Source: Candidatus Gorgyraea atricola (GTDB taxonomy: Bacteria > Omnitrophota > Gorgyraeia > Gorgyraeales > Gorgyraeaceae). From it: a stretch of 64,000 bases of DNA. This document shows positions 1 through 64,000 of the stretch, piece by piece. Both the position numbers and the translations under genes were made by a program. Where the stretch lies: contig JAVCCW010000021.1 in assembly GCA_030765235.1 (NCBI GenBank), forward strand, positions 733-64,732. Reading direction: 5' to 3'. How positions within the stretch are numbered: the first letter of the stretch is position 1; every line of letters starts with the position of its first letter. The notes under the pieces are model-generated. The model did not search any database. It saw nothing but the letters and a program-made list of their open reading frames with translations, and was not told the DNA's origin.

Positions 1-32
1 TTAACCCTGAAACTGATATTTTTACCAATCCC

Positions 33-728
33 ATGGATAGTGCTGGGAATTGGAATGACCCTAAGCGGAATGTCAATAGAATAATAGGTTTTCTTAGAGA
101 AGAGAAAAGGGCTATACGTTTTGTTGAGATATTTGAAGCTGATAGAGATGATAAAGGCCAGCCTTGGTTTATAGATTCTCAAATAGCTATTCTAGATGCA
201 CTTGAGGCTATTGACTACAAAACACCAGCAATTCTTAAAAAAGTAAAAACAAGACTTAATAAGTTAACCACAGATTCTTCGATGAGCGACATAGTTAAAG
301 AAAGGTTAAAAGAAGTCATAGCTGTTTTAGAAGAAGGCGGAAAGAAATCTTTATATAATGAGCTTTACGAGCAAGCTATAAGAGAATTTGAAATTTATAA
401 AGATAGTGTTGAGATAGAAGATTTATCAATTATTAAAATGATAAAGCATATAAAATCAAATATAAAAAAAGGAAATTTTGGCTTTTTTGAAAGAGAAGAC
501 CTTGAGGCATATTTTGGTGATCTTGGCAAAAGACGTGACCCAGTAGACATTTATGAAGCAGGCAGTGCTTATAAAAAGAACGAAGCTAAGCTTAAAAAGG
601 AAATAGATTTAGTTCGTATTGATTATGACAAGGCTATAGAGTTTCTCTCAAAAGCAGAAAATTTTGAAAATGTAAAGAAAATGCTAGAGGTTTTAGTGCA
701 ACAGCGAATTGCATCGCAAAAGTTATAG
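33..728 (+). CDS. hypothetical protein (231 aa); reading frame is open back to the window start, so it may be 5'-partial
   Basis: long ORF with typical codon usage; no recognisable motif. Confidence 0.45.
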   Translation: MDSAGNWNDPKRNVNRIIGFLREEKRAIRFVEIFEADRDDKGQPWFIDSQIAILDALEAIDYKTPAILKKVKTRLNKLTTDSSMSDIVKERLKEVIAVLEEGGKKSLYNELYEQAIREFEIYKDSVEIEDLSIIKMIKHIKSNIKKGNFGFFEREDLEAYFGDLGKRRDPVDIYEAGSAYKKNEAKLKKEIDLVRIDYDKAIEFLSKAENFENVKKMLEVLVQQRIASQKL

Positions 729-792
729 ATTTGGGGATAAGTGGGGACGTCCTATTTGGGGACACCCTGCGAATTAAAATTCATTCCTATTT

Positions 793-1668
793 TTAATACC
801 CAAGGTTTTTTAACGCGAATGGGTCTTTGCGCCAGTTTTCGTAGACTTTTACCCAGAGGTCGAGGAATACCTTTTTTTGCAGGAGGGTTTCGATTTCTTT
901 TCTTGAATTTTCACCTATCTTTTTTAGCATTTGCCCGTTTTTCCCGATTATTATGGCCTTTTGGTTTTTTCTTTCCACGTAGATGTGAGCCCTGATGTAG
1001 CAAAGGTTTTTATTTTCTCTCTCTTTCATCTCTTCCACAGTTACTGCTATTGCATGTGGTACTTCCTGATGAGTCAGCTCCATTATCTTTTCTCTTATGA
1101 GTTCCTGGATAAGGAAGCGTTCGCTTTTGTCGCTCAACTGGTCTTCCGGAAATAGGGGATAGCCTTGTGGCAGATATTCCAGGATCTTTTTGAATACGAT
1201 TTCAGTCCCATCTTTCTTAGACGCGGCTATGGGGATTATCTCTTTAAAGGAAAATTTCGTAGCCTCTTCAATAACTGGAAGCACTAGTCTTTTATCGATC
1301 TTGTCCATCTTATTTATGATGAGAAGGGTTTCTTTTTCAGGAGGGAGTTGCTGGAAGATTGCCTTATCCTCTCTAGTGATACCGCTATATGCATCTATCA
1401 GCATGAGCACCAGATCTACTTCGAGCAGTGTTGCCGCCGCCTTGCGTACCATTGTTTTTCCAAGAAGCGTGTTTGGCCTGTGCATGCCTGGCGTGTCTAT
1501 AAAGACTACCTGAAACTCTTTGCCAGAGATTATGCCCTGTATATTATCCCGCGTGGTCTCTGGTTTTTTTGACACAATGCAGAGCTTCTCCTTTACGAGC
1601 GCGTTAAGAAGCGTGGACTTCCCCACATTGGGCCTACCGATTATAGCAACCTTCCCTGCCTTAAACAT
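793..1668 (-). CDS. era: GTPase Era (start moved to internal Met before G1 motif)
   Basis: AIIGRPNVGKSTLLN P-loop, DTPG, NKMD motifs, C-terminal KH-like region. Confidence 0.85.
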   Translation of the reverse strand: MFKAGKVAIIGRPNVGKSTLLNALVKEKLCIVSKKPETTRDNIQGIISGKEFQVVFIDTPGMHRPNTLLGKTMVRKAAATLLEVDLVLMLIDAYSGITREDKAIFQQLPPEKETLLIINKMDKIDKRLVLPVIEEATKFSFKEIIPIAASKKDGTEIVFKKILEYLPQGYPLFPEDQLSDKSERFLIQELIREKIMELTHQEVPHAIAVTVEEMKERENKNLCYIRAHIYVERKNQKAIIIGKNGQMLKKIGENSRKEIETLLQKKVFLDLWVKVYENWRKDPFALKNLGY

Positions 1669-1812
1669 GCCTATATTATACATGTATGTGGTATAATAGG
1701 AAGGAAAATGAGTGAGGACATGGGTTACCCCATTCCAAATTCTGAGTGATGCGTAATTTATTTTTTTGGAACTACTTGCGTGCAATTCTAATAAATTGTT
1801 CGAAGATCTTTA

Positions 1813-1889
1813 AGAATTTGGAACGGGGTTCAATTCGCACAGCAACTTATGTTCTCTCACTGCGTTCGTTCCATAAGTTGCGTGCTCAT
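1813..1889 (+). repeat. partial (right-half) copy of the same element: AGAATTTGGAACGGGGTTCAATTCGCAC-hairpin-GTGCTCAT upstream of the EamA gene
   Basis: seen in sequence; a degenerate relative is at 26843-26880 upstream of gpmA. Confidence 0.6.
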
Positions 1890-1903
1890 TGAAGGAGGCT
1901 ACT

Positions 1904-2323
1904 ATGAAGGCATTTTATTTTGCGTTGGCTACAGCAGTGGTGTGGGGAATTGTGCCGATTCTGGAAAAGATGGGTGTGGCGAGAATAGCGCCGCTTGCAG
2001 GGGTCATGATACGTTCGTTAGGAGTGATTATAGGTGTGACTTTTCTGGCTGCGTTCAACAGTCAGACCTTTAAGGCTGCCTTAAAAGCAGACCCGCGCAC
2101 AATATTTTTACTTGTGCTGGGTGGATTTATGGCGAGCATACTCGGTCAGATACTTTTCTATAACGCGCTTAAGACTGGTGAAGCCTCAAAGGTCGTTCCT
2201 ATAGCAGGCATATATCCCCTGGTTGCGTTTTTGTTAGGGGTTTTATTTTTGGGAGAAGCCGTTACTGTTGCAAAGATGGGCGGTGTGATCTTTGTGATCC
2301 TGGGTCTATTTTTGCTGAGGTAG
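1904..2323 (+). CDS. EamA/DMT-family small membrane transporter
   Basis: 4 TM helices, EamA-like pattern; AGGAGG SD 6 nt before ATG 1904. Confidence 0.55.
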   Translation: MKAFYFALATAVVWGIVPILEKMGVARIAPLAGVMIRSLGVIIGVTFLAAFNSQTFKAALKADPRTIFLLVLGGFMASILGQILFYNALKTGEASKVVPIAGIYPLVAFLLGVLFLGEAVTVAKMGGVIFVILGLFLLR

Positions 2324-2788
2324 ATCTCCTTCGTTTACCTCGATCCTTTTTATCATATTGGATTGACGGTCACTTATATCAAATACAACATCAAGCTCTC
2401 CGTCTGAATCCTCGTCCCTTTCCAATTTTATAACCCTGCCGTCGCGATATTGGCTTCGCTGGTCTATCTTGCCGTCATAGTCGCTGTCTATTTCAAATTT
2501 GGTGCGCTGGCTATATTCATACCAGGATCTCATATCAACATTTCCATCAAAGTTTAGGTCGATCTCCGTTACCTTTTTGCCTTTTTCTCCATATATAATC
2601 CACATATCCAGCGCGCCATCGTAATTTCTGTCAGTTTCTATCTTTACAGGCCGTTCATTCTCAAAATATATCCATAGATCAGTTTTACCATCTTCGTTTT
2701 TATCTTCTTCTTTGACCTCTGCGGCATTTGCCACTGGCGCCAGAAGGAACATCATTATAATTAGTCTAAGGATCGTCGTTTTATACAT
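2306..2788 (-). CDS. secreted protein with repeated Asp-rich DxDGxxD putative Ca-binding repeats
   Basis: signal peptide; six repeats of the D-x-D-G-x-x-D type. Confidence 0.45.
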   Translation of the reverse strand: MYKTTILRLIIMMFLLAPVANAAEVKEEDKNEDGKTDLWIYFENERPVKIETDRNYDGALDMWIIYGEKGKKVTEIDLNFDGNVDMRSWYEYSQRTKFEIDSDYDGKIDQRSQYRDGRVIKLERDEDSDGELDVVFDISDRQSNMIKRIEVNEGDLPQQK

Positions 2789-2839
2789 ATTTGCCTATTC
2801 CAATAAATTATGATACAATCATTCTTATATACATTATAT

Positions 2840-4480
2840 ATGAAAAAAGTCAGGATTGCAATTGCGCAGATAAATACCATTGTAGGGGATCTGGTAGGCA
2901 ATACAGAGAAGATACTGTTCTGTCTAAATGAGTCACTCAAAAAGCGCGCAGACATTGTTGTGTTTCCAGAACTTTCCATAACAGGATATCCACCTGAAGG
3001 CCTTGTCTTAAAACCGCATTTCGTAAAAGAAAATCTTAAATGTCTAAATGTGATCGCAAAGGCCGCAAAAGACATCATAGCGATAGTCGGATTTGTGGAC
3101 CAAAAGGCCAAGGATCTATATAATAGCGCCGCAGTTATAAATAATAAAAAAATAATCCACGTATATCATAAAAGACATCTTCCAAGCTACAGCGTATTTG
3201 ACGAAAAGCGATATTTTAAGCCTGGCAGAGAGAATGCTCTTTTAAAGGCGAAAGGCTATTCTTTTTCAGTAAATATATGTGAAGACATTTGGACGAAAGA
3301 AGATGCTAAAACAAAAGCACTTATAAAGCGCGCGGATTTTCTAATAAACATCTCTGCCTCTCCGTATCATATTGATAAAATAGAAGAGAGGGAGAAACTG
3401 TTGCTTGCCAAGGCCAAAAGATTCAAGACGTCTATAATCTACTGTAATCTCATTGGTGGACAGGATGAACTTGTGTTTGATGGCCGCAGCGCCATATTTG
3501 GAAAATCCAATAAAATTATAGCAAAGGCCAGGGCCTTTGAAGAGGATTTATTGATAGTCGATTTGCCAGAGTACCTCCGCAACCCCGGAGGTTGCCATTC
3601 TGGCAACCTCCGGGGTTGCGGAGGTATGACAAAGATTGAAGAGATCTATTCAGCGCTTGTACTGGGACTGCGTGATTATGTCAGAAAGAATAATTTTAAA
3701 AAAGTGGCGTTTGGGCTTTCAGGAGGCATAGATTCTGCACTAGTTGGCGCACTTGCAGTTGAGGCCCTGGGCAAAGCGAATGTCCTGGCGCTTTCCATGC
3801 CATCGAAATACTCTTCAGCAGCCACTCAGCAGGATGCTGAAGGGATTGCAAAGAGTCTCGGTGTTAGATTTGCAAAGGTTCCAATAGATAGCATATTTAA
3901 TGCATATAATAATACACTCCAGACCCACTTTGCCGGCATGGATCCTGATATAACAGAGGAGAATATCCAGGCAAGGATACGCGGGAATATTCTTATGGCG
4001 TTTTCAAATAAATTCGGATACCTTGTTCTCAATACAGGCAATAAGAGCGAGACAAGCGTAGGGTATTGTACTCTATATGGAGACATGGCAGGTGGATTTG
4101 CCGTGATAAAGGATGTACCTAAGAATCTTGTTTATGAATTAGCGAGATTTGTGAATAAGAAAAAAGAAATTATTCCAAATAGCGTCTTTAAGAGGCCGCC
4201 CTCAGCAGAGTTAAGGCCAGGCCAGAAGGATCAGGATAGCTTACCGCCTTATGATTTAGTCGACGCTATAGTCGATCTATACGTAGAAAAGGACAGATCT
4301 TTCAGCGATATTATGAAGAAATTAAAGAATAAAGATATTGTCAAAAAGGTTTTAAGTATGATTGATATGAATGAATATAAGCGTCGTCAAGCACCTCCTG
4401 GAATAAAAATAAGTCCTCGAGCTTTTGGAAAGGACAGGCGCATGCCTATTACGAATAAGTATAAGGGAGGCAGTATATGA
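2840..4480 (+). CDS. nadE: glutamine-dependent NAD+ synthetase (CN-hydrolase + NAD synthetase domains)
   Basis: N-terminal nitrilase-like domain, C-terminal SGGIDS PP-loop; contains an in-frame 55-bp palindrome in the linker. Confidence 0.85.
   Translation: MKKVRIAIAQINTIVGDLVGNTEKILFCLNESLKKRADIVVFPELSITGYPPEGLVLKPHFVKENLKCLNVIAKAAKDIIAIVGFVDQKAKDLYNSAAVINNKKIIHVYHKRHLPSYSVFDEKRYFKPGRENALLKAKGYSFSVNICEDIWTKEDAKTKALIKRADFLINISASPYHIDKIEEREKLLLAKAKRFKTSIIYCNLIGGQDELVFDGRSAIFGKSNKIIAKARAFEEDLLIVDLPEYLRNPGGCHSGNLRGCGGMTKIEEIYSALVLGLRDYVRKNNFKKVAFGLSGGIDSALVGALAVEALGKANVLALSMPSKYSSAATQQDAEGIAKSLGVRFAKVPIDSIFNAYNNTLQTHFAGMDPDITEENIQARIRGNILMAFSNKFGYLVLNTGNKSETSVGYCTLYGDMAGGFAVIKDVPKNLVYELARFVNKKKEIIPNSVFKRPPSAELRPGQKDQDSLPPYDLVDAIVDLYVEKDRSFSDIMKKLKNKDIVKKVLSMIDMNEYKRRQAPPGIKISPRAFGKDRRMPITNKYKGGSI
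3572..3626. repeat. 55-bp GC-rich perfect palindrome (26-bp arms) embedded in frame in nadE linker
   Basis: TACCTCCGCAACCCCGGAGGTTGCCA ttc TGGCAACCTCCGGGGTTGCGGAGGTA; encodes PEYLRNPGGCHSGNLRGCGGM. Confidence 0.8.
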
Positions 4481-4758
4481 AAGGACAAACCAACGAAGAG
4501 GTTTTTATAAATGTGGTCAAAAGGATTAATCTTTATTTAATTATACTAGGTGTAATTTTTCTTGTATATTTTTTAATTCAGATTAAAGTGAATGTATTTT
4601 TGTTTCTGCTGGCGCTCTTGAATGTAGGCTTTGCGCTCCTTTCCCACAAGCACCTTATAATAACGAATAGGCTTGCGATTGAGCTGAGGCGCGCAAAAGA
4701 ATCGCTGGGTGATATTTCAAAAGAGATGAAGGACATACATCCGGACTTACATGCATAG
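4477..4758 (+). CDS. small membrane protein, hypothetical
   Basis: two hydrophobic helices; overlaps nadE stop (ATGA). Confidence 0.3.
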   Translation: MKGQTNEEVFINVVKRINLYLIILGVIFLVYFLIQIKVNVFLFLLALLNVGFALLSHKHLIITNRLAIELRRAKESLGDISKEMKDIHPDLHA

Positions 4759-5548
4759 GCGCTTACATTCGATACTCCTAATACCCTTCCTTTTTTTAAG
4801 TCTATTTAGCTTTTCAGAGAAAGATGTTTCTATCAGCGCAGAGTCAGCTGTACTTATGTCGCCGATAATGAAAAGAATAGTGTATTCTAAGAATCCTAAT
4901 CTTAGACTCTCACCCGCCTCTACAACAAAGATAATGACCGCAATTGTAGTTTTAAAAAACTCCTCTCTCGATAAAGAGGTTACTGTCAGCAAGCGTGCCG
5001 CTTCAATGGAACCATCCAAGGTCTATATAAAAAAAGACGAGATCTATCTAACAGGGGATTTGCTTAAGGCTTTACTTTTGAACTCTGGAAATGATGCGAG
5101 CGTTGCACTTGCCGAGAACGTTGCAGGGTCAGAAGAGGAATTTGTGGAGATGATGAATAAAGCCGCGAAGGGCATAGGGGCTAAAAATACGCATTTCAAG
5201 ACATCCAATGGTCTTCCTGCAGAAGGCCAGTATTCTACAGCATATGATCTGGCCTTAATAGTGCGCGAGGCAATGAGGCACGAGGAGATTGTTGAAATAA
5301 TGAAGAAAAAGACGGATCAGATAAAAGAAGTCAGAACCGGAAGGGTTATAAAATTAAGAAGTCACAACAAGAGTCTATGGAAGGATACGCCCTATAAGAT
5401 GTTAGGAAAGACAGGTTATACCAAAAAGGCAGGCAGTTGCTTTGCAGGATATATAGACTATAATAGATGGAGAAGGCTTATCATAGTGATTTTAAAGAGC
5501 AAGACTAAATGGCAAGACCTGGGAGTATTGGCAGAGGCTGCATTGTGA
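4751..5548 (+). CDS. D-alanyl-D-alanine carboxypeptidase (low-MW PBP5 family, short form)
   Basis: SxxK (ASTTK), SGN (NSGND), KTG (GKTGYT) motifs, signal peptide. Confidence 0.75.
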   Translation: MHRRLHSILLIPFLFLSLFSFSEKDVSISAESAVLMSPIMKRIVYSKNPNLRLSPASTTKIMTAIVVLKNSSLDKEVTVSKRAASMEPSKVYIKKDEIYLTGDLLKALLLNSGNDASVALAENVAGSEEEFVEMMNKAAKGIGAKNTHFKTSNGLPAEGQYSTAYDLALIVREAMRHEEIVEIMKKKTDQIKEVRTGRVIKLRSHNKSLWKDTPYKMLGKTGYTKKAGSCFAGYIDYNRWRRLIIVILKSKTKWQDLGVLAEAAL

Positions 5549-6228
5549 GAAAATCTTTGATTTTAATAATTTTTATATTTTTATTTTGCCGCATATCTAT
5601 TGCAGCGCCAGTGTACGGGACACACATGCCTAAAGAAAGGCGTTTTACATGCGGGCTAGAAGGGAATTTTATAGTCGATAGGAACCTGGATAATGACGAA
5701 GGCGCGACAAGCGGTGATAGATATTTTTTTACTCTCTCGTACGGTATTTTTTCATGGCTCTCGTTTGACGGGAAAATAGGCGTTGGTGATGCAGGCTGGC
5801 ATAGGATCGGAGCGGATGATCTGAGTTATGCTACTAATTTCGCAGGCGGCTATGGATTTAGGGTGAGAGGATATGAAATAGAGGAATGGGGCATAAAGAG
5901 CGTCGCGGGTTTCCAGCATATAAGTGTACATTCTGATGCAAAGAATCAGGGCGGGGATAAACATGATGCAATAATAGATGAGTGGCAAGGCTCTTTGGTT
6001 GTTTCTAAGGATATAGGGAGCCTTGTGCCGTATTTCGGCACAAGATACGGCACAGTTGATTTTATAAAATGGCTGAACGAACATGACCGCAAACGCATCC
6101 AGTCAGAAAAATACTATGGCCTTATCATAGGCTTAGATTATTGGCTCAGCGACAAAACAAAGATAAATTTAGAATGTGATTTTCTGGATGGCGAGGAGTT
6201 CGCGCTAGGTTTTAGCCGTGATTTTTGA
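5545..6228 (+). CDS. outer-membrane beta-barrel protein (GTG start)
   Basis: signal peptide, alternating amphipathic strands, C-terminal Phe. Confidence 0.45.
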   Translation: MRKSLILIIFIFLFCRISIAAPVYGTHMPKERRFTCGLEGNFIVDRNLDNDEGATSGDRYFFTLSYGIFSWLSFDGKIGVGDAGWHRIGADDLSYATNFAGGYGFRVRGYEIEEWGIKSVAGFQHISVHSDAKNQGGDKHDAIIDEWQGSLVVSKDIGSLVPYFGTRYGTVDFIKWLNEHDRKRIQSEKYYGLIIGLDYWLSDKTKINLECDFLDGEEFALGFSRDF

Positions 6229-6235
6229 CAACCTT

Positions 6236-7684
6236 TTATTTCAATAATTCCTTCGAGAATATATTGTCAAGGCCAAGGATGCATGCCGGGTCTAAAGATT
6301 TTTTTAAGGCTGCCATTTGCTCGATATTCTTTTTTCCGTACATGGCCTCGAGAAATGCGTGTTTTAGCTTTCCTATACCGTGCTCCGCTGAAACTGTACC
6401 GCCTAAGCTAACAGCCTTTTTTACAAAATCCATATAGATAGATCTACTCTTCGCAAATTCTGCCTCGGTCTTTGGGAGCATGTTTACATGCATGTGATTT
6501 TCACCTATATGGCCGAAGATTACAAATGCGATTTTTGAAGGGATAAGCCTTTCTTTATAGAACGCGAACATCTCAGGGAAAGACCCTTCAGGCACAGCTA
6601 TATCTGTGCCGACCTTTGGAAGTTTATTTGTTTTTACTATCTCGTTTATCATCTCAGGTAGGGCATGTCTGAATTCTCTTAATTTTTCTCTTTCTTTTTC
6701 AGAATCCGCGAAGAAGGATTTTTCTGCGAGGGCGCTATGTCTTTCAAGTAGCCCCATCCATGATTCTGTGATAGAGGCCTCATCTTCTTTTTTATAGTCC
6801 TGCTCGAAATATACCATTGCCTTAGAGTCTGTGGGTATGTTTTTATGCTTTTGCCGTAGCAGGTCCAGAGAATTTTCATCCATGTATTCCAGAGAGAGGG
6901 CCTTTCTGGTCTTAGCGTCTTTTACAAAACTCAAGGCGTCTTTTTCGCTTGGAAAGAAGCTGAAAAAACTCATTACAGCTTCAGGCGTTTTGCCAAGCAA
7001 GAGAGATACCTCTGTAATGACTCCCAGCGTTCCTTCATGCCCAATGAATAAGTCTATCATATCCATATTATCTTTTACGTAATAGCCTGCGGCGTTTTTT
7101 ATAGCAGGCATGGAATACGTCGGTATCATTAATTTCAATTCTCTTTCCTTAAATTTTAAAGATATATTCTCACCTTTTTTAATAAAAAATTCCCCGCGCT
7201 TTATATTCAGGATGTCGCCGCTTGAGAGCATTATTTTTAATTTTTTTACATAGTTGCGCGTGGGTCCGTATTTAAAACCTTTTGCGCCTGACGCATTTGT
7301 TGAAATCGTACCGCCTACAAATGCATTTGGCTCTGTGGGGTCAGGCAGGTACATAAGACCTTTTTTAGAAAGCTGTATTTGTAATTCTGATAGCCTTACG
7401 CCTGTCTGGACTGTTGCTATAGAGTTTTTTTCATCTATGTCAATTATTTTATTAAGCGAATCTGTGGCGAGAATCGAGCCTCCAAATGGAACCCTTGCGC
7501 CAGTCACGCCTGTACCACCGCCTGAGACAGTCAGTGGAGTATTTCTACTTGAGGCATCCCTGAGGATATCAATTGTATCTTTCTCATCCTCGGGTATTAA
7601 GACCTCGTCGGCATAACCCCCTCTCAATCCTGATTCATCCTCAAAATAAGACTTGATAATATCCGCATCTCTCTTTATAATCAT
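6236..7684 (-). CDS. FAD-binding oxidase (GlcD / D-lactate dehydrogenase family)
   Basis: FAD_binding_4 N-domain and FAD-oxidase C-domain pattern. Confidence 0.75.
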   Translation of the reverse strand: MIIKRDADIIKSYFEDESGLRGGYADEVLIPEDEKDTIDILRDASSRNTPLTVSGGGTGVTGARVPFGGSILATDSLNKIIDIDEKNSIATVQTGVRLSELQIQLSKKGLMYLPDPTEPNAFVGGTISTNASGAKGFKYGPTRNYVKKLKIMLSSGDILNIKRGEFFIKKGENISLKFKERELKLMIPTYSMPAIKNAAGYYVKDNMDMIDLFIGHEGTLGVITEVSLLLGKTPEAVMSFFSFFPSEKDALSFVKDAKTRKALSLEYMDENSLDLLRQKHKNIPTDSKAMVYFEQDYKKEDEASITESWMGLLERHSALAEKSFFADSEKEREKLREFRHALPEMINEIVKTNKLPKVGTDIAVPEGSFPEMFAFYKERLIPSKIAFVIFGHIGENHMHVNMLPKTEAEFAKSRSIYMDFVKKAVSLGGTVSAEHGIGKLKHAFLEAMYGKKNIEQMAALKKSLDPACILGLDNIFSKELLK

Positions 7685-7718
7685 AGCTATAATCTAACAC
7701 ACGAAGGAAATATTTACA

Positions 7719-8078
7719 ATGGCGACTTTTTTAAGTTTGATTATTGGCGCATTAGCAGGCGTAGCCAGTGGTTTTTTTGGCATAGGCGGGGCAGTAATAA
7801 TAGTGCCGATGCTAGTGTATCTATTTAAGTTCCCGCAGCATTATGCGCAGGGCACTGCACTTGTTGCGCTTCTTCTGCCTATAGGTGTCCTGGCAGTCAT
7901 CCGATATTACCATGCAGGAAATGTAAATATAAAGATGGGCCTGTTTATAAGTCTTGGATTTTTTATAGGCGGATTTTTAGGAGCGCATTTAGCGCATTTA
8001 TTGCCGCAGTTGGTCCTTAAAAGGCTTTTTGGAGTCTTGCTCTTAGGTCTTTCTGCATACATGCTGATAGGTAAATAA
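7719..8078 (+). CDS. TauE/SafE (TSUP, DUF81) family membrane protein, single-repeat form
   Basis: GIGGAVIIVP motif typical of TSUP. Confidence 0.55.
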   Translation: MATFLSLIIGALAGVASGFFGIGGAVIIVPMLVYLFKFPQHYAQGTALVALLLPIGVLAVIRYYHAGNVNIKMGLFISLGFFIGGFLGAHLAHLLPQLVLKRLFGVLLLGLSAYMLIGK

Positions 8079-9205
8079 TGATAAAACCTAATCCTTTTAC
8101 ACCGCAGTCAGGATGGGAGCCGCGCATATTTGGCGGCAGAGAAGAGAACCTTTCTCTTTTTAAATCCAATCTGGAGAATGCGATTTCAGTCAGGCCAAAT
8201 CATTTAGTTGTACTGGGAGAGTGGGGTATAGGCAAGACCTCTCTTCTTAAGCAGTTCAGGAGGATCGCCCAGGAGCAAGGGTATCCATCATGTTTTTGTT
8301 CCCTTTCGAGATTTACAAAGAATGACAGGCCTTTAAACGCCATTCATCTTATTGCTGAAGAGATGCTCATGGGTTTTCCAAGCTCTGGCGCAGATTCAGA
8401 AAAATTCCTAAAGGAATTTTCTAAAAGAAAATCGCTTGCTCAGGCGCAGACGCATTTCACAAAATTTCTTCTAGAGCTCTGGAAAACGCTGGATACAAAA
8501 CTGGCAGTGGTTATGCTGGATGACCTGCAGAATCTTTTGCCTATCTCGAATACGATCGATATCTTAAGAGCTGTCCTGAGTAAGGATGAAGTCATTCGCA
8601 ATACGCGATTTTTATTCGTACTTTCTTCTACACCAGCTGGTTGGTCGAGCTTTTTAGATAAACACGACCCTGTGGGCAGGTTTTTCAGAAAACGCATGAA
8701 TGTTGGGAATCTGGATAAGAAAGAGGTCGCGGGGACTGTTAGTCAGACTTTGCAGGATACAGGCGTAGATTTTGAAGAAGGCGTAAAGGATAAGATATTT
8801 GATCATACAGGCGGCCATCCTTATGAGGTGCAGCTTTTATCCAGTCACCTATATGACGGGCAAATAGAAGGAAAGGTGGGGCACCAGGTGTGGGATAATG
8901 CGCTTGGCAGTACCTTGAAGGAACTGGGAAGAGATTATTTTAATACATTGTTTTCCAGGGCGAGCGACAGAGAAAGGGATCTATTAAGGATGCTCTCTGA
9001 AGAGAAAAAGCCGCTTTCCCTAAAGGATTTCAGGACGATGATGATAGTAGGCAAGCACGCGAAAAAGTTTCCGGTCGCGAACATAAAGAATTTTCTTTAC
9101 AGATTGGAAGAAAAAGGCATTATAAGTAGGAATGAAAAAGGGAGTTTTGACATCCCTGATCGGATGTTCAGGGAATTTGTTTTAAGAAAGGAGAACGAGA
9201 AATGA
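8078..9205 (+). CDS. AAA+ ATPase of the archaeal-ATPase type with C-terminal wHTH
   Basis: GEWGIGKTSLL Walker A, MLDD Walker B. Confidence 0.55.
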   Translation: MIKPNPFTPQSGWEPRIFGGREENLSLFKSNLENAISVRPNHLVVLGEWGIGKTSLLKQFRRIAQEQGYPSCFCSLSRFTKNDRPLNAIHLIAEEMLMGFPSSGADSEKFLKEFSKRKSLAQAQTHFTKFLLELWKTLDTKLAVVMLDDLQNLLPISNTIDILRAVLSKDEVIRNTRFLFVLSSTPAGWSSFLDKHDPVGRFFRKRMNVGNLDKKEVAGTVSQTLQDTGVDFEEGVKDKIFDHTGGHPYEVQLLSSHLYDGQIEGKVGHQVWDNALGSTLKELGRDYFNTLFSRASDRERDLLRMLSEEKKPLSLKDFRTMMIVGKHAKKFPVANIKNFLYRLEEKGIISRNEKGSFDIPDRMFREFVLRKENEK

Positions 9206-9393
9206 AGGTCAAGGTAGATGCAGAGCTGTGTGTTGGTTGTGGTTTATGCGTTAATACGTCTCCAGAGCTCTTTGAGATGAAAGAAGATAAGGCAATTCTA
9301 AAGACAAAGACAGACTCAGTCCCTGCTGGACAAGAAGAATCCTGCAAGCAGTCCAAAGACGAATGCCCTGTCGATGCGATTATTATAGATTAA
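9202..9393 (+). CDS. small 4Fe-4S ferredoxin, translationally coupled to upstream ATPase
   Basis: CVGCGLCV ... CPVDAI. Confidence 0.7.
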   Translation: MKVKVDAELCVGCGLCVNTSPELFEMKEDKAILKTKTDSVPAGQEESCKQSKDECPVDAIIID

Positions 9394-9484
9394 TTTTTCT
9401 TAGACAAGATCCTTCGGAAGCAGAAGATGGCGAGAGATATGATGCTTATCCACGATATAGAGAGTATCAGCCAGCCAAATACGT

Positions 9485-11041
9485 TCATTTCTTAGTCTTT
9501 CTTCGCGCTCGTTTTTTCCACGCGATTCTAACCATAATACCAAGCGTCAGAAACATACCTATAAGCATAAGCCGTATACCTAATACATACGGCTTATCTA
9601 CTTCGCTTATACCCTTCATCATTATTGTAGGAATACCATGCTGGTAAAACCAGAATCCAAGTATACAGAATAAAAATAAAGGCGTTATGTATTTTATTAT
9701 GAACTTGTAGATCTCTGGTATCTTAAGGTCTGCGCCGTGATGCATCTCTTCCCAAGCCTTTTCTATGCCAAATACCCAGCCGAAAAGGATTGTTTCAATT
9801 GTAGCGAAAAGTACGAGGCAGAATGTGCCTCCCCAGAAATCTAATTCGTTCACTGCGCCGTGTTTTAAAAATAATATAGCTGGCTGACAGAGTATAAAAG
9901 AGATTATGCCAAAGATAATGACTGCTTTTTTCTTTGAGATATTGAACTCATCCTCGAGAAACGCGATGCTGGGCTGCGCAAGAGATACAGAAGATGTAAT
10001 ACCTGCCAGGAATAAAAGTGTAAACCACATACATCCAAAAAACGCGCTCAGCGCGATCTTCTGGAATATTAGAGGCATTGTGACAAACCCGAGATTAAAC
10101 GCGCCGCCTGCCGCAATAGCCTGTATCTTGTGCGGTCCAAAGAATATGTACGCCGCTGGTATTATAATGGACGAGCCAAGTATGATCTCGGCAAATTCAT
10201 TTGTGCTCGCGGCTGTCAGGCCTGAGAGCGCGACATCATCTGTCTTTTTAAGGTAGCTCGCGTAGGTCAATATTACGCCTATACCTACGCTGAGCGTGAA
10301 GAATATCTGTCCAGCTGCCGCGAGCCAAACCTTCGCGTTTTTTAATGAAGCAAAATCAGGATTCCATAGGAAACCCAAGCCATTTACTATATTCCATTCG
10401 GGCCTTGATGGATCAGGTGTACCTAAGGTCAAGACCCTTACAGCTATTATTATGCCGAATATTAAAAGCGCTGGCATTGCGATCTTGCAGAGCTTTTCAA
10501 TGCCTCCGGAAATGCCTTTATAGATGATAAACATGTTGATGATAAATGTTATGAGGAAGAATAGATACGCGGATTGCATATTTGAGAAAAACTGGTTTTT
10601 CTCAATGCCTTGGAACCCGCGTAAGAGCGACATCATGCTTTCCTGGTCAGCAAGCTGCCCGTATTTCCCAACTGCTGAAAAAACAGCATAGGCAAGTGTC
10701 CATGACGCGATATAGTTATAGTAGATGAAGATTACAAGTGGGCCAAAGATCCCAATAATACCAAAGTATTTTATGAAGCGGTTTTTCTCCCACATGGTAT
10801 TAAAGATCCCGGGCGCGGTGCCATGGCCAAACCCGCCGCCAAGTCTCCCAACTGTCCATTCTATCCACATTAGCGGTATGCCGAGTAGAAGAAGAGAGAT
10901 AAAATAAGGTATCATGAACGCGCCGCCGCCATTCTGCGCAGCCTGCACAGGAAACCTCAAGAAGTTCCCCAACCCCACAGCACTCCCAGCAACAGCCATG
11001 ATAATACCAATCCGAGATTTCCAACTATCCCGCTTTCGCAT
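9485..11041 (-). CDS. neurotransmitter:sodium symporter (NSS/SLC6) family transporter
   Basis: WKSRIGIIMAVAGSAVGLGNFLRFP ... NGGGAFMIPY signature; start moved to ATG 11041. Confidence 0.85.
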   Translation of the reverse strand: MRKRDSWKSRIGIIMAVAGSAVGLGNFLRFPVQAAQNGGGAFMIPYFISLLLLGIPLMWIEWTVGRLGGGFGHGTAPGIFNTMWEKNRFIKYFGIIGIFGPLVIFIYYNYIASWTLAYAVFSAVGKYGQLADQESMMSLLRGFQGIEKNQFFSNMQSAYLFFLITFIINMFIIYKGISGGIEKLCKIAMPALLIFGIIIAVRVLTLGTPDPSRPEWNIVNGLGFLWNPDFASLKNAKVWLAAAGQIFFTLSVGIGVILTYASYLKKTDDVALSGLTAASTNEFAEIILGSSIIIPAAYIFFGPHKIQAIAAGGAFNLGFVTMPLIFQKIALSAFFGCMWFTLLFLAGITSSVSLAQPSIAFLEDEFNISKKKAVIIFGIISFILCQPAILFLKHGAVNELDFWGGTFCLVLFATIETILFGWVFGIEKAWEEMHHGADLKIPEIYKFIIKYITPLFLFCILGFWFYQHGIPTIMMKGISEVDKPYVLGIRLMLIGMFLTLGIMVRIAWKKRARRKTKK

Positions 11042-11077
11042 ATAGAAAAGTATACTTATAAAATCCTTATCTGTCAA

Positions 11078-11126
11078 ATCCTCTAAAGTAGACAAAACAG
11101 TCAGTGACTGTTTTGTCTACTTTAGG
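11078..11126. repeat. perfect palindrome CTAAAGTAGACAAAACAGTCA|GTGACTGTTTTGTCTACTTTAG between divergent genes; half-copy again at 44040-44090
   Basis: seen in sequence. Confidence 0.8.
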
Positions 11127-11182
11127 GAGAACAGAGGGGCTTTGCTTGACATATGTGGTAGATAGGTTAGAATATTATATAT

Positions 11183-14100
11183 ATGTCAGGGTTTGATAAA
11201 TTCTATAAAGAACTTAATGTAGAGCAGAAGATGGCTGTAGATACAGTGGATGGGCCGGTGTTGGTCCTTGCCGGGCCTGGGACTGGGAAGACTCAGCTTT
11301 TATCTGTTCGTGCCGCTAATATTATCCGTACGGAAAAGGTCCTGCCTGAGAATATTCTGATTCTTACCTATACAAATGCCGCTACAAAGACCATGAAGGA
11401 GCGTTTGGCAAAGATCATTGGGTTTAAGGGCTATGACGTGCATGTTTCTACCTTCCATAGTTTCGCTAACTCCATAATACTTGATTCAGAAGAGGCCTCG
11501 AATTATATCCAGGAGAGGATTCAGATCACAGATATCGAGAATCTAAAGGCCATAGAATATGTACTGGATCATTCTAAGGATGTTTCTGATATAAGGCCTT
11601 TTCGCGCGCCATATACATACGTTAGGGAGATACAAAAAAGGATAAGCGACCTTAAGAGAGAAGGCATAAGCCCGGAAGAATTTTCTAAATACGTTAAAGA
11701 CATAAAACCTGACAATGTATATGTTGAGCAAAAACATATCCCGCGCATAAAGGCACTGGCAATCGTCTATAGCCAGTATGAAAAACTCAAGGAAGGAAAA
11801 AATAAAGACATATTCGACGAGCGCGGGAGATATGACTATGACGACATGATCATGATCGCGATGGACGCGATAAATAAAGAAAAGCTACTTAAAGAAAAAT
11901 ATCAGCAGCTTTATAAATACATAATGGTGGACGAGTTCCAGGACACAAATGGCGCACAGCTTAAATTCTTATTCTCTCTTATAAAGGATGCGCATTCTAA
12001 TCTCTGCTGCGTAGGAGATGATGACCAGTCTATCTATCGGTTCCAGGGCGCAAGCATCGCTAACTTTAAAGAACTAAAAAAGAAATTCAAGGATCTGAAA
12101 ACAATTTCCCTTAAAGACAATTACCGCTCAGTAAAAGAGATCATAGACCTTTCGCAGAACCTCATAAAAGAACTTCCTCAAAATGAGCGCATAGGAGAAA
12201 AATCCCTTATATCAAAAGTAGATTTTAAGAAAAAATCAATAGAATACAGGGAATTTACCGCTAATGAAGAAGAGCTCTGTTTTATCGTCGAGCGGATAAA
12301 GCAGTTATGCGCTAAAGAAAAAGGCCTTTCTTACGACGACATTGCGGTATTAGTAAGAAAGAGAAGCCTGATCCCGAGGATAATAGACGCGTTGCTTCAG
12401 GCAGGCATCCCGTATGCTACTGATGGGAAAGAAGACATAAGAAGCGAGATGCGCGTAAGACAGATGCTGGATATCCTGGAGCTTGCGAGCATTGAACCTC
12501 AGGATTTTGGGGAAAGAGACAGGATCTTATATAAGATCCTCATAGCTGATTATTTCGAGATCCCGCACAAGGATATCCTGGATTTTATAAACAAGGTCAA
12601 TAAGAAAAAGAAAAATAGAGAAAATGTTACGCTTCTCTCAGAATTTTTTAAAGACAAAGATTTTAAAGATACAGCTGCCATAATAGAAAAATTCTTAAAA
12701 GAGAGTCTGTTTAAACCTGTGCATGCAGTGCTCATGGAATACATCAGGGACGCAGGGATCTATAAATATATCCTTAAGACCTACGACAAGGATGAAGTCT
12801 TAAGGATCAGGCAGGTACGCGGCCTTGCTTCGTTCGTAAACATGGTAAAGGAATATGATCTTTCAAATCCTGGCATAGATTTGAAGAAATTCATAGAGGA
12901 GATCAAGACGCGCAACGAACATAATCTCGCTATCCAGGGAGAGCTTGTCACAATGACGCAGAATGGCGTAAGGATCTTTACTGCGCATGCCTCAAAGGGG
13001 CAGGAATTCCACAGCGTGATAATTCCTTTTTGCCTGCAGGACGATAGCTGGCCCATAAAACCAATGCCTGATAAGATCCCTCTTGGACCTGAGATACTGG
13101 GAGGCATTGAAAAGGTGGATAGTAAAGAAAGAATAAAAAAGTTGAGATTCTATGACGAGACAAGACTTTTTTATGTGGCCATAAGCAGAGCAAAGAGCAA
13201 TATACTTTTTACATGCAGCCCTAAAGAGAACAAGATCTCCAGTTCGTTTATCCATAGATTGGATCTAGAGACCAAGGAGAACTTCTTTAAGGAGGAGGAT
13301 GTACTGGCCGGATCTTTGATCAAAGCGGATTTTAAAGATCCTTTTGTAGGCACTGAGAAGATCCTGGGTGATATGGTCAAGGATATGACTTTGAATCCCA
13401 CAAGCATAAATAACTATCTATACTGCAGGAGAAAATTTCTCTATGACAATGTCCTGATGCTTCCAGGCGCAAAGAAACAGAGCCTGATCTTTGGTAATGC
13501 AGTGCATGAGGGCCTGGAGCATGTGTACGGGCATTTTATGAAGACAGATAAATTTCCGGATTTTCAGTTTTTTAAAGATAGATTTTCTGACGCGTTGAAA
13601 TACCAGGGCCCTGAGAAGGCAATAGAGCTTCGCTGTAAAGAACAGTTCGAGGGGTTGAGGAGATTTTTTAGCAGGATATCTTCAAATCCTGTCAAGCCTA
13701 TTGGTCTGGAGAATCGTATGCCAATAAATATTGACGGCATTATCATTACTGGAAAATACGATAGATTAGACATAGAAGACAATAATGAAAAATCACTTCG
13801 CGTAGTAGACTATAAAACAGGCCAGCCAAGGAATCATGCAAAGGGTATCTTCCAGTGCAAGAGCCTGGAGGATGAATCCTGCGATGGTTATCTTCGTCAG
13901 CTCGCGTGCTATAAACTTTTATACGAAAAGGACAAGACGCGAAAGGACAATGATCTATTTGTGAGTCATGGCGTGGTGATATTCGTAGAGCCTGCAAAAG
14001 AGGATGTGCGCAGTTATGGAATAAAAAAGGGCGAGCCCACTGAATTTAAGGTCGAACTCAGGGAAGAAATGGTAGATGAAATGGTAGGCATAATAAAGAG

Positions 14101-14200
14101 TGTTTGGGCAAGCGTGCAGGATCTGCATTTTGAAAAATTAGAGGAACGCGACAAGAAAAAATGCAACTGGTGTGACTTTGATCACATATGTTGGAAATAA
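11183..14200 (+). CDS. single-chain UvrD/PcrA-type helicase fused to C-terminal Cas4/AddB-type Fe-S PD-(D/E)XK nuclease
   Basis: GPGTGKT, DEFQDTN, TAHASKGQEF helicase motifs; DYKTG nuclease motif; Cys ... CxxCxxxxxC. Confidence 0.8.
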   Translation: MSGFDKFYKELNVEQKMAVDTVDGPVLVLAGPGTGKTQLLSVRAANIIRTEKVLPENILILTYTNAATKTMKERLAKIIGFKGYDVHVSTFHSFANSIILDSEEASNYIQERIQITDIENLKAIEYVLDHSKDVSDIRPFRAPYTYVREIQKRISDLKREGISPEEFSKYVKDIKPDNVYVEQKHIPRIKALAIVYSQYEKLKEGKNKDIFDERGRYDYDDMIMIAMDAINKEKLLKEKYQQLYKYIMVDEFQDTNGAQLKFLFSLIKDAHSNLCCVGDDDQSIYRFQGASIANFKELKKKFKDLKTISLKDNYRSVKEIIDLSQNLIKELPQNERIGEKSLISKVDFKKKSIEYREFTANEEELCFIVERIKQLCAKEKGLSYDDIAVLVRKRSLIPRIIDALLQAGIPYATDGKEDIRSEMRVRQMLDILELASIEPQDFGERDRILYKILIADYFEIPHKDILDFINKVNKKKKNRENVTLLSEFFKDKDFKDTAAIIEKFLKESLFKPVHAVLMEYIRDAGIYKYILKTYDKDEVLRIRQVRGLASFVNMVKEYDLSNPGIDLKKFIEEIKTRNEHNLAIQGELVTMTQNGVRIFTAHASKGQEFHSVIIPFCLQDDSWPIKPMPDKIPLGPEILGGIEKVDSKERIKKLRFYDETRLFYVAISRAKSNILFTCSPKENKISSSFIHRLDLETKENFFKEEDVLAGSLIKADFKDPFVGTEKILGDMVKDMTLNPTSINNYLYCRRKFLYDNVLMLPGAKKQSLIFGNAVHEGLEHVYGHFMKTDKFPDFQFFKDRFSDALKYQGPEKAIELRCKEQFEGLRRFFSRISSNPVKPIGLENRMPINIDGIIITGKYDRLDIEDNNEKSLRVVDYKTGQPRNHAKGIFQCKSLEDESCDGYLRQLACYKLLYEKDKTRKDNDLFVSHGVVIFVEPAKEDVRSYGIKKGEPTEFKVELREEMVDEMVGIIKSVWASVQDLHFEKLEERDKKKCNWCDFDHICWK

Positions 14201-14210
14201 GGGGGATTTC

Positions 14211-14789
14211 ATGAGGAGATTTTTTATTATTTTTATGACAGCAGTTTTAATCTCGGGTTGCAATATTGTTCCTAAGTCGATGCAGTACCAGAAAGAGGAA
14301 GAAAAGACTATAGGCAGCGTGGATGTGGTCAATCCTCTTGTGGAAGAGGCGCAGATCGTGCTGGATAGTCTAGGATATAACGCCGGGACCATGGATGGCA
14401 AAATGGGCAAAAAGACCAGACAGGCCATAAAGGAATTTCAGGAGTCCATAGGCTTGAGGAGCACAGGTTATATTGATAAACGCACCTGGATGGCAGTAGA
14501 GGATATAATGAGAGAGAGTGAGAGGCGCGACCTGAAAAAGGATTATAATATAGAGGTGAGGAGCCCGTATTTAGAAGAGATCTATGATTCTGAGAGTAAG
14601 TTAGGAGTTACAACAAGACAAATACAGACTGCTTTAAAAAATGCCGGATTTGACCCAGGCACTATAGACGGGAAATCAGGACCAAGGACGCAGCAGGCAA
14701 TAAAGGAGTTCCAGCGCACAAAGGGCCTGAAGATAGATGGTAAGGTCGGTGCGCAGACATGGACAGAACTGGGCAAGTATCTTAAATAA
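14211..14789 (+). CDS. lipoprotein with two peptidoglycan-binding (PG_binding_1) domains
   Basis: lipobox LISGC; two repeats of GK.G..T..AIKEFQ...GL..DG..G..TW. Confidence 0.7.
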   Translation: MRRFFIIFMTAVLISGCNIVPKSMQYQKEEEKTIGSVDVVNPLVEEAQIVLDSLGYNAGTMDGKMGKKTRQAIKEFQESIGLRSTGYIDKRTWMAVEDIMRESERRDLKKDYNIEVRSPYLEEIYDSESKLGVTTRQIQTALKNAGFDPGTIDGKSGPRTQQAIKEFQRTKGLKIDGKVGAQTWTELGKYLK

Positions 14790-14836
14790 ACTTTTAGTCT
14801 TGCGATAAGTTGACACAGTTTAGGGGGGTGAGTTTG

Positions 14837-15673
14837 ATGAACTATATAAAGACGGGCATGCTATTGGTTCTTTTGACAATGCTCTTTGTATGGATAGGCG
14901 GTTATTTCGGGGGTCAGTCTGGCGCGACGTTCGCATTTGTGTTTGCGCTTTTGATGAATTTTGGCGCGTATTGGTTCAGCGACAGAATAGTACTTGCCAT
15001 GCATAAGGCCAAAGAGGTTTCTCCGAAGGAAGTACCTGAACTCTATAACATAGTCAGGGAGCTAAGTTCCAATGCAAAGCTTCCCATGCCAAAATTATAT
15101 ATAACGCCGCAGAATTCTCCAAATGCCTTTGCAACAGGCCGTAACCCAAAGCATTCAGCAGTATGCGTTACGCAGGGCATTCTGAATCTCCTGAATCGCG
15201 AAGAATTAAAAGGAGTTGTAGCTCATGAATTGTCACATATAAAAAATAGAGACACGTTGATAATGACTGTTGCAGCGACTATTGCAGGGGCGATTACTAT
15301 GCTTGCATACTGGGCAAGATGGGTCGTGATATTAGGAGGAAGAGGAAGAAATAGAGACAGCAATGTCATTGGATATCTTTTTATGCTTATAGTTGCGCCA
15401 ATCGCGGCAATGCTTATACAGCTTGCGATATCGCGCTCCAGGGAATACGCGGCTGATAAAAGGGCCGCGTTTATTGCGAGAGACCATATAGGTCTTGTAA
15501 ATGCGCTTTTAAAATTAGAAAAAGGCGCACAGGCTCATCCTATGCAGGCAAGCCAGGCCACAGCGCATCTTTTTATAGTAAATCCATTGCGCGGCCAGGC
15601 ACTGGCAAGACTTTTCAGCACGCACCCGCCAATACAGGAGAGAGTAAAGAGGCTGAAGAATATAAATCTATAG
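14837..15673 (+). CDS. htpX: zinc metalloprotease HtpX
   Basis: HELSHIKNRD HExxH, 4 TM segments, M48 family layout. Confidence 0.85.
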   Translation: MNYIKTGMLLVLLTMLFVWIGGYFGGQSGATFAFVFALLMNFGAYWFSDRIVLAMHKAKEVSPKEVPELYNIVRELSSNAKLPMPKLYITPQNSPNAFATGRNPKHSAVCVTQGILNLLNREELKGVVAHELSHIKNRDTLIMTVAATIAGAITMLAYWARWVVILGGRGRNRDSNVIGYLFMLIVAPIAAMLIQLAISRSREYAADKRAAFIARDHIGLVNALLKLEKGAQAHPMQASQATAHLFIVNPLRGQALARLFSTHPPIQERVKRLKNINL

Positions 15674-15676
15674 CTA

Positions 15677-15806
15677 TCGGAAGTTACTTAATGTTATGGA
15701 ATGTTTCGTAAGGTTATGGAAGGTTACAAAAAATACTGTGATTTAAAGATTTTTTATGCAACTTTCCATAACATTCCATAACTTTCCGAAACCTTAAGTA
15801 ACATCC
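15677..15806. promoter_or_regulatory. symmetric array of four 13-mers GTTATGGAA(N)GTT (two forward, two inverted) flanked by GTTACTTAA / TTAAGTAAC, upstream of moxR-bat operon
   Basis: seen in sequence. Confidence 0.5.
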
Positions 15807-15834
15807 TAATTGCTAAAAAACTGGGAGGGTGAAT

Positions 15835-16842
15835 ATGGTAGAGTTTAGTCCTAAATATGGACAGGATATCAGGGAGATCAATGAAAAAGTCAAACAGGCT
15901 AGTCTTTTTGTGCAGCAGATCAATGCGGAGCTTTCAAAGGTCATTGTTGGCCAAAAGTATGCAGTAGACAGGCTCATGATAGCGCTTCTTGCCAACGGCC
16001 ATATATTGATCGAAGGTGTGCCGGGCCTGGCAAAGACGCTTGCCGTCAAGACTCTTTCAAACTGCATCCAGACAAAATTCCAGCGTCTTCAGTTTACACC
16101 TGATCTATTGCCGGCTGATTTGATCGGTACGCTTGTGTATAATCCAAAGGATGGTAAGTTTACCACGAAAAAAGGCCCTATCTTCGCAAATCTGATTCTG
16201 GCAGACGAGATAAATAGGGCGCCAGCAAAAGTACAGAGCGCGCTTTTAGAGGCAATGCAAGAGCGTCAGATTACGATAGGAGAGAATACTTTTAAATTAG
16301 ATGATCCATTTCTTGTCCTGGCCACTCAGAATCCAATAGAACAGGAAGGCACATACCCTCTTCCGGAAGCGCAGATCGATAGGTTCATGCTCAAGATAAA
16401 AATGGACTATCCTAATAAAAAAGAAGAAAAAGAGATCATGGAGCGCATGGCAGGGCATGTACCAGCTGAAGTACGATCGATTGTTTCTCCAAAAGATATC
16501 ATAAAGGCAAGAGAGATAGTCAGCCAGGTCTATATAGACGATAAGATAAAAGATTATATAGTGGATCTTGTCTATGCAACGCGAAGGCCTGAAGAGTATA
16601 ATCTGGATATAAAAAGCCTGATTTCGTATGGCGCTTCTCCGCGCGCATCTATATATCTAAATATAGCCGCTCGCGCGCACGCCTTTATCCGCGGCAGAGG
16701 TTATGTAATACCTGAGGATGTGAAAGAGATCGGCATGGATGTCCTGCGTCACCGCATTATTGTTACCTATGAAGCAGAAGCAGAAGAAATGACAAGCGAA
16801 GACATTGTAAAACGTGTGTTTGATGAAATAGAAGTACCATAG
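15835..16842 (+). CDS. MoxR-family AAA+ ATPase
   Basis: GVPGLAKT Walker A, LADEINRAP Walker B; GGGAGGG SD. Confidence 0.9.
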   Translation: MVEFSPKYGQDIREINEKVKQASLFVQQINAELSKVIVGQKYAVDRLMIALLANGHILIEGVPGLAKTLAVKTLSNCIQTKFQRLQFTPDLLPADLIGTLVYNPKDGKFTTKKGPIFANLILADEINRAPAKVQSALLEAMQERQITIGENTFKLDDPFLVLATQNPIEQEGTYPLPEAQIDRFMLKIKMDYPNKKEEKEIMERMAGHVPAEVRSIVSPKDIIKAREIVSQVYIDDKIKDYIVDLVYATRRPEEYNLDIKSLISYGASPRASIYLNIAARAHAFIRGRGYVIPEDVKEIGMDVLRHRIIVTYEAEAEEMTSEDIVKRVFDEIEVP

Positions 16843-16863
16843 AGACAATGGCCTTTAATAAGT

Positions 16864-16934
16864 AAGGCAGGCTTTAGCCTGCCTTAATAGAAAAAGGCCA
16901 TTGCTACAATCTGTAGGGCAGACTTTAGTCTGCC
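16864..16934. repeat. two tandem hairpins GGCAGGCTTTAGCCTGCC / GGCAGACTTTAGTCTGCC
   Basis: seen in sequence, between moxR and DUF58. Confidence 0.6.
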
Positions 16935-16943
16935 AAACCCATA

Positions 16944-17822
16944 ATGATTCCGAAGGAAATCCTTAAAAAAGTCAGGCAGATCGAGATTCGGACAGGTCGG
17001 CTTGTGAATAATGTGTTTGCCGGTAAGTATGGGTCTGTGTTCAAGGGCCGCGGCATGGAATTCCACGAGGTGCGGGAATACGTGCCAGGTGACGACATCC
17101 GCTCCATCGACTGGAATGTGACAGCCCGTGCAGGCAATCCCTATGTCAAGAAATTCGTGGAAGAAAGAGAGCTCACAGTTTTACTAATGGCAGACTTGAG
17201 CTCATCGGGTGATTTTGGCACAAAAAACAAGATGAAGAAAGAGATAATGGCGGAGATAGGCGCTGTCCTTGCATTTAGCGCAATCAAGAATAATGATAAG
17301 GTCGGACTTTTGCTTTTTACAGACCATGTGGAAAAATTTATCACGCCTAAAAAAGGAAAGGCCCATGTCCTGAGGGTTATACGGGAGTTATTGTACTATA
17401 AGCCAAAGGGCAAAAAGACCAGCATCAATGCCGCCATTGAATATCTGGGAAAGGTTTTAAAAAAGAAGACTGTAATATTTCTCATATCAGATTTTATAGA
17501 TTCTGACTATGAAAAGCGGTTGAGGATCTTAAATAAGCGTCATGATGTCATAGCCATACCTATTTCTGACCCGAGAGAGATGGCTCTTCCTGACGTGGGA
17601 CTCATAGAATTTGAAGATGCTGAAACAGGCGAGGTGGTTTATCTGGACACGTCAGATGATTTACTGAAAAAAGAATTTAAAAAGAGAAAATACTCTTTTA
17701 TTGAAGAGCGCAACAGGATATTTAGATCCGTAGGAGTTGATTCTGTAGAGATATCCACGGACAGACCTTACATAAAACCCCTTATGCTTTTTTTCAAGGC
17801 ACGTTCCAAAAGATTCAGATGA
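16944..17822 (+). CDS. DUF58 (VWA-like) MoxR-partner protein
   Basis: conserved position after MoxR; DWNVTARAG motif. Confidence 0.8.
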   Translation: MIPKEILKKVRQIEIRTGRLVNNVFAGKYGSVFKGRGMEFHEVREYVPGDDIRSIDWNVTARAGNPYVKKFVEERELTVLLMADLSSSGDFGTKNKMKKEIMAEIGAVLAFSAIKNNDKVGLLLFTDHVEKFITPKKGKAHVLRVIRELLYYKPKGKKTSINAAIEYLGKVLKKKTVIFLISDFIDSDYEKRLRILNKRHDVIAIPISDPREMALPDVGLIEFEDAETGEVVYLDTSDDLLKKEFKKRKYSFIEERNRIFRSVGVDSVEISTDRPYIKPLMLFFKARSKRFR

Positions 17823-17825
17823 GGA

Positions 17826-18317
17826 TTGGGAATGGATGACATCAGGCCTTTAAAGGATTTTGTAGAGATTAAAGGTGGATTTGTGCTTTGGCCATTAATG
17901 TTAATAGTCTTATTATTGGCCATTGCGGTATTTCTTTTTATATATTTTAAGAAGAGAAAAAAGGCTGTAGAGCTCCCTGCCTCACCGCCCCGCCCTCCAG
18001 AAGACATTGCCATGGAAGCATTAAAGGCCCTCTTAGAGATGAAATTAATAGAACAGGGCTTGATAAAGGAATATTATATAAGGCTTTCAGATATTATACG
18101 TAACTATATCGAGGCCAGATTTAACGTCTTTGCTCTGGATCGGACCACATGGGAACTCTATCAAGAGATGCGCGTAAAGAAGATCGAAAGAAAGCGAACA
18201 GATCAAATAAGAGATTTTCTGGAAGATTGTGATCTTGTAAAATTCGCAAAATATATCCCGAATAAAAAGGAAATCGAAGAAGTGTATACTAGCGCAAAGG
18301 AAATTATTAAGATATGA
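17826..18317 (+). CDS. DUF4381-like membrane protein of Bat operon
   Basis: single TM then Pro-rich segment; operon position. Confidence 0.5.
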   Translation: MGMDDIRPLKDFVEIKGGFVLWPLMLIVLLLAIAVFLFIYFKKRKKAVELPASPPRPPEDIAMEALKALLEMKLIEQGLIKEYYIRLSDIIRNYIEARFNVFALDRTTWELYQEMRVKKIERKRTDQIRDFLEDCDLVKFAKYIPNKKEIEEVYTSAKEIIKI

Positions 18318-19303
18318 GATTTGCCAATCCATTATTTTTAATATTACTTGGTATTATTCCTTTAATGATCTGGGATTATTTCAGGCGCGCTAAAGTCCGC
18401 GAGGCCAATCTTATATTTTCAGACATCTCGATCGTTAAGACGGTACAGCCTGGCTTTCGTGTTAGATATCGACACGTCCCAATGATTTTGCGTATAGTTG
18501 CCGTATTTATCTTTATCCTTGCCCTGGCAAGGCCTCAGGCAGGCCAGATGGAGGAGGAGATCATAACAGAAGGCATTGATATCATGCTCACGCTTGACAC
18601 CTCTAGCAGTATGAAGGCAGAAGATTTTAAGCCGCAAAATAGATTGGGCGCGGCCAAAGAGGTAATAAGCGAATTTATTAAATCAAGGAAGAATGATAGG
18701 ATCGGCCTTGTGGTTTTTTCAAGGTCCAGCTTTACTCAATGCCCGCTTACGCTTGATTATGGGGTGCTTTTGGATCTATTGGATAAGATAGATATAGGCA
18801 TGATAGAAGACGGTACAGCCATAGGTACTGCGATTGCAAATTCTGTTAATAGACTCAGAGATTCTAAAGCCAAAAGTAAGGTCATCATCCTGCTTACAGA
18901 CGGCATCAATAACGCGGGAAAGATAGACCCTCAAACAGCAGCAAAGGCGGCCCGGGCGCTCGAGGTAAAGATATATACTATAGGCGCTGGCAAGCCTGGA
19001 GGAGCGATGTATCCTGTAGATCATCCTATCTTTGGAAAAAGATACGTGCAGATGGATACAGAGATAGATGAGGCGCTTCTTAAAGAGATCGCAGAAGAAA
19101 CAGGAGGCATATATTTCAGAGCAAAGGATGAAAAAGGGCTCGAGGAAATTTACGAGACCATAGGTAAGTTAGAGAAGACCGAGATTGAGACAAAGGAGTA
19201 CGCGAATTATCACGAGCTTGCCACTGGTTTTATTTTGCCAGGATTTGTTGTGTTTTTACTAGGAACTATTTTGGGGAATACATTGTTTAGGAAGATTCCT
19301 TAG
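18314..19303 (+). CDS. batA: BatA, VWA-domain membrane protein
   Basis: MIDAS DxSxS (LDTSSSM), N- and C-terminal TM. Confidence 0.8.
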   Translation: MRFANPLFLILLGIIPLMIWDYFRRAKVREANLIFSDISIVKTVQPGFRVRYRHVPMILRIVAVFIFILALARPQAGQMEEEIITEGIDIMLTLDTSSSMKAEDFKPQNRLGAAKEVISEFIKSRKNDRIGLVVFSRSSFTQCPLTLDYGVLLDLLDKIDIGMIEDGTAIGTAIANSVNRLRDSKAKSKVIILLTDGINNAGKIDPQTAAKAARALEVKIYTIGAGKPGGAMYPVDHPIFGKRYVQMDTEIDEALLKEIAEETGGIYFRAKDEKGLEEIYETIGKLEKTEIETKEYANYHELATGFILPGFVVFLLGTILGNTLFRKIP

Positions 19304-19376
19304 GGACAAGTGACAAGTAACAAGGGACAAGGAGCATCTAAACCCCCTTGTCTCTTGTCTCATGTCCCTTGTCCCT
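19303..19376. repeat. imperfect hairpin built of GGGACAAG repeats (batA-batB intergenic)
   Basis: GGGACAAGTGACAAGTAACAAGGGACAAGG ... CCTTGTCTCTTGTCTCATGTCCCTTGTCCC. Confidence 0.75.
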
Positions 19377-19400
19377 AACATGTAATCCAAAGGAGCAAAG

Positions 19401-20402
19401 ATGCACTGGGGTACGCCTGTATATCTTAATTTTCTTTTAATTATTCCGCTTCTTGTAGTCTTTTTTGTTTTCATCTCGATTAATAAAAGAAAGGCCATGA
19501 ATAGGTTTGGAGATAGCTCGTTGGTCGAGAGGCTCTCTGTGTCTAAAAGCGCGCAGAAAGAAAGGGCCAGCAGGATCTTGATTGTAATTATAACTCTTTT
19601 TTTAATCTTGGCATTTTCAAGGCCCCAGATAGGTACAAAGCTGACCATGACTAATCGTCAGGGTGTTGATGTCATGATAGCCATAGATACGTCTTCAAGC
19701 ATGATGGCGCAGGACATAAAACCGAACCGCCTGGAAAAGGCAAAACTCGAAGTCGCTTCCCTGATAGACAAGCTAAAAGGTGACAGGGTGGGTATCCTCA
19801 CATTTTCAGGAACGAGTTTCATCCAGTGCCCCCTTACTCTTGATTATAATGCAGCAAAGATGTTTTTGAATATTGTAGCCCCAGGTATGATGCCTAGACC
19901 TGGAACAGCTATAGGTGAAGCCATAGAAAAGACTACCAAGGCCTTTGTCAAGAAGCAGCGAAAACACAAGGTACTGGTTTTATTGACAGACGGAGAGGAT
20001 CACGAGACCAGTCCAATAGAAGCTGCTAAAAAGGCAAAAAAGGAAGGCATCATAATCTATACAATAGGTATAGGCACCAGGAAAGGAGAGCCTATACCCT
20101 TGATCGATGAATCAGGCAATGTCACAGGATACAAGAAGGACAAAGACGGCGAAGTAGTTATGACAAAGCTGGATGATTCAACGCTTCAAAAGATAGCGCT
20201 TATTACAGGCGGGAAATATTATCATGCCACTCCGCGTGAATTTGAACTGGATAAGATCTATGATGAAATAAGCAAGATGGAGAAAAAAGAACTTTCAAGC
20301 AGGCTTTTCATGCAGTACGAAGATAGATTCCAGTATTTTTTGGCAATAGCGCTTATACTTTTGTGCATAGAGTTTGTTATAGGAGATAGAAAGAGGGCAT
20401 GA
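19401..20402 (+). CDS. batB: BatB, VWA-domain membrane protein
   Basis: IDTSSSM MIDAS; paralogous to batA. Confidence 0.8.
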   Translation: MHWGTPVYLNFLLIIPLLVVFFVFISINKRKAMNRFGDSSLVERLSVSKSAQKERASRILIVIITLFLILAFSRPQIGTKLTMTNRQGVDVMIAIDTSSSMMAQDIKPNRLEKAKLEVASLIDKLKGDRVGILTFSGTSFIQCPLTLDYNAAKMFLNIVAPGMMPRPGTAIGEAIEKTTKAFVKKQRKHKVLVLLTDGEDHETSPIEAAKKAKKEGIIIYTIGIGTRKGEPIPLIDESGNVTGYKKDKDGEVVMTKLDDSTLQKIALITGGKYYHATPREFELDKIYDEISKMEKKELSSRLFMQYEDRFQYFLAIALILLCIEFVIGDRKRA

Positions 20403-21184
20403 GATCATTAAAGTTCTTGGTGATAATAGTATTCTTTTTTTCAACAATTGGCTGGATATGGCAGAGACCTACTGTAAAAAAGAGTAAAGAAGCGGCTAAA
20501 TTGCACGACGAGGGTAAATTAGACGAGGCACTTTCAAAATGGCGCGATGCGCAGATAGAGAGCCCGGATAAAAAAGAATTGCATTACAATATAGGAGGAG
20601 CGCTGCACGAACAAAAAAGATACGACGATTCATCTAAGGAATACGAAAAAGTACTGGATACAAAAGATGATGAACTTAGGGCCAAGACGTATTATAATAT
20701 TGGGAATACGCTTTACAGGATGGAGAAATTACCTGAGGCGATAGAGGGCTATGAAAAGTGCTTAGAGATAACCCCTGATGATGAAGATGCAAAGTATAAT
20801 ATAGAGTTTATCAAGAAGAAGTTGGAGGAACAAAAACAACAGCAGCAACAGGATCAAGAGGGACAAGAAACAAGGGACAAGGGACAAGAGCAGGAACAAC
20901 GAGACAAAGAGGAACAAGGAACAAGAGACAAGGGACAAGAGCAGGAAGAGCAACAGGATCAAGGGGGACAAGGGACCCCGAACCAGTCGCTTCGCTCCGG
21001 TACGGGGCAGGCAAGAGACAAGGGACAAGAGGAAGAGCAGCAACGTTCAAGTGATGAGCAAGAAATGTCTGAAGAAGACGCCATGCGTCTTCTCGATGCC
21101 ATAAAGGATGATGAAAAAGACCTGCAAAAGGAATTAAGGGTACAACCAATAGAAGGCCGCTATAAAGTGGACAAAGACTGGTAA
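20399..21184 (+). CDS. batC: BatC, TPR-repeat protein with Q/E/D/K-rich low-complexity tail carrying GGGACAAGGGA-family repeats
   Basis: TPR segment; repeat block 20860-21030. Confidence 0.7.
   Translation: MRSLKFLVIIVFFFSTIGWIWQRPTVKKSKEAAKLHDEGKLDEALSKWRDAQIESPDKKELHYNIGGALHEQKRYDDSSKEYEKVLDTKDDELRAKTYYNIGNTLYRMEKLPEAIEGYEKCLEITPDDEDAKYNIEFIKKKLEEQKQQQQQDQEGQETRDKGQEQEQRDKEEQGTRDKGQEQEEQQDQGGQGTPNQSLRSGTGQARDKGQEEEQQRSSDEQEMSEEDAMRLLDAIKDDEKDLQKELRVQPIEGRYKVDKDW
20965..21029. repeat. GGGACAAGGGA-CCCC-hairpin-GGGGCAGGCAAG-GACAAGGGAC element in frame in batC
   Basis: near-identical flanks to the element in the hypF-like gene at 47868-47967. Confidence 0.7.
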
Positions 21185-21196
21185 AACTGTTCTGAT

Positions 21197-23026
21197 ATGA
21201 AAAAAAGTTTAGTTGTATTGTTATTATTGTTTGCAGTGACTGCTGTCTACGCCCAGGATATTTCTATATCTGCCAATGTAGACAAGCAGGAGATAACTCT
21301 GGATGATCAGATTATTCTTAACATAGTTGTAAGCGGCAGTGTTTCAAAGATCCCGCAGCCAACCATACCCAGTCTTGACGGATTCACTGCATATTCTTCC
21401 GGAAGGTCGCAGAATATCTCAATTATAAATGGCCAGGTAACAGGTTCAGTTTCTTTTAATTATATGCTTGTTCCCAATGATGTCGGCGAGTATACACTGG
21501 GCCCATTCAGCATTGATTATAAAGGTAATACATATTCTGCTGATGCAATAGATATAAAGGTATTGCCACGCTCCACGCAGTCACAAGCGCCATCATATGC
21601 TGCTCCGGATTACACGGAGGGACAAGGGACAAGGGATAAGGGACAAGGAAAAGAACTTTTTATCGAGACATATGTGGATAAACTTAGGGCTTATGTGAAT
21701 GAACAGATAACTTTAACGTTTGCTTTTTATCAGGCTGTGAATCTATTTGAAAATCCTGTTTATAATCCAGCTTCCACCACAGGCTTCTGGACAGAGGATA
21801 TGCCTCCGCAGAAAAAATATTATAAAGTAATAAACGGCACAAAATATCTGGTCACAGAGATAAAGACAGCGCTTTTTGCGACAAGTCCTGGAGAATTTAC
21901 CATTGGTTCAGCAAGGCTTGAGGCAAGCGTGGAGGACCTGGAGAGATTTTCCTCCCGCAGTCCTTTTGATATATTCGGCAGAGATCCATTTAGCGTGTTC
22001 AGGAGAGGTAAGCCTGTTATTCTTGCCACAGATCCAATAAATGTAGAGATATCAGCATTGCCAGAAGAGGGCAAGCCTCTGAATTTTAAAGGCGACGTGG
22101 GCACTTTTGATATCAGCGGCACTATAGATAAAGACACAGTTGAAGAAAACCAGCCTGTTACATTAAGGATTGTAATAAAAGGAAAAGGGAATATAAAGAC
22201 GATCTCCTCTCCAGGTATTCCGGAATCCTCAGATGTGAAATTCTATGACTCAGCAAGCTCTGAAAATATCTCTAAAGAAAATTACCTGGTCCAGGGAGAA
22301 AAGATCTTTGAAAAGATGATCATTCCCAAAAGCGAGGGCAGACTTACAATAGGGCCTATTGAATATTCTTATTTTGATCCGGTCTTGAAAAGGTATATTG
22401 AAAGAAGAATCGAACCAATGACGATAAATGCGACGGTATCTGAAGAAGAGCCGCAAGCGACCATGCCTTTTTCAATACCAGGCCTATCGAAAGAAGAGAT
22501 AAAGCTTTTGAAGAAAGATATATGTTATATTAAGACCAGCCCCATTAATTTCAGAAAAAGTGATTCTTTTTTCTATAAGAATAAAGCGTTTTACTTGATA
22601 AATATACTGCCGCTCGCGTTTCTTATATTCCTTTATATGTACGAGCTTCACAGGGAGAGGCTGAAGACTGACATAGGATACGCGCGTTCGCGCAGAGCCA
22701 GGGGAGCGGCCTCAAAGAGACTGAAAAAAGCAAGACAGCTCATGTTAAAGGAGAAGGTGAAAGAGTTTTACGCCGAGATCTATAAGGCGGTAATAGAATA
22801 TGTAGCTGATAAATTAAATATACCACACCCTTCTATTACAAAGGATCTACTTGAAGAAAAATTGAAGTCAAAGGGTCTTTCAGAGTCAGCTATAGCAGAG
22901 ATAAAGGAGTTGTTCGACATTTGCGACATGGCCAGATTTGCTTTGGTAAAATTTACAAAGGAAGACATGCATAAGACGATCGAACAGGCCATTGATATCA
23001 TTGCAGAGCTCGAGAGGGTGAGATGA
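21197..23026 (+). CDS. batD: BatD-like protein (signal peptide, C-terminal TM)
   Basis: operon position and architecture; contains in-frame GGGACAAGGGACAAGGGATAAGGGACAAGG at 21612-21645. Confidence 0.7.
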   Translation: MKKSLVVLLLLFAVTAVYAQDISISANVDKQEITLDDQIILNIVVSGSVSKIPQPTIPSLDGFTAYSSGRSQNISIINGQVTGSVSFNYMLVPNDVGEYTLGPFSIDYKGNTYSADAIDIKVLPRSTQSQAPSYAAPDYTEGQGTRDKGQGKELFIETYVDKLRAYVNEQITLTFAFYQAVNLFENPVYNPASTTGFWTEDMPPQKKYYKVINGTKYLVTEIKTALFATSPGEFTIGSARLEASVEDLERFSSRSPFDIFGRDPFSVFRRGKPVILATDPINVEISALPEEGKPLNFKGDVGTFDISGTIDKDTVEENQPVTLRIVIKGKGNIKTISSPGIPESSDVKFYDSASSENISKENYLVQGEKIFEKMIIPKSEGRLTIGPIEYSYFDPVLKRYIERRIEPMTINATVSEEEPQATMPFSIPGLSKEEIKLLKKDICYIKTSPINFRKSDSFFYKNKAFYLINILPLAFLIFLYMYELHRERLKTDIGYARSRRARGAASKRLKKARQLMLKEKVKEFYAEIYKAVIEYVADKLNIPHPSITKDLLEEKLKSKGLSESAIAEIKELFDICDMARFALVKFTKEDMHKTIEQAIDIIAELERVR

Positions 23027-23778
23027 GAAGGATTATTTTATTTTTTATATGTATATCTTTTATTTTTTGCAGCTCGATCTTAGCGCAGTCGCCAGATGAT
23101 GTCTATCGAAGGGCAAACTTGAGCTACGAAGATGAGGAATATGAAGAAGCGATCTCGCTTTACGAGACGCTCATTCAGATGGACAAGATCAGTCCCGAGG
23201 TATTTTACAATCTCGCGAACAGTTTCTTTAAACTAAAGAAAATAGGCAAGGCCATTGTGAATTACGAGCGCGCGTTGAGGCTCGCGCCGAGAGACAAGGA
23301 TGCGCTGCTCAATCTTAAGCTCGCGCGCTCAATGGCGGTCGATAAAATAGAAATCCCGAAAAAAGGATTCTTGTTAGATCTGATATTATTCCCGTACAAC
23401 AGGTTGACTGTCAATGAACTGACGGTTTTTGTCTCGGCGTTTTATCTTTTGATACTCTTGTTTTTAATCTTTTCAATATTTTTTGTTGAAAAAAGGACTA
23501 TGATTTTTTATAATGTTGGTACGTTTACATTTTTATTAATTATATTTTCGATCTTTCTGATCTCAAAAATACATAATGAGAATTTTGCAAGAGAAGCTAT
23601 AGTGATTTCTGAAAAGGTCAGTGTCAGAAGCGGACCTAAAGAAGATTATCTTTTACAATTTACTCTGCATGAAGGGACAAAGGTTCGAGTGGTAGAAGAA
23701 AGACAGCTCTGGTATGAGATCGACCTCTCAAAGGATCTTCGCGGATGGCTCCCCAAAGATAGCGTCGAGATCATCTAG
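23023..23778 (+). CDS. BatE-like TPR + SH3b membrane protein
   Basis: TPR N-domain, TM helices, C-terminal SH3b-like WYEI...GWLP. Confidence 0.6.
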   Translation: MRRIILFFICISFIFCSSILAQSPDDVYRRANLSYEDEEYEEAISLYETLIQMDKISPEVFYNLANSFFKLKKIGKAIVNYERALRLAPRDKDALLNLKLARSMAVDKIEIPKKGFLLDLILFPYNRLTVNELTVFVSAFYLLILLFLIFSIFFVEKRTMIFYNVGTFTFLLIIFSIFLISKIHNENFAREAIVISEKVSVRSGPKEDYLLQFTLHEGTKVRVVEERQLWYEIDLSKDLRGWLPKDSVEII

Positions 23779-23861
23779 TCGAACCAAAGTGGTGAGCTTG
23801 TCGAACCACAAGATATAGTTGTTACCCAGCCAAAAAATATCAATATATTGTATTTTTTAGC

Positions 23862-23889
23862 TTGACATGAAATTATTAAGTGATATACT
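23862..23889 (+). promoter_or_regulatory. sigma70-like promoter TTGACA-16-TATACT upstream of nrdJ
   Basis: seen in sequence. Confidence 0.5.
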
Positions 23890-23928
23890 TTTTTAGTATT
23901 CTTAAAAAAATAAAATCAGGAGGCGAAG

Positions 23929-26217
23929 ATGCAGGTAGAAGTAAATGGCTCAAAAAAATTGAATATCTCTGAGAATTGTCTAAAGGTCCTTGAGAGAAGA
24001 TATCTCAAAAAGGACAAAGAGGGAAAAATTATAGAGACCCCTGAGGAGATGTTCATCAGGGTCAGTCGTCATATAGCATCGGCAGATAAACTTTATGGCG
24101 CGAAAGACGCTGATGTAAAAAAGACAGAAGAAGATTTTTATAATATGATGAGTAGTTTTGAATTCATGCCGAATAGCCCTACGCTTATGAATGCTGGAAA
24201 AGACCTTGGTCAGTTATCCGCCTGCTTTGTACTTCCCATTGGAGACTCAATGGAATCCATATTTGACGCGATAAAAAATACCGCTATGATTCATAAAAGT
24301 GGCGGAGGAACAGGATTTAGTTTTTCAAGACTACGCGGGAAGAATAGTGTTGTACGTTCTACAGGAGGCGTTTCGAGTGGCCCTGTCTCTTTTATGAAGG
24401 TATTTAATTCTGCAACTCAAGCTGTGAAGCAGGGAGGCACTCGTCGCGGGGCCAACATGGGAATCCTGCGTGTAGATCATCCTGATGTCCTGGAATTCAT
24501 CAAATGCAAAGAGAACGATAAAGACATAACTAACTTTAACATCTCTATCGCTATTACAGAAGATTTTATGAACCGCGTTATAGAAGATAAAGAGTATGAT
24601 TTGATAGATCCGCATACAAAAAAGGCAGTAGAAAAGCTTAAGGCCAAAGAGGTCTTTGAGCTGATAGTTGAGATGGCGTGGAAAAATGGCGAGCCAGGCA
24701 TTGTTTTTATCGATAGGATCAATAAAGACAATCCCACTCCGGAATCAGGAGAGATCGAATCCACTAATCCATGCGGGGAGCAGCCTCTTTTACCTTTTGA
24801 GAGCTGTAACCTTGGTTCGATAAATCTTTCAAAAGCAGTTGTAGAGAAAAATGGAAAGAAAGAAGTAGATTGGGAGAAATTAAAAACGCTTGTGCATCAG
24901 GGGTCTCATTTTCTTGACAATGTCATTGATATGAATAAATTTCCGCTCAAAGAGATAGAGGAAAACACTAAAAAGAATCGTAAGATCGGTCTTGGTGTAA
25001 TGGGCTGGGCAGATATGTTGATCCAGCTGGAGATATCTTATAATAGCGACAAGGCAATAGAATTAGCTGAAAAGGTAATGGGCTTTATTGATAAAGAGGC
25101 CAAGAAAAGATCTGAGGAGTTAGCTCAAAAACGCTCTACATTCCCCTCGTTTAAAGACAGTATTTTTAAAGACGACAAAGAGATAAAGCGAAATGCCACA
25201 TTAACGACTATAGCGCCCACAGGCACCATATCGATTATATCCAATACCTCTAGCGGGATCGAGCCTCTATTTGCGATCTCTTATTATAGAAATGTAATGG
25301 ATAATGACAAGCTGATCGAAGTCAATTCATTGTTCGAAGAGATTGCAAAAAGAGAAGGTTTTTATTCCAGAAAGTTAATGGAGGAGATCGCTGATAAAGG
25401 TTCTGTAAAGGATGTAAAAGATGTACCTGAAAAATACAGGAAGATATTTGTTACTTCACATGATATCGTTCCTATCTGGCACATAAGGATGCAGGCAGCA
25501 TTCCAGAATCATACTGATAACGCAGTTTCAAAGACAGTAAATTTTCACAATGAGGCATCGAAGGATGATGTCAGGGAAGTCTACATGCTCGCATATAAAT
25601 TGGGTTGTAAAGGCGTAACTATTTATAGAGACAAAAGCAGGGAGGAACAGGTGTTGAATGTAAGTTCAAAAAAGACCAAGTCTAAGCCAGCCCAGGATGC
25701 TGGTGCAAAAGAAAAACACGTTGCGCCACGGCCAAGACCCGCAGTGACAACAGGCACCACCACAAAGGTCAATACAGGCTGTGGTAATCTTTATATTACG
25801 ATAAACGTAGATGATAATGCCATGCCTTTCGAGGTATTCATCCAGATGGGCAAGGCTGGTGGTTGTGCCGCATCTCAGCTCGAGGCAGTAGGAAGGCTTG
25901 TGTCTCTGGCGCTTCGTTCCGGTGTGGAGAACAAGAAGATCGTGGACCAGTTAAGAGGAATACGCTGTCCATCCCCGTCATGGGAAAAAGGCGGGAGGAT
26001 CTTTTCATGTGCTGATGCTATTGCCAGAGTCCTGGAGCTCAGGTTAGGCAATGGAAAGATGCACCATAAAGAAGAAGCGCTTGAGAAACATTCGCCGCAC
26101 ACTATGATAGAAGATAAACTGGGCAATGTCGTGGGCGTGTGTCCTGATTGCGGCGCTGCATTACGTCATGAAGAAGGCTGCGTAGTCTGCCGCTCGTGCG
26201 GTTATTCCAAATGTTAA
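23929..26217 (+). CDS. nrdJ: class II adenosylcobalamin-dependent ribonucleotide reductase with C-terminal Zn ribbon
   Basis: active-site NPCGEQPL, C-terminal CPDCGAAL...CVVCRSCG. Confidence 0.85.
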
Positions 26218-26753
26218 AATCCGACACCTGGATCAAGCGAATGGCTTTGGAGAATGAGATGATAAAGCCATTCGAGCCACAGCAAGTAAAGAATAATAAC
26301 ATCTCTTATGGTCTTTCAAGTTATGGCTATGATATAAGAATAGCTGACGAATTTAAGATTTTTAGGGGCAAAACCACGCTTGACCCCAAGAAAATAGACT
26401 CTAGCTTATTCGAGGATTTTAAAGGCCCTGTTTGTATTATCCCACCAACCTCTTTTGTCTTAGCGCGATCCCTTGAATACTTCAAGATTCCAAGGAATGT
26501 GCTTGTGCTTTGCACAGGTAAAAGCACTTATGCCAGGATCGGCGTTATTGCCAACATCACGCCTTTAGAACCAGAATGGGAAGGTTACATCACTATAGCC
26601 ATAAGTAACACATCTTCAAATCCCGCAAAGCTTTACTCAAACGAAGGCATTGCCCAGATCATCTTCTTTGAATCAGCTGACGCCTGCCAAACCAGCTACG
26701 CCGACCGCAAAGGCCTCTACCAATCCCAAAAAACCATCACTCTTCCAAAATAA
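26211..26753 (+). CDS. dcd: dCTP deaminase
   Basis: dUTPase-like fold motifs; typical size. Confidence 0.8.
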
Positions 26754-26934
26754 CTTTACCTCGTTCCAAATTCTTATGTATTATCAAATGATTTATCAGA
26801 ATTGTACGCAAATAGTTACAAAAAATTAGTTAAGCATCGTTTAGAATTTGGAATGGGGTTTACACTTTTCTGTGTGTCACAAAAGTGTAAAGTTAAGGTT
26901 GATTTTCTCTGGATGTTGGTGTATATTAAGGATT

Positions 26935-27687
26935 ATGAAACCTATAAAAGTAGTTTTATTGCGTCACGGCGAGAGTGTTTGGAATAAGGAAAATAAGTTC
27001 ACTGGGTGGACTGATGTGGATTTGTCTGGTAAGGGCATAGAAGAGGCAAAGGAGTCTGGCCGGGTTTTGAAGAAAGAAGGACATACGTTTGATGTCGCGT
27101 TTACGTCTGTTCTTAAAAGAGCAATAAGGACTTTGTGGTTTGCATTGGATGAGATGGATCTGATGTGGATTCCTGTTTATCGTTCGTGGCGGCTTAATGA
27201 AAGGCACTATGGCGCATTGCAGGGTTTTAACAAGGCAGAGACAGCCAAGAAATTCGGCGAAAAGCAGGTCCTTGTGTGGCGTCGAAGTTACGATATTCCG
27301 CCTGACGCATTGAAAAAAGATGATCCTCGATATCCTGGCAATGATCCTATATATAAAGATCTGGATAAAAAAGATATTCCTTTAACAGAATGTTTAAAAG
27401 ATACAGTAACGCGCTTCCTGCCGCATTGGAACGAGACTATCGCACCCACCATAAAGTCTGGCAAAAAAGTACTCATTGCTGCTCATGGAAATAGCTTAAG
27501 GGCATTGGTGAAACATTTAGATAAGGTATCAGATGAGACAATAGTAAGCTTAAATATTCCCACAGGTATACCTTTAGTATATGAGCTTAATCCAGACTTG
27601 ACCCCTATAAAGCACTATTACCTTGGCGATCCTGAAAAGGTTAAGGCCGCCATGGCCTCTGTAGCCAACCAGGGCAAATCCAAATAA
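26935..27687 (+). CDS. gpmA: 2,3-bisphosphoglycerate-dependent phosphoglycerate mutase
   Basis: [10 protein letters not shown] catalytic His motif, AHGNSLRAL. Confidence 0.9.
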
Positions 27688-27711
27688 GAGCACAAGCCGG
27701 AAGAAGTAGAA

Positions 27712-27737
27712 GTAGGCCAGGTTTAAACCTGGCCTAC
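27712..27737. repeat. REP-like palindrome GTAGGCCAGGTTTAAACCTGGCCTAC (copy 1 of 4; also 28552-28587, 42073-42098, 52221-52286)
   Basis: seen in sequence; followed by GTTTT. Confidence 0.8.
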
Positions 27738-27810
27738 GTTTTGCTCTGTTCCCCTTGACGATTTGAGAATCATCAGGTATACTTCTTCATCTATAGAAAG
27801 GGAGGTGTTT

Positions 27811-28485
27811 ATGAATTGGAATGCTGTAGTAATGGAGCCAGTAACACATATGCTGGCGAGGGTAGCTGGGTTTTTGCCTACGTTTATAGGCGTGCTTGTA
27901 ATATTGATAGCTGGCTGGATCATAGCCGGGGCGCTAAAGAACGTAGTAGTAAAGGTATTAAAGCTGATCCAGCTTGATACTGCTAGTGAAAAATCAGGGC
28001 TTGGCGATATTCTTCGCCGCGGTGGCATAAGACAGACAGTCTCAGAGCTCATCGGCGTACTTATCTATTGGCTTATAATGTTAATGGTATTTATGACTGC
28101 CTTGAATGCCCTTGGTATGACAGTAGCAGCAGCATTGTTGGACAAAGTGATCCTTTATATACCCAACGTGATAGCAGCCATGTTTATTTTGTCTCTTGGT
28201 ATATTTTTCTCCAGCATGGTAGGCACCATAGTGCGTACTGCTTCTAGCAACGCGGGTATTACACAGGCAAAGTTTCTTGGCCAGCTCACGCAGACAGTGA
28301 TCATGATATTTGCTGCCATAATAACACTTGAGCAGTTAAATATCGCTTCTAGCGTGTTGAATCTTACTATCAATATTATTCTTGCTTCAATGGGCTTGGC
28401 GCTAGCTATAGCAGTAGGCCTGGGTTCAAAGGATATGGCTGGTAAGATGATGCAGGAGCTGGTAAATAAGATGAAGGGTAAATAA
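27811..28485 (+). CDS. membrane protein with conserved-TM-helix repeats (MscS-associated TM_helix-like)
   Basis: strong SD AAAGGGAGG; 5-6 TM helices. Confidence 0.4.
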   Translation: MNWNAVVMEPVTHMLARVAGFLPTFIGVLVILIAGWIIAGALKNVVVKVLKLIQLDTASEKSGLGDILRRGGIRQTVSELIGVLIYWLIMLMVFMTALNALGMTVAAALLDKVILYIPNVIAAMFILSLGIFFSSMVGTIVRTASSNAGITQAKFLGQLTQTVIMIFAAIITLEQLNIASSVLNLTINIILASMGLALAIAVGLGSKDMAGKMMQELVNKMKGK

Positions 28486-28513
28486 GGCTTGTAGAATTTC
28501 TTGTAATTCTTGG

Positions 28514-28548
28514 CCCCGCATTTCTAAAAAAGAGATGCGGGGTTTTTT
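28514..28548 (+). terminator. rho-independent terminator CCCCGCATTTCT..AGAGATGCGGGG + TTTTTT
   Basis: GC stem plus T-tract. Confidence 0.75.
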
Positions 28549-28591
28549 AATGAGTAGTAGTAGCCCAGGTTTAAACCTGGGCTACTACGCC

Positions 28592-28620
28592 TTGACACCT
28601 TAATCATATCTATATACAAT
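28592..28620 (+). promoter_or_regulatory. promoter TTGACA-17-TACAAT about 6 nt before GTG/ATG of gspK-like gene (near-leaderless)
   Basis: seen in sequence. Confidence 0.55.
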
Positions 28621-28625
28621 AAGAC

Positions 28626-31600
28626 GTGATGAGAGAAGATAAAGGTATTGCCTTAATCTTGGTCGTAAGCGTTTTGGCAGTGGCTGGCATAATGGCAGTA
28701 TCCTTTGCCTTTACTATGCGCTTGGAGCTAAAGGCTGCGAATAATTATCTCGAGGCCACAAAGGCGTCTTATCTGGCAGAGGCAGGCATCAGCTATGCGC
28801 AGTCGGTCTTAAAGGAAGACGAGAGGGGAATAGATAGCTTTGAAGATAAATGGTATACGATTTTTTCAGGCGCGGATATTGATAATGATGGCGATGAAGA
28901 GATGGATTCAAAATGGATATATGTCTATAATGACCTGGACGAGCCAGTAGGCCGTTACGCAGTTTTAGTCAGGGACCAGACAAGCCTTTTAAATATAAAT
29001 ATTGCTACAAAACAAAATCTCTCTCCACTAAAGACCACAGAGGGCTGGACACCGTACGAACTGGACCTGCAGAAATTCCTTGCCTCTTTTGAAATAGATG
29101 ATTCTCAAACTTCATACGAGGAGATCCTGGATTTTAGATATGGCCTTGATGGTGAACCAGGCGCATCAGGAGTTGATGATAATCAAAACCAGAGGATCCT
29201 TGTATCAGACGGCATAGATAATAATGCTGACGGCATTATTGATGAGGCAGGTGAGGGCATTGATGAGCCAATGGAATTTGTTGCGGGTACTCCTTATGGA
29301 GACGATAGCGCGTTCCAGACACCGTTTGAGCTCGCCAAGATAAGCTCTATTTCAGATAAGGTTTTCAAAAAGATCTACGCCTACATAACTTCATATTCTG
29401 TTGACAAAAATCTCGATGTGGAAGGCCGCATAAGAGAGAATATAAATTTTATGGACGCCGCGACCCTGGCAATACTTCTGGAGGATGCGGGCGTAAGGGA
29501 CCCGTTCCAGAAGGCAGTCAATATAATGGATGCGTGCGATGAGGATTTCAGCCAGAGCATCATAGTAAAGTTATACAACAGGATCGCCGCTGTTAACAGG
29601 GGCCCGGTGGGTGACTGGACATGGAAGAGCGGGCATTATGAGAGTGATATAAGCGATGGAGAGTCACTTACTGTCTCGTGGACCAATGTGCCAGAGGGAG
29701 AATATTATATAGGTGTCTTTGGCGTGGAGGATGAATTAGTGGGGAATGTTACGATCAATGATATGACCCAGGGTTCAGTAAAACATGGAGAGATATTAAG
29801 ATTTGGCGCTATTGCGTTTGAGAACAGAATACTGAACATGGAGATTAAAAATACAGAGGAGAGCGATAGATGTTATTTTTCATACATAGAATTATATCCA
29901 AGGCTTGGCCAGGAGGATTTTAGTTCTGTTGAGATCCGGGGCACCGAAGGCATAAGGATAAATGAGATAATGGTAAAGCCGATTTCGACCAGGCCTGTTT
30001 CTGACGGACAGGATCCTGGTGGAGACTGGTCATGGCAGGGCAGTTTCTATCAGAATAGTGAGGCTGGCGGCGGTAAGCCAGGCGAGGGGTCATGGAAATG
30101 GGAAGATATACCTGACGGTGATTATTATGTTCGAGTGTTTGCAGGTGAGACAGGCCAGCATGTAGGGGATCTAGAAATAAACGGCGCGCGCTCAAGGGAC
30201 ATGGTAGACGAGGATCTCTTTGGAGACGGAAGAACAGTGACTGTTTCAGGTAAGAAACTTATCGTAAGGATACAGAATAATCGTTCCTCTGGTTCAACAT
30301 CTTTTAGGTCAATTGAATTGAGTCAGGAGCCAGATGGAGAGTATATAGAGTTAGTGAATCTTACGCCCAGAGAAGTAGATCTTGGTGGATGGAGCGTGGA
30401 AGGTCCCAGCAAAGAAAGCTGGCCTGCTACTATTCCTCTTGGGACTGTTATTGGGCCGGATGAGCATCTCGCTCTCTGCGTTGATAAAGATGATTCGCAG
30501 TCAGGCATTGATAATAATGATATATCTTTTCTGTCTATCTGGGGCCAGGAAAGATCGCAGGAGCTTCATTTTTTTAAGGCAGTAACGCCTGAGTCAGATC
30601 TGCTTTCCAATGATAGCGAGCCAGGAGGAAATATCATTACTCTCAAAGATCCCATGGGCCATATTGTCGATCAGGTAGAGTATTCTGTAGGCAGTGTTAC
30701 AGCATACAAGAGTCTTGAGCGTTCAGACCCGAGTTATGTTTTAGATTCAAATTCCAATGGCGTGCCGGATAACTGGTATCTATCCAAGGCAGAGGATGGC
30801 GCAACACCAGGCCTGCCAAATGATAATGATGGCATGGAAGAGAAGATAATGGAAGGCGGCGTGGTAGTAGAGATAATAGAACATGATATTACGGAAGTAG
30901 AAGTGAAGAACAAGAATTTTTCTTCAGTTGGCGAGCTTGCGTTTGCGTCTCTGGGCAGCGAGGAATGGGAAAGAGTGCCGCTGGAAGATGTTTCCAAGAT
31001 AGCTGACAGGTTAACAGTGTTTGGCATAAGGCTGGAGGCAGAGGGCCACATTGTGTCTGGAGAAGAAGGCGGATGGGGCATTGTGCAAAGGGCATCTCCT
31101 TTTACAGATCATTTTGAGAGCGGCGAATTGGATGAGATCGGCACGTGGCGCTGGGAAGAAAAACACGGGATCAGGGATGGTTATTATACATTAAGGATAT
31201 TTGGCCTAGAGGAAGAGGAGATTGCAGTGTCTTTGCACCTGGCAGATGATACATGGACGAGTTTTACACCTTCTCTTAGTCCTGGCCCAGACGGGAGTAT
31301 ACTTTTTGGAAATATAGAAGTCGGGACAGATAGCGATATATCCACACCAAAAGGCATCCTGGAGTTAAAGGTAAAGAATCTCTCTAAGACCGAAGCCGCG
31401 CATTTTGATTTTATAAGATTAGACCCTGTAAATTTTATTGATGGGAAGATCAATATAAATACTGCGTCGAAAAAGGTATTGAGTGTCATGCCTGGTATGG
31501 ATGAGAGTATTGCGGAGGGAATAATATCCAACAGGGTGTACGGTGACAAGAATGGGCTGCGTCTTGGCATAGGCGATTTGATCTCAAGCAGTGCATTGGG

Positions 31601-31754
31601 TTCTGAGGATGCAGAGAAAAAAGAAAAATTCAGGCAGATCTCAAACCTTGTGACAGTGCACTCTGACATCTACAGGATCATAGCGACTGGTCAGACATTA
31701 GATAACGGTAAGGTGCTATCAGAAAAAAAGATCTGGGCGGTATTTGAGCGCTGA
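28626..31754 (+). CDS. giant GspK-like minor pseudopilin (1042 aa) with three internal WxW/DGxYY repeat modules and C-terminal helix-hairpin-helix
   Basis: N-terminal pseudopilin-type TM helix without Glu+5; C-terminal ININTAS..L..LPG..E..A..II HhH like GspK. Confidence 0.5.
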   Translation: MMREDKGIALILVVSVLAVAGIMAVSFAFTMRLELKAANNYLEATKASYLAEAGISYAQSVLKEDERGIDSFEDKWYTIFSGADIDNDGDEEMDSKWIYVYNDLDEPVGRYAVLVRDQTSLLNINIATKQNLSPLKTTEGWTPYELDLQKFLASFEIDDSQTSYEEILDFRYGLDGEPGASGVDDNQNQRILVSDGIDNNADGIIDEAGEGIDEPMEFVAGTPYGDDSAFQTPFELAKISSISDKVFKKIYAYITSYSVDKNLDVEGRIRENINFMDAATLAILLEDAGVRDPFQKAVNIMDACDEDFSQSIIVKLYNRIAAVNRGPVGDWTWKSGHYESDISDGESLTVSWTNVPEGEYYIGVFGVEDELVGNVTINDMTQGSVKHGEILRFGAIAFENRILNMEIKNTEESDRCYFSYIELYPRLGQEDFSSVEIRGTEGIRINEIMVKPISTRPVSDGQDPGGDWSWQGSFYQNSEAGGGKPGEGSWKWEDIPDGDYYVRVFAGETGQHVGDLEINGARSRDMVDEDLFGDGRTVTVSGKKLIVRIQNNRSSGSTSFRSIELSQEPDGEYIELVNLTPREVDLGGWSVEGPSKESWPATIPLGTVIGPDEHLALCVDKDDSQSGIDNNDISFLSIWGQERSQELHFFKAVTPESDLLSNDSEPGGNIITLKDPMGHIVDQVEYSVGSVTAYKSLERSDPSYVLDSNSNGVPDNWYLSKAEDGATPGLPNDNDGMEEKIMEGGVVVEIIEHDITEVEVKNKNFSSVGELAFASLGSEEWERVPLEDVSKIADRLTVFGIRLEAEGHIVSGEEGGWGIVQRASPFTDHFESGELDEIGTWRWEEKHGIRDGYYTLRIFGLEEEEIAVSLHLADDTWTSFTPSLSPGPDGSILFGNIEVGTDSDISTPKGILELKVKNLSKTEAAHFDFIRLDPVNFIDGKININTASKKVLSVMPGMDESIAEGIISNRVYGDKNGLRLGIGDLISSSALGSEDAEKKEKFRQISNLVTVHSDIYRIIATGQTLDNGKVLSEKKIWAVFER

Positions 31755-33612
31755 GAAAGTCCTTGCATATTTTGTTTCGAGCATTATACTATATCTATAT
31801 ATTATGAATAACAAAAATAATAGATCTATTTCTATTATAGTAAAGGCCGCTGCGATCTCTATGGCGGTCTTTTTTATTTTTATAGGCACATGCGCCGCGA
31901 GCATCTCTAGTAGTACTAATTATAAATTACACACTGCCATGGCAGATGGCGGCGGAGCAGCTGGTTCGTCAACAGCTTACAGCGCGGAGAATAGCGTTGG
32001 CGCGCCATTGGGTACAGCTGTTGCTACTGGCACGAGCTATAAGATCTATTCAGGGCTTCTTGCCACTACAAACGCCTTACCTGATATTGCTATAACATCT
32101 TACAATGATGGTCTGTTGATAAATGATGATACGCCATCGCTGGAATGGATTTATGAGGACAAGGATACAGATCCTCAGCGCTACTACCAGGTACAGGTTT
32201 CCAAGGATAATTTTGTCACACTTCAAGTAGATTCTGGACTCATTGCATCCAGCGATATTAGTTACACCACGCCGATTCTTTCAACTGATGAAGCTGGTGT
32301 TAGCTACCGCTGGCGCGTAAGAGTAAGCGATGGGTTTGATTATTCAGGCTGGCAGAATGCTACATCTGGCTTTAGGCTTACCACTGCGGCAATGGACGTA
32401 CCTATAATATGGGCAAGGGTATCCGCGGGCGGAGACGATATTCCCGCTAAATTATGGCAGGATTGCGGTACTCCTTATATGTATTGGGATTATCCAGTTA
32501 CAGGCCTGGATGTTGTGGGTTATAGTTATGCATGGGGAAGTATGCCAGATGATCAGCTTGACACAGCAGCCTTTTCTTATCAGACAGAACAGGACTTGCT
32601 CTCTGACGGAGTCAGGGTCTTTAATCTTACAGCGCAGAATACAGGTGGTAATTGGAGCGATATGGCCTCTTTTGAGATATGGATAGATAGAGGAGATCCT
32701 AGCGTAGGCGCATATTCTCCAGCCAGTGGCACTACTATATCTACAGACGTGCCTATGATTTCAATAAACGCTTCAGATGAATATAGCGGCATAAACCCGG
32801 ATGCCATAGACATGACAATAAATAGATCAAGCGTTGGCGCGACCTATGACGAAGGCGCGCAATCAATTGTGTATATACCATCTGTTCCTTTAAGTGAGGG
32901 CGACAATACTATATCAGTTGAGGTAAGCGATTTTGTCGGAAACACAAGCTCGCCTTTGATCTGGAGTTTTGTAGTAGATACAGAGGGCCCATCAGGTTCG
33001 ATTATCATTAATAATCAGGATGCTGTTACAAACTCCATCTATGTAAACCTTGTGTTGAGCGCGAGCGATTCCACAACAGATGTCCTGAGTATGTCTATTT
33101 CCAATGATGGTGTCTTTGATACAGAGACATGGGAGGTATTCTCGACGAGAAAAGATAACTGGACGCTTCCTGCCATAAGCGGCACCCGCAAGGTCTATGT
33201 GAAGTTCAAGGATACTGCAGGAAATGAATCAGAGATATTAAGCGATACCATAGAGCTTATAATCATAGCGCCTGACACCATAATAACAAGCGGTCCGAGC
33301 CTCTTGACCAAATCTACCACTGCGCTCTTTACCTTCAAGTCCACTATAGACAGCTGTGTCTTTAGGTGGAAGTTTAATGATGAGGAATGGTCAGAGTGGA
33401 GCACTGAGAACTCTGTCACCAGGGAAGAACTGTCCCAGGGCAATCACTACTTTAAGGTACAATCTGCCAAGGACGTAAACAATAATACCGAGATCGATGC
33501 AGACGAGATGGATCCTGTACCAGAAGAACGCACCTGGACCATAAGCGAAACCGGCGTTGTAAAACCCGACCTACCCACCAAAAAACCCTTCAAATTCTGG
33601 AAAAAAGAATAA
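31744..33612 (+). CDS. secreted/surface protein with fibronectin-III/Ig-like repeats (start possibly 31804)
   Basis: signal peptide, Thr/Ser-rich beta-sandwich-like repeats. Confidence 0.4.
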   Translation: MSAEKVLAYFVSSIILYLYIMNNKNNRSISIIVKAAAISMAVFFIFIGTCAASISSSTNYKLHTAMADGGGAAGSSTAYSAENSVGAPLGTAVATGTSYKIYSGLLATTNALPDIAITSYNDGLLINDDTPSLEWIYEDKDTDPQRYYQVQVSKDNFVTLQVDSGLIASSDISYTTPILSTDEAGVSYRWRVRVSDGFDYSGWQNATSGFRLTTAAMDVPIIWARVSAGGDDIPAKLWQDCGTPYMYWDYPVTGLDVVGYSYAWGSMPDDQLDTAAFSYQTEQDLLSDGVRVFNLTAQNTGGNWSDMASFEIWIDRGDPSVGAYSPASGTTISTDVPMISINASDEYSGINPDAIDMTINRSSVGATYDEGAQSIVYIPSVPLSEGDNTISVEVSDFVGNTSSPLIWSFVVDTEGPSGSIIINNQDAVTNSIYVNLVLSASDSTTDVLSMSISNDGVFDTETWEVFSTRKDNWTLPAISGTRKVYVKFKDTAGNESEILSDTIELIIIAPDTIITSGPSLLTKSTTALFTFKSTIDSCVFRWKFNDEEWSEWSTENSVTREELSQGNHYFKVQSAKDVNNNTEIDADEMDPVPEERTWTISETGVVKPDLPTKKPFKFWKKE

Positions 33613-33638
33613 TCCTAACTCCTTTATTCCCAATAACT

Positions 33639-33669
33639 TCCTTGTCCCTTGTCCCTTGTCCCTTGTCCC
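33639..33669. repeat. (CTTGTCC)x4 tandem heptamer, reverse complement of the GGGACAAG family
   Basis: seen in sequence. Confidence 0.8.
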
Positions 33670-33685
33670 TTTTTCTCCCCCTACC

Positions 33686-33714
33686 TTGACAAATACTATC
33701 TGGTAGTATATAGT
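33686..33714 (+). promoter_or_regulatory. consensus-like promoter TTGACA-17-TATAGT for the pilus operon
   Basis: seen in sequence. Confidence 0.55.
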
Positions 33715-33723
33715 TGTATCACC

Positions 33724-33745
33724 CCCTATCAGACATATGATAGGG
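33724..33745. promoter_or_regulatory. operator-like palindrome CCCTATCA-gacata-TGATAGGG just downstream of -10
   Basis: seen in sequence. Confidence 0.45.
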
Positions 33746-33757
33746 TTTTTGTGTCAA

Positions 33758-33923
33758 GTGAGGACACGATTTACGAAAATCAAAGATTTTCGTAAATCGT
33801 TTGTCCGAACTTGACCCCCACACCAATTTCTAAGCATACCAAAAGATGTCTGCTTAAATTGGTGTGGGGGTTTAATTCGCACAGCAACTTATGTTCACTT
33901 CGTTCCATAAGTTGCGTGCTCAT
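33758..33923 (+). mobile_element. MITE-like composite element copy A: hairpin + CCCCCACACCAATT / AATTGGTGTGGGGG inverted repeats with a short loop, then AATTCGCAC-hairpin-GTGCTCAT abutting the start codon
   Basis: shares all modules with copies at 49556-49977 and 50970-51156; partial copy at 1813-1889. Confidence 0.6.
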
Positions 33924-33931
33924 TAAAGGAC

Positions 33932-34126
33932 ATGATTATGAATAAGGAAAAATACTATTCAGCGACAGAGGCTGCTGAGTTTCTGGGCATATCAAAGCAG
34001 ACATTGATTCGCTATGAGAATAAGAAGGTATTCCCTAAGCCTAAGCGTAATGCTGTAAATGGATGGCGGGAGTATACTGAGGATGAGATCAGGCGTCTTA
34101 AGACCATAATGGGAAGGGAACGCTGA
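33932..34126 (+). CDS. small HTH DNA-binding protein (MerR/excisionase-type)
   Basis: SATEAAEFLGISKQTLIRYE helix-turn-helix. Confidence 0.55.
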   Translation: MIMNKEKYYSATEAAEFLGISKQTLIRYENKKVFPKPKRNAVNGWREYTEDEIRRLKTIMGRER

Positions 34127-35652
34127 TGGTTAAGCTGGCCAATACCTCAATAGGGTTGGATATCGGCACTCGCTTTATAAAGCTCGTTGAGCTTAAGAGG
34201 GCCAAAGACAACACTATTCTCCTGAATAAATTTGGCGTAAAGGAGATCCCAAAAGACCTTAAGATGGACAGGGATAAGGTGATCCTTCAGCTGATATCAC
34301 AGCTATTTTCTGAGAACAATATAAAGTTGCGCAATGTAAATATAGCTGCAGGCGGCCAGTCAGTCTTTGTGAGATTCGTGAAGCTTTTGCAGACAAAAGA
34401 GGACAAGCTCAAGCAAACAATGAAGTTCGAGGCGCAGAATCAAATACCATTTCCCCTGAACGAAGTGGCATGGGATTGGTCGCTGCTGGATAAAGACAAG
34501 AAGGCCACTAAAAAAGCAGTAATAGTGGCGATAAAAAAGAACCTGATAAATGATATGATCGCGAAATTAAAGAGCATAAAATTAGCTACTAACCTCATAG
34601 ATGTATCGCCCATAGCCCTTTATAATTGTATGAGTTTTAATGAGGATTATGAGGAGGCTAAGCTCGGCGCCATATTAGACATAGGTGAGCGCTCGAGTAA
34701 CCTGATCATCTTTAAACAGGGAAACATATGGATAAGGAGTTTTCCAATAGCAGGCGAGAGAATAACAGAGGCAAAAGAGCAGGGCATAGAGGAACTTATA
34801 GGAGAGATAGAACGCTCAATAGAATATTATTTTATGCAGAGCGGCGAAGAATCAGCTACAAAGAAGCTTAATGAACTTATCCTTACAGGAGGCGGTTCGC
34901 TGATCCAGGACCTTGTTGCCGCGATCTCTGCTAAGTTTGACATGGCCCCGAAAATACTTGATCCATTCAGGAAATTGCAGATAGATAAAAGTGCATTTTC
35001 CAATACAGAGTCGCAAGGTATTAAAAACCAGCTTGCCGTGGCTATTGGCCTTGGCTTAAGAGGTATGACAGGATTAAAGATAGAGGTAAACTTTCTGAAA
35101 GAGATACTTTTGGAGACTCAGCTTCTTGGCCAGAAGGGCCTATATTCAAAACTTTCAATGGCCATGACAGCAGTTATCATAGTAAGCTTTTCAATGTTTA
35201 TGAGACAGGACTATTCTGTAAAGAGGGCTAAGCTCGGCAAGATAGATGAGATGCTCGAACTTTACAGGACCTATGAGCCAAAGATAAAAAAGATGCAGGA
35301 TAAAGAGGATATATTAAAGGAAAAAATAGATGTCTTGCACCAGACAGCTTCATCAAGGGCTGTCTGGCTCGATTGCCTGAAGATAATCTCTGACATCCAG
35401 CCAAAGGAGCTTTGGGTTACAGATGTCTCAGGCATAGTCTCATTGGAGAAGAGCGGGCTTGCGAGATTGGATATGAGCGGTAAGGCTGCCTCGTACCAGT
35501 CAGTGACGAATTTTGTCTCGAGCCTAAAGTCTTCACCGATATTTATGGATGTAAAACCTATTTCTTCTTCTATAGAGACAGATGAGACAACACTCGAGGA
35601 AGTAGTGAAGTTTTCAATAACAATGGACGTAGTAGTGACGGAGAACGAGTGA
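34126..35652 (+). CDS. pilM: type IV pilus assembly PilM (actin-like ATPase fold) fused to PilN-like TM/periplasmic domain
   Basis: PilM-like N-terminus, TM helix near residue 350, PilN-like C-terminus. Confidence 0.7.
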   Translation: MVKLANTSIGLDIGTRFIKLVELKRAKDNTILLNKFGVKEIPKDLKMDRDKVILQLISQLFSENNIKLRNVNIAAGGQSVFVRFVKLLQTKEDKLKQTMKFEAQNQIPFPLNEVAWDWSLLDKDKKATKKAVIVAIKKNLINDMIAKLKSIKLATNLIDVSPIALYNCMSFNEDYEEAKLGAILDIGERSSNLIIFKQGNIWIRSFPIAGERITEAKEQGIEELIGEIERSIEYYFMQSGEESATKKLNELILTGGGSLIQDLVAAISAKFDMAPKILDPFRKLQIDKSAFSNTESQGIKNQLAVAIGLGLRGMTGLKIEVNFLKEILLETQLLGQKGLYSKLSMAMTAVIIVSFSMFMRQDYSVKRAKLGKIDEMLELYRTYEPKIKKMQDKEDILKEKIDVLHQTASSRAVWLDCLKIISDIQPKELWVTDVSGIVSLEKSGLARLDMSGKAASYQSVTNFVSSLKSSPIFMDVKPISSSIETDETTLEEVVKFSITMDVVVTENE

Positions 35653-36413
35653 TGTTAAAGACGCAGAAAGAAAAGACAATATTGAAGCAGGGCTTGATAG
35701 CGCTTGGCGCGATAGTGCTTATTTATATATTTGTGCTAAGTCCTTTTCTTGGAGATGGAAGCTCTATACTCGATGATGAGCTGGACCGGAAAGGCACAGA
35801 TATAAAAAAGTATATTGCCCGCACAGGGTCGCTCCCATCCAAAGAGAGTTTTAAAAAATTAGAGACCCAGACCCTTGAACTGGAAGAAAAGTTTACAGAA
35901 ATCATGGATTTTATAGATCCTGAAAAGACCAGAATAGCCCAGTCCACTACAGAGGCAGGCCTCTATTTCATAGATAAGCTGCACTCTTCAATGAAGAAGT
36001 TTTCAGATACTGCTGACGCAAAAAGCATAAGCCTTCCGGAAAATCTGGGTTTTGGCGACGGACTCCCAAAGGAACGCATGGTGGACACACTTCTCAGGCA
36101 ACTGGAGACAGTGGAGATGGTGACAGGTATATTATTAGAGAATGATACAACAGAATTTACGGCTATAAAACCGTTAAGGTCCATAGATTATATAGAATCG
36201 TTGAGTAAAGAAGTCCTTTACTCAGAGATACCCGTTCAGATCTCAGTGAAGATAGATACCGAGGCCCTTATATCTCTTTTGCTGGAACTTAAAAACGCGA
36301 GTCCTGTAGTCTCAGTAAAAGAGATGCATATAAAAAGCGGGGATCTTGATAATGGCAAGATAGAGGTAAGTCTCGTAATGAGTACATTTAATATAGCGCG
36401 AGCGACAGAATGA
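35649..36413 (+). CDS. PilO-like pilus assembly protein
   Basis: N-terminal TM, coiled coil, operon position. Confidence 0.5.
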   Translation: MMLKTQKEKTILKQGLIALGAIVLIYIFVLSPFLGDGSSILDDELDRKGTDIKKYIARTGSLPSKESFKKLETQTLELEEKFTEIMDFIDPEKTRIAQSTTEAGLYFIDKLHSSMKKFSDTADAKSISLPENLGFGDGLPKERMVDTLLRQLETVEMVTGILLENDTTEFTAIKPLRSIDYIESLSKEVLYSEIPVQISVKIDTEALISLLLELKNASPVVSVKEMHIKSGDLDNGKIEVSLVMSTFNIARATE

Positions 36414-36985
36414 TAATAAAAGAGAAGATAATATTTTTGTTGCTCTTGGTAGTTTCTATCGTGATATTGATCTTTGGGTTTGGGTCGCAGGGCAAGAAAA
36501 AAGAGGCGACAAGGGAATTGATGAAGGATATTGAGCTCGCGACCAAGAAGAGCAAGGCAAAGAAAAAGGCCGAGCTAAAAGACAGATGGGATTTTAGCGC
36601 GATAAAGGCATTCGATAAACTGACTGCCTATAACGTTCTTTTAAAACGCAGCCCTTTTTTCAAGGTCATGACTGAAGGCGGGGTTAAAAAGGCGGAACCT
36701 ATTGCTGTGAAGGTAGAGAAGAAAGAGCCGATCTTCAAATATAAGGGCAAAGTGACAATGGGCTCAAAGATAATGGTTGTTATTGAAGACCAGGGCACAG
36801 GCAAAAGTTTTTTTGCTAAAGAAGGGGACATGGTAGGCGATTTCCTGGTCTCGAGCATAGATGAGAAAGAAGTCGTTCTTAAAAAAAGAGGCGGGGAAGA
36901 ACTTGTATTGAGCGCTGCTAAAAAAGAAAAGAAAGTCAAGAAAGAGAAGAAAGAAGAGAAAGGCCTTAAAGATGAAGAAAAATAA
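36410..36985 (+). CDS. PilP-like / pilus assembly lipoprotein (Lys-rich)
   Basis: operon position only. Confidence 0.3.
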   Translation: MIIKEKIIFLLLLVVSIVILIFGFGSQGKKKEATRELMKDIELATKKSKAKKKAELKDRWDFSAIKAFDKLTAYNVLLKRSPFFKVMTEGGVKKAEPIAVKVEKKEPIFKYKGKVTMGSKIMVVIEDQGTGKSFFAKEGDMVGDFLVSSIDEKEVVLKKRGGEELVLSAAKKEKKVKKEKKEEKGLKDEEK

Positions 36986-39515
36986 AGGTTATATACTTAT
37001 AATACTGCCTTTGGTGTTTTCTCTCCTTCTATGTAGCAGCGCATCCGGATTTTCCAATGGCAGGACCATGGTGGCCTCAAAGGTCGATCTGAGGAGATAT
37101 TTTGAAAAGGCAATGTCTTTATTTGAAAGCGGTAAATACAGAGAGTCTGTCATTGTATTCGAAAACCTCATAGAGATAGAGACCTCTCAGAAAGAGTCTT
37201 ATTTTACGCCTTTTGCAGAAATATACATCGATAAATCCAGGGCCAGGATGAAGGAATTAATGATGCTGGAGGACAGGAAATGGGCCAAGATGAAAAAACA
37301 GGTCCTGAGCGAGGCAGAGAAAATAGCCCAGGATGAATTAGACCAGATTGCAAAAAAGGAAGAAAAGAGGTTATTGGAGGAAGAGCAGAGGATTTTGCGC
37401 GAAGAAGAAACAAGGAGAAGGCGAGCTCAACAGGCTCAGAGGAAAAAGATAGATGCGTTAGGGCAGAACGCGAGAGAGACTTACGAGCAGGCCTTGGCTT
37501 ATTATAGAAAAGGAAACTACCCCATGGCTATCGTGGAGTTTAAAAAGATAAAGGAGTCGGACCCTGAAAATAGGCTGGTTTCGCAGGCAGATTCTTTTAT
37601 AGGTAAGGCGCAGGGCCAGATAAAGGCGCAGGAGGAGAGAGAGCTTTTAGCAAGGATGGAGGCTGCGAGGCGCGCAAAGATCGAGATGGAACTGGAGGCG
37701 CGGCAAAAACAGATAGAAGAGGAGCGTCGCGAGAGGGAACGCGCGAGAAAAGAAAGAGAGAAAGAAAGACTTAGAAAGATATTTGAGGCCAGGCTCAAGG
37801 CAAAAGAGATAAGAGACAGGATCGTGAGGATAGAAGGTTTGACAGATGATATAAGAAGAAAGGTAAAAGAGAATAGATTTAACGAGGCAGAGGTTCTTTT
37901 AAATATAGCCATGGCAGAGTTTCCTGAGAATGAAAGATTCAAAGACATGTCTCACTATGTCGAGAAGCAGAAGATCAAGAGACAGGAAGATGCCTTGAAA
38001 AGGGCAAGGGAGATCGTAGAAGAAAATATGCTTTTAGAGGTGGCTAAAAAACACCTGCTCCCTGAAGAAAAATACGGCACTCTGGAGAAAAAGAAAGAAA
38101 TAATGCATCTTGTCAAAGTCCCTAAGATAAGAAAACGCTTGAAGATACCCATCAGTGTTGATTTTAAGGATGTAGAGCTGGATTATGTCCTGAGTTTTCT
38201 ATCTGACGCAACAGGTGTCAATATAATACCATCTGGCGAAATAGACATGGAGGAGAAGCTTGTTACCATAAAGATCAGGGATATGCCGCTCGAGGACGCA
38301 CTAAAATATATCCTGAAATCGCAGGAGCTTGTCTACAGGATAGAAGAGGACGCTGTATGGGTAACAACAGAGGAAGAACTCGATAACGAACAGATAGAGA
38401 CGCGGGTATATTTTTTGGAAGAGGGCGTTGGCAGGTTTGCGGACTTTGAAGGGACCTTTGATTCTGAAAGCGGCACCTCTTCCGCCTCCACAGAAGTAAA
38501 GACAGTAAAGGATGTGCTTGAAAATGCTGTGGATTGGCCAAAGGATTCAAAGCTGACCATGGATGATCGCACAGGCGCGCTTATAATAAGCAATATCCCT
38601 TCAAATCTCGAGGTCGTTGAAAATCTGATCTATAATCTCGATGTCACTCCAGTGCAGGTCCTGGTCGAGGCAAAGTTTCTGGAAGTAAAGATCACTGATA
38701 CAGAGGAGCTGGGTGTCGAGTGGAAGCTGAATAGTGATTGGGGGACCAAGCAGAATCAATCGAAACAGAACCTGCATGGTTTTGCATCCAATAGCGGAGT
38801 GGATTTTTCTGATTTTGCTAATGCAGATTATGGTTTTAATCTTACATATCAGGGCATATTGAGTCACCCGCAGTTTCAGGCAATACTTCACGCATTCCAG
38901 CAAAAGCAGAATGTAAAAACACTTTCTGCGCCCAGGATAACCACTTTAAATAATCAGACAGCTACTATAGAGGTCATAGATGAATATATATATCCCACGA
39001 GATATGAGGTGAGTTTAGTGCAGTATGACATAAACGGAGACGGAGATTTTGACGATGCAGGAGAGACAGAATGGGCAAACATACCTCAGGATTTTGTGAC
39101 CAGGGATGTGGGTATACTCCTGCATGTCAAGCCGAGCGTAGGCGTGGACAATAAGACCATCACACTTGCCTTGACACCAGAAGTGAGTGAGCAGGATTCC
39201 AGTACATCGGCGTATTCATATTCAGGAGGTGTTTCAATACCTAACTTTAAGACCAGGAATCTAAGCACAAGTGTTATTATTGAAACTGGCGAGACAGTTG
39301 TGATGGGCGGGCTGATAAGCGAATCAAACACAAACACAAAGACCAAGGTGCCTTTTCTTGGCGATCTGCCTATAGTAGGGGGACTCTTCAGAAAGAATTC
39401 CGAGGGTGTTGAGCGCAGGAATCTCTTGATATTTGTCACTGCGACTATTTTAGATGATAGTGAGAGGGTAATGGTAAATGTCCCTGAGACTGAACCAATA
39501 AGGCGAGAGCAATGA
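36972..39515 (+). CDS. secretin (PilQ/GspD family) with about 330-aa E/R/K-rich coiled-coil N-terminal extension
   Basis: secretin C-domain NLLIFVTATIL..., N-domains; paralogous to next gene. Confidence 0.8.
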   Translation: MKKNKGYILIILPLVFSLLLCSSASGFSNGRTMVASKVDLRRYFEKAMSLFESGKYRESVIVFENLIEIETSQKESYFTPFAEIYIDKSRARMKELMMLEDRKWAKMKKQVLSEAEKIAQDELDQIAKKEEKRLLEEEQRILREEETRRRRAQQAQRKKIDALGQNARETYEQALAYYRKGNYPMAIVEFKKIKESDPENRLVSQADSFIGKAQGQIKAQEERELLARMEAARRAKIEMELEARQKQIEEERRERERARKEREKERLRKIFEARLKAKEIRDRIVRIEGLTDDIRRKVKENRFNEAEVLLNIAMAEFPENERFKDMSHYVEKQKIKRQEDALKRAREIVEENMLLEVAKKHLLPEEKYGTLEKKKEIMHLVKVPKIRKRLKIPISVDFKDVELDYVLSFLSDATGVNIIPSGEIDMEEKLVTIKIRDMPLEDALKYILKSQELVYRIEEDAVWVTTEEELDNEQIETRVYFLEEGVGRFADFEGTFDSESGTSSASTEVKTVKDVLENAVDWPKDSKLTMDDRTGALIISNIPSNLEVVENLIYNLDVTPVQVLVEAKFLEVKITDTEELGVEWKLNSDWGTKQNQSKQNLHGFASNSGVDFSDFANADYGFNLTYQGILSHPQFQAILHAFQQKQNVKTLSAPRITTLNNQTATIEVIDEYIYPTRYEVSLVQYDINGDGDFDDAGETEWANIPQDFVTRDVGILLHVKPSVGVDNKTITLALTPEVSEQDSSTSAYSYSGGVSIPNFKTRNLSTSVIIETGETVVMGGLISESNTNTKTKVPFLGDLPIVGGLFRKNSEGVERRNLLIFVTATILDDSERVMVNVPETEPIRREQ

Positions 39516-41014
39516 TAAAGAGAATTCTTATATATTTATTTATTGGGTTGCTTATTTTGCCAGGGACTATTTTTGCCTACGAGGTTCACTCTTTAAGGGA
39601 TAGCGATGATGTTGAAAAATATTCTATCGTAGATGTCCCTGAGATAAGAGAAAAACTCCAGACTCTCATAACAGTGGATTTCAGGGATGTGAGTCTTGAT
39701 TATGTGCTGGATTTTCTATCAGAGGCTACAGGCGTAAATATAATCGCGGGCCCGAGTGTTGAGCCTGAGGATAAGAAAGTAACTATCAGGGTAAAGGATA
39801 TGGCGTTAGATGGTCTTTTAAAATATATCTTCAGGAATCAGGGCCTTGTTTACAGGATAGAGAAGAACGCGGTATGGGTGGATACATTTGATGCTATGGA
39901 GGAAGAGACATTAGAGACAAGGATCTACTATCTGGATCAGGGCCTTGCCATGTTCACGGAGTTTAGCGGCAAGACAGCCAGTTCAACAGGAGAAGGTTTT
40001 GGAGGCGCAGCAGGCATATCCAATGTCAGTACCATAAAGGATGTGCTTGAGGATGCAGTGGTCTGGCCAAGTGATTCCAAGATAAATTTAGATGAGCGCA
40101 CAGGCGCGCTTATTGTGACCAATAGCCCATCGAATCTAAAGATCGTAGAAGATATACTTTATAATCTAGACATTGATGCAACGCAGATCTTGATAGAGAC
40201 AAGATTCGTTGAAATAAATGTTACAGACCTGAGCGAGTTAGGCGTAAATCTTAGCCTGGACAGCCCTTTTGCCATCTATAAAGATGCAGGTGTGCCAGTA
40301 AACCAGATCTCCAGCGGAAGCGGTTCAGATTTTTCACCATTTACTGGAGCGCCCAATGAAGGGCTTAATCTCACCTATCAGGGCATGCTGACAAAGCCGC
40401 AGTTCTCAGCAGTACTGCACGCGCTTGAGAGGACAACTAAATTAAAAACACTTTCCGCGCCAAAGATTACTACCTTAAATAATCAGACTGCGACTATAGA
40501 AATAGTAAATGAGTTTGTATATCCCACGAGATATGAACCGACTTTAATAAAACAGGATTTAGACGGAGATGGAAAATATCTCAGCACAGTAGATGGTGTA
40601 AACGAAACAAGATTTGTAAATGTAGCACAGGGTTTTGAGACAAGGGATATAGGTATATTACTTCAGGTAACGCCAAATGTGGGAAGCAACAAGGAGACCA
40701 TTACATTGACATTAAGGCCTGAGGTGAGTGAGGCGACCCGGGATGCATTTGTATTCAGCGGAGAAGTCAGCCTACCTAAATTCACCACAAGGAATCTTAC
40801 CACGAATGTAATGGTAAAAAACGGCGAGACCATAATGCTTGGCGGTTTAATAAAAGAGACCAGGACTAATACGCGCACAAAGACACCTTTTTTAGGGGAT
40901 CTGCCTTTGCTGGGTGTATTATTCAGAAAAGACTCGGATAGCGTTGAGCGAAAGAATCTCTTGATATTCGTGACCGCCAGCATCCTGAGCCAGAGCGGGG
41001 AGAAACTACGATGA
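39512..41014 (+). CDS. second secretin paralog (500 aa), translationally coupled
   Basis: collinear similarity to previous gene (VDF.DV.LDYVL.FLS.ATGVNII..., NLLIFVTASIL). Confidence 0.8.
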   Translation: MIKRILIYLFIGLLILPGTIFAYEVHSLRDSDDVEKYSIVDVPEIREKLQTLITVDFRDVSLDYVLDFLSEATGVNIIAGPSVEPEDKKVTIRVKDMALDGLLKYIFRNQGLVYRIEKNAVWVDTFDAMEEETLETRIYYLDQGLAMFTEFSGKTASSTGEGFGGAAGISNVSTIKDVLEDAVVWPSDSKINLDERTGALIVTNSPSNLKIVEDILYNLDIDATQILIETRFVEINVTDLSELGVNLSLDSPFAIYKDAGVPVNQISSGSGSDFSPFTGAPNEGLNLTYQGMLTKPQFSAVLHALERTTKLKTLSAPKITTLNNQTATIEIVNEFVYPTRYEPTLIKQDLDGDGKYLSTVDGVNETRFVNVAQGFETRDIGILLQVTPNVGSNKETITLTLRPEVSEATRDAFVFSGEVSLPKFTTRNLTTNVMVKNGETIMLGGLIKETRTNTRTKTPFLGDLPLLGVLFRKDSDSVERKNLLIFVTASILSQSGEKLR

Positions 41015-42012
41015 ATAAAATAATTAATATTAAAGATGTAGCGAAATCTGCAGGCGTTTCTATTGCAACAGTCTCCAGGGTCATGAATGGATTGTCTACG
41101 GTTAAGAAAGAAAATAAGTCCAGGGTCCAGGCCGCGGTAAAAAAACTCAAATTCAGGCCCAATGTGAGCGCTCAGCGACTTGCATCAAAAAGCAATAACG
41201 CCATAGGCCTTGTTATCCCGAGATATGCTGATATGTTTCATTCATTTTATGCTCTGCAGATTCTGCAGGGTGTCGGCGCAGGCGTAGAGAAATTAAAACT
41301 GGATCTACTTTTACATATTACCAACGGAGAGACATTTTTAAATACCTCGGCGCTGGAGGGAGTGATATTTTCCGATATCATAGGAAACGAAGAACAGGTA
41401 GACAACGTGCTTAAGATCGATATACCGTGCGTGATCATGAATTATTTGACCAGGGATTTGCCAGTGAGCTGCGTTTCTATTGATAATTTCAATGCAGCGA
41501 TCAAGGCAGTGGAATATCTTGCTAAACTCGGACATACAAAGATCGCCACTATTGCAGGTGAATTAAAATCGCAGGTAGCTATTGACAGACTGGATGGATA
41601 TTTAAGTGGTCTTGAAAAGAAAAAAATAGAGAAAAGGAAAAATTTTGTAAAATACGGAGACTTTGGAAGAGACTCTGCGATCAGGGCAACAAAGGAGCTT
41701 ATAAAGATGAAGACTCCTCCTACAGCCATATTTGCCGCGAGCGACGAGATGGCTGTGGGTGCCATACAGGTCTTGCTTGAGAGCGGGGTCAATGTACCTG
41801 AAGATATTTCTGTGATAGGGTTCGATGATAATCAGTTGGCCCTGAATTTTTCTCCAATAGCCCTTACTACAATAAGGCAGCCCTTGCACAAGATGGCTGT
41901 TACAGCCACAGAGACACTGCACAAGATCATTACAGGGAAGATCAAAGGCAATAAGCGGATCACGCTTCCGTGCGAACTCATAGAACGCTCTTCCTGCCAA
42001 TCGTTAACCTAA
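41011..42012 (+). CDS. LacI-family transcriptional regulator
   Basis: N-terminal IKDVAK.AGVS.ATVSRV HTH, periplasmic-binding-like core. Confidence 0.85.
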   Translation: MNKIINIKDVAKSAGVSIATVSRVMNGLSTVKKENKSRVQAAVKKLKFRPNVSAQRLASKSNNAIGLVIPRYADMFHSFYALQILQGVGAGVEKLKLDLLLHITNGETFLNTSALEGVIFSDIIGNEEQVDNVLKIDIPCVIMNYLTRDLPVSCVSIDNFNAAIKAVEYLAKLGHTKIATIAGELKSQVAIDRLDGYLSGLEKKKIEKRKNFVKYGDFGRDSAIRATKELIKMKTPPTAIFAASDEMAVGAIQVLLESGVNVPEDISVIGFDDNQLALNFSPIALTTIRQPLHKMAVTATETLHKIITGKIKGNKRITLPCELIERSSCQSLT

Positions 42013-42142
42013 CTTCACGCTTAGGTTGACAATTCCAACCTCCACCTTTACAATATACTTAACTTTACATTAGTAGGCCAGGTTTAAACCTGGCCTACAG
42101 AAGATGAGCCTTGCACGAGTCTAAAGTTGTGTTTGTTTTAGT

Positions 42143-43105
42143 ATGATTAGAACTATTTTAGATAAGGTTTCCTCTGGCAAAAAGTTGGGGTTTAAAGAGG
42201 CGAGGATTCTCTTGAATGCAGACAGAGGAGAATTACCTTTTTTGATGCATGCCGCTGATACTGTCAGGCGGGAACATTGCGGCAATAAGATGAATCTTTG
42301 TTCTTTGATAAATGCAAAAAGCGGCCTGTGTTCAGAGGACTGTAAGTTTTGCGCGCAATCCGCAAGACACAACACAGGTTGTGAGGTTTATTCCCTGGTT
42401 AGCGTCGAGAAAATGATAGACGCGGCTAAAAAGGCAAAAGAGATAGGCGCTGCTAATTTTTGCATAGTGATTAGCGGAGAAGGGCCGACCAAGGAAGAAT
42501 TTGAGGATATAAAAAAGGCAATTGCGAGAATTAAAAAAGATGTGGGTATAAAAGTAGACTGTTCTCTTGGCAGGCTTGATGAGGCTATGATTAGAGAACT
42601 GAAGGAACTGGGCATTGACAGATATAATCATAATCTTGAGACCTCAGAGAATTTTTATAAAGAGATCTGCACGACACATGCTTACAAGAATAGATTGGAT
42701 ATGGTGGGTATGTTAAAGGATGCGGGGTTAGGGCCTTGCTGCGGCGGGATTATAGGCATGGGCGAGGGAGTTGAGGATAGGCTGAAACTTTTGTTTACCT
42801 TGAAGGAGCTTGGCGTAAAATGTGTGCCCATAAATATACTTAATCCAAGAAAAGACACCCCGCTCGAGGACATACAGCCGCTTTCACCATGGGAGATTAT
42901 AAAGACAGTAGCGGTTTTCAGGCTGGTCCTGCAGGATGCTATTATAAAGGTAGCAGGTGGCAGGGAATTAGGGTTACGTGACATGCAGGCAATGGCATTT
43001 ACCTCAGGCGCAAACGGCATGATAATAGGAGGCTATCTAACTACAAAAGGCAGATCTGTAGAGCAGGATCTACAGATGGCAAGAGACTTGGGATTCAAAC
43101 TTTAA
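42143..43105 (+). CDS. bioB: biotin synthase
   Basis: radical SAM, CKFCAQS-type cluster motif, YNHNLET. Confidence 0.9.
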   Translation: MIRTILDKVSSGKKLGFKEARILLNADRGELPFLMHAADTVRREHCGNKMNLCSLINAKSGLCSEDCKFCAQSARHNTGCEVYSLVSVEKMIDAAKKAKEIGAANFCIVISGEGPTKEEFEDIKKAIARIKKDVGIKVDCSLGRLDEAMIRELKELGIDRYNHNLETSENFYKEICTTHAYKNRLDMVGMLKDAGLGPCCGGIIGMGEGVEDRLKLLFTLKELGVKCVPINILNPRKDTPLEDIQPLSPWEIIKTVAVFRLVLQDAIIKVAGGRELGLRDMQAMAFTSGANGMIIGGYLTTKGRSVEQDLQMARDLGFKL

Positions 43106-43115
43106 GGAGGAGCAT

Positions 43116-44054
43116 ATGAAATTAGCAGTCTTAGGGGCAGGGGGATTAGGTAAGGCGTGTTTGGATGTTGTGGCAAAGAAAAAAGACGCTAAGGTTGTCG
43201 CGATCTGTGATTCAGAGGGGTATCTATATTCTGAGAAAGGCATAACTACTCAAGATCTGGGAAGATCCAGGGCCTCAAAGGACCCCATAGGCGAGATCAT
43301 AAAGTTAAAAAATAAATACGACGGTATTTTTGTAGCGCTTCCGAATTTGCCAAATGAATTTATTCCAAACGTAGTAAAGCGTTTCATAAAAGCAAAATAC
43401 AGCGGAGTTTTTACATGCGCGTTGAAGCGCACAAGCGCGATGAAATTAATGATGAAATTAGATGCCGGATTGAAGAAGAACAAAAGCACCTATATAGCCG
43501 GGTGCGGCGCAACACCAGGACTTTTATCAGCTGCGGCAGTGTTGGCAGCGCAGTCATTTACAGAGATCGAGGATGTAAATATCTGGTGGGGGGTAGGTAT
43601 CTCGAACTGGGATACATACAGGGCAACGATCAGAGAAGACATTGCGCATCTCCCAGGTTATACAGTCATGCGCGCAAAAAGAATGACAGATAAAGACGTG
43701 AATGATCTTTTAAATAAGAGAGATGGAAAGCTTGAGCTGCGTAATATGGAACACGCTGACGATGTCTTGCTCAAAAAAGCAGGCGTTGTGGATTCCATGA
43801 AAAAGGTTTCAGTGGGCGGCGTAATGGATACAAGGCATGCAAAAAAGCCTGTTTCCACGACCATGACACTCACAGGCACGACATTCGAAGGTAAGCGTTC
43901 CAGTCACAGGTTCATACTTGGAGACGAGACATCCATGGCAGCCAATGTGATCGGCCCTGCGCTCGGCTACCTGAAGCGCGCCATCTGGCTAAAACAACAC
44001 AAGATCTACGGCATATTCGGCTCCACAGAATTCATGCCCATGATCCTAAAGTAG
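43116..44054 (+). CDS. NAD(P)-binding Rossmann oxidoreductase in the bioA position; candidate BioU-type (S)-8-amino-7-oxononanoate to DAPA enzyme
   Basis: VLGAGGLGK dinucleotide fold; located between bioB and bioF with no bioA in the cluster. Confidence 0.4.
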   Translation: MKLAVLGAGGLGKACLDVVAKKKDAKVVAICDSEGYLYSEKGITTQDLGRSRASKDPIGEIIKLKNKYDGIFVALPNLPNEFIPNVVKRFIKAKYSGVFTCALKRTSAMKLMMKLDAGLKKNKSTYIAGCGATPGLLSAAAVLAAQSFTEIEDVNIWWGVGISNWDTYRATIREDIAHLPGYTVMRAKRMTDKDVNDLLNKRDGKLELRNMEHADDVLLKKAGVVDSMKKVSVGGVMDTRHAKKPVSTTMTLTGTTFEGKRSSHRFILGDETSMAANVIGPALGYLKRAIWLKQHKIYGIFGSTEFMPMILK

Positions 44055-44075
44055 ACAAAACAGTCACTGACGGAA

Positions 44076-46112
<2,037 letters not shown>

Positions 46113-46156
46113 CTTTATATTTGAAATAGACTTATTTGATGTTAAAATAGAATATT

Positions 46157-47182
46157 ATGAAGATAAGGGGAAAATTTCTCACAACTGGAATAGGTAGTCT
46201 GCCGCTTCTTGATGCGAAGAAGGGTGTTGAAGTGGTCTGCAAAAATTTTGACATACCATTCTGGCCCCAGCTTCCAAAAAGAGGTTTTAAAGAGAACATG
46301 TATACGCAGTTTGCCGTAGGGCTACCTTCCTTAGTTATAGACGAGAAAAATCGAAAGATCCACGTTGATAGCACAAAGGATTTGAGCGAAGAACTGGGCA
46401 AACTATACGAGTCCTATATATCAGAGGATTATGCTTCGCTTGGCCTTACAAAGGACTTTGCCGAGGGGTTTTACGCATTTTTAGACGCGGAAAAAAAGTT
46501 TGATCATGTAAAGGGTCATATTACAGGACCTATAAGTTTTGGCCTTGGTGTTACAGATGAAAAAGGAAAATCTATAATATATAATGACACGCTTAAAGAA
46601 GCACTGATCAAGCTTTTGGAGATCAAGGCTAGCTGGCAGATAGATAAACTAAAAGAACTTTCCAAAAATATCATAATATTTATAGATGAGCCATACCTAA
46701 CGAGTTTTGGTTCCAGTTATGTAAATTTAGAACGCCATGACGTAATCTTAGCGCTCAATGCAGTCATAGATAAGATCCACGCAAAAGGCTGCCTTACGGG
46801 TATTCACTGCTGTGGCAATACAGACTGGTCATTGCTCGCAGAGACATCAGTTGATATAATAAATTTTGATGCCTATTTATATGCGGAGAGCCTTTCGCTA
46901 TACCCTAAAGAAATAACAGGGTTTCTGAAAAAAGGAGGATATCTCGCATGGGGCATTGTACCTACGTCTGATTCAGTGTTGAAAGAGGACGAGAAGACCC
47001 TATTTAATAAATTATCCAAAGAAATAGCAAATCTGGAGAAAAAAGGAGTCCCTCGAAATTTATTGATCTCTAATTCTTTGCTTACCCCAAGTTGTGGCAT
47101 GGCTACGCTTTCCGAAGAGTTGACTAAAGATATAATAACAAAGCTTACCAAAGTTGCACAATTGGCAAAGAAAAACTTATAA
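46157..47182 (+). CDS. MetE C-terminal-domain-like (URO-D/CIMS family) Zn-dependent methyltransferase, short form
   Basis: IHCCGNTD and TPSCGMAT resemble MetE Zn ligand motifs (H.C ... C). Confidence 0.5.
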   Translation: MKIRGKFLTTGIGSLPLLDAKKGVEVVCKNFDIPFWPQLPKRGFKENMYTQFAVGLPSLVIDEKNRKIHVDSTKDLSEELGKLYESYISEDYASLGLTKDFAEGFYAFLDAEKKFDHVKGHITGPISFGLGVTDEKGKSIIYNDTLKEALIKLLEIKASWQIDKLKELSKNIIIFIDEPYLTSFGSSYVNLERHDVILALNAVIDKIHAKGCLTGIHCCGNTDWSLLAETSVDIINFDAYLYAESLSLYPKEITGFLKKGGYLAWGIVPTSDSVLKEDEKTLFNKLSKEIANLEKKGVPRNLLISNSLLTPSCGMATLSEELTKDIITKLTKVAQLAKKNL

Positions 47183-47189
47183 AGGTTAC

Positions 47190-48302
47190 ATGAAGACTAG
47201 AATTCTTGCACTAGGTGCGCAGTCAAAAGGCAGCTTTTGCCTTATTAAAAATGGAAAACTCCATGTTTCAAACTCCTTTGGAGACCTGAGTGAGGCAGAG
47301 AATTTTCATCGCTTTGAAAAAGAGATAAAAAAAATAAAACCAGAGCCAAAGCTTATAGCGTGCGATATGCATCCGGAATATGCTTCAACTAAGCTGGCAA
47401 ATAATTTAGCTAAAAGCGTAAAAAGGATTCAGCATCATGAGGCGCATGTGGCAAGCTGCATCGCAGATAATAATATTAAAGGTAAGATAATAGGCATTGC
47501 ATTTGACGGCACTGGATTTGGCAGAGACGCTAATATCTGGGGCGGAGAGTTTTTTGTAGGTAGCATTAAAGACCTTAAGAGAGCAGCACATCTAAAATAC
47601 GCCTCTATGCCAGGAGGAGAAGCAGCAGTAAGAGAACCCTGGCGCATGGCCTTTAGCTATCTTCGTGCTTCTAATCTAGCAAATCTAACCAGGTTAGATA
47701 AGGAGAAAACAAGACTTCTCGCGCAGATGATGGATAAAGATATAAATTCGCCTCTTACTTCTAGCATGGGTAGACTTTTTGATGCAGTATCGTCGCTTGT
47801 TGGGATTTGTGATAGGGCAGAGTATGAGGGGCAGGCGGCGGTTGAGCTGGAGAGAGCTATTGAGGGACCCCATACGAAAATCAAAGATTTCGTACGGGGC
47901 AGGCAAGGGACAAGGGACCCCATACGAAAATCAAAGATTTCGTACGGGGCAGGCAAAGGACAAGGGAAGTATAGCTTCACATATAAAGATGGTATTATTG
48001 ATTGGACGCCGGTTATCAAGGCTATAGTTAAGGATTTAAAGGCTAAGAAGAGTAAGGGTGAGATTTCGCTTAAGTTTCATAATGCGGTTTGTCATATGAT
48101 AAAGGATGTCTGTATTTTATTGAGAAAGAAATATAAAATCAACAGGGTCTGTATGAGCGGCGGCGTGTTTCAGAATAAGTATTTATCGAAAAATACACCA
48201 CCACTTTTAGAAAAAGAGGGATTCAAGGTATATTTACATAAGAATTTGCCTAGCCACGACGGAAACATTGCGTTAGGCCAGGCAGTATTAGCCGGAGCAT
48301 AA
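47190..48302 (+). CDS. hypF: HypF C-terminal (Kae1-like carbamoyltransferase) domain only; carries a 2 x 50-bp tandem repeat insertion
   Basis: HHEAH motif, C-terminal SGGVFQN...HDGNIALGQA; no acylphosphatase/Zn-finger/YrdC part. Confidence 0.65.
   Translation: MKTRILALGAQSKGSFCLIKNGKLHVSNSFGDLSEAENFHRFEKEIKKIKPEPKLIACDMHPEYASTKLANNLAKSVKRIQHHEAHVASCIADNNIKGKIIGIAFDGTGFGRDANIWGGEFFVGSIKDLKRAAHLKYASMPGGEAAVREPWRMAFSYLRASNLANLTRLDKEKTRLLAQMMDKDINSPLTSSMGRLFDAVSSLVGICDRAEYEGQAAVELERAIEGPHTKIKDFVRGRQGTRDPIRKSKISYGAGKGQGKYSFTYKDGIIDWTPVIKAIVKDLKAKKSKGEISLKFHNAVCHMIKDVCILLRKKYKINRVCMSGGVFQNKYLSKNTPPLLEKEGFKVYLHKNLPSHDGNIALGQAVLAGA
47868..47967. repeat. two tandem 50-bp copies of CCCC-ATACGAAAATCAAAGATTTCGTA-CGGGGCAGGCAAGGGACAAGGGA inside the hypF-like CDS
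   Basis: seen in sequence; ORF stays open. Confidence 0.85.
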
Positions 48303-48303
48303 C

Positions 48304-48510
48304 ATGTGTTTAGCTATACCAATGAAGATTAAAAAAATAGAAGGCGACAGGGCCATTGTATCCAGTGGCAGTGTAGAGCGCAGGATCGCCATAAATTTTC
48401 TGACTAGCCCCAGAATAGGCGATTATGTAATGGTGCATGCAGGTTTTGCAATAGAAAAGCTCGACCCTAAACAAGCAGAGGAAACACTTGAAATACTTAG
48501 ACGAATTTAG
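48304..48510 (+). CDS. hypC: hydrogenase maturation factor HypC
   Basis: MCLAIP N-terminus. Confidence 0.85.
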   Translation: MCLAIPMKIKKIEGDRAIVSSGSVERRIAINFLTSPRIGDYVMVHAGFAIEKLDPKQAEETLEILRRI

Positions 48511-49570
48511 AGATAGTAAAATTGCCAAAAAGATCTCCATGGCCATTTTTGAAAAGGCTAAGGGCCTTGACCCTATAAATCTAATGGAGGTGTGCGGTAC
48601 GCATACAATGTCGATCTGTAAATTCGGCATTCGTCAGATGCTACCCGAACATATAAATCTTATCTCAGGCCCAGGATGTCCTGTGTGCGTGTCGCCAAAA
48701 TCCTATATAGATAAGGCAATAGCATTTTCCAGACTGCCCGATGTAATCTTGACTACGTTTGGAGACATGTTAAAGGTACCTGGTTCTAATTCCAGCTTGG
48801 CAGAAGAGAGGGCAAAGGGTGCCAATGTAAAAGTCGTATATTCCTGTTTAGATGCAGTAGATATTGCTGAGGAGAATCCTGATAAAAAAATAATATTTCT
48901 TGGCATAGGTTTTGAGACTACTTCTCCTACAGTTGCAGCAAGTATAGCATATGCAAACAAGAAAAAACTCAAGAACTTTTTCGTATATTCAGGACATAAA
49001 ATAATTCCTCCTGCGATGAAGATATTGATCGCTGATGACGATATCAATATAGATGGCTTCCTGTGCCCTGCGCATGTAAGTACTATTATAGGTACCTTGC
49101 CCTATAAGACCATTAATATACCCTGCGTCATAGCAGGTTTTGAGCCACTAGATATCTTACAGGGCATCTTGATGCTCGTAGAGCAGATCGCGTCAGGCGC
49201 AATAAAGGTTGAAAACCAATACAAGAGAATAGTGAAAGAACAGGGCAATAAAAAGGCTTTGCATTTATTAGAAGATGTTTTTACAATAGAGGACTCTGAG
49301 TGGCGAGGCATGGGAGTATTGCCTAAAAGCGGCATGAAGATTTCTAAAAAATATTCTATGTTTGACGCTGAGAAGTCATTTAAGCTACCAGAGATAAAAA
49401 CTGCGTCTGACAAAGGATGTATGTGCGGCAATATACTTAAAGGTATAAAGACGCCATTTGATTGCAGGTTATTTGCCAAGAAATGTACACCTGAAAAACC
49501 CCAGGGCGCGTGCATGGTCTCAAGCGAAGGCACATGCGCAGCGTATTATAGATATCAAGTGAGGACATAA
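48488..49570 (+). CDS. hypD: hydrogenase maturation factor HypD
   Basis: CGTHT, GPGCPVC motifs. Confidence 0.9.
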   Translation: MKYLDEFRDSKIAKKISMAIFEKAKGLDPINLMEVCGTHTMSICKFGIRQMLPEHINLISGPGCPVCVSPKSYIDKAIAFSRLPDVILTTFGDMLKVPGSNSSLAEERAKGANVKVVYSCLDAVDIAEENPDKKIIFLGIGFETTSPTVAASIAYANKKKLKNFFVYSGHKIIPPAMKILIADDDINIDGFLCPAHVSTIIGTLPYKTINIPCVIAGFEPLDILQGILMLVEQIASGAIKVENQYKRIVKEQGNKKALHLLEDVFTIEDSEWRGMGVLPKSGMKISKKYSMFDAEKSFKLPEIKTASDKGCMCGNILKGIKTPFDCRLFAKKCTPEKPQGACMVSSEGTCAAYYRYQVRT

Positions 49571-49977
49571 GTTACGTCAATCTTTGATTGACGTAACTTA
49601 TAAGTCCGAACTTGACCCCCACACCAATTATGTATTATGTATATGTGATAAAAAGCAGAAAAGACAGTGAGTTGTATATAGGATTTACAAATGATCTAGA
49701 GCGTAGAATGAGAGAACATGATAGAGGTAGAGTTTCTTCTACTAAAGCAAGAGCGCCTTTTAAATTGGTGTATTGTGAGGCATATGGCTCTGAAAAGGAT
49801 GCTCGAGCTAGAGAGTTAAACTTAAAATTAAGATCTCGTGCTTTTACGCAGCTGAAGAAACGAATAGAAGCAAGCGTATCTACATAATTGGTGTGGGGGT
49901 AAATTCGCACCTTCACAGAAGTTAATCAAGGAGATTCAGTTGCATCATCCTATGGATGATGCAACTGAAGTGCTCAT
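49556..49977 (+). mobile_element. composite element copy B carrying a GIY-YIG gene between the CCCCCACACCAATT / AATTGGTGTGGGGG inverted repeats; left end overlaps hypD stop, right end abuts hypE ATG
   Basis: same module order as copies A and C. Confidence 0.6.
49630..49887 (+). CDS. GIY-YIG nuclease family protein, YhbQ/UPF0213 type
   Basis: YVYVIKS..ELYIGFTNDLERRMREH matches YhbQ FLYLIRT..KLYTGITTDVERRYQQH. Confidence 0.8.
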   Translation: MYYVYVIKSRKDSELYIGFTNDLERRMREHDRGRVSSTKARAPFKLVYCEAYGSEKDARARELNLKLRSRAFTQLKKRIEASVST

Positions 49978-49979
49978 TT

Positions 49980-50969
49980 ATGAAAAGAATAACATTATCT
50001 CACGGAAGCGGCGGGACATTGATGCATGAACTGATAAAGGAACTCTTTGTCAGGAATCTGGACAACCCATATTTACATAATTTAGGTGATGCCGCGCTTA
50101 TTGAGAAAAATCTGGCATATACAACAGATTCTTTTGTTATAAGTCCAATATTTTTCCCAGGCGGCGACATTGGAAAGCTCTCTATTTGCGGGACAGTGAA
50201 TGATCTGGCTGTTAGCGGCGCTAAACCTAAATATATTTCCTGCGGCATGATCGTTGAGGAAGGATTTGACTACAAGGATCTTGAGAAAATAACCCTATCT
50301 ATAAAAGCCACATGTAAAGCCTCGGGTGTGTATATAGTTGCAGGTGATTTTAAGGTAGTTGAAAAGGGCGCAGTGGATAAGATTTTTATAAATACATCAG
50401 GTGTAGGCGAGATGCACAAGGGCGCAAGACTTTCATCTAGACGCATAAAGCCAGGCGATAAGATCATCCTTAGCGGTACTATGGGTGACCATGCCGCGGC
50501 AGTGCTTATTGCAAGAGAAGAGCTAAAGTTTAAATCAAAGATCTTCAGCGACTGCGCGCCTTTAAATGGTCTTATATCGTCTATAATATCTAAAGACATA
50601 AGATTTATGCGGGATCCTACTCGCGGCGGACTTGCAACTACATTGAATGAAATCGCAATAGAGTGCGGCTATAATATGACTATCGACGAAAAAAAGATCC
50701 CAATAAAAGAAAATGTCAGGGCCTTGTGCGAGATATTAGGTATGGATCCTCTATACATGGCAAATGAGGGCAAGGTCATGCTGATAGTTTCAGAAAAATC
50801 AGCATCAAAAGTTTTGTCTCGCATAAAAAAACATCCCCTTGGAAAAAACAGTAGAATAATAGGGGAAGTTGAGAAGCGCAAAGACAAAAAAGTTTATCTA
50901 AAGACGAAAATCGGCGGAACCAGGATTGTAGACATGTTAACAGGTGAGCAATTACCAAGGATCTGTTAG
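49980..50969 (+). CDS. hypE: hydrogenase maturation factor HypE
   Basis: AIR-synthase-like fold, C-terminal PRIC. Confidence 0.9.
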   Translation: MKRITLSHGSGGTLMHELIKELFVRNLDNPYLHNLGDAALIEKNLAYTTDSFVISPIFFPGGDIGKLSICGTVNDLAVSGAKPKYISCGMIVEEGFDYKDLEKITLSIKATCKASGVYIVAGDFKVVEKGAVDKIFINTSGVGEMHKGARLSSRRIKPGDKIILSGTMGDHAAAVLIAREELKFKSKIFSDCAPLNGLISSIISKDIRFMRDPTRGGLATTLNEIAIECGYNMTIDEKKIPIKENVRALCEILGMDPLYMANEGKVMLIVSEKSASKVLSRIKKHPLGKNSRIIGEVEKRKDKKVYLKTKIGGTRIVDMLTGEQLPRIC

Positions 50970-51156
50970 TGAGGGCATGAGTTACGACAATCAAAGATTG
51001 TCGTAACTCATGTGTCCGAACTAACCCCCACACCAATTGTGGTTTACAGTTATATAACTCATAATTGGTGTGGGGGTTAAATTCGCACCTTCAAAGAAGC
51101 TAAACACAGGAGATCAAGTTACGAAAATCAAAGATTTTCGTAACTTGAGTGCTCAT
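50970..51156 (+). mobile_element. composite element copy C (short loop) between hypE and hypA
   Basis: hairpin TACGACAATCAAAGATTGTCGTA, inverted repeats, AATTCGCAC, hairpin TTACGAAAATCAAAGATTTTCGTAA, GTGCTCAT. Confidence 0.6.
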
Positions 51157-51159
51157 TTA

Positions 51160-51492
51160 ATGCATGAAATAGGTCTTGTAGACGACATAATCAGTAAAAT
51201 AAAGACGGACTCAAAGGTAAAGAAGATCAATATCCTTATAGGTGAGCTCGAGCATATATCAGCAGATCACTTTGAATTTCACTTTAGAGAGCGCACAAAA
51301 GGCACAGCACTTGAAAACGTAAAACTTTCTTTTAAAAAAGTCGAGGCAAGATTTAGATGTAAGGATTGTAACACTGAATTCTCCCCAGACGAGGGCCTGA
51401 ATGGCTGCCCTAATTGCAAAAGCAAGCTAAGTGATGTGACAAAAGGCGCTGGTATCAGCATAGAGTCAGTAGAATATGGAAAGATTTTATAG
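51160..51492 (+). CDS. hypA: hydrogenase nickel incorporation protein HypA
   Basis: MHE start, CxxC...CxxC zinc site. Confidence 0.85.
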   Translation: MHEIGLVDDIISKIKTDSKVKKINILIGELEHISADHFEFHFRERTKGTALENVKLSFKKVEARFRCKDCNTEFSPDEGLNGCPNCKSKLSDVTKGAGISIESVEYGKIL

Positions 51493-52216
51493 GAAGTGGA
51501 CAAATAGTAAAGATCTTATCGCGCAGGAAGTCATTGTGAGCGAGACAGATCTATTGATTTCTGCTGAGAAAGATATAAAAGAACCTGCAGAAAAACTTAT
51601 AAAAAAATTTAGGGCCCAGATAGAAGATTATATTAAAAAGCACCCTGAGTTTAAGACTAGCCTTGTGCCTCTGGAACTTCCAAGGCGAAACCTCCGCCAG
51701 CTATGTTGGCGGAGGTTTCGCCTTGGGATTATAAAGGATATGCTAGAGGCTTCAAAGCTCGCAGGAGTCGGCCCAATGGCAGCTATAGCGGGCGCGATTG
51801 CAGAATACGTTGGTAAAGGGCTTTTATCTGAGACAAAAGAGATTATAGTAGAGAATGGCGGCGATATATTCATAAAATCAGAAAAAGAACGCCATGTGGC
51901 CATATTTGCCGGCGATTCACCACTTTCCAACAAGCTCTCTATAAAAGTAAAAGCGCAGGATACGCCATGCGGCATCTGCACTTCTTCAGGCACAGTGGGC
52001 CATTCTTTAAGCTTTGGAAAAGCAGATGCATGTGTTATAATATCTAAATCAGTAGCTTTAGCAGATGCAGTAGCAACAGCAGCATGTAACAGGGTTAAAA
52101 CCAAGCACGACATAAAACCAGCGCTAGAATTCGCAACATCTATTAAAGGCATCCAAGGCGCATTGATAGTATTAGGTAAGGATTTCGGAGTATCAGGTAA
52201 TATTGAGTTAAAATAG
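51476..52216 (+). CDS. conserved hypothetical protein (possibly UPF0280/ApbE-superfamily)
   Basis: weak recall only. Confidence 0.3.
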   Translation: MERFYRKWTNSKDLIAQEVIVSETDLLISAEKDIKEPAEKLIKKFRAQIEDYIKKHPEFKTSLVPLELPRRNLRQLCWRRFRLGIIKDMLEASKLAGVGPMAAIAGAIAEYVGKGLLSETKEIIVENGGDIFIKSEKERHVAIFAGDSPLSNKLSIKVKAQDTPCGICTSSGTVGHSLSFGKADACVIISKSVALADAVATAACNRVKTKHDIKPALEFATSIKGIQGALIVLGKDFGVSGNIELK

Positions 52217-52300
52217 TATTTTGTCATTGCGAGCGAAGTAATAGTAGGCCAGGTTTAAACCTGGCCTACTATTACGCAATGACAATTGTAGGAGGCGACA

Positions 52301-52708
52301 ATGGTTTCCAGGCGAATTGTGTTAAAGTTTCCACATAGATTATTGGATCAGCCTATAGTGTATAGGATGGTGAAGGACTATGGCCTGGAATTCAACATAT
52401 TAAAGGCATATGTAACTCCGAATGAACAAGGACTTTTGGTGCTCGAGCTTAGTGGTGACGACAAGAAGTTTGACAAAGCTGTGGCATATGCAAAGTCCAT
52501 TGGCGTATCAGTCCAGCCGCTTTCCAAAGACATAAAGCGCAATGACAAGAAATGCACTCACTGCGGCGCATGCGTCCCAATATGCCCCACAGAGGCACTC
52601 GTAATAGACCCAAAGACCCGCAAGGTCGAGTTCTACAGCGAAAAATGCATAGCCTGTGAACTCTGCATCAAAGCCTGCCCTCCCAGGGCCATGGAGCTGC
52701 ATTTTTAG
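52301..52708 (+). CDS. NIL-domain-containing 4Fe-4S dicluster ferredoxin
   Basis: CTHCGACVPICP and CIACELCIKACP. Confidence 0.7.
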   Translation: MVSRRIVLKFPHRLLDQPIVYRMVKDYGLEFNILKAYVTPNEQGLLVLELSGDDKKFDKAVAYAKSIGVSVQPLSKDIKRNDKKCTHCGACVPICPTEALVIDPKTRKVEFYSEKCIACELCIKACPPRAMELHF

Positions 52709-52859
52709 AATCACAAGGCCTGTAACTCTAATATTTCCATATACTTACCCCACCCCAAGACGTCCCCAGTCATTTACCTTGCATATAGATGGGTTATAGG
52801 GTATAATTATATTGGTAAAGTAGTTAGCCTTAGGAAAAGGCTATTTTTGTGAGGAGATT

Positions 52860-54740
52860 ATGAGTAAGTTTGGAAAAGGTTACAATGTGAAAATAGTGTT
52901 ACTTATTATGGCTGTGGGATTTTTTATGTCTAATGCTGCTTATCCAGCAGCTTATTCTTTAAGAGTAGAAGTGGGAAGAGCAGTGGCAAATGGTAAATTA
53001 AAGGATGCTATGGAGCTGCAGCTCAGCAGGGAAGAGAGGGTTGTTCAGGCTTTTGAACTACTTCAGACACTAGCCAACGAAATGAAGATTGTTATTGAAA
53101 ATTCTAAATTTTTAGATATAAAAAAGAGTTTAAAAGAGTGGGCTGAGAGCAAAGATAAAAATAAAGATCCAGCCAAGGCTCGAACCTTAGCGCAAGATAT
53201 GTTTGATGAGTATAGGAAGATGAGAAAGATTTATCTTGAGAGATTTCAAAGCATTCTTAAGGATGAATATGACTCCGTGAAATATTTTGTTGATCTCGAT
53301 GGTAATGGCTATTTTAAGTTTACAGTGGATTATGATTTAGATGATAGATTAGGAAAGCCATTAATGCATTTTGGTAATTTAATAGAAAATGAAACAGTAG
53401 GCAATTTGGAACAAAAAATCAGAAGGGTTGTTGAAAAAAACGATGTATATTTACAGTTACTGGAGGATATAAAATCACCCACAGAAAAAGTCTTAACTGC
53501 TGCAGAAACTATGTTAGAAGCTAACATTGAGCCAGAAAAGACTTATAAATTTCTAGCTTATTATTACAGAATGAAAATGCAAGGGCAAACTGTAAAAGTC
53601 AAACCTGCATTATATGATGCAATAATAGAAAACATTGCTTTGATAAGTGATAAGGTTTTTATTAAAGAAAAAGAGGCTGATAATATAGATATGCAAGTCG
53701 CAAGAGTTTACAAGGCAGTATTCGGAGATATACTGCAGTCACTTTTGAATTTAAATAAGAAAGATATATTCAATAAAGCCGAGCAGACTCAAAGCGTAAT
53801 AAGAAAATTGGAAGATAATATAGAAGATAGGTTTAAAAAAGACAATGTTGAACAAATAACAAAAGATATATTAGGCTTAACAGAAGAAGACAATTCCTTT
53901 AACTTTGTAGTGTCTGTAATTCATACTGATAGAGATCGTTTTTTAGAGAATCTTAGGATTATAAAAACCCTGTTAACTGAGATAAAACCAGCTTCTATAA
54001 AAAGTTATATAGTTGAGGACATAAAACAGGCATATAGAAGAAAGCTTATCGAGGTAGCCACGCTATATCCTTCTGAGCAAGAGTGCAGAACGACTCTTTG
54101 GGGATATGCAATAGAGGCACCCGATTATAGTGGAATAGATATTGAATGTTTTACTGCTTATGTAGCAGGAGTGGCAAAGTTTCCGAATTTAGTTTTCTTT
54201 GAAAAAGGAAAGTTTCTTATTTGTGATATAGCTCCAGGAAAATTTGTTATTAATAAAGATGTTAAAGAAAACGATGTTATGGGGTCAGGAATTGCTCTTG
54301 GCGGTTGCGGGGTAGCTATTGTTAAAGGTGAGAGTGAAGATAAGATTGTAATGTCATTTACTCATCTTAGTATGGGAGGTTTTCATCTAAAGCATTTTTT
54401 AGATGAAGTTGATAATCTGAAGCTAAAAAACCCTCAAGTGATTTTTCTTATATATGAAAATAATAGATCAGGAATTACCAGAAATGAACTAAAAGAGTTG
54501 ATATATAATTGCTCTGAAGATAATCATCCAACTCTTTTTAGGGCACAAGAAGATAAAAGAGTGAAGATAATTGAAAGAAAAAGTAAGGCGAGAGTATTTT
54601 CTACCCCAGAAGGCATTATTATTGCTAAGGAATCTAATGTTTATCCCTTTTTATGGAGTGATATAGACTCTGTGCCAGCAGGTCATTTCAAATCCATAGA
54701 TGATCTATTAAAGGCTATTCTAATCAGTACTAATTTATAG
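52860..54740 (+). CDS. hypothetical secreted protein (626 aa), no recognisable domain
   Basis: signal peptide; Lys-rich helical. Confidence 0.4.
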   Translation: MSKFGKGYNVKIVLLIMAVGFFMSNAAYPAAYSLRVEVGRAVANGKLKDAMELQLSREERVVQAFELLQTLANEMKIVIENSKFLDIKKSLKEWAESKDKNKDPAKARTLAQDMFDEYRKMRKIYLERFQSILKDEYDSVKYFVDLDGNGYFKFTVDYDLDDRLGKPLMHFGNLIENETVGNLEQKIRRVVEKNDVYLQLLEDIKSPTEKVLTAAETMLEANIEPEKTYKFLAYYYRMKMQGQTVKVKPALYDAIIENIALISDKVFIKEKEADNIDMQVARVYKAVFGDILQSLLNLNKKDIFNKAEQTQSVIRKLEDNIEDRFKKDNVEQITKDILGLTEEDNSFNFVVSVIHTDRDRFLENLRIIKTLLTEIKPASIKSYIVEDIKQAYRRKLIEVATLYPSEQECRTTLWGYAIEAPDYSGIDIECFTAYVAGVAKFPNLVFFEKGKFLICDIAPGKFVINKDVKENDVMGSGIALGGCGVAIVKGESEDKIVMSFTHLSMGGFHLKHFLDEVDNLKLKNPQVIFLIYENNRSGITRNELKELIYNCSEDNHPTLFRAQEDKRVKIIERKSKARVFSTPEGIIIAKESNVYPFLWSDIDSVPAGHFKSIDDLLKAILISTNL

Positions 54741-54856
54741 CTGAAAATTTTTCCCTTGACACAATTCAGCGGTTGTATTATAGTTTACATAGTTACTTTT
54801 TATTTTGTCCTGAGTTTGTGATTTTTTTCACAAAGTCCCGTTGAAAGGTAGTTTCG

Positions 54857-55879
54857 TTGGATAAGTATTTCATTAATCGGCCCAACCTTGATAGACTTGC
54901 CAGGTCTTTGTCGAAAACCTATAGGGTGTATGTACCTGTAAAAGAAGGAGAGAACAGGTACTATAAGAAGGTCAGAGATAAAGGGCTTGAGGGCGCGTGT
55001 ATAGGAGAGATACGGCCTGTACAGAGTATAAAGAGTTTCTTTTTTCCTGCTAGGACAAAGGTATCAGAATACTTTTCTGAAAAGACCTCAGATAAAAAAT
55101 CAAGACCAGTTGCCATAATGGGCGCAAAGGCGTGTGACCTTGCTTCCTTAAAGGTAATGGACTATGTCTACATGCAGGATTCTTTTAAGGATCCTTTTTA
55201 TGTTGCAAGGAGACAGGAAGGCCTGATTATCTCCAGCGACTGCACATCATTCGGTGAGACCTGTTTTTGCGTTTCATTAGGGCTATTGCCATATCCCACC
55301 GAGGACTTTGATATAAATCTTTCAGAGGTTGGTAGTGGATATGTAGTAGAAATAGGCTCTGATAAGGGCCAGAAACTGATAAAGGATTATTCCAAGCTTT
55401 TTCAGTCCGCGGATCTATATATTGATAAAAAAGAAGCGGCAAGAAAAAAGCTAAAGCTAGAGCTGGAAGCACATGTAAAGGCCAAGGCCATACCTTCAAA
55501 GGAGTTAATCCAAGAGCTTTTCAAGAAGAAGTTTGATTCAGACTTATGGGAAGAAACTGCAAAGACATGCGTTGAGTGCGGTGCGTGCAATGTGATTTGC
55601 CCTGCGTGCCACTGCTTTGTATTAAAGGATCAGAAGGTGGGCGAGGGCTTTGAGAGGCTGAGGATGTGGGATTCATGTCTTTTAATGTCTTTTTCCAGGG
55701 TAGCGGGCGGCGCGAACCCGAGAAAACTTCTGGCATCTCGTTTGCGGAATCGCTTTGATAAGAAGTTTAATTTCTTTCCAGATGTAATCGGCAAATTCGG
55801 CTGTACAGGCTGCGGCAGATGCACTGAGGCCTGCGCTGGGAAGATTGACATTCGAGAGGTTTTGAGCAAGTTATCATGA
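54857..55879 (+). CDS. HydB/AsrA-like iron-sulfur subunit
   Basis: CVECGACNVICPACHC and CTGCGRCTEACAG clusters. Confidence 0.6.
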   Translation: MDKYFINRPNLDRLARSLSKTYRVYVPVKEGENRYYKKVRDKGLEGACIGEIRPVQSIKSFFFPARTKVSEYFSEKTSDKKSRPVAIMGAKACDLASLKVMDYVYMQDSFKDPFYVARRQEGLIISSDCTSFGETCFCVSLGLLPYPTEDFDINLSEVGSGYVVEIGSDKGQKLIKDYSKLFQSADLYIDKKEAARKKLKLELEAHVKAKAIPSKELIQELFKKKFDSDLWEETAKTCVECGACNVICPACHCFVLKDQKVGEGFERLRMWDSCLLMSFSRVAGGANPRKLLASRLRNRFDKKFNFFPDVIGKFGCTGCGRCTEACAGKIDIREVLSKLS

Positions 55880-56700
55880 TAGATAATCCATATGTACCTA
55901 TAAAAGCTGAAGTTTTAGATGTTATCCAGGATTCTCCTACTATAAAGACAGTTAGGATGAAGCCTGAGAAGCCAATGCACTTTAAGGCAGGCCAGTTCGT
56001 GGAGATGACCATACCTGGATTAGGCGAGGCGCCTTTTACACCTTCATCTTCGCCATACGAGAAGAGCAAGATGGAGATCAGCATAATGAAGGTGGGAAAG
56101 GTTACAGATAAGGTACATGAGCTTAAAAAAGGTGATCTAGTAGGTCTTCGCGGACCTTACGGAAACGAATACCCGCTCAATGAATATGAAGGGAAAGATG
56201 TATTACTCGTGGGCGGTGGAGTAGGACTGGCACCTCTGCGCGCGCTATTCCTAGCGCTCGTGCATGACCTTAAGAAATACAAAAGCATAACATTCTGCTG
56301 CGGCTCAAAGACACCAGATGACATTATATATAAGGAGTGTGTACTTGATAAATGGCAGAAGATAGATAAGAATGTCAATTTCAGGGTAACTGTTGATAAG
56401 GGTGATGATAAGTGGAAGGGTGATGTTGGCCTTGTGACAACCACGCTTAATGATCTAAAGATCGATCTTAAGAATAGCGTGGCAATAGTGTGCGGCCCGC
56501 CCATAATGATGAAGTTTTCAACGTTTAAATTAATCGAGATCGGATATAAAGAGGATCAGATATATCTATCAATGGAAAAGAACATGAGCTGTGGCTTTGG
56601 CAAGTGCGGACACTGCAGGCTTGGGAATTTTTACGTGTGTAAGGACGGACCTGTGTTTAGGTACGACAAAATAAGCAAAATTCACGAGATCTGGGACTAG
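55876..56700 (+). CDS. HydG/AsrB/PyrK-like FAD/NAD(P)-binding 2Fe-2S subunit
   Basis: FNR-like fold, LLVGGGVGLAPL, C-terminal CGFGKCGHC. Confidence 0.7.
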   Translation: MIDNPYVPIKAEVLDVIQDSPTIKTVRMKPEKPMHFKAGQFVEMTIPGLGEAPFTPSSSPYEKSKMEISIMKVGKVTDKVHELKKGDLVGLRGPYGNEYPLNEYEGKDVLLVGGGVGLAPLRALFLALVHDLKKYKSITFCCGSKTPDDIIYKECVLDKWQKIDKNVNFRVTVDKGDDKWKGDVGLVTTTLNDLKIDLKNSVAIVCGPPIMMKFSTFKLIEIGYKEDQIYLSMEKNMSCGFGKCGHCRLGNFYVCKDGPVFRYDKISKIHEIWD

Positions 56701-56704
56701 CACA

Positions 56705-56760
56705 GAAAAAACCGAGGCTGGACCTCGGCTTTTTTTGCCGAGGTCCAGCCTCGGTTTTTT
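56705..56760. terminator. bidirectional rho-independent terminator (A6-18 bp stem-T7-stem-T6)
   Basis: CCGAGGCTGGACCTCGGC TTTTTTT GCCGAGGTCCAGCCTCGG. Confidence 0.8.
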
Positions 56761-56772
56761 CTGAGAGATGAA

Positions 56773-57255
56773 ATGAAGCGATTATTTATTGATCTTGAGA
56801 AATTATATAACTGTGAGAAGCCAAAGGCAGAGTGCAGCTATTATTACCATCCTGAAAATGATGGGGTAACGCGGTTGCGCGAGCTAGGACAGTTTTTGCA
56901 TGTCTGCCGCAAGTGCGAAGAGGCGCCATGCATCAACGCATGTCCAAAAGAAGCGCTCGAGAAGCAGGAAGACGGCACAGTGAAGCGCTACACAATGCGC
57001 TGCATCTCATGTAAGTCATGCAGCCTTGCCTGCCCTTTTGGCACAATACCGCTTGAGACTATACCTTATATAATGTCGCAGTGCGATGCGTGCATAGATA
57101 GACTTGATAAGGAAGAGCCTGTTTGCGCAAAGACATGTTCTATTAAAGACGCTGTGAAATTTATAGAGGTAAAGGAATCAGAAAAAGACGACATATATCT
57201 AATAGGTAAAAACATAGCAGTCCATGCCAAGGCATGGAAGAAACTTCATCCATAA
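56773..57255 (+). CDS. 4Fe-4S ferredoxin-type hydrogenase subunit (HycB/HyfA-like)
   Basis: multiple CxxCxxC(P) clusters. Confidence 0.7.
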   Translation: MKRLFIDLEKLYNCEKPKAECSYYYHPENDGVTRLRELGQFLHVCRKCEEAPCINACPKEALEKQEDGTVKRYTMRCISCKSCSLACPFGTIPLETIPYIMSQCDACIDRLDKEEPVCAKTCSIKDAVKFIEVKESEKDDIYLIGKNIAVHAKAWKKLHP

Positions 57256-58157
57256 TGAGACTTTTATTTAATTTTTTAATATTCCCTGGATTTTTGTTTA
57301 CAGCTGTAGTAGGCCTGGTGGCAAGCTGGATCGATCGCAAGGTAACTGCGCGCGTGCAGTGGAGAGTAGGGCCGCCATGGTACCAGCCGTTCATGGACCT
57401 TGTAAAATTAAGCATAAAAGAGATAACTGTTCCGAGAGATGCCTCAAAGCCAGTGTTTTTCATGGCGCCGCTTGTAGGTCTTAGCGCCGCGATATTGGCC
57501 TCTACATTTATATGGCTGCCCAATATAAATTTAAGCGCGGCTGGTTTTAGAGGGGACATCATAGTGATACTCTATCTCTTGACATTACCGGCAATAGCGC
57601 TTATATTAGGCGCATCTTCCAGCGGAAATCCCCTGGCAGCTGTGGGCGCGTCAAGAGAAGTCAAGCTCGTCCTGGCATATGAGTTACCTTTTATCTTAAC
57701 CCTACTTGTTCCTATAATAAAGAGCAGCGGACTTATTAAATTATCAGAATTAATCGCATACCAGGGCATAAATGGCGCATTTGTCTCAAATGCCTCAGGC
57801 ATACTCGCGCTTCTCGTAGCAATATTCTGCATGCAGGCAAAGCTGGGCCTTGTGCCATTTGATATGGGCGAGGCAGAGACAGAGATAATGGGAGGCGTGT
57901 ACATAGAATATTCAGGCATGCTGCTCGCGATCTTTAAACTTACAAAGACAATGATGATGGTGGCGCTACCTGTATTTTTATCAACCATATTCTGGGGCGG
58001 ATTCAGCATCTGGAAATACGTGGTGCTGCTGGTAATAATAGTCTTGATGAGGAATACAAATCCAAGGGTGCGGATCGATCAGGCAGTGAGATTTTTTTGG
58101 GGCAAGATGACAATGCTTGCCGCAGTCGCAGTTTTATTAGCGGTACTGGGGATGTAA
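57255..58157 (+). CDS. NuoH/HycD/EchB-like membrane subunit
   Basis: VQWRVGP...PFMDL NuoH signature. Confidence 0.8.
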   Translation: MRLLFNFLIFPGFLFTAVVGLVASWIDRKVTARVQWRVGPPWYQPFMDLVKLSIKEITVPRDASKPVFFMAPLVGLSAAILASTFIWLPNINLSAAGFRGDIIVILYLLTLPAIALILGASSSGNPLAAVGASREVKLVLAYELPFILTLLVPIIKSSGLIKLSELIAYQGINGAFVSNASGILALLVAIFCMQAKLGLVPFDMGEAETEIMGGVYIEYSGMLLAIFKLTKTMMMVALPVFLSTIFWGGFSIWKYVVLLVIIVLMRNTNPRVRIDQAVRFFWGKMTMLAAVAVLLAVLGM

Positions 58158-58158
58158 G

Positions 58159-58587
58159 ATGAGTTTAAAATTAAAGGCATTAACAAAATCTATCTGGGTA
58201 TATCATCTTTGCGTAGGTGGAAGCTGTAACAATTGTGATATCGAGATCCTGGATCTATTGACGCCTCGATACGACGTAGAAAGGTTTGGGATAATGCTTG
58301 TCGGAAGCATAAAGCACGCGGATGCTATTCTGGTTACAGGTTCTTTAAGTTTAAAGGCAGTTGAACGCGTGAAAAGAGTTTATGAACAGGCAACAAAGCC
58401 ATGCGTAGTAATAGCTATAGGAGCTTGTGCTTGCGGCCAGGGAATTTTTGCAAAAGGGCCAGTTACGCCTAATCCTGTGGATTCGCTTCTCCCAATTAAT
58501 ATTTATATACCTGGCTGCCCGCCAAAACCAGAGGCAATGATAATGGGCATTGTGAAATTAATCAAGAAACTTACGGATAAGAAATGA
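58159..58587 (+). CDS. NuoB-like [NiFe]-hydrogenase small subunit (EchC/HycG-like)
   Basis: CxxC...GAC.CG...PGCPP cluster motifs. Confidence 0.85.
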   Translation: MSLKLKALTKSIWVYHLCVGGSCNNCDIEILDLLTPRYDVERFGIMLVGSIKHADAILVTGSLSLKAVERVKRVYEQATKPCVVIAIGACACGQGIFAKGPVTPNPVDSLLPINIYIPGCPPKPEAMIMGIVKLIKKLTDKK

Positions 58588-59018
58588 AAAAACAACAAAT
58601 TATCGAAAATATAAAGGTGCGCTCAGGAAAAGACATGTTGGATTTCAATGACAGGTCTGAGAGGCGTGTCTATATAACTATAAAAAAAGAGATCTTGCCC
58701 AAGATAGCGAGATACCTGTTCAATGACGTAAAGGCCAGGTTCTCAACAGCAAGCGGCGTGGATACAAGATCAGCAATTGAGATGCTCTATCACTTTTCAG
58801 TTGATGAGATAGGGCTTATTGTTACGCTAAGGGTTATTCTGGATAAGTCCAATCTCGAAATAGACAGCCTTACCTCTATAATGAAATGCGCAGAGTGGAT
58901 CGAAAGAGAAATACATGAACTTTTAGGCGTAAATTTTAAGGGTCATCCGAATCTAAAGCATTTGCTTTTGAAAGACGATTGGCCAGAAGGAAATTATCCG
59001 TTAAGAAGGGATCAATAG
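58584..59018 (+). CDS. NuoC-like subunit (EchD-like)
   Basis: position and size between NuoB- and NuoD-like genes. Confidence 0.7.
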   Translation: MKKQQIIENIKVRSGKDMLDFNDRSERRVYITIKKEILPKIARYLFNDVKARFSTASGVDTRSAIEMLYHFSVDEIGLIVTLRVILDKSNLEIDSLTSIMKCAEWIEREIHELLGVNFKGHPNLKHLLLKDDWPEGNYPLRRDQ

Positions 59019-60197
59019 ATGGCAGAGAGAAAGATCATCCCGATTGGACCATATCATCCGCTGCAGGAAGAGCCGGAGTTTTTCAGGCTGCATGTTGATG
59101 GTGAGACTGTAGTGGATATAGACATAGAGATCGGCTATAATCTTCGACTCATTGAAAAAATATCTGAATCTAAGACCTATGACCAGGTGACATTTCTGAT
59201 TGAGAGGATTTGCGGTATCTGTTCTACATCTCATCCTTTTGCGTATACTAATGCGATAGATGATCTTTTGGGCGTCACAGTTCCTGAAAGGGCGCTTTAT
59301 ATTCGCAGTATAATAGGAGAGCTTGAAAGGATACATTCGCATCTTTTGTGGCTCGGACTGGCAGGACACTTTTTAGGATATAATACTGTTTGGATGTGGG
59401 CATGGAGATATAGAGAGCCAGTGCTGGATATATTTGAGAAAATTTCAGGAAACCGCAATCATTACGCAATGTTTAAGCCAGGCGGTGTCAGGCGGGACAT
59501 GCACGAAGAAGATTTTCCGTGGATAAAAAAGACATTGAAGAGTCTGATCCCTAAATTCGATATGTTTAAAGGCGCTGTGATGGACGATCCTGTGATACGG
59601 GCCCGGACAGAAGGGATAGGGGTATTGACTAAACAGGACGCGCATGATTATGCTGTTGTTGGGCCTACAGCCAGGGCCTCTGGGGTTGCGATTGATGTAA
59701 GAAAAGATGATCCGAGCGGCGCATACGACAGGGTTGAATGGAAACTTATTACACAGGAAGGCGGGGGCGTATTCGCAAAAGCAGTTGTCAGAATATTAGA
59801 GCTTTATGAATCCGCGAATATTATAATACAGTGCCTGGATAATATGCCAAAAGGACCAATAGACCTTAATATAAAAGATATGCCGGTTGGAGAGGGTATT
59901 GGCAGGTATGAGGCGCCAAGAGGTGAAGTGTTTCATTATATTATGTCTGACGGTGGGAATAGTCCTGCCCGGCATAAGGTGAGAGCCCCGAGCTTTATGA
60001 ATATTGCATCGAATAAAAAGGCAGTAGTTGGCCATACGATTTCAGATGCCACGATAATCCTTGCGGCAGTTGATCCATGCTACTGCTGTACAGAGCGAAT
60101 GGCAGTAGTAGATTATAAGAGCGGAAAGAAACTTATGGATGGCCAGGACCTGATCAGGCTTTCGCAGGAAAAAACCGCGAGAATGCAAAGAAAATGA
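59019..60197 (+). CDS. group 4 [NiFe]-hydrogenase large subunit (EchE/HycE/NuoD-like)
   Basis: N-terminal RICGICSTSH and C-terminal DPCYCCTER Ni-Fe ligand motifs. Confidence 0.9.
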   Translation: MAERKIIPIGPYHPLQEEPEFFRLHVDGETVVDIDIEIGYNLRLIEKISESKTYDQVTFLIERICGICSTSHPFAYTNAIDDLLGVTVPERALYIRSIIGELERIHSHLLWLGLAGHFLGYNTVWMWAWRYREPVLDIFEKISGNRNHYAMFKPGGVRRDMHEEDFPWIKKTLKSLIPKFDMFKGAVMDDPVIRARTEGIGVLTKQDAHDYAVVGPTARASGVAIDVRKDDPSGAYDRVEWKLITQEGGGVFAKAVVRILELYESANIIIQCLDNMPKGPIDLNIKDMPVGEGIGRYEAPRGEVFHYIMSDGGNSPARHKVRAPSFMNIASNKKAVVGHTISDATIILAAVDPCYCCTERMAVVDYKSGKKLMDGQDLIRLSQEKTARMQRK

Positions 60198-61996
60198 AAT
60201 TACTATTACAGCCAATTTTAATCTCTATATTAGCAGGTGCTTTTATTCTTCTTGTGCCAAAAAAGCTCAGGAAAGTGGCAGAGGGGTTTAGTCTTGTTAC
60301 CTCTATATATCTATTGGTCGCGTGCGTAAAGATATTTATGAGCGCTCCGATCCAGAGCGATATTTTGTACGTGGATAATCTCTCAAGGTTTATTGTGCTG
60401 GCAATAGGGCTTTTCGGCGCGCTTGTAACCCTATATTCATTGCGCTTCATGGCCTCATACAAAGAATTTCGTTCGTATTATGCGAATACAATGTGGACCA
60501 TAGGATTTTCCATACTCGCGGCAGTCTCGAATAACATTGTGCTTCTTATTGTGGCATGGGGTTTTCTTGGCTTTACGCTTTATATGCTGATCAATGTGGC
60601 TGGGCCTCGCGCCGCGAACATCAGCAAGAAGACCTTTATTATAATAGGCGGAACAGATTCGCTTATGATACTGGGTTTTGCGATCATGTGGCTCATCACA
60701 AAAGACCTGACCCTGAGCACTACAAAGATAGCCATAGATACCCCGCTTTCATTCTGGGCATTTTTATTAATAGCTATTGGCGCGCTTGCAAAGGCAGGCG
60801 CAATGCCATTTCATACATGGGTGCCTGATACGGCAAAAGAGGCGCCTGTGCCAGTAGCTGCATTTTTACCTGCATCACTCGATAAATTGCTTGGCATATA
60901 CCTGTTAGCAAGGTTAGTATTGAATGTTTTTATATTGAATAGTTTCACTTACGCGCTTCTTATGGCAGTAGGGGCAATTACAATAATCGCAGCAGTAATG
61001 ATGGCGCTCGTGCAGCACGATTTTAAGAGACTTCTTGGTTATCACGCGGTGAGTCAGGTCGGCTACATGATACTTGGCCTTGGCACTGGTAATCCAATAG
61101 GTATTGCCGGCGGGCTTTTTCATATGTTGAACAATACTATATACAAGTCGTGCTTATTTTTTAGCGGAGGCAATGTCCAGCATAAAACAAACACTTCAGA
61201 TTTGGATTCTTTAGGCGGACTGGCAAAGATAATGCCTCTGACATTTCTTGGTTTTCTTATAGCCAGTCTGTCTATATCAGGCGTACCGCCATTTAATGGC
61301 TTTATGTCAAAGTGGATGGTGTATCAGGGCTTGATAGAGAAGGGTAAATCAGGCGGAGTGCTGTGGATATTCTGCATAGTAGCTGCGATGTTTGGCAGCG
61401 GCCTCACGCTTGCGTCCTTTATCAAGCTAATACACGCAATCTTCTTAGGTAAATCCAAAAACGGGCCAACGGGCCAACGGGCCAACGGGCAACGGAACGA
61501 AGTTTCTTGGACTATGTGGTTGCCGCCAGTGATTCTCGCAGGTTTTTGCATAGTGTTCGGAGTATTTGCCTATGCTATTCCTTTAAAATATTTAATAATC
61601 CCTGCTGTATCTGCAAATTTAAACTTTATAGGGTCATGGCCGTCTTCGCAGGCTACTTTATTCCTACTCATAGGTCTTGGTGTTGGTCTTGTAGTATATC
61701 TCCTGGGCAATTTTAAAGGCGTAAGAGAGACAGGGCATTATATAGGCGGAGAAGAGCTTGAAGACAATATGCGGCTTTCCGGCGCAGAGTTTTATAATAC
61801 AATAAAAGAGCTTCCTTTTATAAAAGGTATTTACGCCAAGGCTGAGAGGAAATTATTTGATATTTACGAACAAGGTAAGAAGCTTGTATTTTTCTTCATA
61901 GGTATACTAAAGTTTTTGCACAATGGCGTGCTTCCAACATATCTGGTGTGGTGCCTGTTGGGCGTCATAGTGTTTTTGTTTACAATAGTAAGGTAG
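60194..61996 (+). CDS. MrpA/NuoL-like antiporter subunit; contains (ACGGGCCA)x3 octamer repeat
   Basis: about 16 TM helices, NuoL-like motifs. Confidence 0.8.
   Translation: MKLLLQPILISILAGAFILLVPKKLRKVAEGFSLVTSIYLLVACVKIFMSAPIQSDILYVDNLSRFIVLAIGLFGALVTLYSLRFMASYKEFRSYYANTMWTIGFSILAAVSNNIVLLIVAWGFLGFTLYMLINVAGPRAANISKKTFIIIGGTDSLMILGFAIMWLITKDLTLSTTKIAIDTPLSFWAFLLIAIGALAKAGAMPFHTWVPDTAKEAPVPVAAFLPASLDKLLGIYLLARLVLNVFILNSFTYALLMAVGAITIIAAVMMALVQHDFKRLLGYHAVSQVGYMILGLGTGNPIGIAGGLFHMLNNTIYKSCLFFSGGNVQHKTNTSDLDSLGGLAKIMPLTFLGFLIASLSISGVPPFNGFMSKWMVYQGLIEKGKSGGVLWIFCIVAAMFGSGLTLASFIKLIHAIFLGKSKNGPTGQRANGQRNEVSWTMWLPPVILAGFCIVFGVFAYAIPLKYLIIPAVSANLNFIGSWPSSQATLFLLIGLGVGLVVYLLGNFKGVRETGHYIGGEELEDNMRLSGAEFYNTIKELPFIKGIYAKAERKLFDIYEQGKKLVFFFIGILKFLHNGVLPTYLVWCLLGVIVFLFTIVR
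61461..61495. repeat. ACGGGCCA octamer x3 plus partial, in frame (KNGPTGQRANGQRNE) inside MrpA-like CDS
   Basis: seen in sequence. Confidence 0.8.
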
Positions 61997-62002
61997 AAAA
62001 CA

Positions 62003-62521
62003 ATGCTTGAGTTACAGATACTTTTAATATTTATGATAATAGCCGCGATGATCGCTGTAAAGTCTAAGGATCTTTTGTCCTCAGTTATTGCAGTAGGTAC
62101 TGTAGGCCTTGGACTCTCGCTCGCCTTTTTAATACTTAAGGCGCCTGACCTTGCGATCGCGCAGCTCGTGGTAGAGATCCTGGTCATAATAATACTCATA
62201 AGGGCCACGATCAGAAAAGACCTTCCGTTTTCTACATCCGGACGCTGGTTTTTTAATACCTTTGTGACATTTTTATTTCTGATCGTATTCCTGGGATTTG
62301 GTTATTATTGCATGAAGGATCTACCAGGATTTGGCGAGCCCATCATGAAGATCTCGCAGAGATTTATAACAGAAGGCCTGAGAGAAACAGGCGCCGCGAA
62401 CCTGGTAACAGCAGTAGTCCTGGATTACAGGGCCTATGATACTTTGGGTGAGGCAACTATTCTTTTTACAGCTGTGATCGGAGTCCTGGCAGTTATACGT
62501 AAGGTCGGAAGGAAGAAGTAA
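62003..62521 (+). CDS. Mrp antiporter subunit (MnhB N-part/DUF4040-like)
   Basis: TM protein in Mrp module. Confidence 0.5.
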
Positions 62522-62522
62522 T

Positions 62523-62975
62523 ATGACAGAACCCCAGAAGGGTATGACTTTAATAGTAAAGACGATTACGCGCCTGACAGTGGGTCTGATACTCTTATTC
62601 GGCGTTTATATTGTCAGTCATGGGCACCTCAGCCCCGGAGGCGGATTTGCAGGAGGCGTGATTATCGCGCTTTCCTTTATACATATTATGTTGGCATTTG
62701 GCAAAGAGACTGCGTTTAAAAAGGTAAACCAGGCCATTGCGTCGTTTTTTGAAAGTCTTGGCGCGATAATATTTATAACGCTTGCGCTTATCGGTATCGC
62801 GAGCGGTTATTTCTTTTTGAATTTTCTGTCAAAGGGTGAGCCTTTTACGCTTTTTAGCTCAGGACTCATTCCTTTATATAATGTGGCAATATGTTTTAAA
62901 GTTGGGGCAGGACTTTTTATTATATTCATTACGCTTGTGCTTTTGAAAATACCTGGAGAGGATAGCGAGAAATGA
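62523..62975 (+). CDS. MnhB/MrpB-like subunit
   Basis: SPGGGFAGGV motif. Confidence 0.65.
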   Translation: MTEPQKGMTLIVKTITRLTVGLILLFGVYIVSHGHLSPGGGFAGGVIIALSFIHIMLAFGKETAFKKVNQAIASFFESLGAIIFITLALIGIASGYFFLNFLSKGEPFTLFSSGLIPLYNVAICFKVGAGLFIIFITLVLLKIPGEDSEK

Positions 62976-63310
62976 CAGTTTATTTTTTGTGTCTGGTGCT
63001 TTTTTGCATCGGGCTATATTGTATATTAAGGAAGCGTAATCTTATAAAGATAATCATAGGCATCGCCATAATGGAGTATGCTGTAAATTTATTTTTTATA
63101 CTTGTTGGTTATAAGATGAATGGCCGCGCGCCTATACATGCTCCTGATCAGGAAATACTAAACATGGTGGATCCATTGCCGCAGGCACTGGTCCTGACCT
63201 CTATAGTCATTGGACTCGCAGTCACTGCCCTTATCGCGGCTATCGCGATGAGGGTGTATGAGAAATACAGGACCTTTGATATTACGAAGATCAGAAGGTT
63301 AAAAGGTTAG
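62972..63310 (+). CDS. MnhC/NuoK-like subunit
   Basis: 3 TM, size, position. Confidence 0.65.
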   Translation: MTVYFLCLVLFCIGLYCILRKRNLIKIIIGIAIMEYAVNLFFILVGYKMNGRAPIHAPDQEILNMVDPLPQALVLTSIVIGLAVTALIAAIAMRVYEKYRTFDITKIRRLKG

Positions 63311-63312
63311 TT

Positions 63313-64000
63313 ATGTCACATAATATAATACCTTTATTTGTCGCGATACCGCTTGCAGCAGCGTTTGTGAATTCCCTTATTGGAAAAAAGATAAAAGGAT
63401 TTTCAGATGCGCTTTCAGCCCTGGCAACACTGTCTCTGGCAGTGATCTCAGTATTGGCAGTGGTCTTATTTAAAGAGAATGGAGTCATGGTCTATAAGGT
63501 AGGTGGATGGTTGCCGCCTGTAGGCATTGCCATGGTCATAGACGGGCTTACTGCATTCATGCTGGTCACGATCAATGTGATCGCGTTTTTAATAAGCATT
63601 TATTCAATAGATTACATGAAGAAGTACACTGAGAAGTGGCTTTTCTATTGTTTATTTTTACTCATGATAGCAGGCATGAACGGAGTCATTATAAGCGGAG
63701 ACATGTTTAATCTCTACGTGTTCCTGGAGATCGCGGCTATCGCGAGCTATGCCCTTGTGGCATTTGGAACAGAGCACGAAGAGCTCGAGGCATCATTTAA
63801 ATACGCGGTTATGGGTACCCTGGCGTCTACCTTTATATTGTTAGGCATTGTATTTTTATATAGCGTTACCTCTACTTTGAATATGGCTGATATGTCCATG
63901 GCATTGTTTGAGGGAGGCTCTACGCGCGTAGTTTTACTGGTTAGCGTGTTGTTCTTGATGGGCTTTGGTCTTAAATCAGCGCTTGTTCCTTTTCACGCAT
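63313..64000 (+). CDS. MnhD/NuoN-like antiporter subunit, 3'-partial (runs off window)
   Basis: ATG 63313, open to window end, NuoN-like TM pattern. Confidence 0.65.
   Translation, partial: MSHNIIPLFVAIPLAAAFVNSLIGKKIKGFSDALSALATLSLAVISVLAVVLFKENGVMVYKVGGWLPPVGIAMVIDGLTAFMLVTINVIAFLISIYSIDYMKKYTEKWLFYCLFLLMIAGMNGVIISGDMFNLYVFLEIAAIASYALVAFGTEHEELEASFKYAVMGTLASTFILLGIVFLYSVTSTLNMADMSMALFEGGSTRVVLLVSVLFLMGFGLKSALVPFHA

Follow-up and report, generated by a model that had tools for sequence, protein, structure and literature searches.

The palindromic elements described in the initial annotation of this DNA are three distinct things: tandem arrays of the G-rich heptamer GGGACAA, a 36-nt hairpin module and two long perfect palindromes. 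The window, the whole stretch of 64,000 nt that was analysed, belongs to the uncultured bacterium Candidatus Gorgyraea atricola (Omnitrophota), with a genome G+C content of 41%; its features are collected in Table 1. The idea of a single palindrome family was rejected, as the heptamers are tandem repeats and batD is without a palindrome, and the "second family", read as one unit, is better parsed as a heptamer array and a separate 36-nt insert. An account combining arrays, a mobile module and two palindromes is probably the best explanation.

All three kinds of repeat are tolerated in coding DNA because the reading frame is kept, and judging from the open frames the inserts are presumably translated. 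Wherever their placement could be checked (nadE, batD and the hypF-like gene), they lie in variable loops or linkers. Their proposed lineage specificity was confirmed by alignment with the orthologues of relatives: at about 83–90% DNA identity, inserts are absent from nadE in L002 and L006, from the hypF-like gene in L010 and from batC and batD in L008, with the frame preserved. The inserts matched no Rfam family.

Table 1. Repeats of the window and the genes that carry them.
Feature	Position	Strand	Details and evidence
nadE, glutamine-dependent NAD+ synthase	2840..4480	+	546 aa as annotated, MDP8230309.1; Pfam CN_hydrolase + NAD_synthase
Perfect GC-rich 55-bp palindrome, nadE inter-domain linker	3572..3626	+	Peptide YLRNPGGCHSGNLRGCGG; arms 26 nt, loop 3 nt
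Intergenic batA-batB hairpin, two inverted GGGACAA-type arrays	19300..19378	.	Arms 33 nt, 85% complementary, −43.6 kcal/mol
Degenerate GGGACAA array in batC, upstream of module	20859..20975	+	Q/E/K/G/T/R-rich; TRF 20859-20941, rest read from sequence
36-nt hairpin module in batC, type B core CCCCGAACCAGTCGCTTCGCTCCGGTACGGGGCAGG	20976..21011	+	In frame; sequence and relatives
Heptamer units downstream of batC module	21012..21031	+	TRF
(GGGACAA)x4.4 array, batD linker	21618..21648	+	Peptide GQGTRDKGQG, no hairpin; TRF
Intergenic (GGGACAA)x4.6 array	33640..33671	-	+ strand reads CTTGTCC; TRF, 100% matches; G-quadruplex motif fits
ORF-less MITE-like copies	~33758-33912, 50966-51156		Hairpins with type A core
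HypF C-terminal (Kae1-like) domain protein, hyp operon	47190..48302	+	370 aa, MDP8230348.1; Pfam HypF_C, HypF_C_2
Whole hypF-like insert	47864..47967	+	Four GGGACAA units interrupted by two modules; sequence, TRF, relatives
36-nt module, type A core CCCCATACGAAAATCAAAGATTTCGTACGGGGCAGG, copy 1	47868..47903	+	Read as PHTKIKDFVRGR; exact 36-nt gap vs L009
Same 36-nt module (type A), copy 2	47918..47953	+	Other frame, PIRKSKISYGA; relatives' alignment
Composite MITE-like element	49559..49977	+	CCCCCACACCAATT/AATTGGTGTGGGGG hairpin around GIY-YIG ORF (49645-49887); sequence
PRK04334-family conserved hypothetical protein	51476..52216	+	NF003323, 291.9 bits vs cut-off 271
Perfect 47-bp palindrome, PRK04334-family gene	51680..51726	+	In frame, peptide PRRNLRQLCWRRFRLG; +30 nt vs relatives

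Heptamer arrays and the module within them

The sequence GGGACAAG occurs 17 times against 1.4 expected, a number reached in none of 100 shuffles. Most arrays of the window lie inside ORFs, others between genes; they are lineage-specific and, since three units make 21 nt or seven amino acids, they are read as GQGTRDK-type peptides. Four-unit arrays fit G-quadruplex motifs. The batC array has a different number of units in L007 and is absent in L008. In batD the array is found in L007, is common to relatives at 90–91% protein identity and absent in P0125, and L008 carries a different heptamer array instead (ACGGGTC/ACGGGAA). A CCCC-hairpin formerly placed in batD (21612-21645) is not there, the 4.4-unit array having no predicted structure. 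Two intergenic assignments stood: the hairpin at 19303-19376 is built of inverted heptamer arrays, and the (CTTGTCC)x4 array at 33639-33669 was recovered with 4.6 units. The former is part of a 94-nt stretch missing in L008 and is found in L007 with other unit numbers.

The same permissive loops hold arrays of other heptamers in other Omnitrophota. Among 120 HypF-like homologues, 15 contain perfect 9-aa peptides encodable by heptamer repeats only, which go back to 10 or more distinct units and fall at two sites. Such G-rich arrays would arise and turn over fast.

The hypF-like protein corresponds to positions 391-739 of TIGR00143. Its two tandem 50-bp units, as first annotated, were retrieved by TRF (47863-47967, 2.1 copies, 98% matches) in an intact frame. 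Three states of the locus form a series: the repeat is missing in L010, four clean heptamers are present in L009, and the window adds two exact 36-nt inserts to these. Compared with the empty site of L009, the module is inserted at GGGA^CAAG with no target duplication, and this site shows that the heptamers pre-exist as its landing place. In L031, from a strain 99% identical at the protein level, there is one 50-nt unit fewer and the ORF stops at 244 aa; the two-unit state keeps the conserved downstream frame. AlphaFold predicts the insert (residues ~231-260) as a low-confidence loop with pLDDT 44–55, the model mean being 91.4. The hairpin core ACGAAAATCAAAGATTT recurs, as had been noticed before, in MITE-like hairpins at 33773 and 51121.

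The batC module is shared with L007 and L054, and its type B core was also found at other gene loci (L032, L039, L049, L051, L065 and L068). Here the annotated hairpin insert held in part: a CCCC...GGGGCAGG unit does lie among the heptamers, the hairpin itself being imperfect and folding no better than shuffled sequence (z = −0.3). The type B hairpin is weak, with z from −0.3 to −0.8.

Distribution and possible mobility of the module

In the module, CCCC is followed by a variable hairpin, then by GGGG and last by a CAGG tail, and only about 12 bases are conserved. The module measures 33, 36 or 39 nt and has no terminal inverted repeats (TIR) or target site duplication (TSD). Collection scans located it at 23 sites in 22 genes, identified by Pfam (DnaK, LepA, LeuRS, DnaG, Pth and others), in Omnitrophota and four Patescibacteria lineages. 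The genome scan, over a collection from which Ca. Gorgyraea atricola itself is absent, found the module in frame in Saccharibacteria, Terrybacteria, Roizmanbacteria and Yanofskybacteria and in a further Omnitrophica genome; 45 loci came from the metagenome scan, among them many Gorgyraea-like contigs whose type A or type B cores lie in other genes. Identical 32-nt cores were present in different genes of one population. Essential genes are among those that carry the module in other ultra-small bacteria.

All 23 genic sites are on the sense strand with the ORF open. Among low-GC matches, 21 of 24 distinct cores have a length that is a multiple of three and the inner hairpin has a mean z of −1.9; for the high-GC, chance-like matches the values are 7 of 22 and −0.05. 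The scan pattern imposed GGGA to the left and CAA to the right of the module, so that the empty site of L009 is the one direct demonstration of target specificity. In L077 the module sits inside nadE in a GGGTGAA heptamer context, which fixes its ends as CCCC...CAGG and shows that specificity for GGGA^CAAG is not absolute.

The sites at which the module inserts are G-rich and heptamer-like, GGGA^CAAG being the typical one. Its insertion is precise, its copies are numerous, occur in more than one phylum and are always in sense orientation, and its lengths are multiples of three; it may be a non-autonomous element that is moved in trans in the form of a folded single strand. Recognition by a hypothetical enzyme would rest on the conserved foot of the hairpin and on the tetranucleotides that flank it, in the manner of IS200/IS605, REP-RAYT or the entry of SDR5 into HIP1, and selection would leave only in-frame, stop-free, sense-strand copies in loops. 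Such mobilisation is proposed tentatively, as its probability is put at little more than one third. Between lineages the ends are identical and the cores very different, a pattern not easily explained by simple copying and drift. Selection on the encoded peptide could by itself account for the sense-only orientation, as could the direction of genes with respect to replication.

The two long palindromes

The nadE homologues are Omnitrophota NAD+ synthases. The annotated 55-bp palindrome proved indeed perfect and in frame, at aa 255-272 of a 556-codon ORF (2810-4480), between the CN_hydrolase (15-254) and NAD_synthase (280-528) domains; it folds with −58.8 kcal/mol (z = −10.2). It is also present in L001, and in L004 it takes the form of a 37-bp variant in which two double changes are compensatory. 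L002 and L006 are without it, the net gain in the window being 18 nt. Between L004 and the window the double changes are symmetric and the window palindrome reaches 9 nt farther out on each side; both arms change together and symmetry is therefore preserved. The palindrome may have grown in place. A search of the window and of 595 kb of related loci turned up no second copy, and its description as a mobile element is therefore not supported.

The PRK04334-family gene, orthologues of which have a precomputed PF27030 AbpE_bact match, holds a fifth in-frame case that had been overlooked. Its palindrome folds with −47 kcal/mol (z = −10.2), is absent in L009 and L010, and likewise has no other copy in the window and 595 kb of related loci.

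Each long palindrome replaces part of the ancestral linker, and would be either foreign hairpin DNA or an in-place inverted duplication by template switching. That both are such duplications, kept perfect by quasipalindrome correction and not foreign DNA, is a real possibility to which we give somewhat less than an even chance. In its favour, the outer right arm of the window nadE palindrome, GCGGAGGTA, corresponds to the unique flank GCAGAGGTA of L004, and the outer left arm lies within a 12-nt gain. Collinearity with the ancestral sequence was found for the right half of the nadE linker (p = 0.0004–0.04) and for the left half of the PRK04334-gene linker (p = 0.0012), and the lack of other copies in the window and related loci also agrees with an in-place origin. 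A comparison of the palindromes with the ancestral linker over the arms alone was, however, not significant, most positions in the middle of the left arm of the PRK04334-gene palindrome are unlike the ancestral sequence, and both palindromes share the motif ACCTCCGC. The same nadE linker moreover holds foreign GC-rich inserts with obvious multiple hairpins in other Omnitrophota. At 65–70%, the G+C content of both palindromes looks foreign in a genome of 41%, and the in-place origin is therefore only suggestive.

Known systems and rival explanations

Rickettsia palindromic elements (RPEs) are about 150 bp long, comprise about ten sequence families, are confined to Rickettsia and insert in frame (PMC10969869). 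Like them, the repeats described here are dispersed, hairpin-capable, located in many unrelated housekeeping ORFs and add a peptide while the frame is kept (PMC10969869). In contrast, the present inserts measure 33–55 nt, the module, of 33–39 nt, has a core that varies and goes together with heptamer arrays; the hosts, Omnitrophota and Patescibacteria, are outside the phylum of Rickettsia, TIR and TSD are missing, and the long palindromes are single-copy in the window and 595 kb of related loci. The RPE-like reading thus stands for a dispersed, multi-copy, in-frame unit in many unrelated genes: the inserts resemble RPEs in effect and are not members of the family.

The closest analogues are the cyanobacterial small dispersed repeats (SDRs) and heptamer repeats (STRRs). 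SDR4-6, described by Elhai et al. in 2008, are reportedly 21–27 nt in size. The module shares with SDRs its very small size, precise entry into a short iterated host sequence and the lack of transposase-style TIR/TSD; it differs in having a tandem heptamer as landing site instead of an 8-bp palindrome (HIP1) and in showing no sequence similarity. SDR5 goes in precisely between nucleotides 3 and 4 of HIP1 (PMC4390886), and SDR-like repeats were reported from Nostocaceae only (PMC5861425). G-rich heptamers favour four units and form G-quadruplexes (PMC4692102). The arrays resemble STRRs and the GGGNATC-type repeats of Xanthomonas and Nostoc as dispersed tandem 7-nt units with a GGG tract, about four of which in a row fit the G-quadruplex consensus (PMC4692102). 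Those repeats are reportedly over-represented outside coding DNA and rarer than expected in ORFs, whereas the window arrays are mostly in ORFs, and here the same protein loops carry different heptamer units across the phylum.

REP/REPIN-RAYT and IS200/IS605-derived elements have a GC-footed hairpin, an adjacent conserved tetranucleotide, no TSD and strand asymmetry; REPs are extragenic and conserved in sequence within a genome. The module has the same traits, as a single GC-footed hairpin of ~35 nt, but is genic, with fixed ends around variable cores. A discussion of REPINs is given in PMC3116915. For the long palindromes, the symmetric arm changes between the L004 and window nadE alleles are like those of template switching, although the arms of 20–26 nt are GC-rich and only partly traceable to ancestral sequence. 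Template-switch (quasipalindrome) mutations create or perfect inverted repeats in place and alter both arms symmetrically, usually with short arms.

One or two selfish palindromic families transposed into all four ORFs, as first proposed by analogy with Rickettsia RPEs, would explain inserts that are in frame and lineage-specific, a hairpin unit that is dispersed and multi-copy, and the multi-hairpin inserts in the nadE linker of other Omnitrophota. This is nevertheless unlikely: batD has no palindrome, tandem heptamers exist without a hairpin in L009, the nadE and PRK04334-gene palindromes lack further copies in the window and related loci and replace ancestral sequence, which is no simple insertion, and the module, without TIR or TSD, is far below RPE size. 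Local replication errors, with slippage making and resizing arrays and template switching or fold-back repair making and extending hairpins and palindromes, would dispense with mobile elements. Unit numbers that vary among close relatives, the polymorphic 50-nt unit, the seemingly stepwise and symmetric growth of the nadE palindrome from 37 to 55 bp, the collinearity of one half of each palindrome-bearing linker and the single-copy state of both palindromes in the window and related loci agree with this. As a full explanation it is improbable when set against the recurrence of one module, bounded each time by CCCC...GGGGCAGG, at 23 gene sites that are unrelated and span two phyla, 32-nt cores that are the same from gene to gene within one population, and GC-rich palindrome arms whose middle is unlike the ancestral linker.

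Equally improbable is selection of the structures for a function, as ribosome-pausing mRNA hairpins or G-quadruplexes at domain boundaries, as RNase III sites or as phase-variation switches. The nadE hairpin does lie exactly between two domains and ends in GGAGGT, directly followed by the ATG of the Met starting the MTKIEE segment just upstream of the Pfam NAD_synthase match; changes between strains preserve symmetry, four-unit arrays match G4 motifs, and the one- or two-unit state switches the hypF-like frame. Yet the inserts are missing in orthologues at 83–90% identity, where genes and synteny are otherwise unchanged, the host genes have no relation to one another, disorder is predicted for the encoded segment and Rfam gave no family match. 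An assembly artefact is hardly credible, be it a chimeric join or a wrongly collapsed repeat of a metagenome-assembled genome. The difference of exactly one 50-nt unit in L031 could be a collapsed repeat, but the nadE palindrome peptide is seen in independent NCBI, JGI and ENA assemblies, the batC module recurs in L007 and L054, and it is with two units that the hypF-like gene preserves the conserved downstream frame.

A short hairpin module within open reading frames

The window, with a GC content of about 41%, was compared with syntenic loci of relatives at about 83–94% DNA identity and all indels were surveyed. Candidatus Gorgyraea atricola is a species described from Ace Lake, Antarctica (PMC8542988), and a MAG assigned to it encodes a protein with 100% identity to BatD of the window. 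The sequences that the initial annotation had described as palindromic elements inserted in frame in nadE, batC, batD and a hypF-like gene were all found in place, and the ORFs of the four genes remain open. In orthologue alignments the inserts proved lineage-specific for each of these genes, and distant orthologues lack the insert peptides, which argues against conserved sequence.

The clearest case is the hypF-like gene, where the reported tandem 50-nt unit was recovered in 2.1 copies. At this site the related locus L009 has exactly four GGGACAA units and locus L010 has no repeat; the window carries the four units of L009 plus two identical inserts of 36 nt (CCCCATACGAAAATCAAAGATTTCGTACGGGGCAGG), one in unit 1 and the other in unit 3, each with GGGA before it and CAAG after it. 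The step from empty to filled site is thus a clean gain of 36 nt without target-site duplication, and CCCC/GGGG are the only inverted ends. The 36-nt insert of batC has the same ends and the same position within the heptamer unit but a different core (type B instead of the type A of hypF), and is also present in the related locus L007 and absent from L008. The hairpin unit described in batC is indeed there, although its fold is no more stable than that of shuffled sequence, while batD was found to have the heptamer array (4.4 units) and no hairpin. Covariation within the type B hairpin variants was considered and rejected, as no clean compensatory pairs emerge when the variants are aligned.

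The predicted insert-encoded peptides include GTPNQSLRSGTGQAR, GPHTKIKDFVR and NPGGCHSGNLR. In the HypF-like protein one module is read in two frames, as PHTKIKDFVRGR and PIRKSKISYGA. The AlphaFold2 model of this protein has a mean pLDDT of 91.4, with only 44–55 for residues ~231–260 between a helix and a strand, so that the module-bearing segment is predicted to be a disordered loop. It is with two units, as in the window, that the conserved C-terminal half stays in frame. Locus L031 (ENA ERZ27315536), from a strain with 99% protein identity, has only one 50-nt unit, and the loss of the other causes a frameshift and a stop of the ORF at 244 aa. The L031 contig parts from the window sequence near the contig end, beyond the hypF-like site; the one-unit allele reflects either genuine on/off polymorphism or collapse of the repeat.

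Table. Positions of the repeat elements and associated genes, in the window unless a locus is named.
Feature	Position	Gene or context
55-bp palindrome		nadE; product MDP8230309.1, Pfam CN_hydrolase 15-254 and NAD_synthase 280-528
Two modules, type A		hypF-like gene; product MDP8230348.1, same contig as nadE product, Pfam C-terminal Kae1-like domains of HypF only
Module, type B		batC; Pfam TPR
Heptamer array		batD; Pfam PF13584
Inverted heptamer arrays (hairpin)	19300-19378	intergenic, batA-batB
47-bp palindrome	51680-51726	ORF 51476-52216, PRK04334-family protein (NCBIfam)
Octanucleotide repeat	61460-61495	ORF 60194-61996
Inverted repeat of GTTATGGAAG-type 10-mers	15679-15806	intergenic
Composite MITE-like element	49559-49977; ~33758-33912; ~50966-51156	
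GIY-YIG ORF, 80 aa	49645-49887	enclosed by one composite MITE-like copy
Palindrome family CTAAAGTAGACAAAACAGTCA / TGACTGTTTTGTCTACTTTAG	11083-11125; 44041-44093; L009 5871-5907	gene ends (window copies)
Perfect palindromes GTAGTAGSCCAGGTTT/AAACCTGG...	28557-28588; 52238-52275	intergenic
Perfect palindrome CAGAAAAAACCGAGGCTGGACCTCGGC...	56703-56763	intergenic
Ribonucleotide reductase ORF	23929-26217	uninterrupted at site 24437
1314-nt insertion	L007 13247-14560; L008 13336-14649	ribonucleotide reductase gene
(GAGAACC)x4.5 array	L007 9803-9838	batC
One-unit hypF-like allele	L031 2230-2340	hypF-like gene
nadE gene with module and multi-hairpin stretch	L077 2001-3767	GCA_018824725.1

Dispersed copies were sought with the pattern GGGACCCC-N19-27-CGGGGCAGGCAA. 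A genome collection yielded 16 loci, the window's own copies not being among them because the source genome lies outside this collection. About 9–10 of these loci are high-GC, chance-like matches; the remaining loci are clearly related and come from Saccharibacteria, Terrybacteria, Roizmanbacteria, Yanofskybacteria and another Omnitrophica genome, with every copy in frame within a housekeeping gene. The metagenome collection gave 45 loci, many of them Gorgyraea-like contigs (Ga0075121/Ga0075122) with a type A or type B core in other genes, and the scan of viral contigs gave no match. Among the low-GC matches, 21 of the 24 distinct cores measure 33, 36 or 39 nt, and their inner sequences form more stable folds than shuffled versions (mean z = −1.9). 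For the high-GC matches, which served as internal control, these values were 7/22 multiples of three and z = −0.05. At all 23 genic sites, in 22 genes, the module has sense orientation and the ORF continues across it. By Pfam, the host genes encode an epimerase, PCMT, Sua5/TsaE, DnaG, Pth, two glycosyltransferases, GATase, LeuRS (two modules), LepA, QueA, PFOR, Map, DHODH, TGT, spermidine synthase, ParB, ferredoxin and DnaK.

The insertion position GGGA^CAAG is the same in batC, both hypF-like copies and most scan hits, the flanks being fixed by the scan pattern itself. An exception came from a relaxed scan, which located a module in the nadE gene of a different Omnitrophota genome (L077), where GGGTGAA units flank it. 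This context implies that the ends of the module are fixed as CCCC...CAGG and that the target is heptamer-like, not strictly GGGA^CAAG. Removal of the module from dnaK (locus L075) leaves GGGGACAAA, read in frame as Gly-Asp-Lys, which is plausibly native sequence; this site suggests that single natural GGGACAA sites may also be open to insertion. On a bolder reading, which we hold to be somewhat less likely than not, the CCCC-hairpin-GGGG-CAGG module would represent a new class of very small mobile DNA that is specialised for ORFs (33–39 nt, multiple-of-three, stop-free and sense-only) and targets G-rich heptamers. It would be shared, probably horizontally, by Patescibacteria and Omnitrophota and would reshape loops in DnaK, LepA, LeuRS, DnaG and other essential proteins.

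Possible mobilisation and relation to known repeats

The module inserts precisely and without duplication, combines conserved ends with variable hairpin cores, and occurs in many copies in two phyla, sense-only and with lengths in multiples of three (21/24). By analogy with IS200/IS605, REP-RAYT and the insertion of SDR5 into HIP1, we infer that it may be mobilised as a folded single strand. The module would be non-autonomous, the mobilising enzyme would recognise the GC foot and the adjacent tetranucleotides, and selection would then leave copies only where they are in frame and in a loop. The one nuclease candidate to emerge is the GIY-YIG ORF; this gene, inside a larger CCCCC...GGGGG hairpin element sharing the type A core, is a candidate mobiliser. 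A tblastn search with its protein against the fetched loci found no further copy. Gene conversion between heptamer arrays could likewise spread modules, but would leave the copies without arrays unexplained. Diversity-generating (DGR), CRISPR, integron attC and translational bypass origins were rejected in view of the open frames, the multiple-of-three lengths and the lack of associated genes among those seen.

REP-RAYT and IS200/IS605 elements consist of a hairpin with a conserved flanking tetranucleotide, insert without target-site duplication and have a cognate Y1/HUH transposase. The module bears a resemblance to them, and no more, in its CCCC-hairpin-GGGG and CAGG (inner z = −1.9 across independent cores) and its insertion without duplication. 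It differs from classical MITEs in lacking terminal inverted repeats and target-site duplication, as judged from the window and L009. The RPE-like nature put forward in the initial annotation holds for behaviour and fails for membership, on size, taxon and probably sequence family. RPEs also insert in frame, but are palindromic repeats of ~150 bp, compared with 33–39 nt for the module and 47 and 55 bp for the palindromes (PMC10969869). Dispersed in-frame copies in unrelated ORFs, as in RPEs, were found for the module (23 sites/22 genes) and not for the single-copy long palindromes; the host belongs to the Omnitrophota and not to Rickettsia, which by the description of RPEs sets these elements apart. 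SDR5 inserts precisely into HIP1 (PMC4390886), and SDR-like repeats have not been reported outside Nostocaceae (PMC5861425). Like SDRs, the module lands at a precise point of a short, iterated motif of its host; it differs in sequence family and in its hosts, Omnitrophota and Patescibacteria.

Nostocaceae SDRs and G-rich heptamer repeats are the nearest analogues. A full-text literature search for these sequences, and for repeats in Omnitrophota and Gorgyraea papers, returned no earlier report, and Rfam at gathering thresholds found no family anywhere in the window.

If truly mobile, the module would count as one of the smallest known colonisers of essential genes. As a marker common to two bacterial groups that are ultra-small and possibly dependent on hosts, it would also suggest that genes flow between Omnitrophota and Patescibacteria or that the two have a mobilising enzyme in common. 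Its insertions are natural experiments on the insertion tolerance of protein loops. Repeat-driven changes of frame are a further consequence, with the one- and two-unit hypF-like alleles as an example, and in metagenome-assembled genomes the module can lead gene callers and annotation by homology astray. Slippage and template switching in uncultured genomes can be studied with the heptamer arrays and the symmetric palindromes.

Heptamer arrays and long palindromes

The enrichment of GGGACAAG was borne out, with 17 occurrences against 1.4 expected. The batD array is common to relatives at 90–91% protein identity and missing in the homologue P0125, and L008 has a different heptamer array in its place; the intergenic heptamer hairpin belongs to a 94-nt stretch absent from L008. 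Perfect 9-aa peptides encodable only by a pure heptanucleotide repeat were found in 15 of 120 HypF-like homologues, from at least 10 different units and at two loop positions, which indicates that the same loops were repeatedly filled by arrays of different units; by our estimate, the chance expectation is essentially zero. Four-unit GGGACAA arrays fit the G-quadruplex consensus and ViennaRNA predicts G4s. As in STRR/G-rich SSRs, the 7-nt unit is tandem, dispersed and present in ~4 units with GGG tracts (TRF, enrichment, G4 prediction). These SSRs are mainly intergenic and under-represented in ORFs, whereas here arrays lie in the ORFs of batC, batD and the hypF-like gene against two intergenic loci, a small sample. 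The GGGNATC repeats of Xanthomonas and Nostoc are a parallel, likewise with four units, but are mostly intergenic (PMC4692102).

Other short repeats were observed as well. In L007 batC, the (GAGAACC)x4.5 array lies 36 nt downstream of the module, and the window has no such array. The in-frame octanucleotide (AACGGGCC)x4.6, encoding KNGPTGQRANGQRN, is a further short G-rich repeat within a gene. The intergenic repeat of 10-mers has 55-nt arms, 78% complementary, is largely missing in L007 and L008 (pairwise gaps of 90 and 14+52 nt), and shares its 'inverted tandem array' design with the batA-batB hairpin.

The perfect palindrome noted in nadE was confirmed, with 26-nt arms and a 3-nt loop (−58.8 kcal/mol, z = −10.2). 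A second, new one, perfect over 47 bp, lies in frame in the PRK04334-family gene, which is 30 nt longer at this site than in L009 or L010. A Pfam search of this ORF and of the ORF upstream of the hypF-like gene gave no match. Both palindromes contain the motif ACCTCCGC and each takes the place of part of the ancestral linker. Further copies of either were not found by blastn-short in the window and 595 kb of fetched loci, only orthologous nadE sites matching, and the nadE palindrome centre matched only four unrelated short palindromes in viral contigs. Among related nadE loci, L001 has the same 55-bp palindrome as the window; that of L004 is of this type but only 37 bp long, and each of its two changes on one arm has its mirror image on the other. 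In L002 and L006 the linker is ordinary and shorter by 18 nt. Because L001 is 94% identical to L002 and yet carries the palindrome, the nadE alleles recombine or the event recurs.

The long palindromes may be inverted duplications that formed and lengthened in place through template switching, though we lean slightly away from this. The half-linker from loop to ATG in nadE is collinear with the ancestral linker (p = 0.0004–0.04), the left half not being collinear, and the outer 9 nt of the window's right arm correspond to unique flanking sequence in L004, with the matching left-arm bases within a 12-nt gain; both observations fit growth in place. Arm-only local alignment to the ancestral linker was, however, not significant, and the arms of both palindromes are 65–70% GC. 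An origin as foreign DNA is narrowly probable. In the L077 nadE the inter-domain linker holds a GC-rich multi-hairpin stretch of 126 nt with the TCGCTTCGCTC motif, and other Omnitrophota NadE proteins (including P0062, P0072, P0086 and P0087) have inserts of 25–45 aa in the same linker; such GC-rich multi-hairpin inserts are plainly foreign. Further inserts or heptamer-encoded peptides were seen near aa 150–165 of NadE proteins of other Omnitrophota.

Other elements in the window

The composite MITE-like element has the layout GTGAGGAC ... hairpin ... ACCCCCACACCAATT / AATTGGTGTGGGGGT ... AAATTCGCAC ... hairpin ... GTGCTCAT and no counterpart in L009 and L010 at its three sites. Its hairpins vary between copies by paired changes (ACGAAAATC/GATTTTCGT, ACGACAATC/GATTGTCGT and ACGTCAATC/GATTGACGT), and the type A core of the hypF-like module is the same hairpin, as the initial annotation had claimed. 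The palindrome family at gene ends looks mobile because it has a different position in L009. The arms of the CAGAAAAAACCGAGGCTGGACCTCGGC palindrome are themselves hairpins and it recurs in two Gorgyraea-like contigs (L049 and L051); this palindrome is multi-copy, in contrast to those of nadE and the PRK04334-family gene, each of which occurs once in the window and 595 kb of fetched loci, orthologous nadE sites aside. The ribonucleotide reductase gene has a 1314-nt insertion in L007 and L008 that the window ORF lacks; the L008 product has precomputed Intein_splicing and LAGLIDADG_3 matches, and the L007 gene has no precomputed matches on record.

Follow-up and report, generated by a model that had tools for sequence, protein, structure and literature searches.

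Nested palindromic elements between the genes of Candidatus Omnitrophota, some of them housing a small GIY-YIG nuclease gene

Introduction

The locus described here raises the question of what kind of palindromic element can occupy the space between two genes so exactly, and whether the small nuclease gene lodged in one of its copies has a part in its spread. It lies in a 64,000-nt stretch of DNA from Candidatus Gorgyraea atricola (Omnitrophota), called the window below. A sequence-only reading of the window had described a MITE-like family of composite palindromes placed directly on start codons, which would either move or serve as a conserved 5' leader or riboregulator. The presence of the elements in the window is confirmed, and all motifs lie where that reading had put them. 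On balance, the results presented below favor mobile nested palindromes that form a family specific to Candidatus Omnitrophota and act at the DNA level.

The elements in the window

Four copies of the element share one scaffold, all on the + strand. Each is built on three tandem, abutting hairpins, HL, HC, and HR, as defined by covariation. HL consists of an outer helix, a GA/GA internal loop, a GGNC/GNCC helix, and a variable, perfect inner hairpin. HC is a CCCC..GGGG hairpin with a loop of ~25, ~80, or ~260 nt, the ~260-nt loops containing an 85-aa GIY-YIG ORF. HR is an HL-type hairpin in inverted orientation, with TC/TC on the top strand and GCAC/GTGC as the closing helix. The features are as follows (window positions):

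1709-1893, + strand: copy 1, in the spacer that separates era (- strand) from a divergent EamA-family gene
1712-1719: left end of copy 1, remnant GTGAGGAC; left inner hairpin absent
1727-1750 and 1806-1829: arms of the central hairpin of copy 1, loop 55-77 nt
1829-1893: HR of copy 1, TTCAAT-TC-GCAC..GTGC-TC-ATTGAA, followed by GGAGG and an ATG at 1904
26758-26859, + strand: lone hairpin of the central type, ACCTCGTTCCAAATTCT .. AGAATTTGGAATGGGGT; stem class as in copy 1
33753-33927, + strand: copy A, 5' of a gene for a 64-aa MerR-type HTH protein (ATG at 33932) and pilM/N
33753-33815: HL of copy A, GTCAAGT-GA-GGAC..GTCC-GA-ACTTGAC
33814-33871: HC of copy A, ACCCCCACACCAATT..AATTGGTGTGGGGGT, short loop
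33871-33927: HR of copy A, TTTAAT-TC-GCAC..GTGC-TC-ATTAAA
49555-49980, + strand: copy B, at the hypD/hypE junction; HL, TCAAGT-GA-GGAC..GTCC-GA-ACTTGA, holds the last codons of hypD and its TAA stop (49568-49570)
49612-49634 and 49881-49903: HC arms of copy B
49630-49887, + strand: GIY-YIG nuclease ORF, 85 aa, filling the HC loop of copy B exactly and in the orientation of the element
HR of copy B: long type, with an extra segment CTTCACAGAAG..AAGGAGA; its final base is the A of the hypE ATG (49980)
50966-51160, + strand: copy C, at the hypE/hypA junction; HL, TTAGT-GA-GGGC..GTCC-GA-ACTAA
HC of copy C: CCCCCACACCAATT..AATTGGTGTGGGGG, loop of 24 nt
HR of copy C: long type, TTAAAT-TC-GCAC..GTGC-TC-ATTTAA; its final base is the A of the hypA ATG (51160)

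Copy 1 had been taken for a half copy covering 1813-1889; it does belong to the family but is a near-complete variant, lacking only the left inner hairpin and having a compensated central stem of its own (ACCCCATTCCAAATTCT / AGAATTTGGAACGGGGT). The degenerate relative proposed at 26843-26880 is likewise related to the elements, but it is the 3' arm of the lone hairpin, which is flanked by dCTP-deaminase-like and histidine-phosphatase-family genes; the HL/HR scaffold motifs were looked for at this hairpin and are absent. Copy B indeed supplies the end of hypD, as had been noted, and in the HL of copy C the TTAG is made up of the last base of the final Cys codon (TGT) of hypE and the native stop TAG. 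A type IV pilus cluster adjoins copy A.

The sequence AATTCGCAC occurs four times in the window, on the + strand only (0.58 expected), and GTGAGGRCA five times, four of them at element copies (0.61 expected). Six arms with CCCCCACACCAATT form three inverted pairs (0.25 expected), and all four copies end in GTGCTCAT. In GTDB species genomes, a strict 23-base gapped motif taken from the scaffold matches at least 120 loci, a lower bound for the family, while about one locus is calculated to arise by chance. Almost all of these loci belong to Candidatus Omnitrophota, and the family is thus phylum-wide rather than limited to a single genome. Most of the comparison data are MAGs and metagenome contigs, in which repeats are easily misassembled. 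With two of the copies clustered in the hyp operon, a local duplication, or a chance similarity, limited to this contig might be suspected. The number of loci and of species involved, the mutually unrelated flanks of the four window copies, and motif counts far above those of shuffles make the chance of this negligible.

Fold and covariation

A covariation analysis of 34 distinct elements gave changes on both sides in 26 of the 42 stem pairs; 96.8 % of the cells were paired, versus ~40 % when the partners were slid. The outer helices of HL and HR covary (none of 500 shuffles reached the observed score), and the closing helix of HR occurs in three compensated forms, GCAC/GTGC, GCCC/GGGC, and GCGC/GCGC. 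Three of the window copies fold far better than their shuffles (z = -14.5, -15.3, and -10.9). The fold is thus one of three tandem hairpins. The two ends of the element do not pair with each other, the test on the same 34 elements giving no covariation between them, and an end-to-end or four-way fold is not supported.

One-sided (G.U) changes number ~6 among ~1200 stem cells, versus 281 two-sided ones; in HC, G.T pairs outnumber A.C pairs (41 versus 26), an excess that is not significant. Watson-Crick pairs make up nearly the whole of the stems, as would be expected of DNA palindromes more than of an evolved RNA. The loops switch between AAA and TTT across copies; together with the near-absence of G.U, this is typical of DNA palindromes. 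Rfam gave zero matches at gathering thresholds and, at E-value thresholds, only generic hairpin matches. A tRNA-like gene was sought, and none was found.

Placement relative to genes

The elements exactly occupy the intercistronic space and are strongly co-oriented with the genes. A co-oriented ORF starts within 30 nt downstream of 81 % of them. For 25 elements an upstream ORF ends close by, and in 19 of these its stop lies at -4 or 0. Among elements in co-directional contexts, 50 point forward versus 7 in reverse. The upstream stop codon sits in the outer helix of HL, and a Shine-Dalgarno (SD) sequence or the ATG follows HR directly, the element ending either 1-4 nt before an ATG without SD or 11-17 nt before an ATG with AAGGAGG. 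The terminal motif had been placed 2-15 nt before the start codons; the distance from the end of GTGCTCAT to the ATG is 2 nt for hypE (49980), 3 nt for hypA (51160), 8 nt for the MerR-type HTH gene (33932), and 14 nt for the EamA gene (1904). An SD-like AGGAG segment is present in the long HR subtype of copies B and C, the genes of which have no external SD. A hypE start at 49956, inside the element, is an artefact of the ORF list, as homologues start at MKRITLSHGSGG.

This strict orientation and the fixed distance to the start codon would also fit a role at the RNA level, in which the element is an intercistronic leader, processing site, or translational coupling device, selected for its effect on the stability of the flanking cistrons or on their translation, for instance by bringing stop and start near each other or by providing RNase III sites. 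The position of the upstream stop in HL, the SD-like segment of the long HR, and the conservation of the scaffold throughout the phylum, which a purely selfish repeat would not usually show, speak in its favor. Nevertheless, such a device seems unlikely in view of the composition of the stems, the flipping loops, the lack of end-to-end covariation, and the absence of a matching Rfam family. Moreover, the genes downstream of the elements are unrelated to each other, reverse-oriented and half elements occur, and relatives manage without an element, using ATGA coupling. The conserved leader or riboregulator put forward in the sequence-only reading is not borne out by these data.

The GIY-YIG nuclease and its repeats

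The gene that the earlier reading had recognized in the inverted-repeat loop of copy B is indeed a GIY-YIG gene: Pfam PF01541 covers residues 1-71 of the protein (E = 1.9e-17). Among NCBIfam models, none attains its cut-off. Conservation includes the catalytic Tyr, Tyr, Arg, His, and Glu, and Y5, Y16, G18, R26, H30, and E62 are invariant across the nuclease clade, SRM-flanked proteins, and YazA. The closest solved relative is 1zg2 (UPF0213 BH0048; E = 3e-9). The protein scores 69-114 bits within its own clade, 52 bits (34 % identity) with YazA of B. subtilis (UPF0213), and 43-50 bits with three alphaproteobacterial plasmid proteins flanked by SRMs on both sides, which served as stand-ins for SsnA. 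The label YhbQ-type is therefore only approximate, the protein being about equidistant to UPF0213/YazA and SRM-flanked Ssn-type proteins. The scores suggest a separate subfamily related to both Ssn and UPF0213; the protein does not clearly fall within the Ssn clade.

The 20-nt inverted repeat extends into the first and last codons of the ORF, so that start and stop lie inside the repeat, and its arms recur without an ORF in copies A and C. An ORF is present in 9 of 129 copies (~7 %, about one in fourteen), one of them a pseudogene (L001); within composites it always lies in the HC loop and always in the same orientation. Homologous nucleases elsewhere nearly always have this kind of repeat beside them: inverted repeats of the CCCC..GGGG type flank 16 of the 18 distinct contexts of nuclease-clade members examined. 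These observations favor the autonomous/non-autonomous-like relationship that had been proposed. The C-terminal tail of the protein follows the repeat class across phyla, a match that could reflect co-inheritance of a linked unit instead of recognition.

The nuclease might, on the other hand, be a passenger: ORF and HC repeat would home into hairpin loops, while the HL-HC-HR composite is spread by another enzyme, such as a RAYT or IS200-like Y1 transposase, or by recombination between repeats. In Patescibacteria, WOR-3, and other lineages, the ORF with its repeat does occur on its own, HL/HR being absent, and in four lineages the P3 loop of the RNase P RNA gene (rnpB) contains a relative of the nuclease. 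The inner-hairpin types of HL and HR do not follow the nuclease class, and ~93 % of the copies lack the ORF; another enzyme may therefore move the composite. Nonetheless, ORF-bearing composites recur with a constant layout in many genomes, and no other candidate enzyme, a Y1 (HUH) transposase included, was seen among the neighbors of the elements examined. A passenger role is possible but somewhat doubtful, also in view of the jointly moved element described in the next section.

Gain at junctions that are empty in relatives

The check for empty sites called for earlier was positive at both hyp junctions. The hypD/hypE junction is empty, with an ATGA overlap, in L127, a relative with 90 % identity, and in a further 16 of the relatives listed. 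The hypE/hypA junction is empty in four (L128, L158, L135, and L146), its empty form being TAGtATG, and is filled by a different family member in L130. Single HL/HR-like and HC-like hairpins were also found at these junctions in relatives, which counts in favor of the passenger alternative. At two further loci (L226 and L227), a 337-nt element with its nuclease gene is present with zero mismatches between unrelated flanks, composite and nuclease having moved as one identical block. From the empty sites in close relatives and this identical element in two contexts it follows that each element is acquired as a whole. Neither a target-site duplication, at the two filled/empty junction pairs or at L226/L227, nor an integration intermediate was seen, and the mode of movement proposed below is inferred by analogy with Ssn. 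The designation MITE-like thus holds as far as mobility is concerned, but not for classical MITE features: the ends do not covary, no target-site duplication is seen, and the sole ORF encodes a GIY-YIG hydrolase.

Comparison with known systems

Among known systems, Ssn/SRM (Chenal et al. 2025; PMC11893778) comes closest. The target of Ssn is a hairpin in single-stranded DNA, which it binds and next to which it cleaves, and NTS/SsnA of Neisseria has been proposed to restrict or shape incoming single-stranded DNA (PMC11893778). As in the NTS/dRS3 system of Neisseria (PMC11893778), the nuclease is a small, single-domain GIY-YIG protein with conserved catalytic residues (94 aa for SsnA versus 85 aa), and was counted as fitting the Ssn description of a single domain of ~90-150 aa with intact catalytic residues. 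Its gene lies between hairpin-forming, genome-dispersed inverted repeats (the 20-nt repeat, with HL/HR outside) that also occur many times per genome without the gene and almost wholly between genes, and different nuclease lineages pair with different hairpin sequences. In contrast to Ssn, the ORF is enclosed in a hairpin loop and has additional hairpins to either side, and the composite is a fixed set of three hairpins that follows the direction of transcription and fits between a stop and a start codon. The SRM motif HGTCWYN(0-2)YYVSBRHN(0-5)WNVSBRGN(0-2)RNCYNB, which flanks Ssn genes on both sides within 500 bp, has zero matches on either strand of the whole 64-kb window, while the same expression does detect SRMs, 4-5 per gene, in the surroundings of the three alphaproteobacterial homologues.

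The Ssn precedent (PMC11893778) also allows for a domesticated system, in which the hairpins are marks kept by the host and a chromosomal nuclease restricts or shapes single-stranded DNA entering by transformation, conjugation, or ssDNA phages. The many hairpin copies per genome agree with this, as does P0003, which occupies one fixed locus, infC-rpmI-[element]-rplT, in 19 contigs, as a vertically kept gene would; the pilus genes beside copy A are circumstantial in this respect. Domestication is nevertheless very unlikely, given the absence of the published SRM motif, the uncertain place of the protein relative to the Ssn clade, and the selfish look of a pseudogene, recently moved copies, and ORFs in rnpB.

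The layout of the element, inverted hairpin repeats about a centre, is that of a REPIN or of NTS-ssnA-NTS. Like REPIN/RAYT and BIME/NIME, it combines two inverted REP-like hairpins, here HL and HR, into a larger palindromic unit of modular, mosaic architecture; it also shares with them many ORF-less copies next to few repeat-flanked enzyme genes, and long persistence within one lineage. It differs in that the enzyme is a GIY-YIG hydrolase and not a Y1 HUH transposase, a GTAG or CGTC tag is missing, a third, central hairpin houses the gene, and the orientation of the elements is that of the genes, the start codons of which they adjoin. IS200/IS605 elements resemble the window elements in having subterminal hairpins, rather than terminal inverted repeats recognized as duplex, in strand-specific insertion, and in that no target-site duplication is seen. 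The complementarity of the stop-codon flank to an internal segment at the foot of the left hairpin is reminiscent of their guide/target pairs. Here, however, this relation is an ordinary Watson-Crick helix, for which target choice, element-borne sequence, and compensation are all candidate explanations, and TnpA was not found beside the elements examined.

Group I introns carry homing-endonuclease ORFs in their loops, and helices of 23S rRNA can hold intervening sequences with an ORF; in such structured RNA genes a nuclease or other small ORF occupies a loop at the end of a helix and causes little damage there. The position of the ORF studied here is similar (rnpB P3 in the four lineages; HC in Omnitrophota), but no intron or splicing is involved, and the host structure in the window is itself a repeat and not a functional RNA. 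The Correia elements of Neisseria and the ERIC sequences of enterobacteria are likewise palindromic repeats, 100-200 bp long, that lie between genes and near start codons and are transcribed together with their neighbors. As with these repeats, an effect on mRNA processing would be expected. Correia elements differ in their terminal inverted repeats and TA duplication and are not known to be associated with a nuclease gene; no sequence similarity between these repeats and the window elements was found.

Proposed mechanism and conclusions

In the explanation that accounts best for these observations, HC, the centre of the element, is the home of a small single-domain GIY-YIG nuclease, which, by analogy with Ssn (PMC11893778), would recognize its cognate HC hairpin in single-stranded DNA. 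The break would be repaired by copying an ORF- or element-bearing copy, which amounts to homing into ORF-less hairpins, and template switching at the hairpins during replication may take part. In these compact genomes, selection would retain only those insertions that spare the upstream stop and the downstream start. Against this explanation, a GIY-YIG hydrolase alone cannot perform strand transfer.

A more tentative proposal, which we regard as possible at best, is that the nuclease lineage homes into CCCC..GGGG loops (rnpB P3 in several candidate phyla, the three-hairpin core in Omnitrophota), while the element picks its site by pairing between an internal segment and the stop region. The candidate partners are the internal GA-ACTTA, ACTAA, or ACTCA and a stop-codon region with TAAGT, TAGT, or TGAGT. 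If true, such pairing would result in insertion exactly between stop and start, always pointing with the gene, and the family would represent a nuclease-driven, nucleic-acid-guided mode of insertion that operates without a transposase.

Copies in the window and their surroundings

Four copies of the element, all on the + strand, are present in the window, each composed of a left, a central, and a right hairpin (HL, HC, and HR):

1709-1893, + strand, copy 1
33753-33927, + strand, copy A
49555-49980, + strand, copy B, with an 85-aa GIY-YIG ORF (49630-49887) in the HC loop
50966-51160, + strand, copy C

The sequence-only reading had proposed exact motifs common to the copies, which was borne out by counts over the window. 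AATTCGCAC occurs four times where 0.58 occurrences are expected, GTGAGGRCA is present in each of the four copies, each of which ends with GTGCTCAT, and CCCCCACACCAATT arms form inverted pairs in three. The same reading had listed a half copy at 1813-1889; the relation is real, but the sequence is part of a near-complete variant (copy 1) that has its own compensated central stem. Its degenerate relative (26843-26880) is a related hairpin, though not a degenerate copy: it belongs to a lone central-type hairpin at 26758-26859. No additional scaffold-bearing copies were found in a scan of the window. Three of the copies fold far better than shuffled sequence. Pfam analysis revealed a GIY-YIG domain in the 85-aa ORF and, as neighbors of the elements, HypD, HypE, HypA, a MerR-type HTH protein followed by PilM/N, and an EamA-family protein.

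Other structures were observed in the window. A near-consensus promoter (TTGACA-17-TATAGT), followed 10 nt on by a terminator-like hairpin with a T-run (33686-33745), lies directly upstream of copy A and the MerR-type HTH/pilM operon and could specify an attenuator or a very short transcript. Short repeats of the GGGACAAG type form a 33-nt inverted pair, 85% complementary, at 19300-19378 and recur as tgtcccttgtcccttgtccc at 33650-33672, upstream of copy A. There are also many further perfect palindromes of 18-27 bp:

3572-3626, within a long ORF (2810-4480)
51680-51726, within a long ORF (51476-52216)
11083-11125 and 44041-44093, members of one family
28557-28588 and 52238-52275, starting with GTAG/GTAA, with a common AAACCTGG core, and resembling GTAG-tagged REPs
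56703-56763

Three tandem hairpins

The module order was derived from about 60 elements. On the left, (T)AA[G/A]T-GA-GGNC is followed by an inner hairpin and GNCC-GA-A[C/T]TT[A/G]; in the center, a CCCC-stem and a stem-GGGG enclose a loop; on the right, T(N)AAT-TC-GCAC, an inner hairpin, and GTGC-TC-ATT(N')A precede the Shine-Dalgarno sequence (SD) or ATG. Among 34 distinct elements, 26 of the 42 pairs in the three inner stems are altered on both sides (281 cells). Pairing was seen in 96.8% of the stem cells versus about 40% with the partners slid, a comparison that leans towards pairing since the inner-stem offsets were picked to maximize it, while HC and the outer helices were anchored independently. 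Optimized rather than fixed offsets were used because HL and HR carry bulges of 1-3 nt.

A four-way junction, in which the ends AGUGA/UCAUU and, in addition, CGAA/UUCG would pair, was rejected. Its end-to-end helix lacks two-sided change, and it cannot pair cases such as TTTGA..AAACAA, which are accommodated by the rival local helices (TAAGT/ACTTA in HL, TNAAT/ATTN'A in HR). The latter do covary: in HL the base preceding T-GA changes with the base following GA-A, in HR the N of T(N)AAT changes with the N' of ATT(N')A, and both helices passed the shuffle and slide controls. As the local helices covary and the end-to-end helix does not, the fold is one of three tandem hairpins, and the covariation check that had been suggested for the element supports the three inner stems and the two local outer helices.

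HL and HR have a common architecture of an outer helix, a 2x2 internal loop, a 4-bp helix, a small bulge, and an inner hairpin. The top strand carries GA/GA in HL versus TC/TC in HR, so that the two are the same type of hairpin, inverted relative to each other; the inner loop of one is the reverse complement of that of the other. The closing helix of HR occurs in three compensated forms, GCAC/GTGC, GCCC/GGGC (locus L210), and GCGC/GCGC (locus L226). Ahead of the inner hairpin, a long HR subtype has an additional mini-hairpin (CTTC-AAA-GAAG) and a purine-rich stretch resembling an SD (e.g., ACAGGAGAT). Copies B and C, which have this subtype, both are without an external SD; the correlation with a missing SD at other loci is only partial. 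It was found at:

Window 49911-49934, copy B
Window 51089-51113, copy C
Loci L002, L017, L025, L037, L092, L096, and others from other genomes

DNA palindrome or RNA structure

Pairing in the stems is almost exclusively Watson-Crick: one-sided changes number about 6 and two-sided ones 281, and in HC G.T is not clearly above A.C (41 vs 26). The same inner hairpin can have AAA or TTT as its loop and can lie on the left or on the right of the element. No matching family was present in Rfam. Because of these properties, the elements point to DNA palindromes rather than to a structure shaped by selection at the RNA level. Searches for known RNA families and tRNA-like genes found none, and upon sequence inspection a hammerhead-like core and group I/II intron ends were rejected, as the conserved catalytic nucleotides are missing. 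An RNA-level role, the leader or riboregulator of the sequence-only reading, may exist secondarily. Perfect hairpins of great length within operon mRNAs would probably be cut by RNase III.

Distribution and placement between genes

A protein of Candidatus Gorgyraea atricola (phylum Omnitrophota) has the same sequence as the window nuclease. A genome-wide search, as had been proposed, was performed with the pattern GGGGTN{1,2}AATTCGCACN{31,61}GTGCTCATT on one genome per GTDB species. The element is spread throughout the phylum: at least 120 stretches were found, almost all in Omnitrophota MAGs and several per MAG, against about 1 match expected by chance (2 x 5.96e11 x 62 / 4^23). The pattern holds the right-hand motifs fixed, whereas some variants have different closing helices, so that the scanned sample represents only a part of the family. 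No published description of the element was found in the literature searched.

The elements fit precisely between cistrons. The flanks were long enough for evaluation in 121 elements; in 98 of these (81%), a co-oriented long ORF starts at most 30 nt from GTGCTCATT, versus 26% at random positions. The distance to the start is bimodal, 1-4 nt without an SD and 11-17 nt with AAGGAGG. Where a co-directional ORF ends close upstream, it usually does so with the TAA in TAAGT (-4) or with the TGA formed by T-GA (0). In co-directional contexts, as judged by crude ORF calls, 50 elements lie with the gene direction and 7 against it. The native Cys-stop end of hypE falls within the 5' strand of the HL outer helix both in copy C, where the stop is TAG, and at L130, a locus of a relative, where it is TGA; the complementary internal HL strand reads ACTAA and ACTCA, respectively. 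Possibly, the target is chosen by pairing, the element brings its own stop codon, or compensatory changes arose later.

Gain of the element as a unit

Empty sites in relatives, for which the sequence-only reading had suggested looking, were found at both hyp junctions among 80 orthologous loci from a HypE metagenome scan. Where the window has the 426-nt copy B, hypD and hypE overlap by 4 nt (ATGA) in the 90%-identical L127 and in 16 other listed relatives; L133 carries the 3' end of an element there. The hypE/hypA junction, occupied by copy C in the window and by a different family member in L130, is empty in L128 (TAGtATG), L158, L135, and L146. Gain as a unit is also seen with the 77-aa nuclease P0097, of which the identical protein and the identical element (337 nt, no mismatch) are present in two unrelated contexts, the identical block beginning exactly at the HL base.

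No target-site duplication was apparent in the two filled/empty pairs or in the two contexts of the P0097 element; ATGA, TGA, or TA in this role is unsupported by the two pairs. L047 was discounted as evidence for a long target duplication beside tRNA-Glu, as the region is a tandem duplication running into Ns. At this locus (7069-7690), the 5' half of tRNA-Glu(UUC) is duplicated over 45 nt around a GIY-YIG gene, and the anticodon loop of the first copy contains a hairpin. A half element comes next, and then the tRNA 3' end is repeated up to the Ns. The arrangement could be genuine or could stem from misassembly.

Unrelated single perfect hairpins of up to 26 bp occur in relatives exactly between the hypE stop and the next SD, and a lone CCCCGCACC..GGTACGGGG hairpin lies between hypD and hypE in L134, just before the hypE start. 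Junctions between stop and start codons seem generally prone to gain hairpins in these genomes.

L127:3506-3575, single perfect hairpin at the hypE/hypA junction
L142, L150, L153, L155, L139, single hairpins just after the hypE stop

The nuclease and the central hairpin

HC loops fall into three length classes of about 20-38, 47-88, and 236-277 nt. GIY-YIG carriers and ORF-less copies, as in the proposed autonomous/non-autonomous-like relation, both occur in the family: the longest class houses the ORF, in 9 of 129 elements, one of them with a pseudogene. The ORF is always in the orientation of the element, the inverted repeat extends into its start and stop codons, and the GIY-YIG catalytic residues are invariant. 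The link with the repeat, postulated from copy B, extends beyond the window. Among 108 homologues (E < 1e-5), 18 distinct contexts were inspected, and in 16 of these the ORF lies between CCCC..GGGG or CCC..GGG inverted repeats. Across phyla, the variable C-terminal tail and the repeat class go together; for instance, the tail FKNSYKELKKRI is found with the repeat CCCCCCACCACTT in one Omnitrophota and one Patescibacteria locus. This match could reflect recognition or simple linkage. According to the main rival explanation, the nuclease travels as a passenger of HC, and the composite is moved by something else.

An ORF-bearing composite at L210:616-1052 is located between rpmI and rplT of the infC-rpmI-rplT operon, and composites of this type occupy the same position in 19 contigs from different samples, which suggests that the element is inherited vertically and resides stably in an operon that is both essential and translationally coupled.

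About a third of the central hairpins have loops of 77-88 nt, which belong to a few conserved sequence families with a common motif like GCATCTTTTGTG / CACAAAAGATAT in either orientation; they may represent ORF remnants, promoters, or some other module. A scan of the 77-nt loop of copy 1 revealed no promoter.

Window 1751-1805, loop of this class
L022, L032, L035, L040, L043, L091, L097, loops of this class in other genomes

A 95-aa UPF0213-like GIY-YIG gene lies between two HL-type hairpins (AAATGAGAC..GTCGAATTTA) at L104:3440-4000, where the central stem differs (GTCCTGAGG); the scaffold may therefore serve a second nuclease subfamily as well.

ORFs in RNase P RNA genes

In four independent lineages, ORF and repeat together constitute the P3 hairpin of the RNase P RNA gene (rnpB), with AGGAAAGTCC directly after the inverted repeat in each case. 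RF00010 matches at these loci scored 240, 118, and 81 bits. In a fifth (L121), rnpB is followed directly by the ORF.

L217:572-1193, ORF in P3
L224:575-1202 (same in L225), ORF in P3
L228:573-~1250, ORF in P3
L122:1486-2217, ORF in P3
L121:866-1755, ORF directly after rnpB

The literature searched contained no report of an rnpB-nested GIY-YIG ORF.

Comparison with Ssn and UPF0213

The Ssn nucleases are single-domain GIY-YIG proteins of about 94 aa (CDD cd10448). They recognize a hairpin repeat (NTS/SRM) exclusively in ssDNA, where they cleave next to it, and such repeats typically border their genes, a layout likened by the authors to IS and REP/RAYT (Chenal et al. 2025, PMC11893778). On paper the window system works alike, although the window protein is at most a candidate Ssn member. 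The published SRM pattern flanks three alphaproteobacterial plasmid homologues on both sides and has no match in the window. The window protein scores 43-50 bits against SRM-flanked alphaproteobacterial homologues versus 52 bits against the UPF0213 protein YazA, its own clade scores 69-114 bits internally, and its best solved relative is the UPF0213 protein BH0048. Because of the missing SRM match and the equal distance to Ssn-type and UPF0213 proteins, the system is filed, judging from sequence, as a putative sister nuclease subfamily with its own hairpin class, housed in a fixed three-hairpin, gene-oriented composite.

Proposed mechanism and significance

By analogy with Ssn, the nuclease would recognize and cut hairpins in ssDNA. 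Copying from element-bearing templates, via homing or template switching, could follow, and purifying selection would leave those insertions that keep the stop and start codons.

The finding extends the Ssn/hairpin-repeat idea of 2025 to a different nuclease subfamily and an uncultivated phylum, and the comparative evidence of gain, from empty sites and an identical element in two places, fills a gap left by the Ssn work. Each nuclease/hairpin pair is a candidate ssDNA-specific cutter for molecular tools, and the ORF nested in P3 of rnpB offers a simple single-copy system in which to test hairpin-loop homing. The composite is an example of how a repeat in a very compact genome can, owing to its precise fit between stop and start codons, reside in operons that are essential and translationally coupled (hypDEA, infC-rpmI-rplT).

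Follow-up and report, generated by a model that had tools for sequence, protein, structure and literature searches.

Candidatus Gorgyraea atricola belongs to the phylum Omnitrophota and is represented by MAG 3300035698_32 from Ace Lake, Antarctica (PMC10066038 supplementary tables), which is 98.2% complete with 0% contamination and comprises ca. 1.74 Mb in 30 contigs (PMC10066038). The stretch of this genome analyzed here, 64 kb in length and referred to as the window, carries four genes on the + strand in the order bioB-bioU-bioF-bioD. The first of them, bioB (42143-43105, +), encodes a biotin synthase of 320 aa with Radical_SAM and BATS domains (TIGR00433, 394.7 bits; cutoff 225), and the third, bioF (44076-45263, +), scores 469.5 bits with TIGR00858 (cutoff 426.45) and stays under the respective cutoffs with the models for Kbl and serine palmitoyltransferase. 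The last gene, bioD (45214-45882, +), encodes a dethiobiotin synthetase of 222 aa that matches AAA_26 and TIGR00347 (156.8 bits; cutoff 83.3). The identities of these three genes were set by NCBI curated equivalog cutoffs, all of which are passed, and the bioB-X-bioF-bioD cluster described in the first-pass annotation is thereby confirmed. The gene in second place lies at exactly the position given there, 43116-44054 (+), and is an ATG-started open reading frame of 312 aa (N-terminus MKLAVLGAGGLGK) whose product, based on its match to NF047886, its similarity to Synechocystis Slr0355 and its fold, we consider a BioU homolog and the predicted NAD(P)-dependent maker of diaminononanoate carbamate.

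The bioU start codon is preceded at a distance of 5 nt by an AAGGAGG Shine-Dalgarno sequence that abuts the stop codon of bioB. Intergenic gaps are small (10 nt between bioB and bioU, 21 nt between bioU and bioF), and the first ATG of bioD lies inside the end of bioF, giving these two genes a 50-nt overlap; the arrangement is therefore operon-like. A pN/pS of 0.076 in comparison to a 95%-identical relative (L009) shows that bioU is a real gene under strong purifying selection. The operon indeed lacks BioA, as had been read from the sequence at the outset, and a tblastn search with E. coli BioA found no BioA-like or other class-III aminotransferase sequence in the whole 64-kb window (best E 5.4), an absence that holds for these 64 kb of the ca. 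1.74-Mb genome. Presumably, bioA is also absent from the rest of the G. atricola genome. No genes of the pimeloyl-thioester pathway were seen in the 64-kb window either.

A sigma-70-like promoter upstream of bioB (TTGACA-17 nt-TACAAT; 42026-42054, +) agrees with the consensus at 11 of 12 positions and is the best-scoring promoter-like site within 41800-48500, as judged by consensus match only; an equivalent TTGACA...TAAAAT is kept in relatives. Its -35 hexamer is overlapped by the right half of an inverted repeat, TcGTTAACC-N14-GGTTGACAA (42001-42032, +), the left half of which falls within the terminal codons of a LacI-family gene further 5' (41011-42012). This candidate BirA operator fits the published BirA consensus TTGTAAACC-N14/15-GGTTTACAA (TGTwAACC-N14/15-GGTTwACA; PMC545781) in sequence and spacing and is almost identical to the BirA sites of Geobacter, TTGTtAACC-N14-aGTTgACAA and TTGTcAACC-N14-GGTTgACAA (PMC545781). 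A single copy of the motif is present in the window, and the loci of 12 Omnitrophota relatives likewise have one copy each ahead of bioB. As in the known BirA-bioO regulon of group II biotin protein ligase/repressors, an inverted repeat with the published consensus and spacing precedes the leading gene of the bio operon and overlaps its promoter, though, different from that system, no birA was found in the 64-kb G. atricola window. The candidate operator places bioU in a predicted biotin regulon, and, by analogy to studies of BirA regulons, we infer that BirA would bind to it and regulate the operon.

We found no support for the neighboring LacI-family gene (41011-42012) as regulator of the operon, given that the site has half-sites and spacing of the BirA type and persists in one of the 12 relatives (L004) where the upstream gene differs and is not a LacI gene. 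A BirA-box-like sequence, GGTTTACC-N14-TGGTTAAC, was also observed before a bioB-bioU-bioF-bioD cluster of an unclassified, non-Omnitrophota MAG (L056, position 7858 on the - strand, 5' of bioB at 7890), which suggests that BirA control of bioU operons extends beyond one phylum.

The leader of bioB additionally contains a perfect 26-nt palindrome, GTAGGCCAGGTTTAAACCTGGCCTAC (42073-42098), that is predicted to fold as a stable hairpin in the RNA (MFE of the leader, -27.9 kcal/mol; z -3.3). It is present four times in the window (27712-27737, 28560-28585, 42073-42098 and 52244-52269; 0 copies expected by chance), and all four copies are intergenic and lie shortly 3' of a + strand gene, with the one at 28560 showing two compensatory changes that preserve the stem. 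The sequence is not kept in the leader of the closest relative (L009), and the bioB leaders of relatives have hairpins of other sequence at the same position. The palindrome therefore looks like a copy of a REP-like dispersed hairpin element that is not specific to bio genes, and we rejected it as a biotin operator in view of its four dispersed copies and its lack of conservation in L009.

Several lines of evidence identify the 312-aa protein as a member of the BioU family. The NCBIfam model for BioU, NF047886, covers its full length with an E of 5e-115 (383.9 bits), far ahead of any other NCBIfam family (1e-4 for the second-best). When the sequences of the PDB were searched with phmmer, the chains of Slr0355 were the sole matches (E 2.5e-92, residues 2-310), and the identity to this Synechocystis protein is 48.6% over 319 columns of a full-length blastp alignment. 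Pfam recognizes ELFV_dehydrog only, at residues 2-63 and with 28.6 bits. The Rossmann motif GAGGLG at residues 7-12 (LGAGGLGK at 6-13) has invariant glycines at G7, G9, G10 and G12, and the AlphaFold2 (AF2) model predicts a beta-alpha-beta element at residues 2-32.

The catalytic residues of BioU can be traced in the structures of Slr0355 themselves. PDB chains 6itd and 6k37, entitled K124A, read ALARTSA in place of the wild-type ALKRTSA, and chain 6k38, entitled H233A, reads MEAADD in place of MEHADD. Lys124, which in the published mechanism donates its epsilon-amino group and is thereby destroyed (PMC12704756, PMC12915131, PMC9302846), corresponds to K104 of the G. atricola protein (ALKRTSA), its predicted donor lysine, and His233 corresponds to H213 (MEHADD). 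Both positions are invariant in 202 out of 202 aligned family sequences, an alignment that comprises the window protein, Slr0355, 120 database matches and 80 genomic loci (14 of them cyanobacterial), and so are the motifs LPNLPN, LKRT, GATPGLL, REDIAH, MEHADD and GDET-MA-NV-GP. When 1.84 billion representative proteins were searched exhaustively, we obtained only 66 matches, about six of which are full-length clusters. The two most divergent full-length representatives, P0249 (36% identity; K to D) and P0251 (31% identity; H to Y, with REDIAH lost), each lack one of the two residues, so that the presence of K104 and H213 is informative because such rare paralogs do exist. P0249 and P0251 themselves may be paralogs with a different, possibly nonsacrificial chemistry.

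The predicted structure leads to the same assignment. The AF2 model of the bioU product (pLDDT 89.2, pTM 0.88) superimposes on the BioU structures 6itd, 6k36, 6k38, 6k37 and 6ir4 with TM scores of 0.92-0.93 and an rmsd of 1.7-1.8 A, and the next folds are those of meso-DAP or D-amino-acid dehydrogenase (TM 0.58-0.59; 14% identity at TM 0.58) and of lysine and saccharopine dehydrogenases, all at TM 0.57-0.62 and 12%-17% identity. Like BioU, the dehydrogenases acting on meso-DAP, D-amino acids, L-lysine, saccharopine and carboxyspermidine are NAD(P)-dependent and built from two domains and, as the next-best structural matches, are the source of its generic name at NCBI, but they are clearly set apart by their low TM scores and identities, and Pfam sees only the first ca. 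60 residues of the Rossmann domain. None of these dehydrogenase families turned up in the exhaustive search of 1.84 billion representative proteins. The first-pass annotation had proposed a candidate BioU in the place of bioA, and this proposal is supported by sequence, residues and fold alike: similarity to Slr0355 extends over the full length, the donor lysine is kept along with the histidine, and the best structural matches (TM 0.93) are BioU structures and not the diaminopimelate or saccharopine dehydrogenases that would have pointed elsewhere.

The surroundings of bioU were compared across 80 loci, which are the best-matching ones from species-representative genomes. Within 10 kb of bioU, we found bioF in 36, bioD in 35, bioB in 21 and bioA in none of these 80 loci. 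In Omnitrophota relatives, bioB-bioU-bioF-bioD precede a MetE-like gene, after which come hypF(C-terminal half)-hypC-hypD-hypE-hypA. The order in a Poribacteria MAG is bioB-bioU-bioD, and in a MAG labelled Nanoarchaeia, bioF adjoins bioU in the company of bioD and a gene for a BioC-like methyltransferase. Clustering with bio genes was seen at none of the 14 cyanobacterial bioU loci, and the same holds for homologs from one MAG each of the Nitrospirota and Desantisbacteria. The closest relatives of the G. atricola protein, at 76%-95% identity, all come from Omnitrophota MAGs, some of which are labelled "uncultured Planctomycetia"; a look-up by exact sequence returned no record for the G. atricola protein itself.

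The first-pass annotation had considered a BioU-like gene outside the cyanobacteria to be notable, an expectation that did not survive our survey of the family. According to a scan with just two peptide patterns, BioU is encoded in at least 581 species-representative genomes, which belong to many phyla, and hundreds of non-cyanobacterial ones have homologs with the catalytic residues of BioU. In a protein search, 3641 clusters reached E <= 1e-10. Among the genomes listed by the pattern scan are those of Omnitrophota, Desantisbacteria, Schekmanbacteria, Armatimonadota, Abditibacteriota, Sumerlaeota, Coatesbacteria, Planctomycetales, archaea-labelled MAGs and cyanobacteria; those of the Abditibacteriota include the cultured Abditibacterium utsteinense and a complete genome of 7.4 Mb. 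One match (P0243) keeps both catalytic residues and has an acidic composition that is suggestive of a haloarchaeal origin. In a crude neighbor-joining tree, midpoint-rooted and built without an outgroup, the cyanobacterial proteins make up one of several clades, and G. atricola BioU falls into an Omnitrophota clade distant from the cyanobacterial one. We regard the G. atricola protein as a further representative, from one more phylum, of an enzyme family that was already known; it does not constitute a new type of system.

We note that bio clusters containing BioU also occur on contigs of MAGs labelled as Methanosarcinales or Nanoarchaeota (L027, L029, L030, L043/L008 and L047), and that the proteins from these contigs group together in the tree. 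If the MAG labels are right, BioU is also found in archaea; labels in this set are unreliable, and several Omnitrophota-like contigs are tagged "uncultured Planctomycetia".

Current naming practice follows the cyanobacterial branch of the family. The equivalog naming cutoff of NF047886 is set to 600 bits, which is exceeded by cyanobacterial proteins (629-638 bits) and failed by the G. atricola protein with its 383.9 bits, as by all seven of the seven non-cyanobacterial homologs tested (383-458 bits). Because this cutoff passes the cyanobacterial proteins and none of the others tested, non-cyanobacterial homologs carry the generic NCBI name "saccharopine dehydrogenase-like oxidoreductase". The 600-bit threshold thus marks the cyanobacterial clade and not the presence of the catalytic features.

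Taken together, we estimate a probability of nearly 0.9 that 43116-44054 encodes a BioU ortholog which replaces BioA in the bioB-bioU-bioF-bioD operon of Ca. Gorgyraea atricola. Our data show the homology, the BioU fold, the retention of both catalytic residues, the setting in an operon and an operator-like motif kept in relatives, and the enzymatic activity and single-turnover chemistry of the G. atricola protein are extrapolated from work on the Synechocystis enzyme. Following the published BioU mechanism (PMC12704756, PMC12915131, PMC7133116), BioF would supply 8-amino-7-oxononanoate, which BioU would condense reductively onto K104 using NAD(P)H. BioU would then carboxylate the K104 conjugate and, with NAD(P)+, release 7,8-diaminononanoate carbamic acid, a reaction in which the lysine would be destroyed so that each BioU molecule could work only once. 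Subsequently, BioD would close the ureido ring before BioB inserts sulfur, and a BirA-type regulator would probably repress the operon at the operator overlapping the -35 box.

BioU shares with BioA the pathway step and the kind of operon position. BioA, the PLP- and SAM-dependent 7,8-diaminononanoate synthase, is a class-III aminotransferase of unrelated fold and different cofactor, and it acts catalytically, whereas BioU is a single-turnover protein that also delivers the carbamate. The closest characterized counterpart, Synechocystis sp. PCC 6803 BioU (Slr0355; 6ir4, 6itd and 6k36-6k38), agrees with the G. atricola protein in length class and fold (TM 0.93), in the GxGGxG motif, Lys124 and His233 and in the LPNLPN, LKRT, GATPGLL, REDIAH, MEHADD and GDET motifs, and bioU is found in the company of bioF, bioD and bioB, with no bioA in the vicinity. 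The two differ in that identity is limited to 48.6%, that the G. atricola protein lacks ca. 13 loop residues after residue 50 and that it belongs to a separate Omnitrophota clade at a large distance in the tree. Furthermore, cyanobacterial bioU genes stand alone (0 of 14 clustered with bio genes), whereas the G. atricola gene is part of a compact operon with a BirA-like operator.

We weighed three other explanations, each of them less likely than a functional BioU that replaces BioA. The first is that BioU is functional but redundant, with BioA also encoded in the genome and the two routes being used under different conditions, for instance BioU when S-adenosylmethionine or PLP is limiting. 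Other Omnitrophota do carry bioA, and our bioA search covered the 64-kb window of the genome. We nevertheless regard this redundancy as unlikely, since the two genes occur together within 10 kb in none of the 80 loci, the BioU-encoding genomes of Synechocystis and Dolichospermum are without bioA according to the literature, and a genome as small as ca. 1.74 Mb is unlikely to keep two routes.

A second possibility, to which we give marginally less credence, is that the protein performs the same step from 8-amino-7-oxononanoate to diaminononanoate as a multi-turnover reductive aminase that draws on a free donor such as ammonia, lysine or glutamate and spares its own lysine. After BioU itself, the closest structural relatives are indeed multi-turnover amino-acid and amine dehydrogenases, identity to the sole characterized BioU is just 48.6%, and the literature searched holds no biochemistry for this clade or for any other non-cyanobacterial BioU. 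However, the donor lysine and the equivalent of H233 are invariant in all 202 members from all phyla, and the whole family amounts to a handful of clusters at 50% identity; invariant residues and so few clusters argue for one conserved chemistry.

The remaining idea, a BioU-family paralog that acts on another substrate (e.g., in amino-acid or polyamine metabolism) and sits in the operon by coincidence with BioA as the true synthase elsewhere, could appeal to the generic NCBI name, the NF047886 score under the equivalog cutoff, those Nitrospirota, Desantisbacteria and cyanobacterial homologs that do not adjoin bio genes and the coverage of the bioA search, which was the 64-kb window, but it is very improbable for a gene that is lodged between bioB and bioF at distances of 10 and 21 nt and preceded by a BirA-like operator, in an arrangement kept in relatives and with bioA within 10 kb in 0 of 80 loci, and whose product has the fold and catalytic residues of BioU itself when divergent paralogs are recognizable and differ at just these residues.

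In the literature searched, the scope of which did not include the original description of BioU, the enzyme is described from cyanobacteria only, and its discoverers may already have noted homologs outside this phylum. The KEGG module for the BioU route, M00950, has been applied generically to MAGs, and the protein called "BioU" in work on Wolbachia and Ehrlichia is an esterase that shares the name and is unrelated. For the Omnitrophota, one survey that considered the BioA-based route only reported biotin synthesis as present though not universal (PMC10066038), and a preprint scoring only the BioA-based module described biotin synthesis as "uniformly partial", bioA having been detected in 66 of the 176 genomes (10.64898/2026.06.07.730766). 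Neither of them mentions BioU (PMC10066038; 10.64898/2026.06.07.730766), and, since only the BioA route was scored, they may under-call biotin synthesis in this phylum.

The assignment of BioU replacing BioA in G. atricola gives a specific function to a gene that NCBI labels generically and closes what looked like a bioA gap in biotin synthesis by a member of the Omnitrophota. No new mechanism is revealed. Compact operons of the BirA type, as found here, provide cleaner context evidence for the function of BioU than the scattered genes of cyanobacteria, and counting BioU would change some biotin calls and hence some inferences of vitamin dependence. A broader proposal, for and against which we see about equal weight, is that BioU constitutes the standard diaminononanoate route across a wide range of phyla, for the most part uncultivated (Omnitrophota, Abditibacteriota, Sumerlaeota, Desantisbacteria, Schekmanbacteria, some Planctomycetota and possibly archaea), of which the cyanobacterial proteins are one branch. 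If so, the "partial biotin pathway" calls that back a host dependence of Omnitrophota would be annotation artefacts in many genomes, because pipelines name the cyanobacterial branch only and surveys scored only the BioA module, and G. atricola itself would be a biotin prototroph for the steps of ring assembly.

Downstream of bioD, a 341-aa open reading frame at 46157-47182 (+) separates the bio genes from hypF. Its product is 100% identical to a database protein of Ca. Gorgyraea atricola. It has no Pfam match and a weak one (E 3e-9) to NF002119, a model for short archaeal-type methionine synthases; its family is widespread in Omnitrophota, where it is annotated as "methionine synthase", and follows bioD in eight close relatives. 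Its candidacy as a new biotin gene is unsupported, as this is a phylum-wide family with a short MetE-like annotation and, across the 80 loci, it follows bioD only in a close Omnitrophota clade. Judging from these sequence comparisons, it is probably a core MetE-like enzyme and a component of neither the bio nor the hyp gene set. The end of bioD is overlapped by an open reading frame of 84 aa (45858-46112, +) with one predicted hydrophobic segment at the N-terminus and no family match, which is found in the same place in L002 and on the short contigs L090-L092.

The hyp genes beyond have peculiarities of their own. HypF (47154-48302, +) consists of the C-terminal Kae1-like half only, with 382 aa that correspond to positions 390-739 of the 741 in TIGR00143, and it is similarly truncated in relatives (367-376 aa). 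We saw none in the neighborhood that would encode the other half of HypF (acylphosphatase, zinc-finger or YrdC-like), and this half-form raises the question of the carbamoyl-adenylate source for [NiFe]-hydrogenase maturation in the lineage. Between hypD and hypE, there is a stand-alone GIY-YIG nuclease-domain open reading frame of 91 aa (49612-49887, +; PF01541, E 2e-17), which looks like a small lineage-specific insertion because hypD directly precedes hypE in L002 and L004.

Immediately upstream of the LacI-family and bio genes, the window contains a cluster resembling type II secretion or type IV pilus systems (34126-41014, +) that is also present in L002. It encodes a PilM-PilN fusion of 508 aa, a T2SS-M-like protein and two secretins in tandem, the first of which (847 aa) has a long N-terminal extension composed of a charged coiled-coil and TPR.
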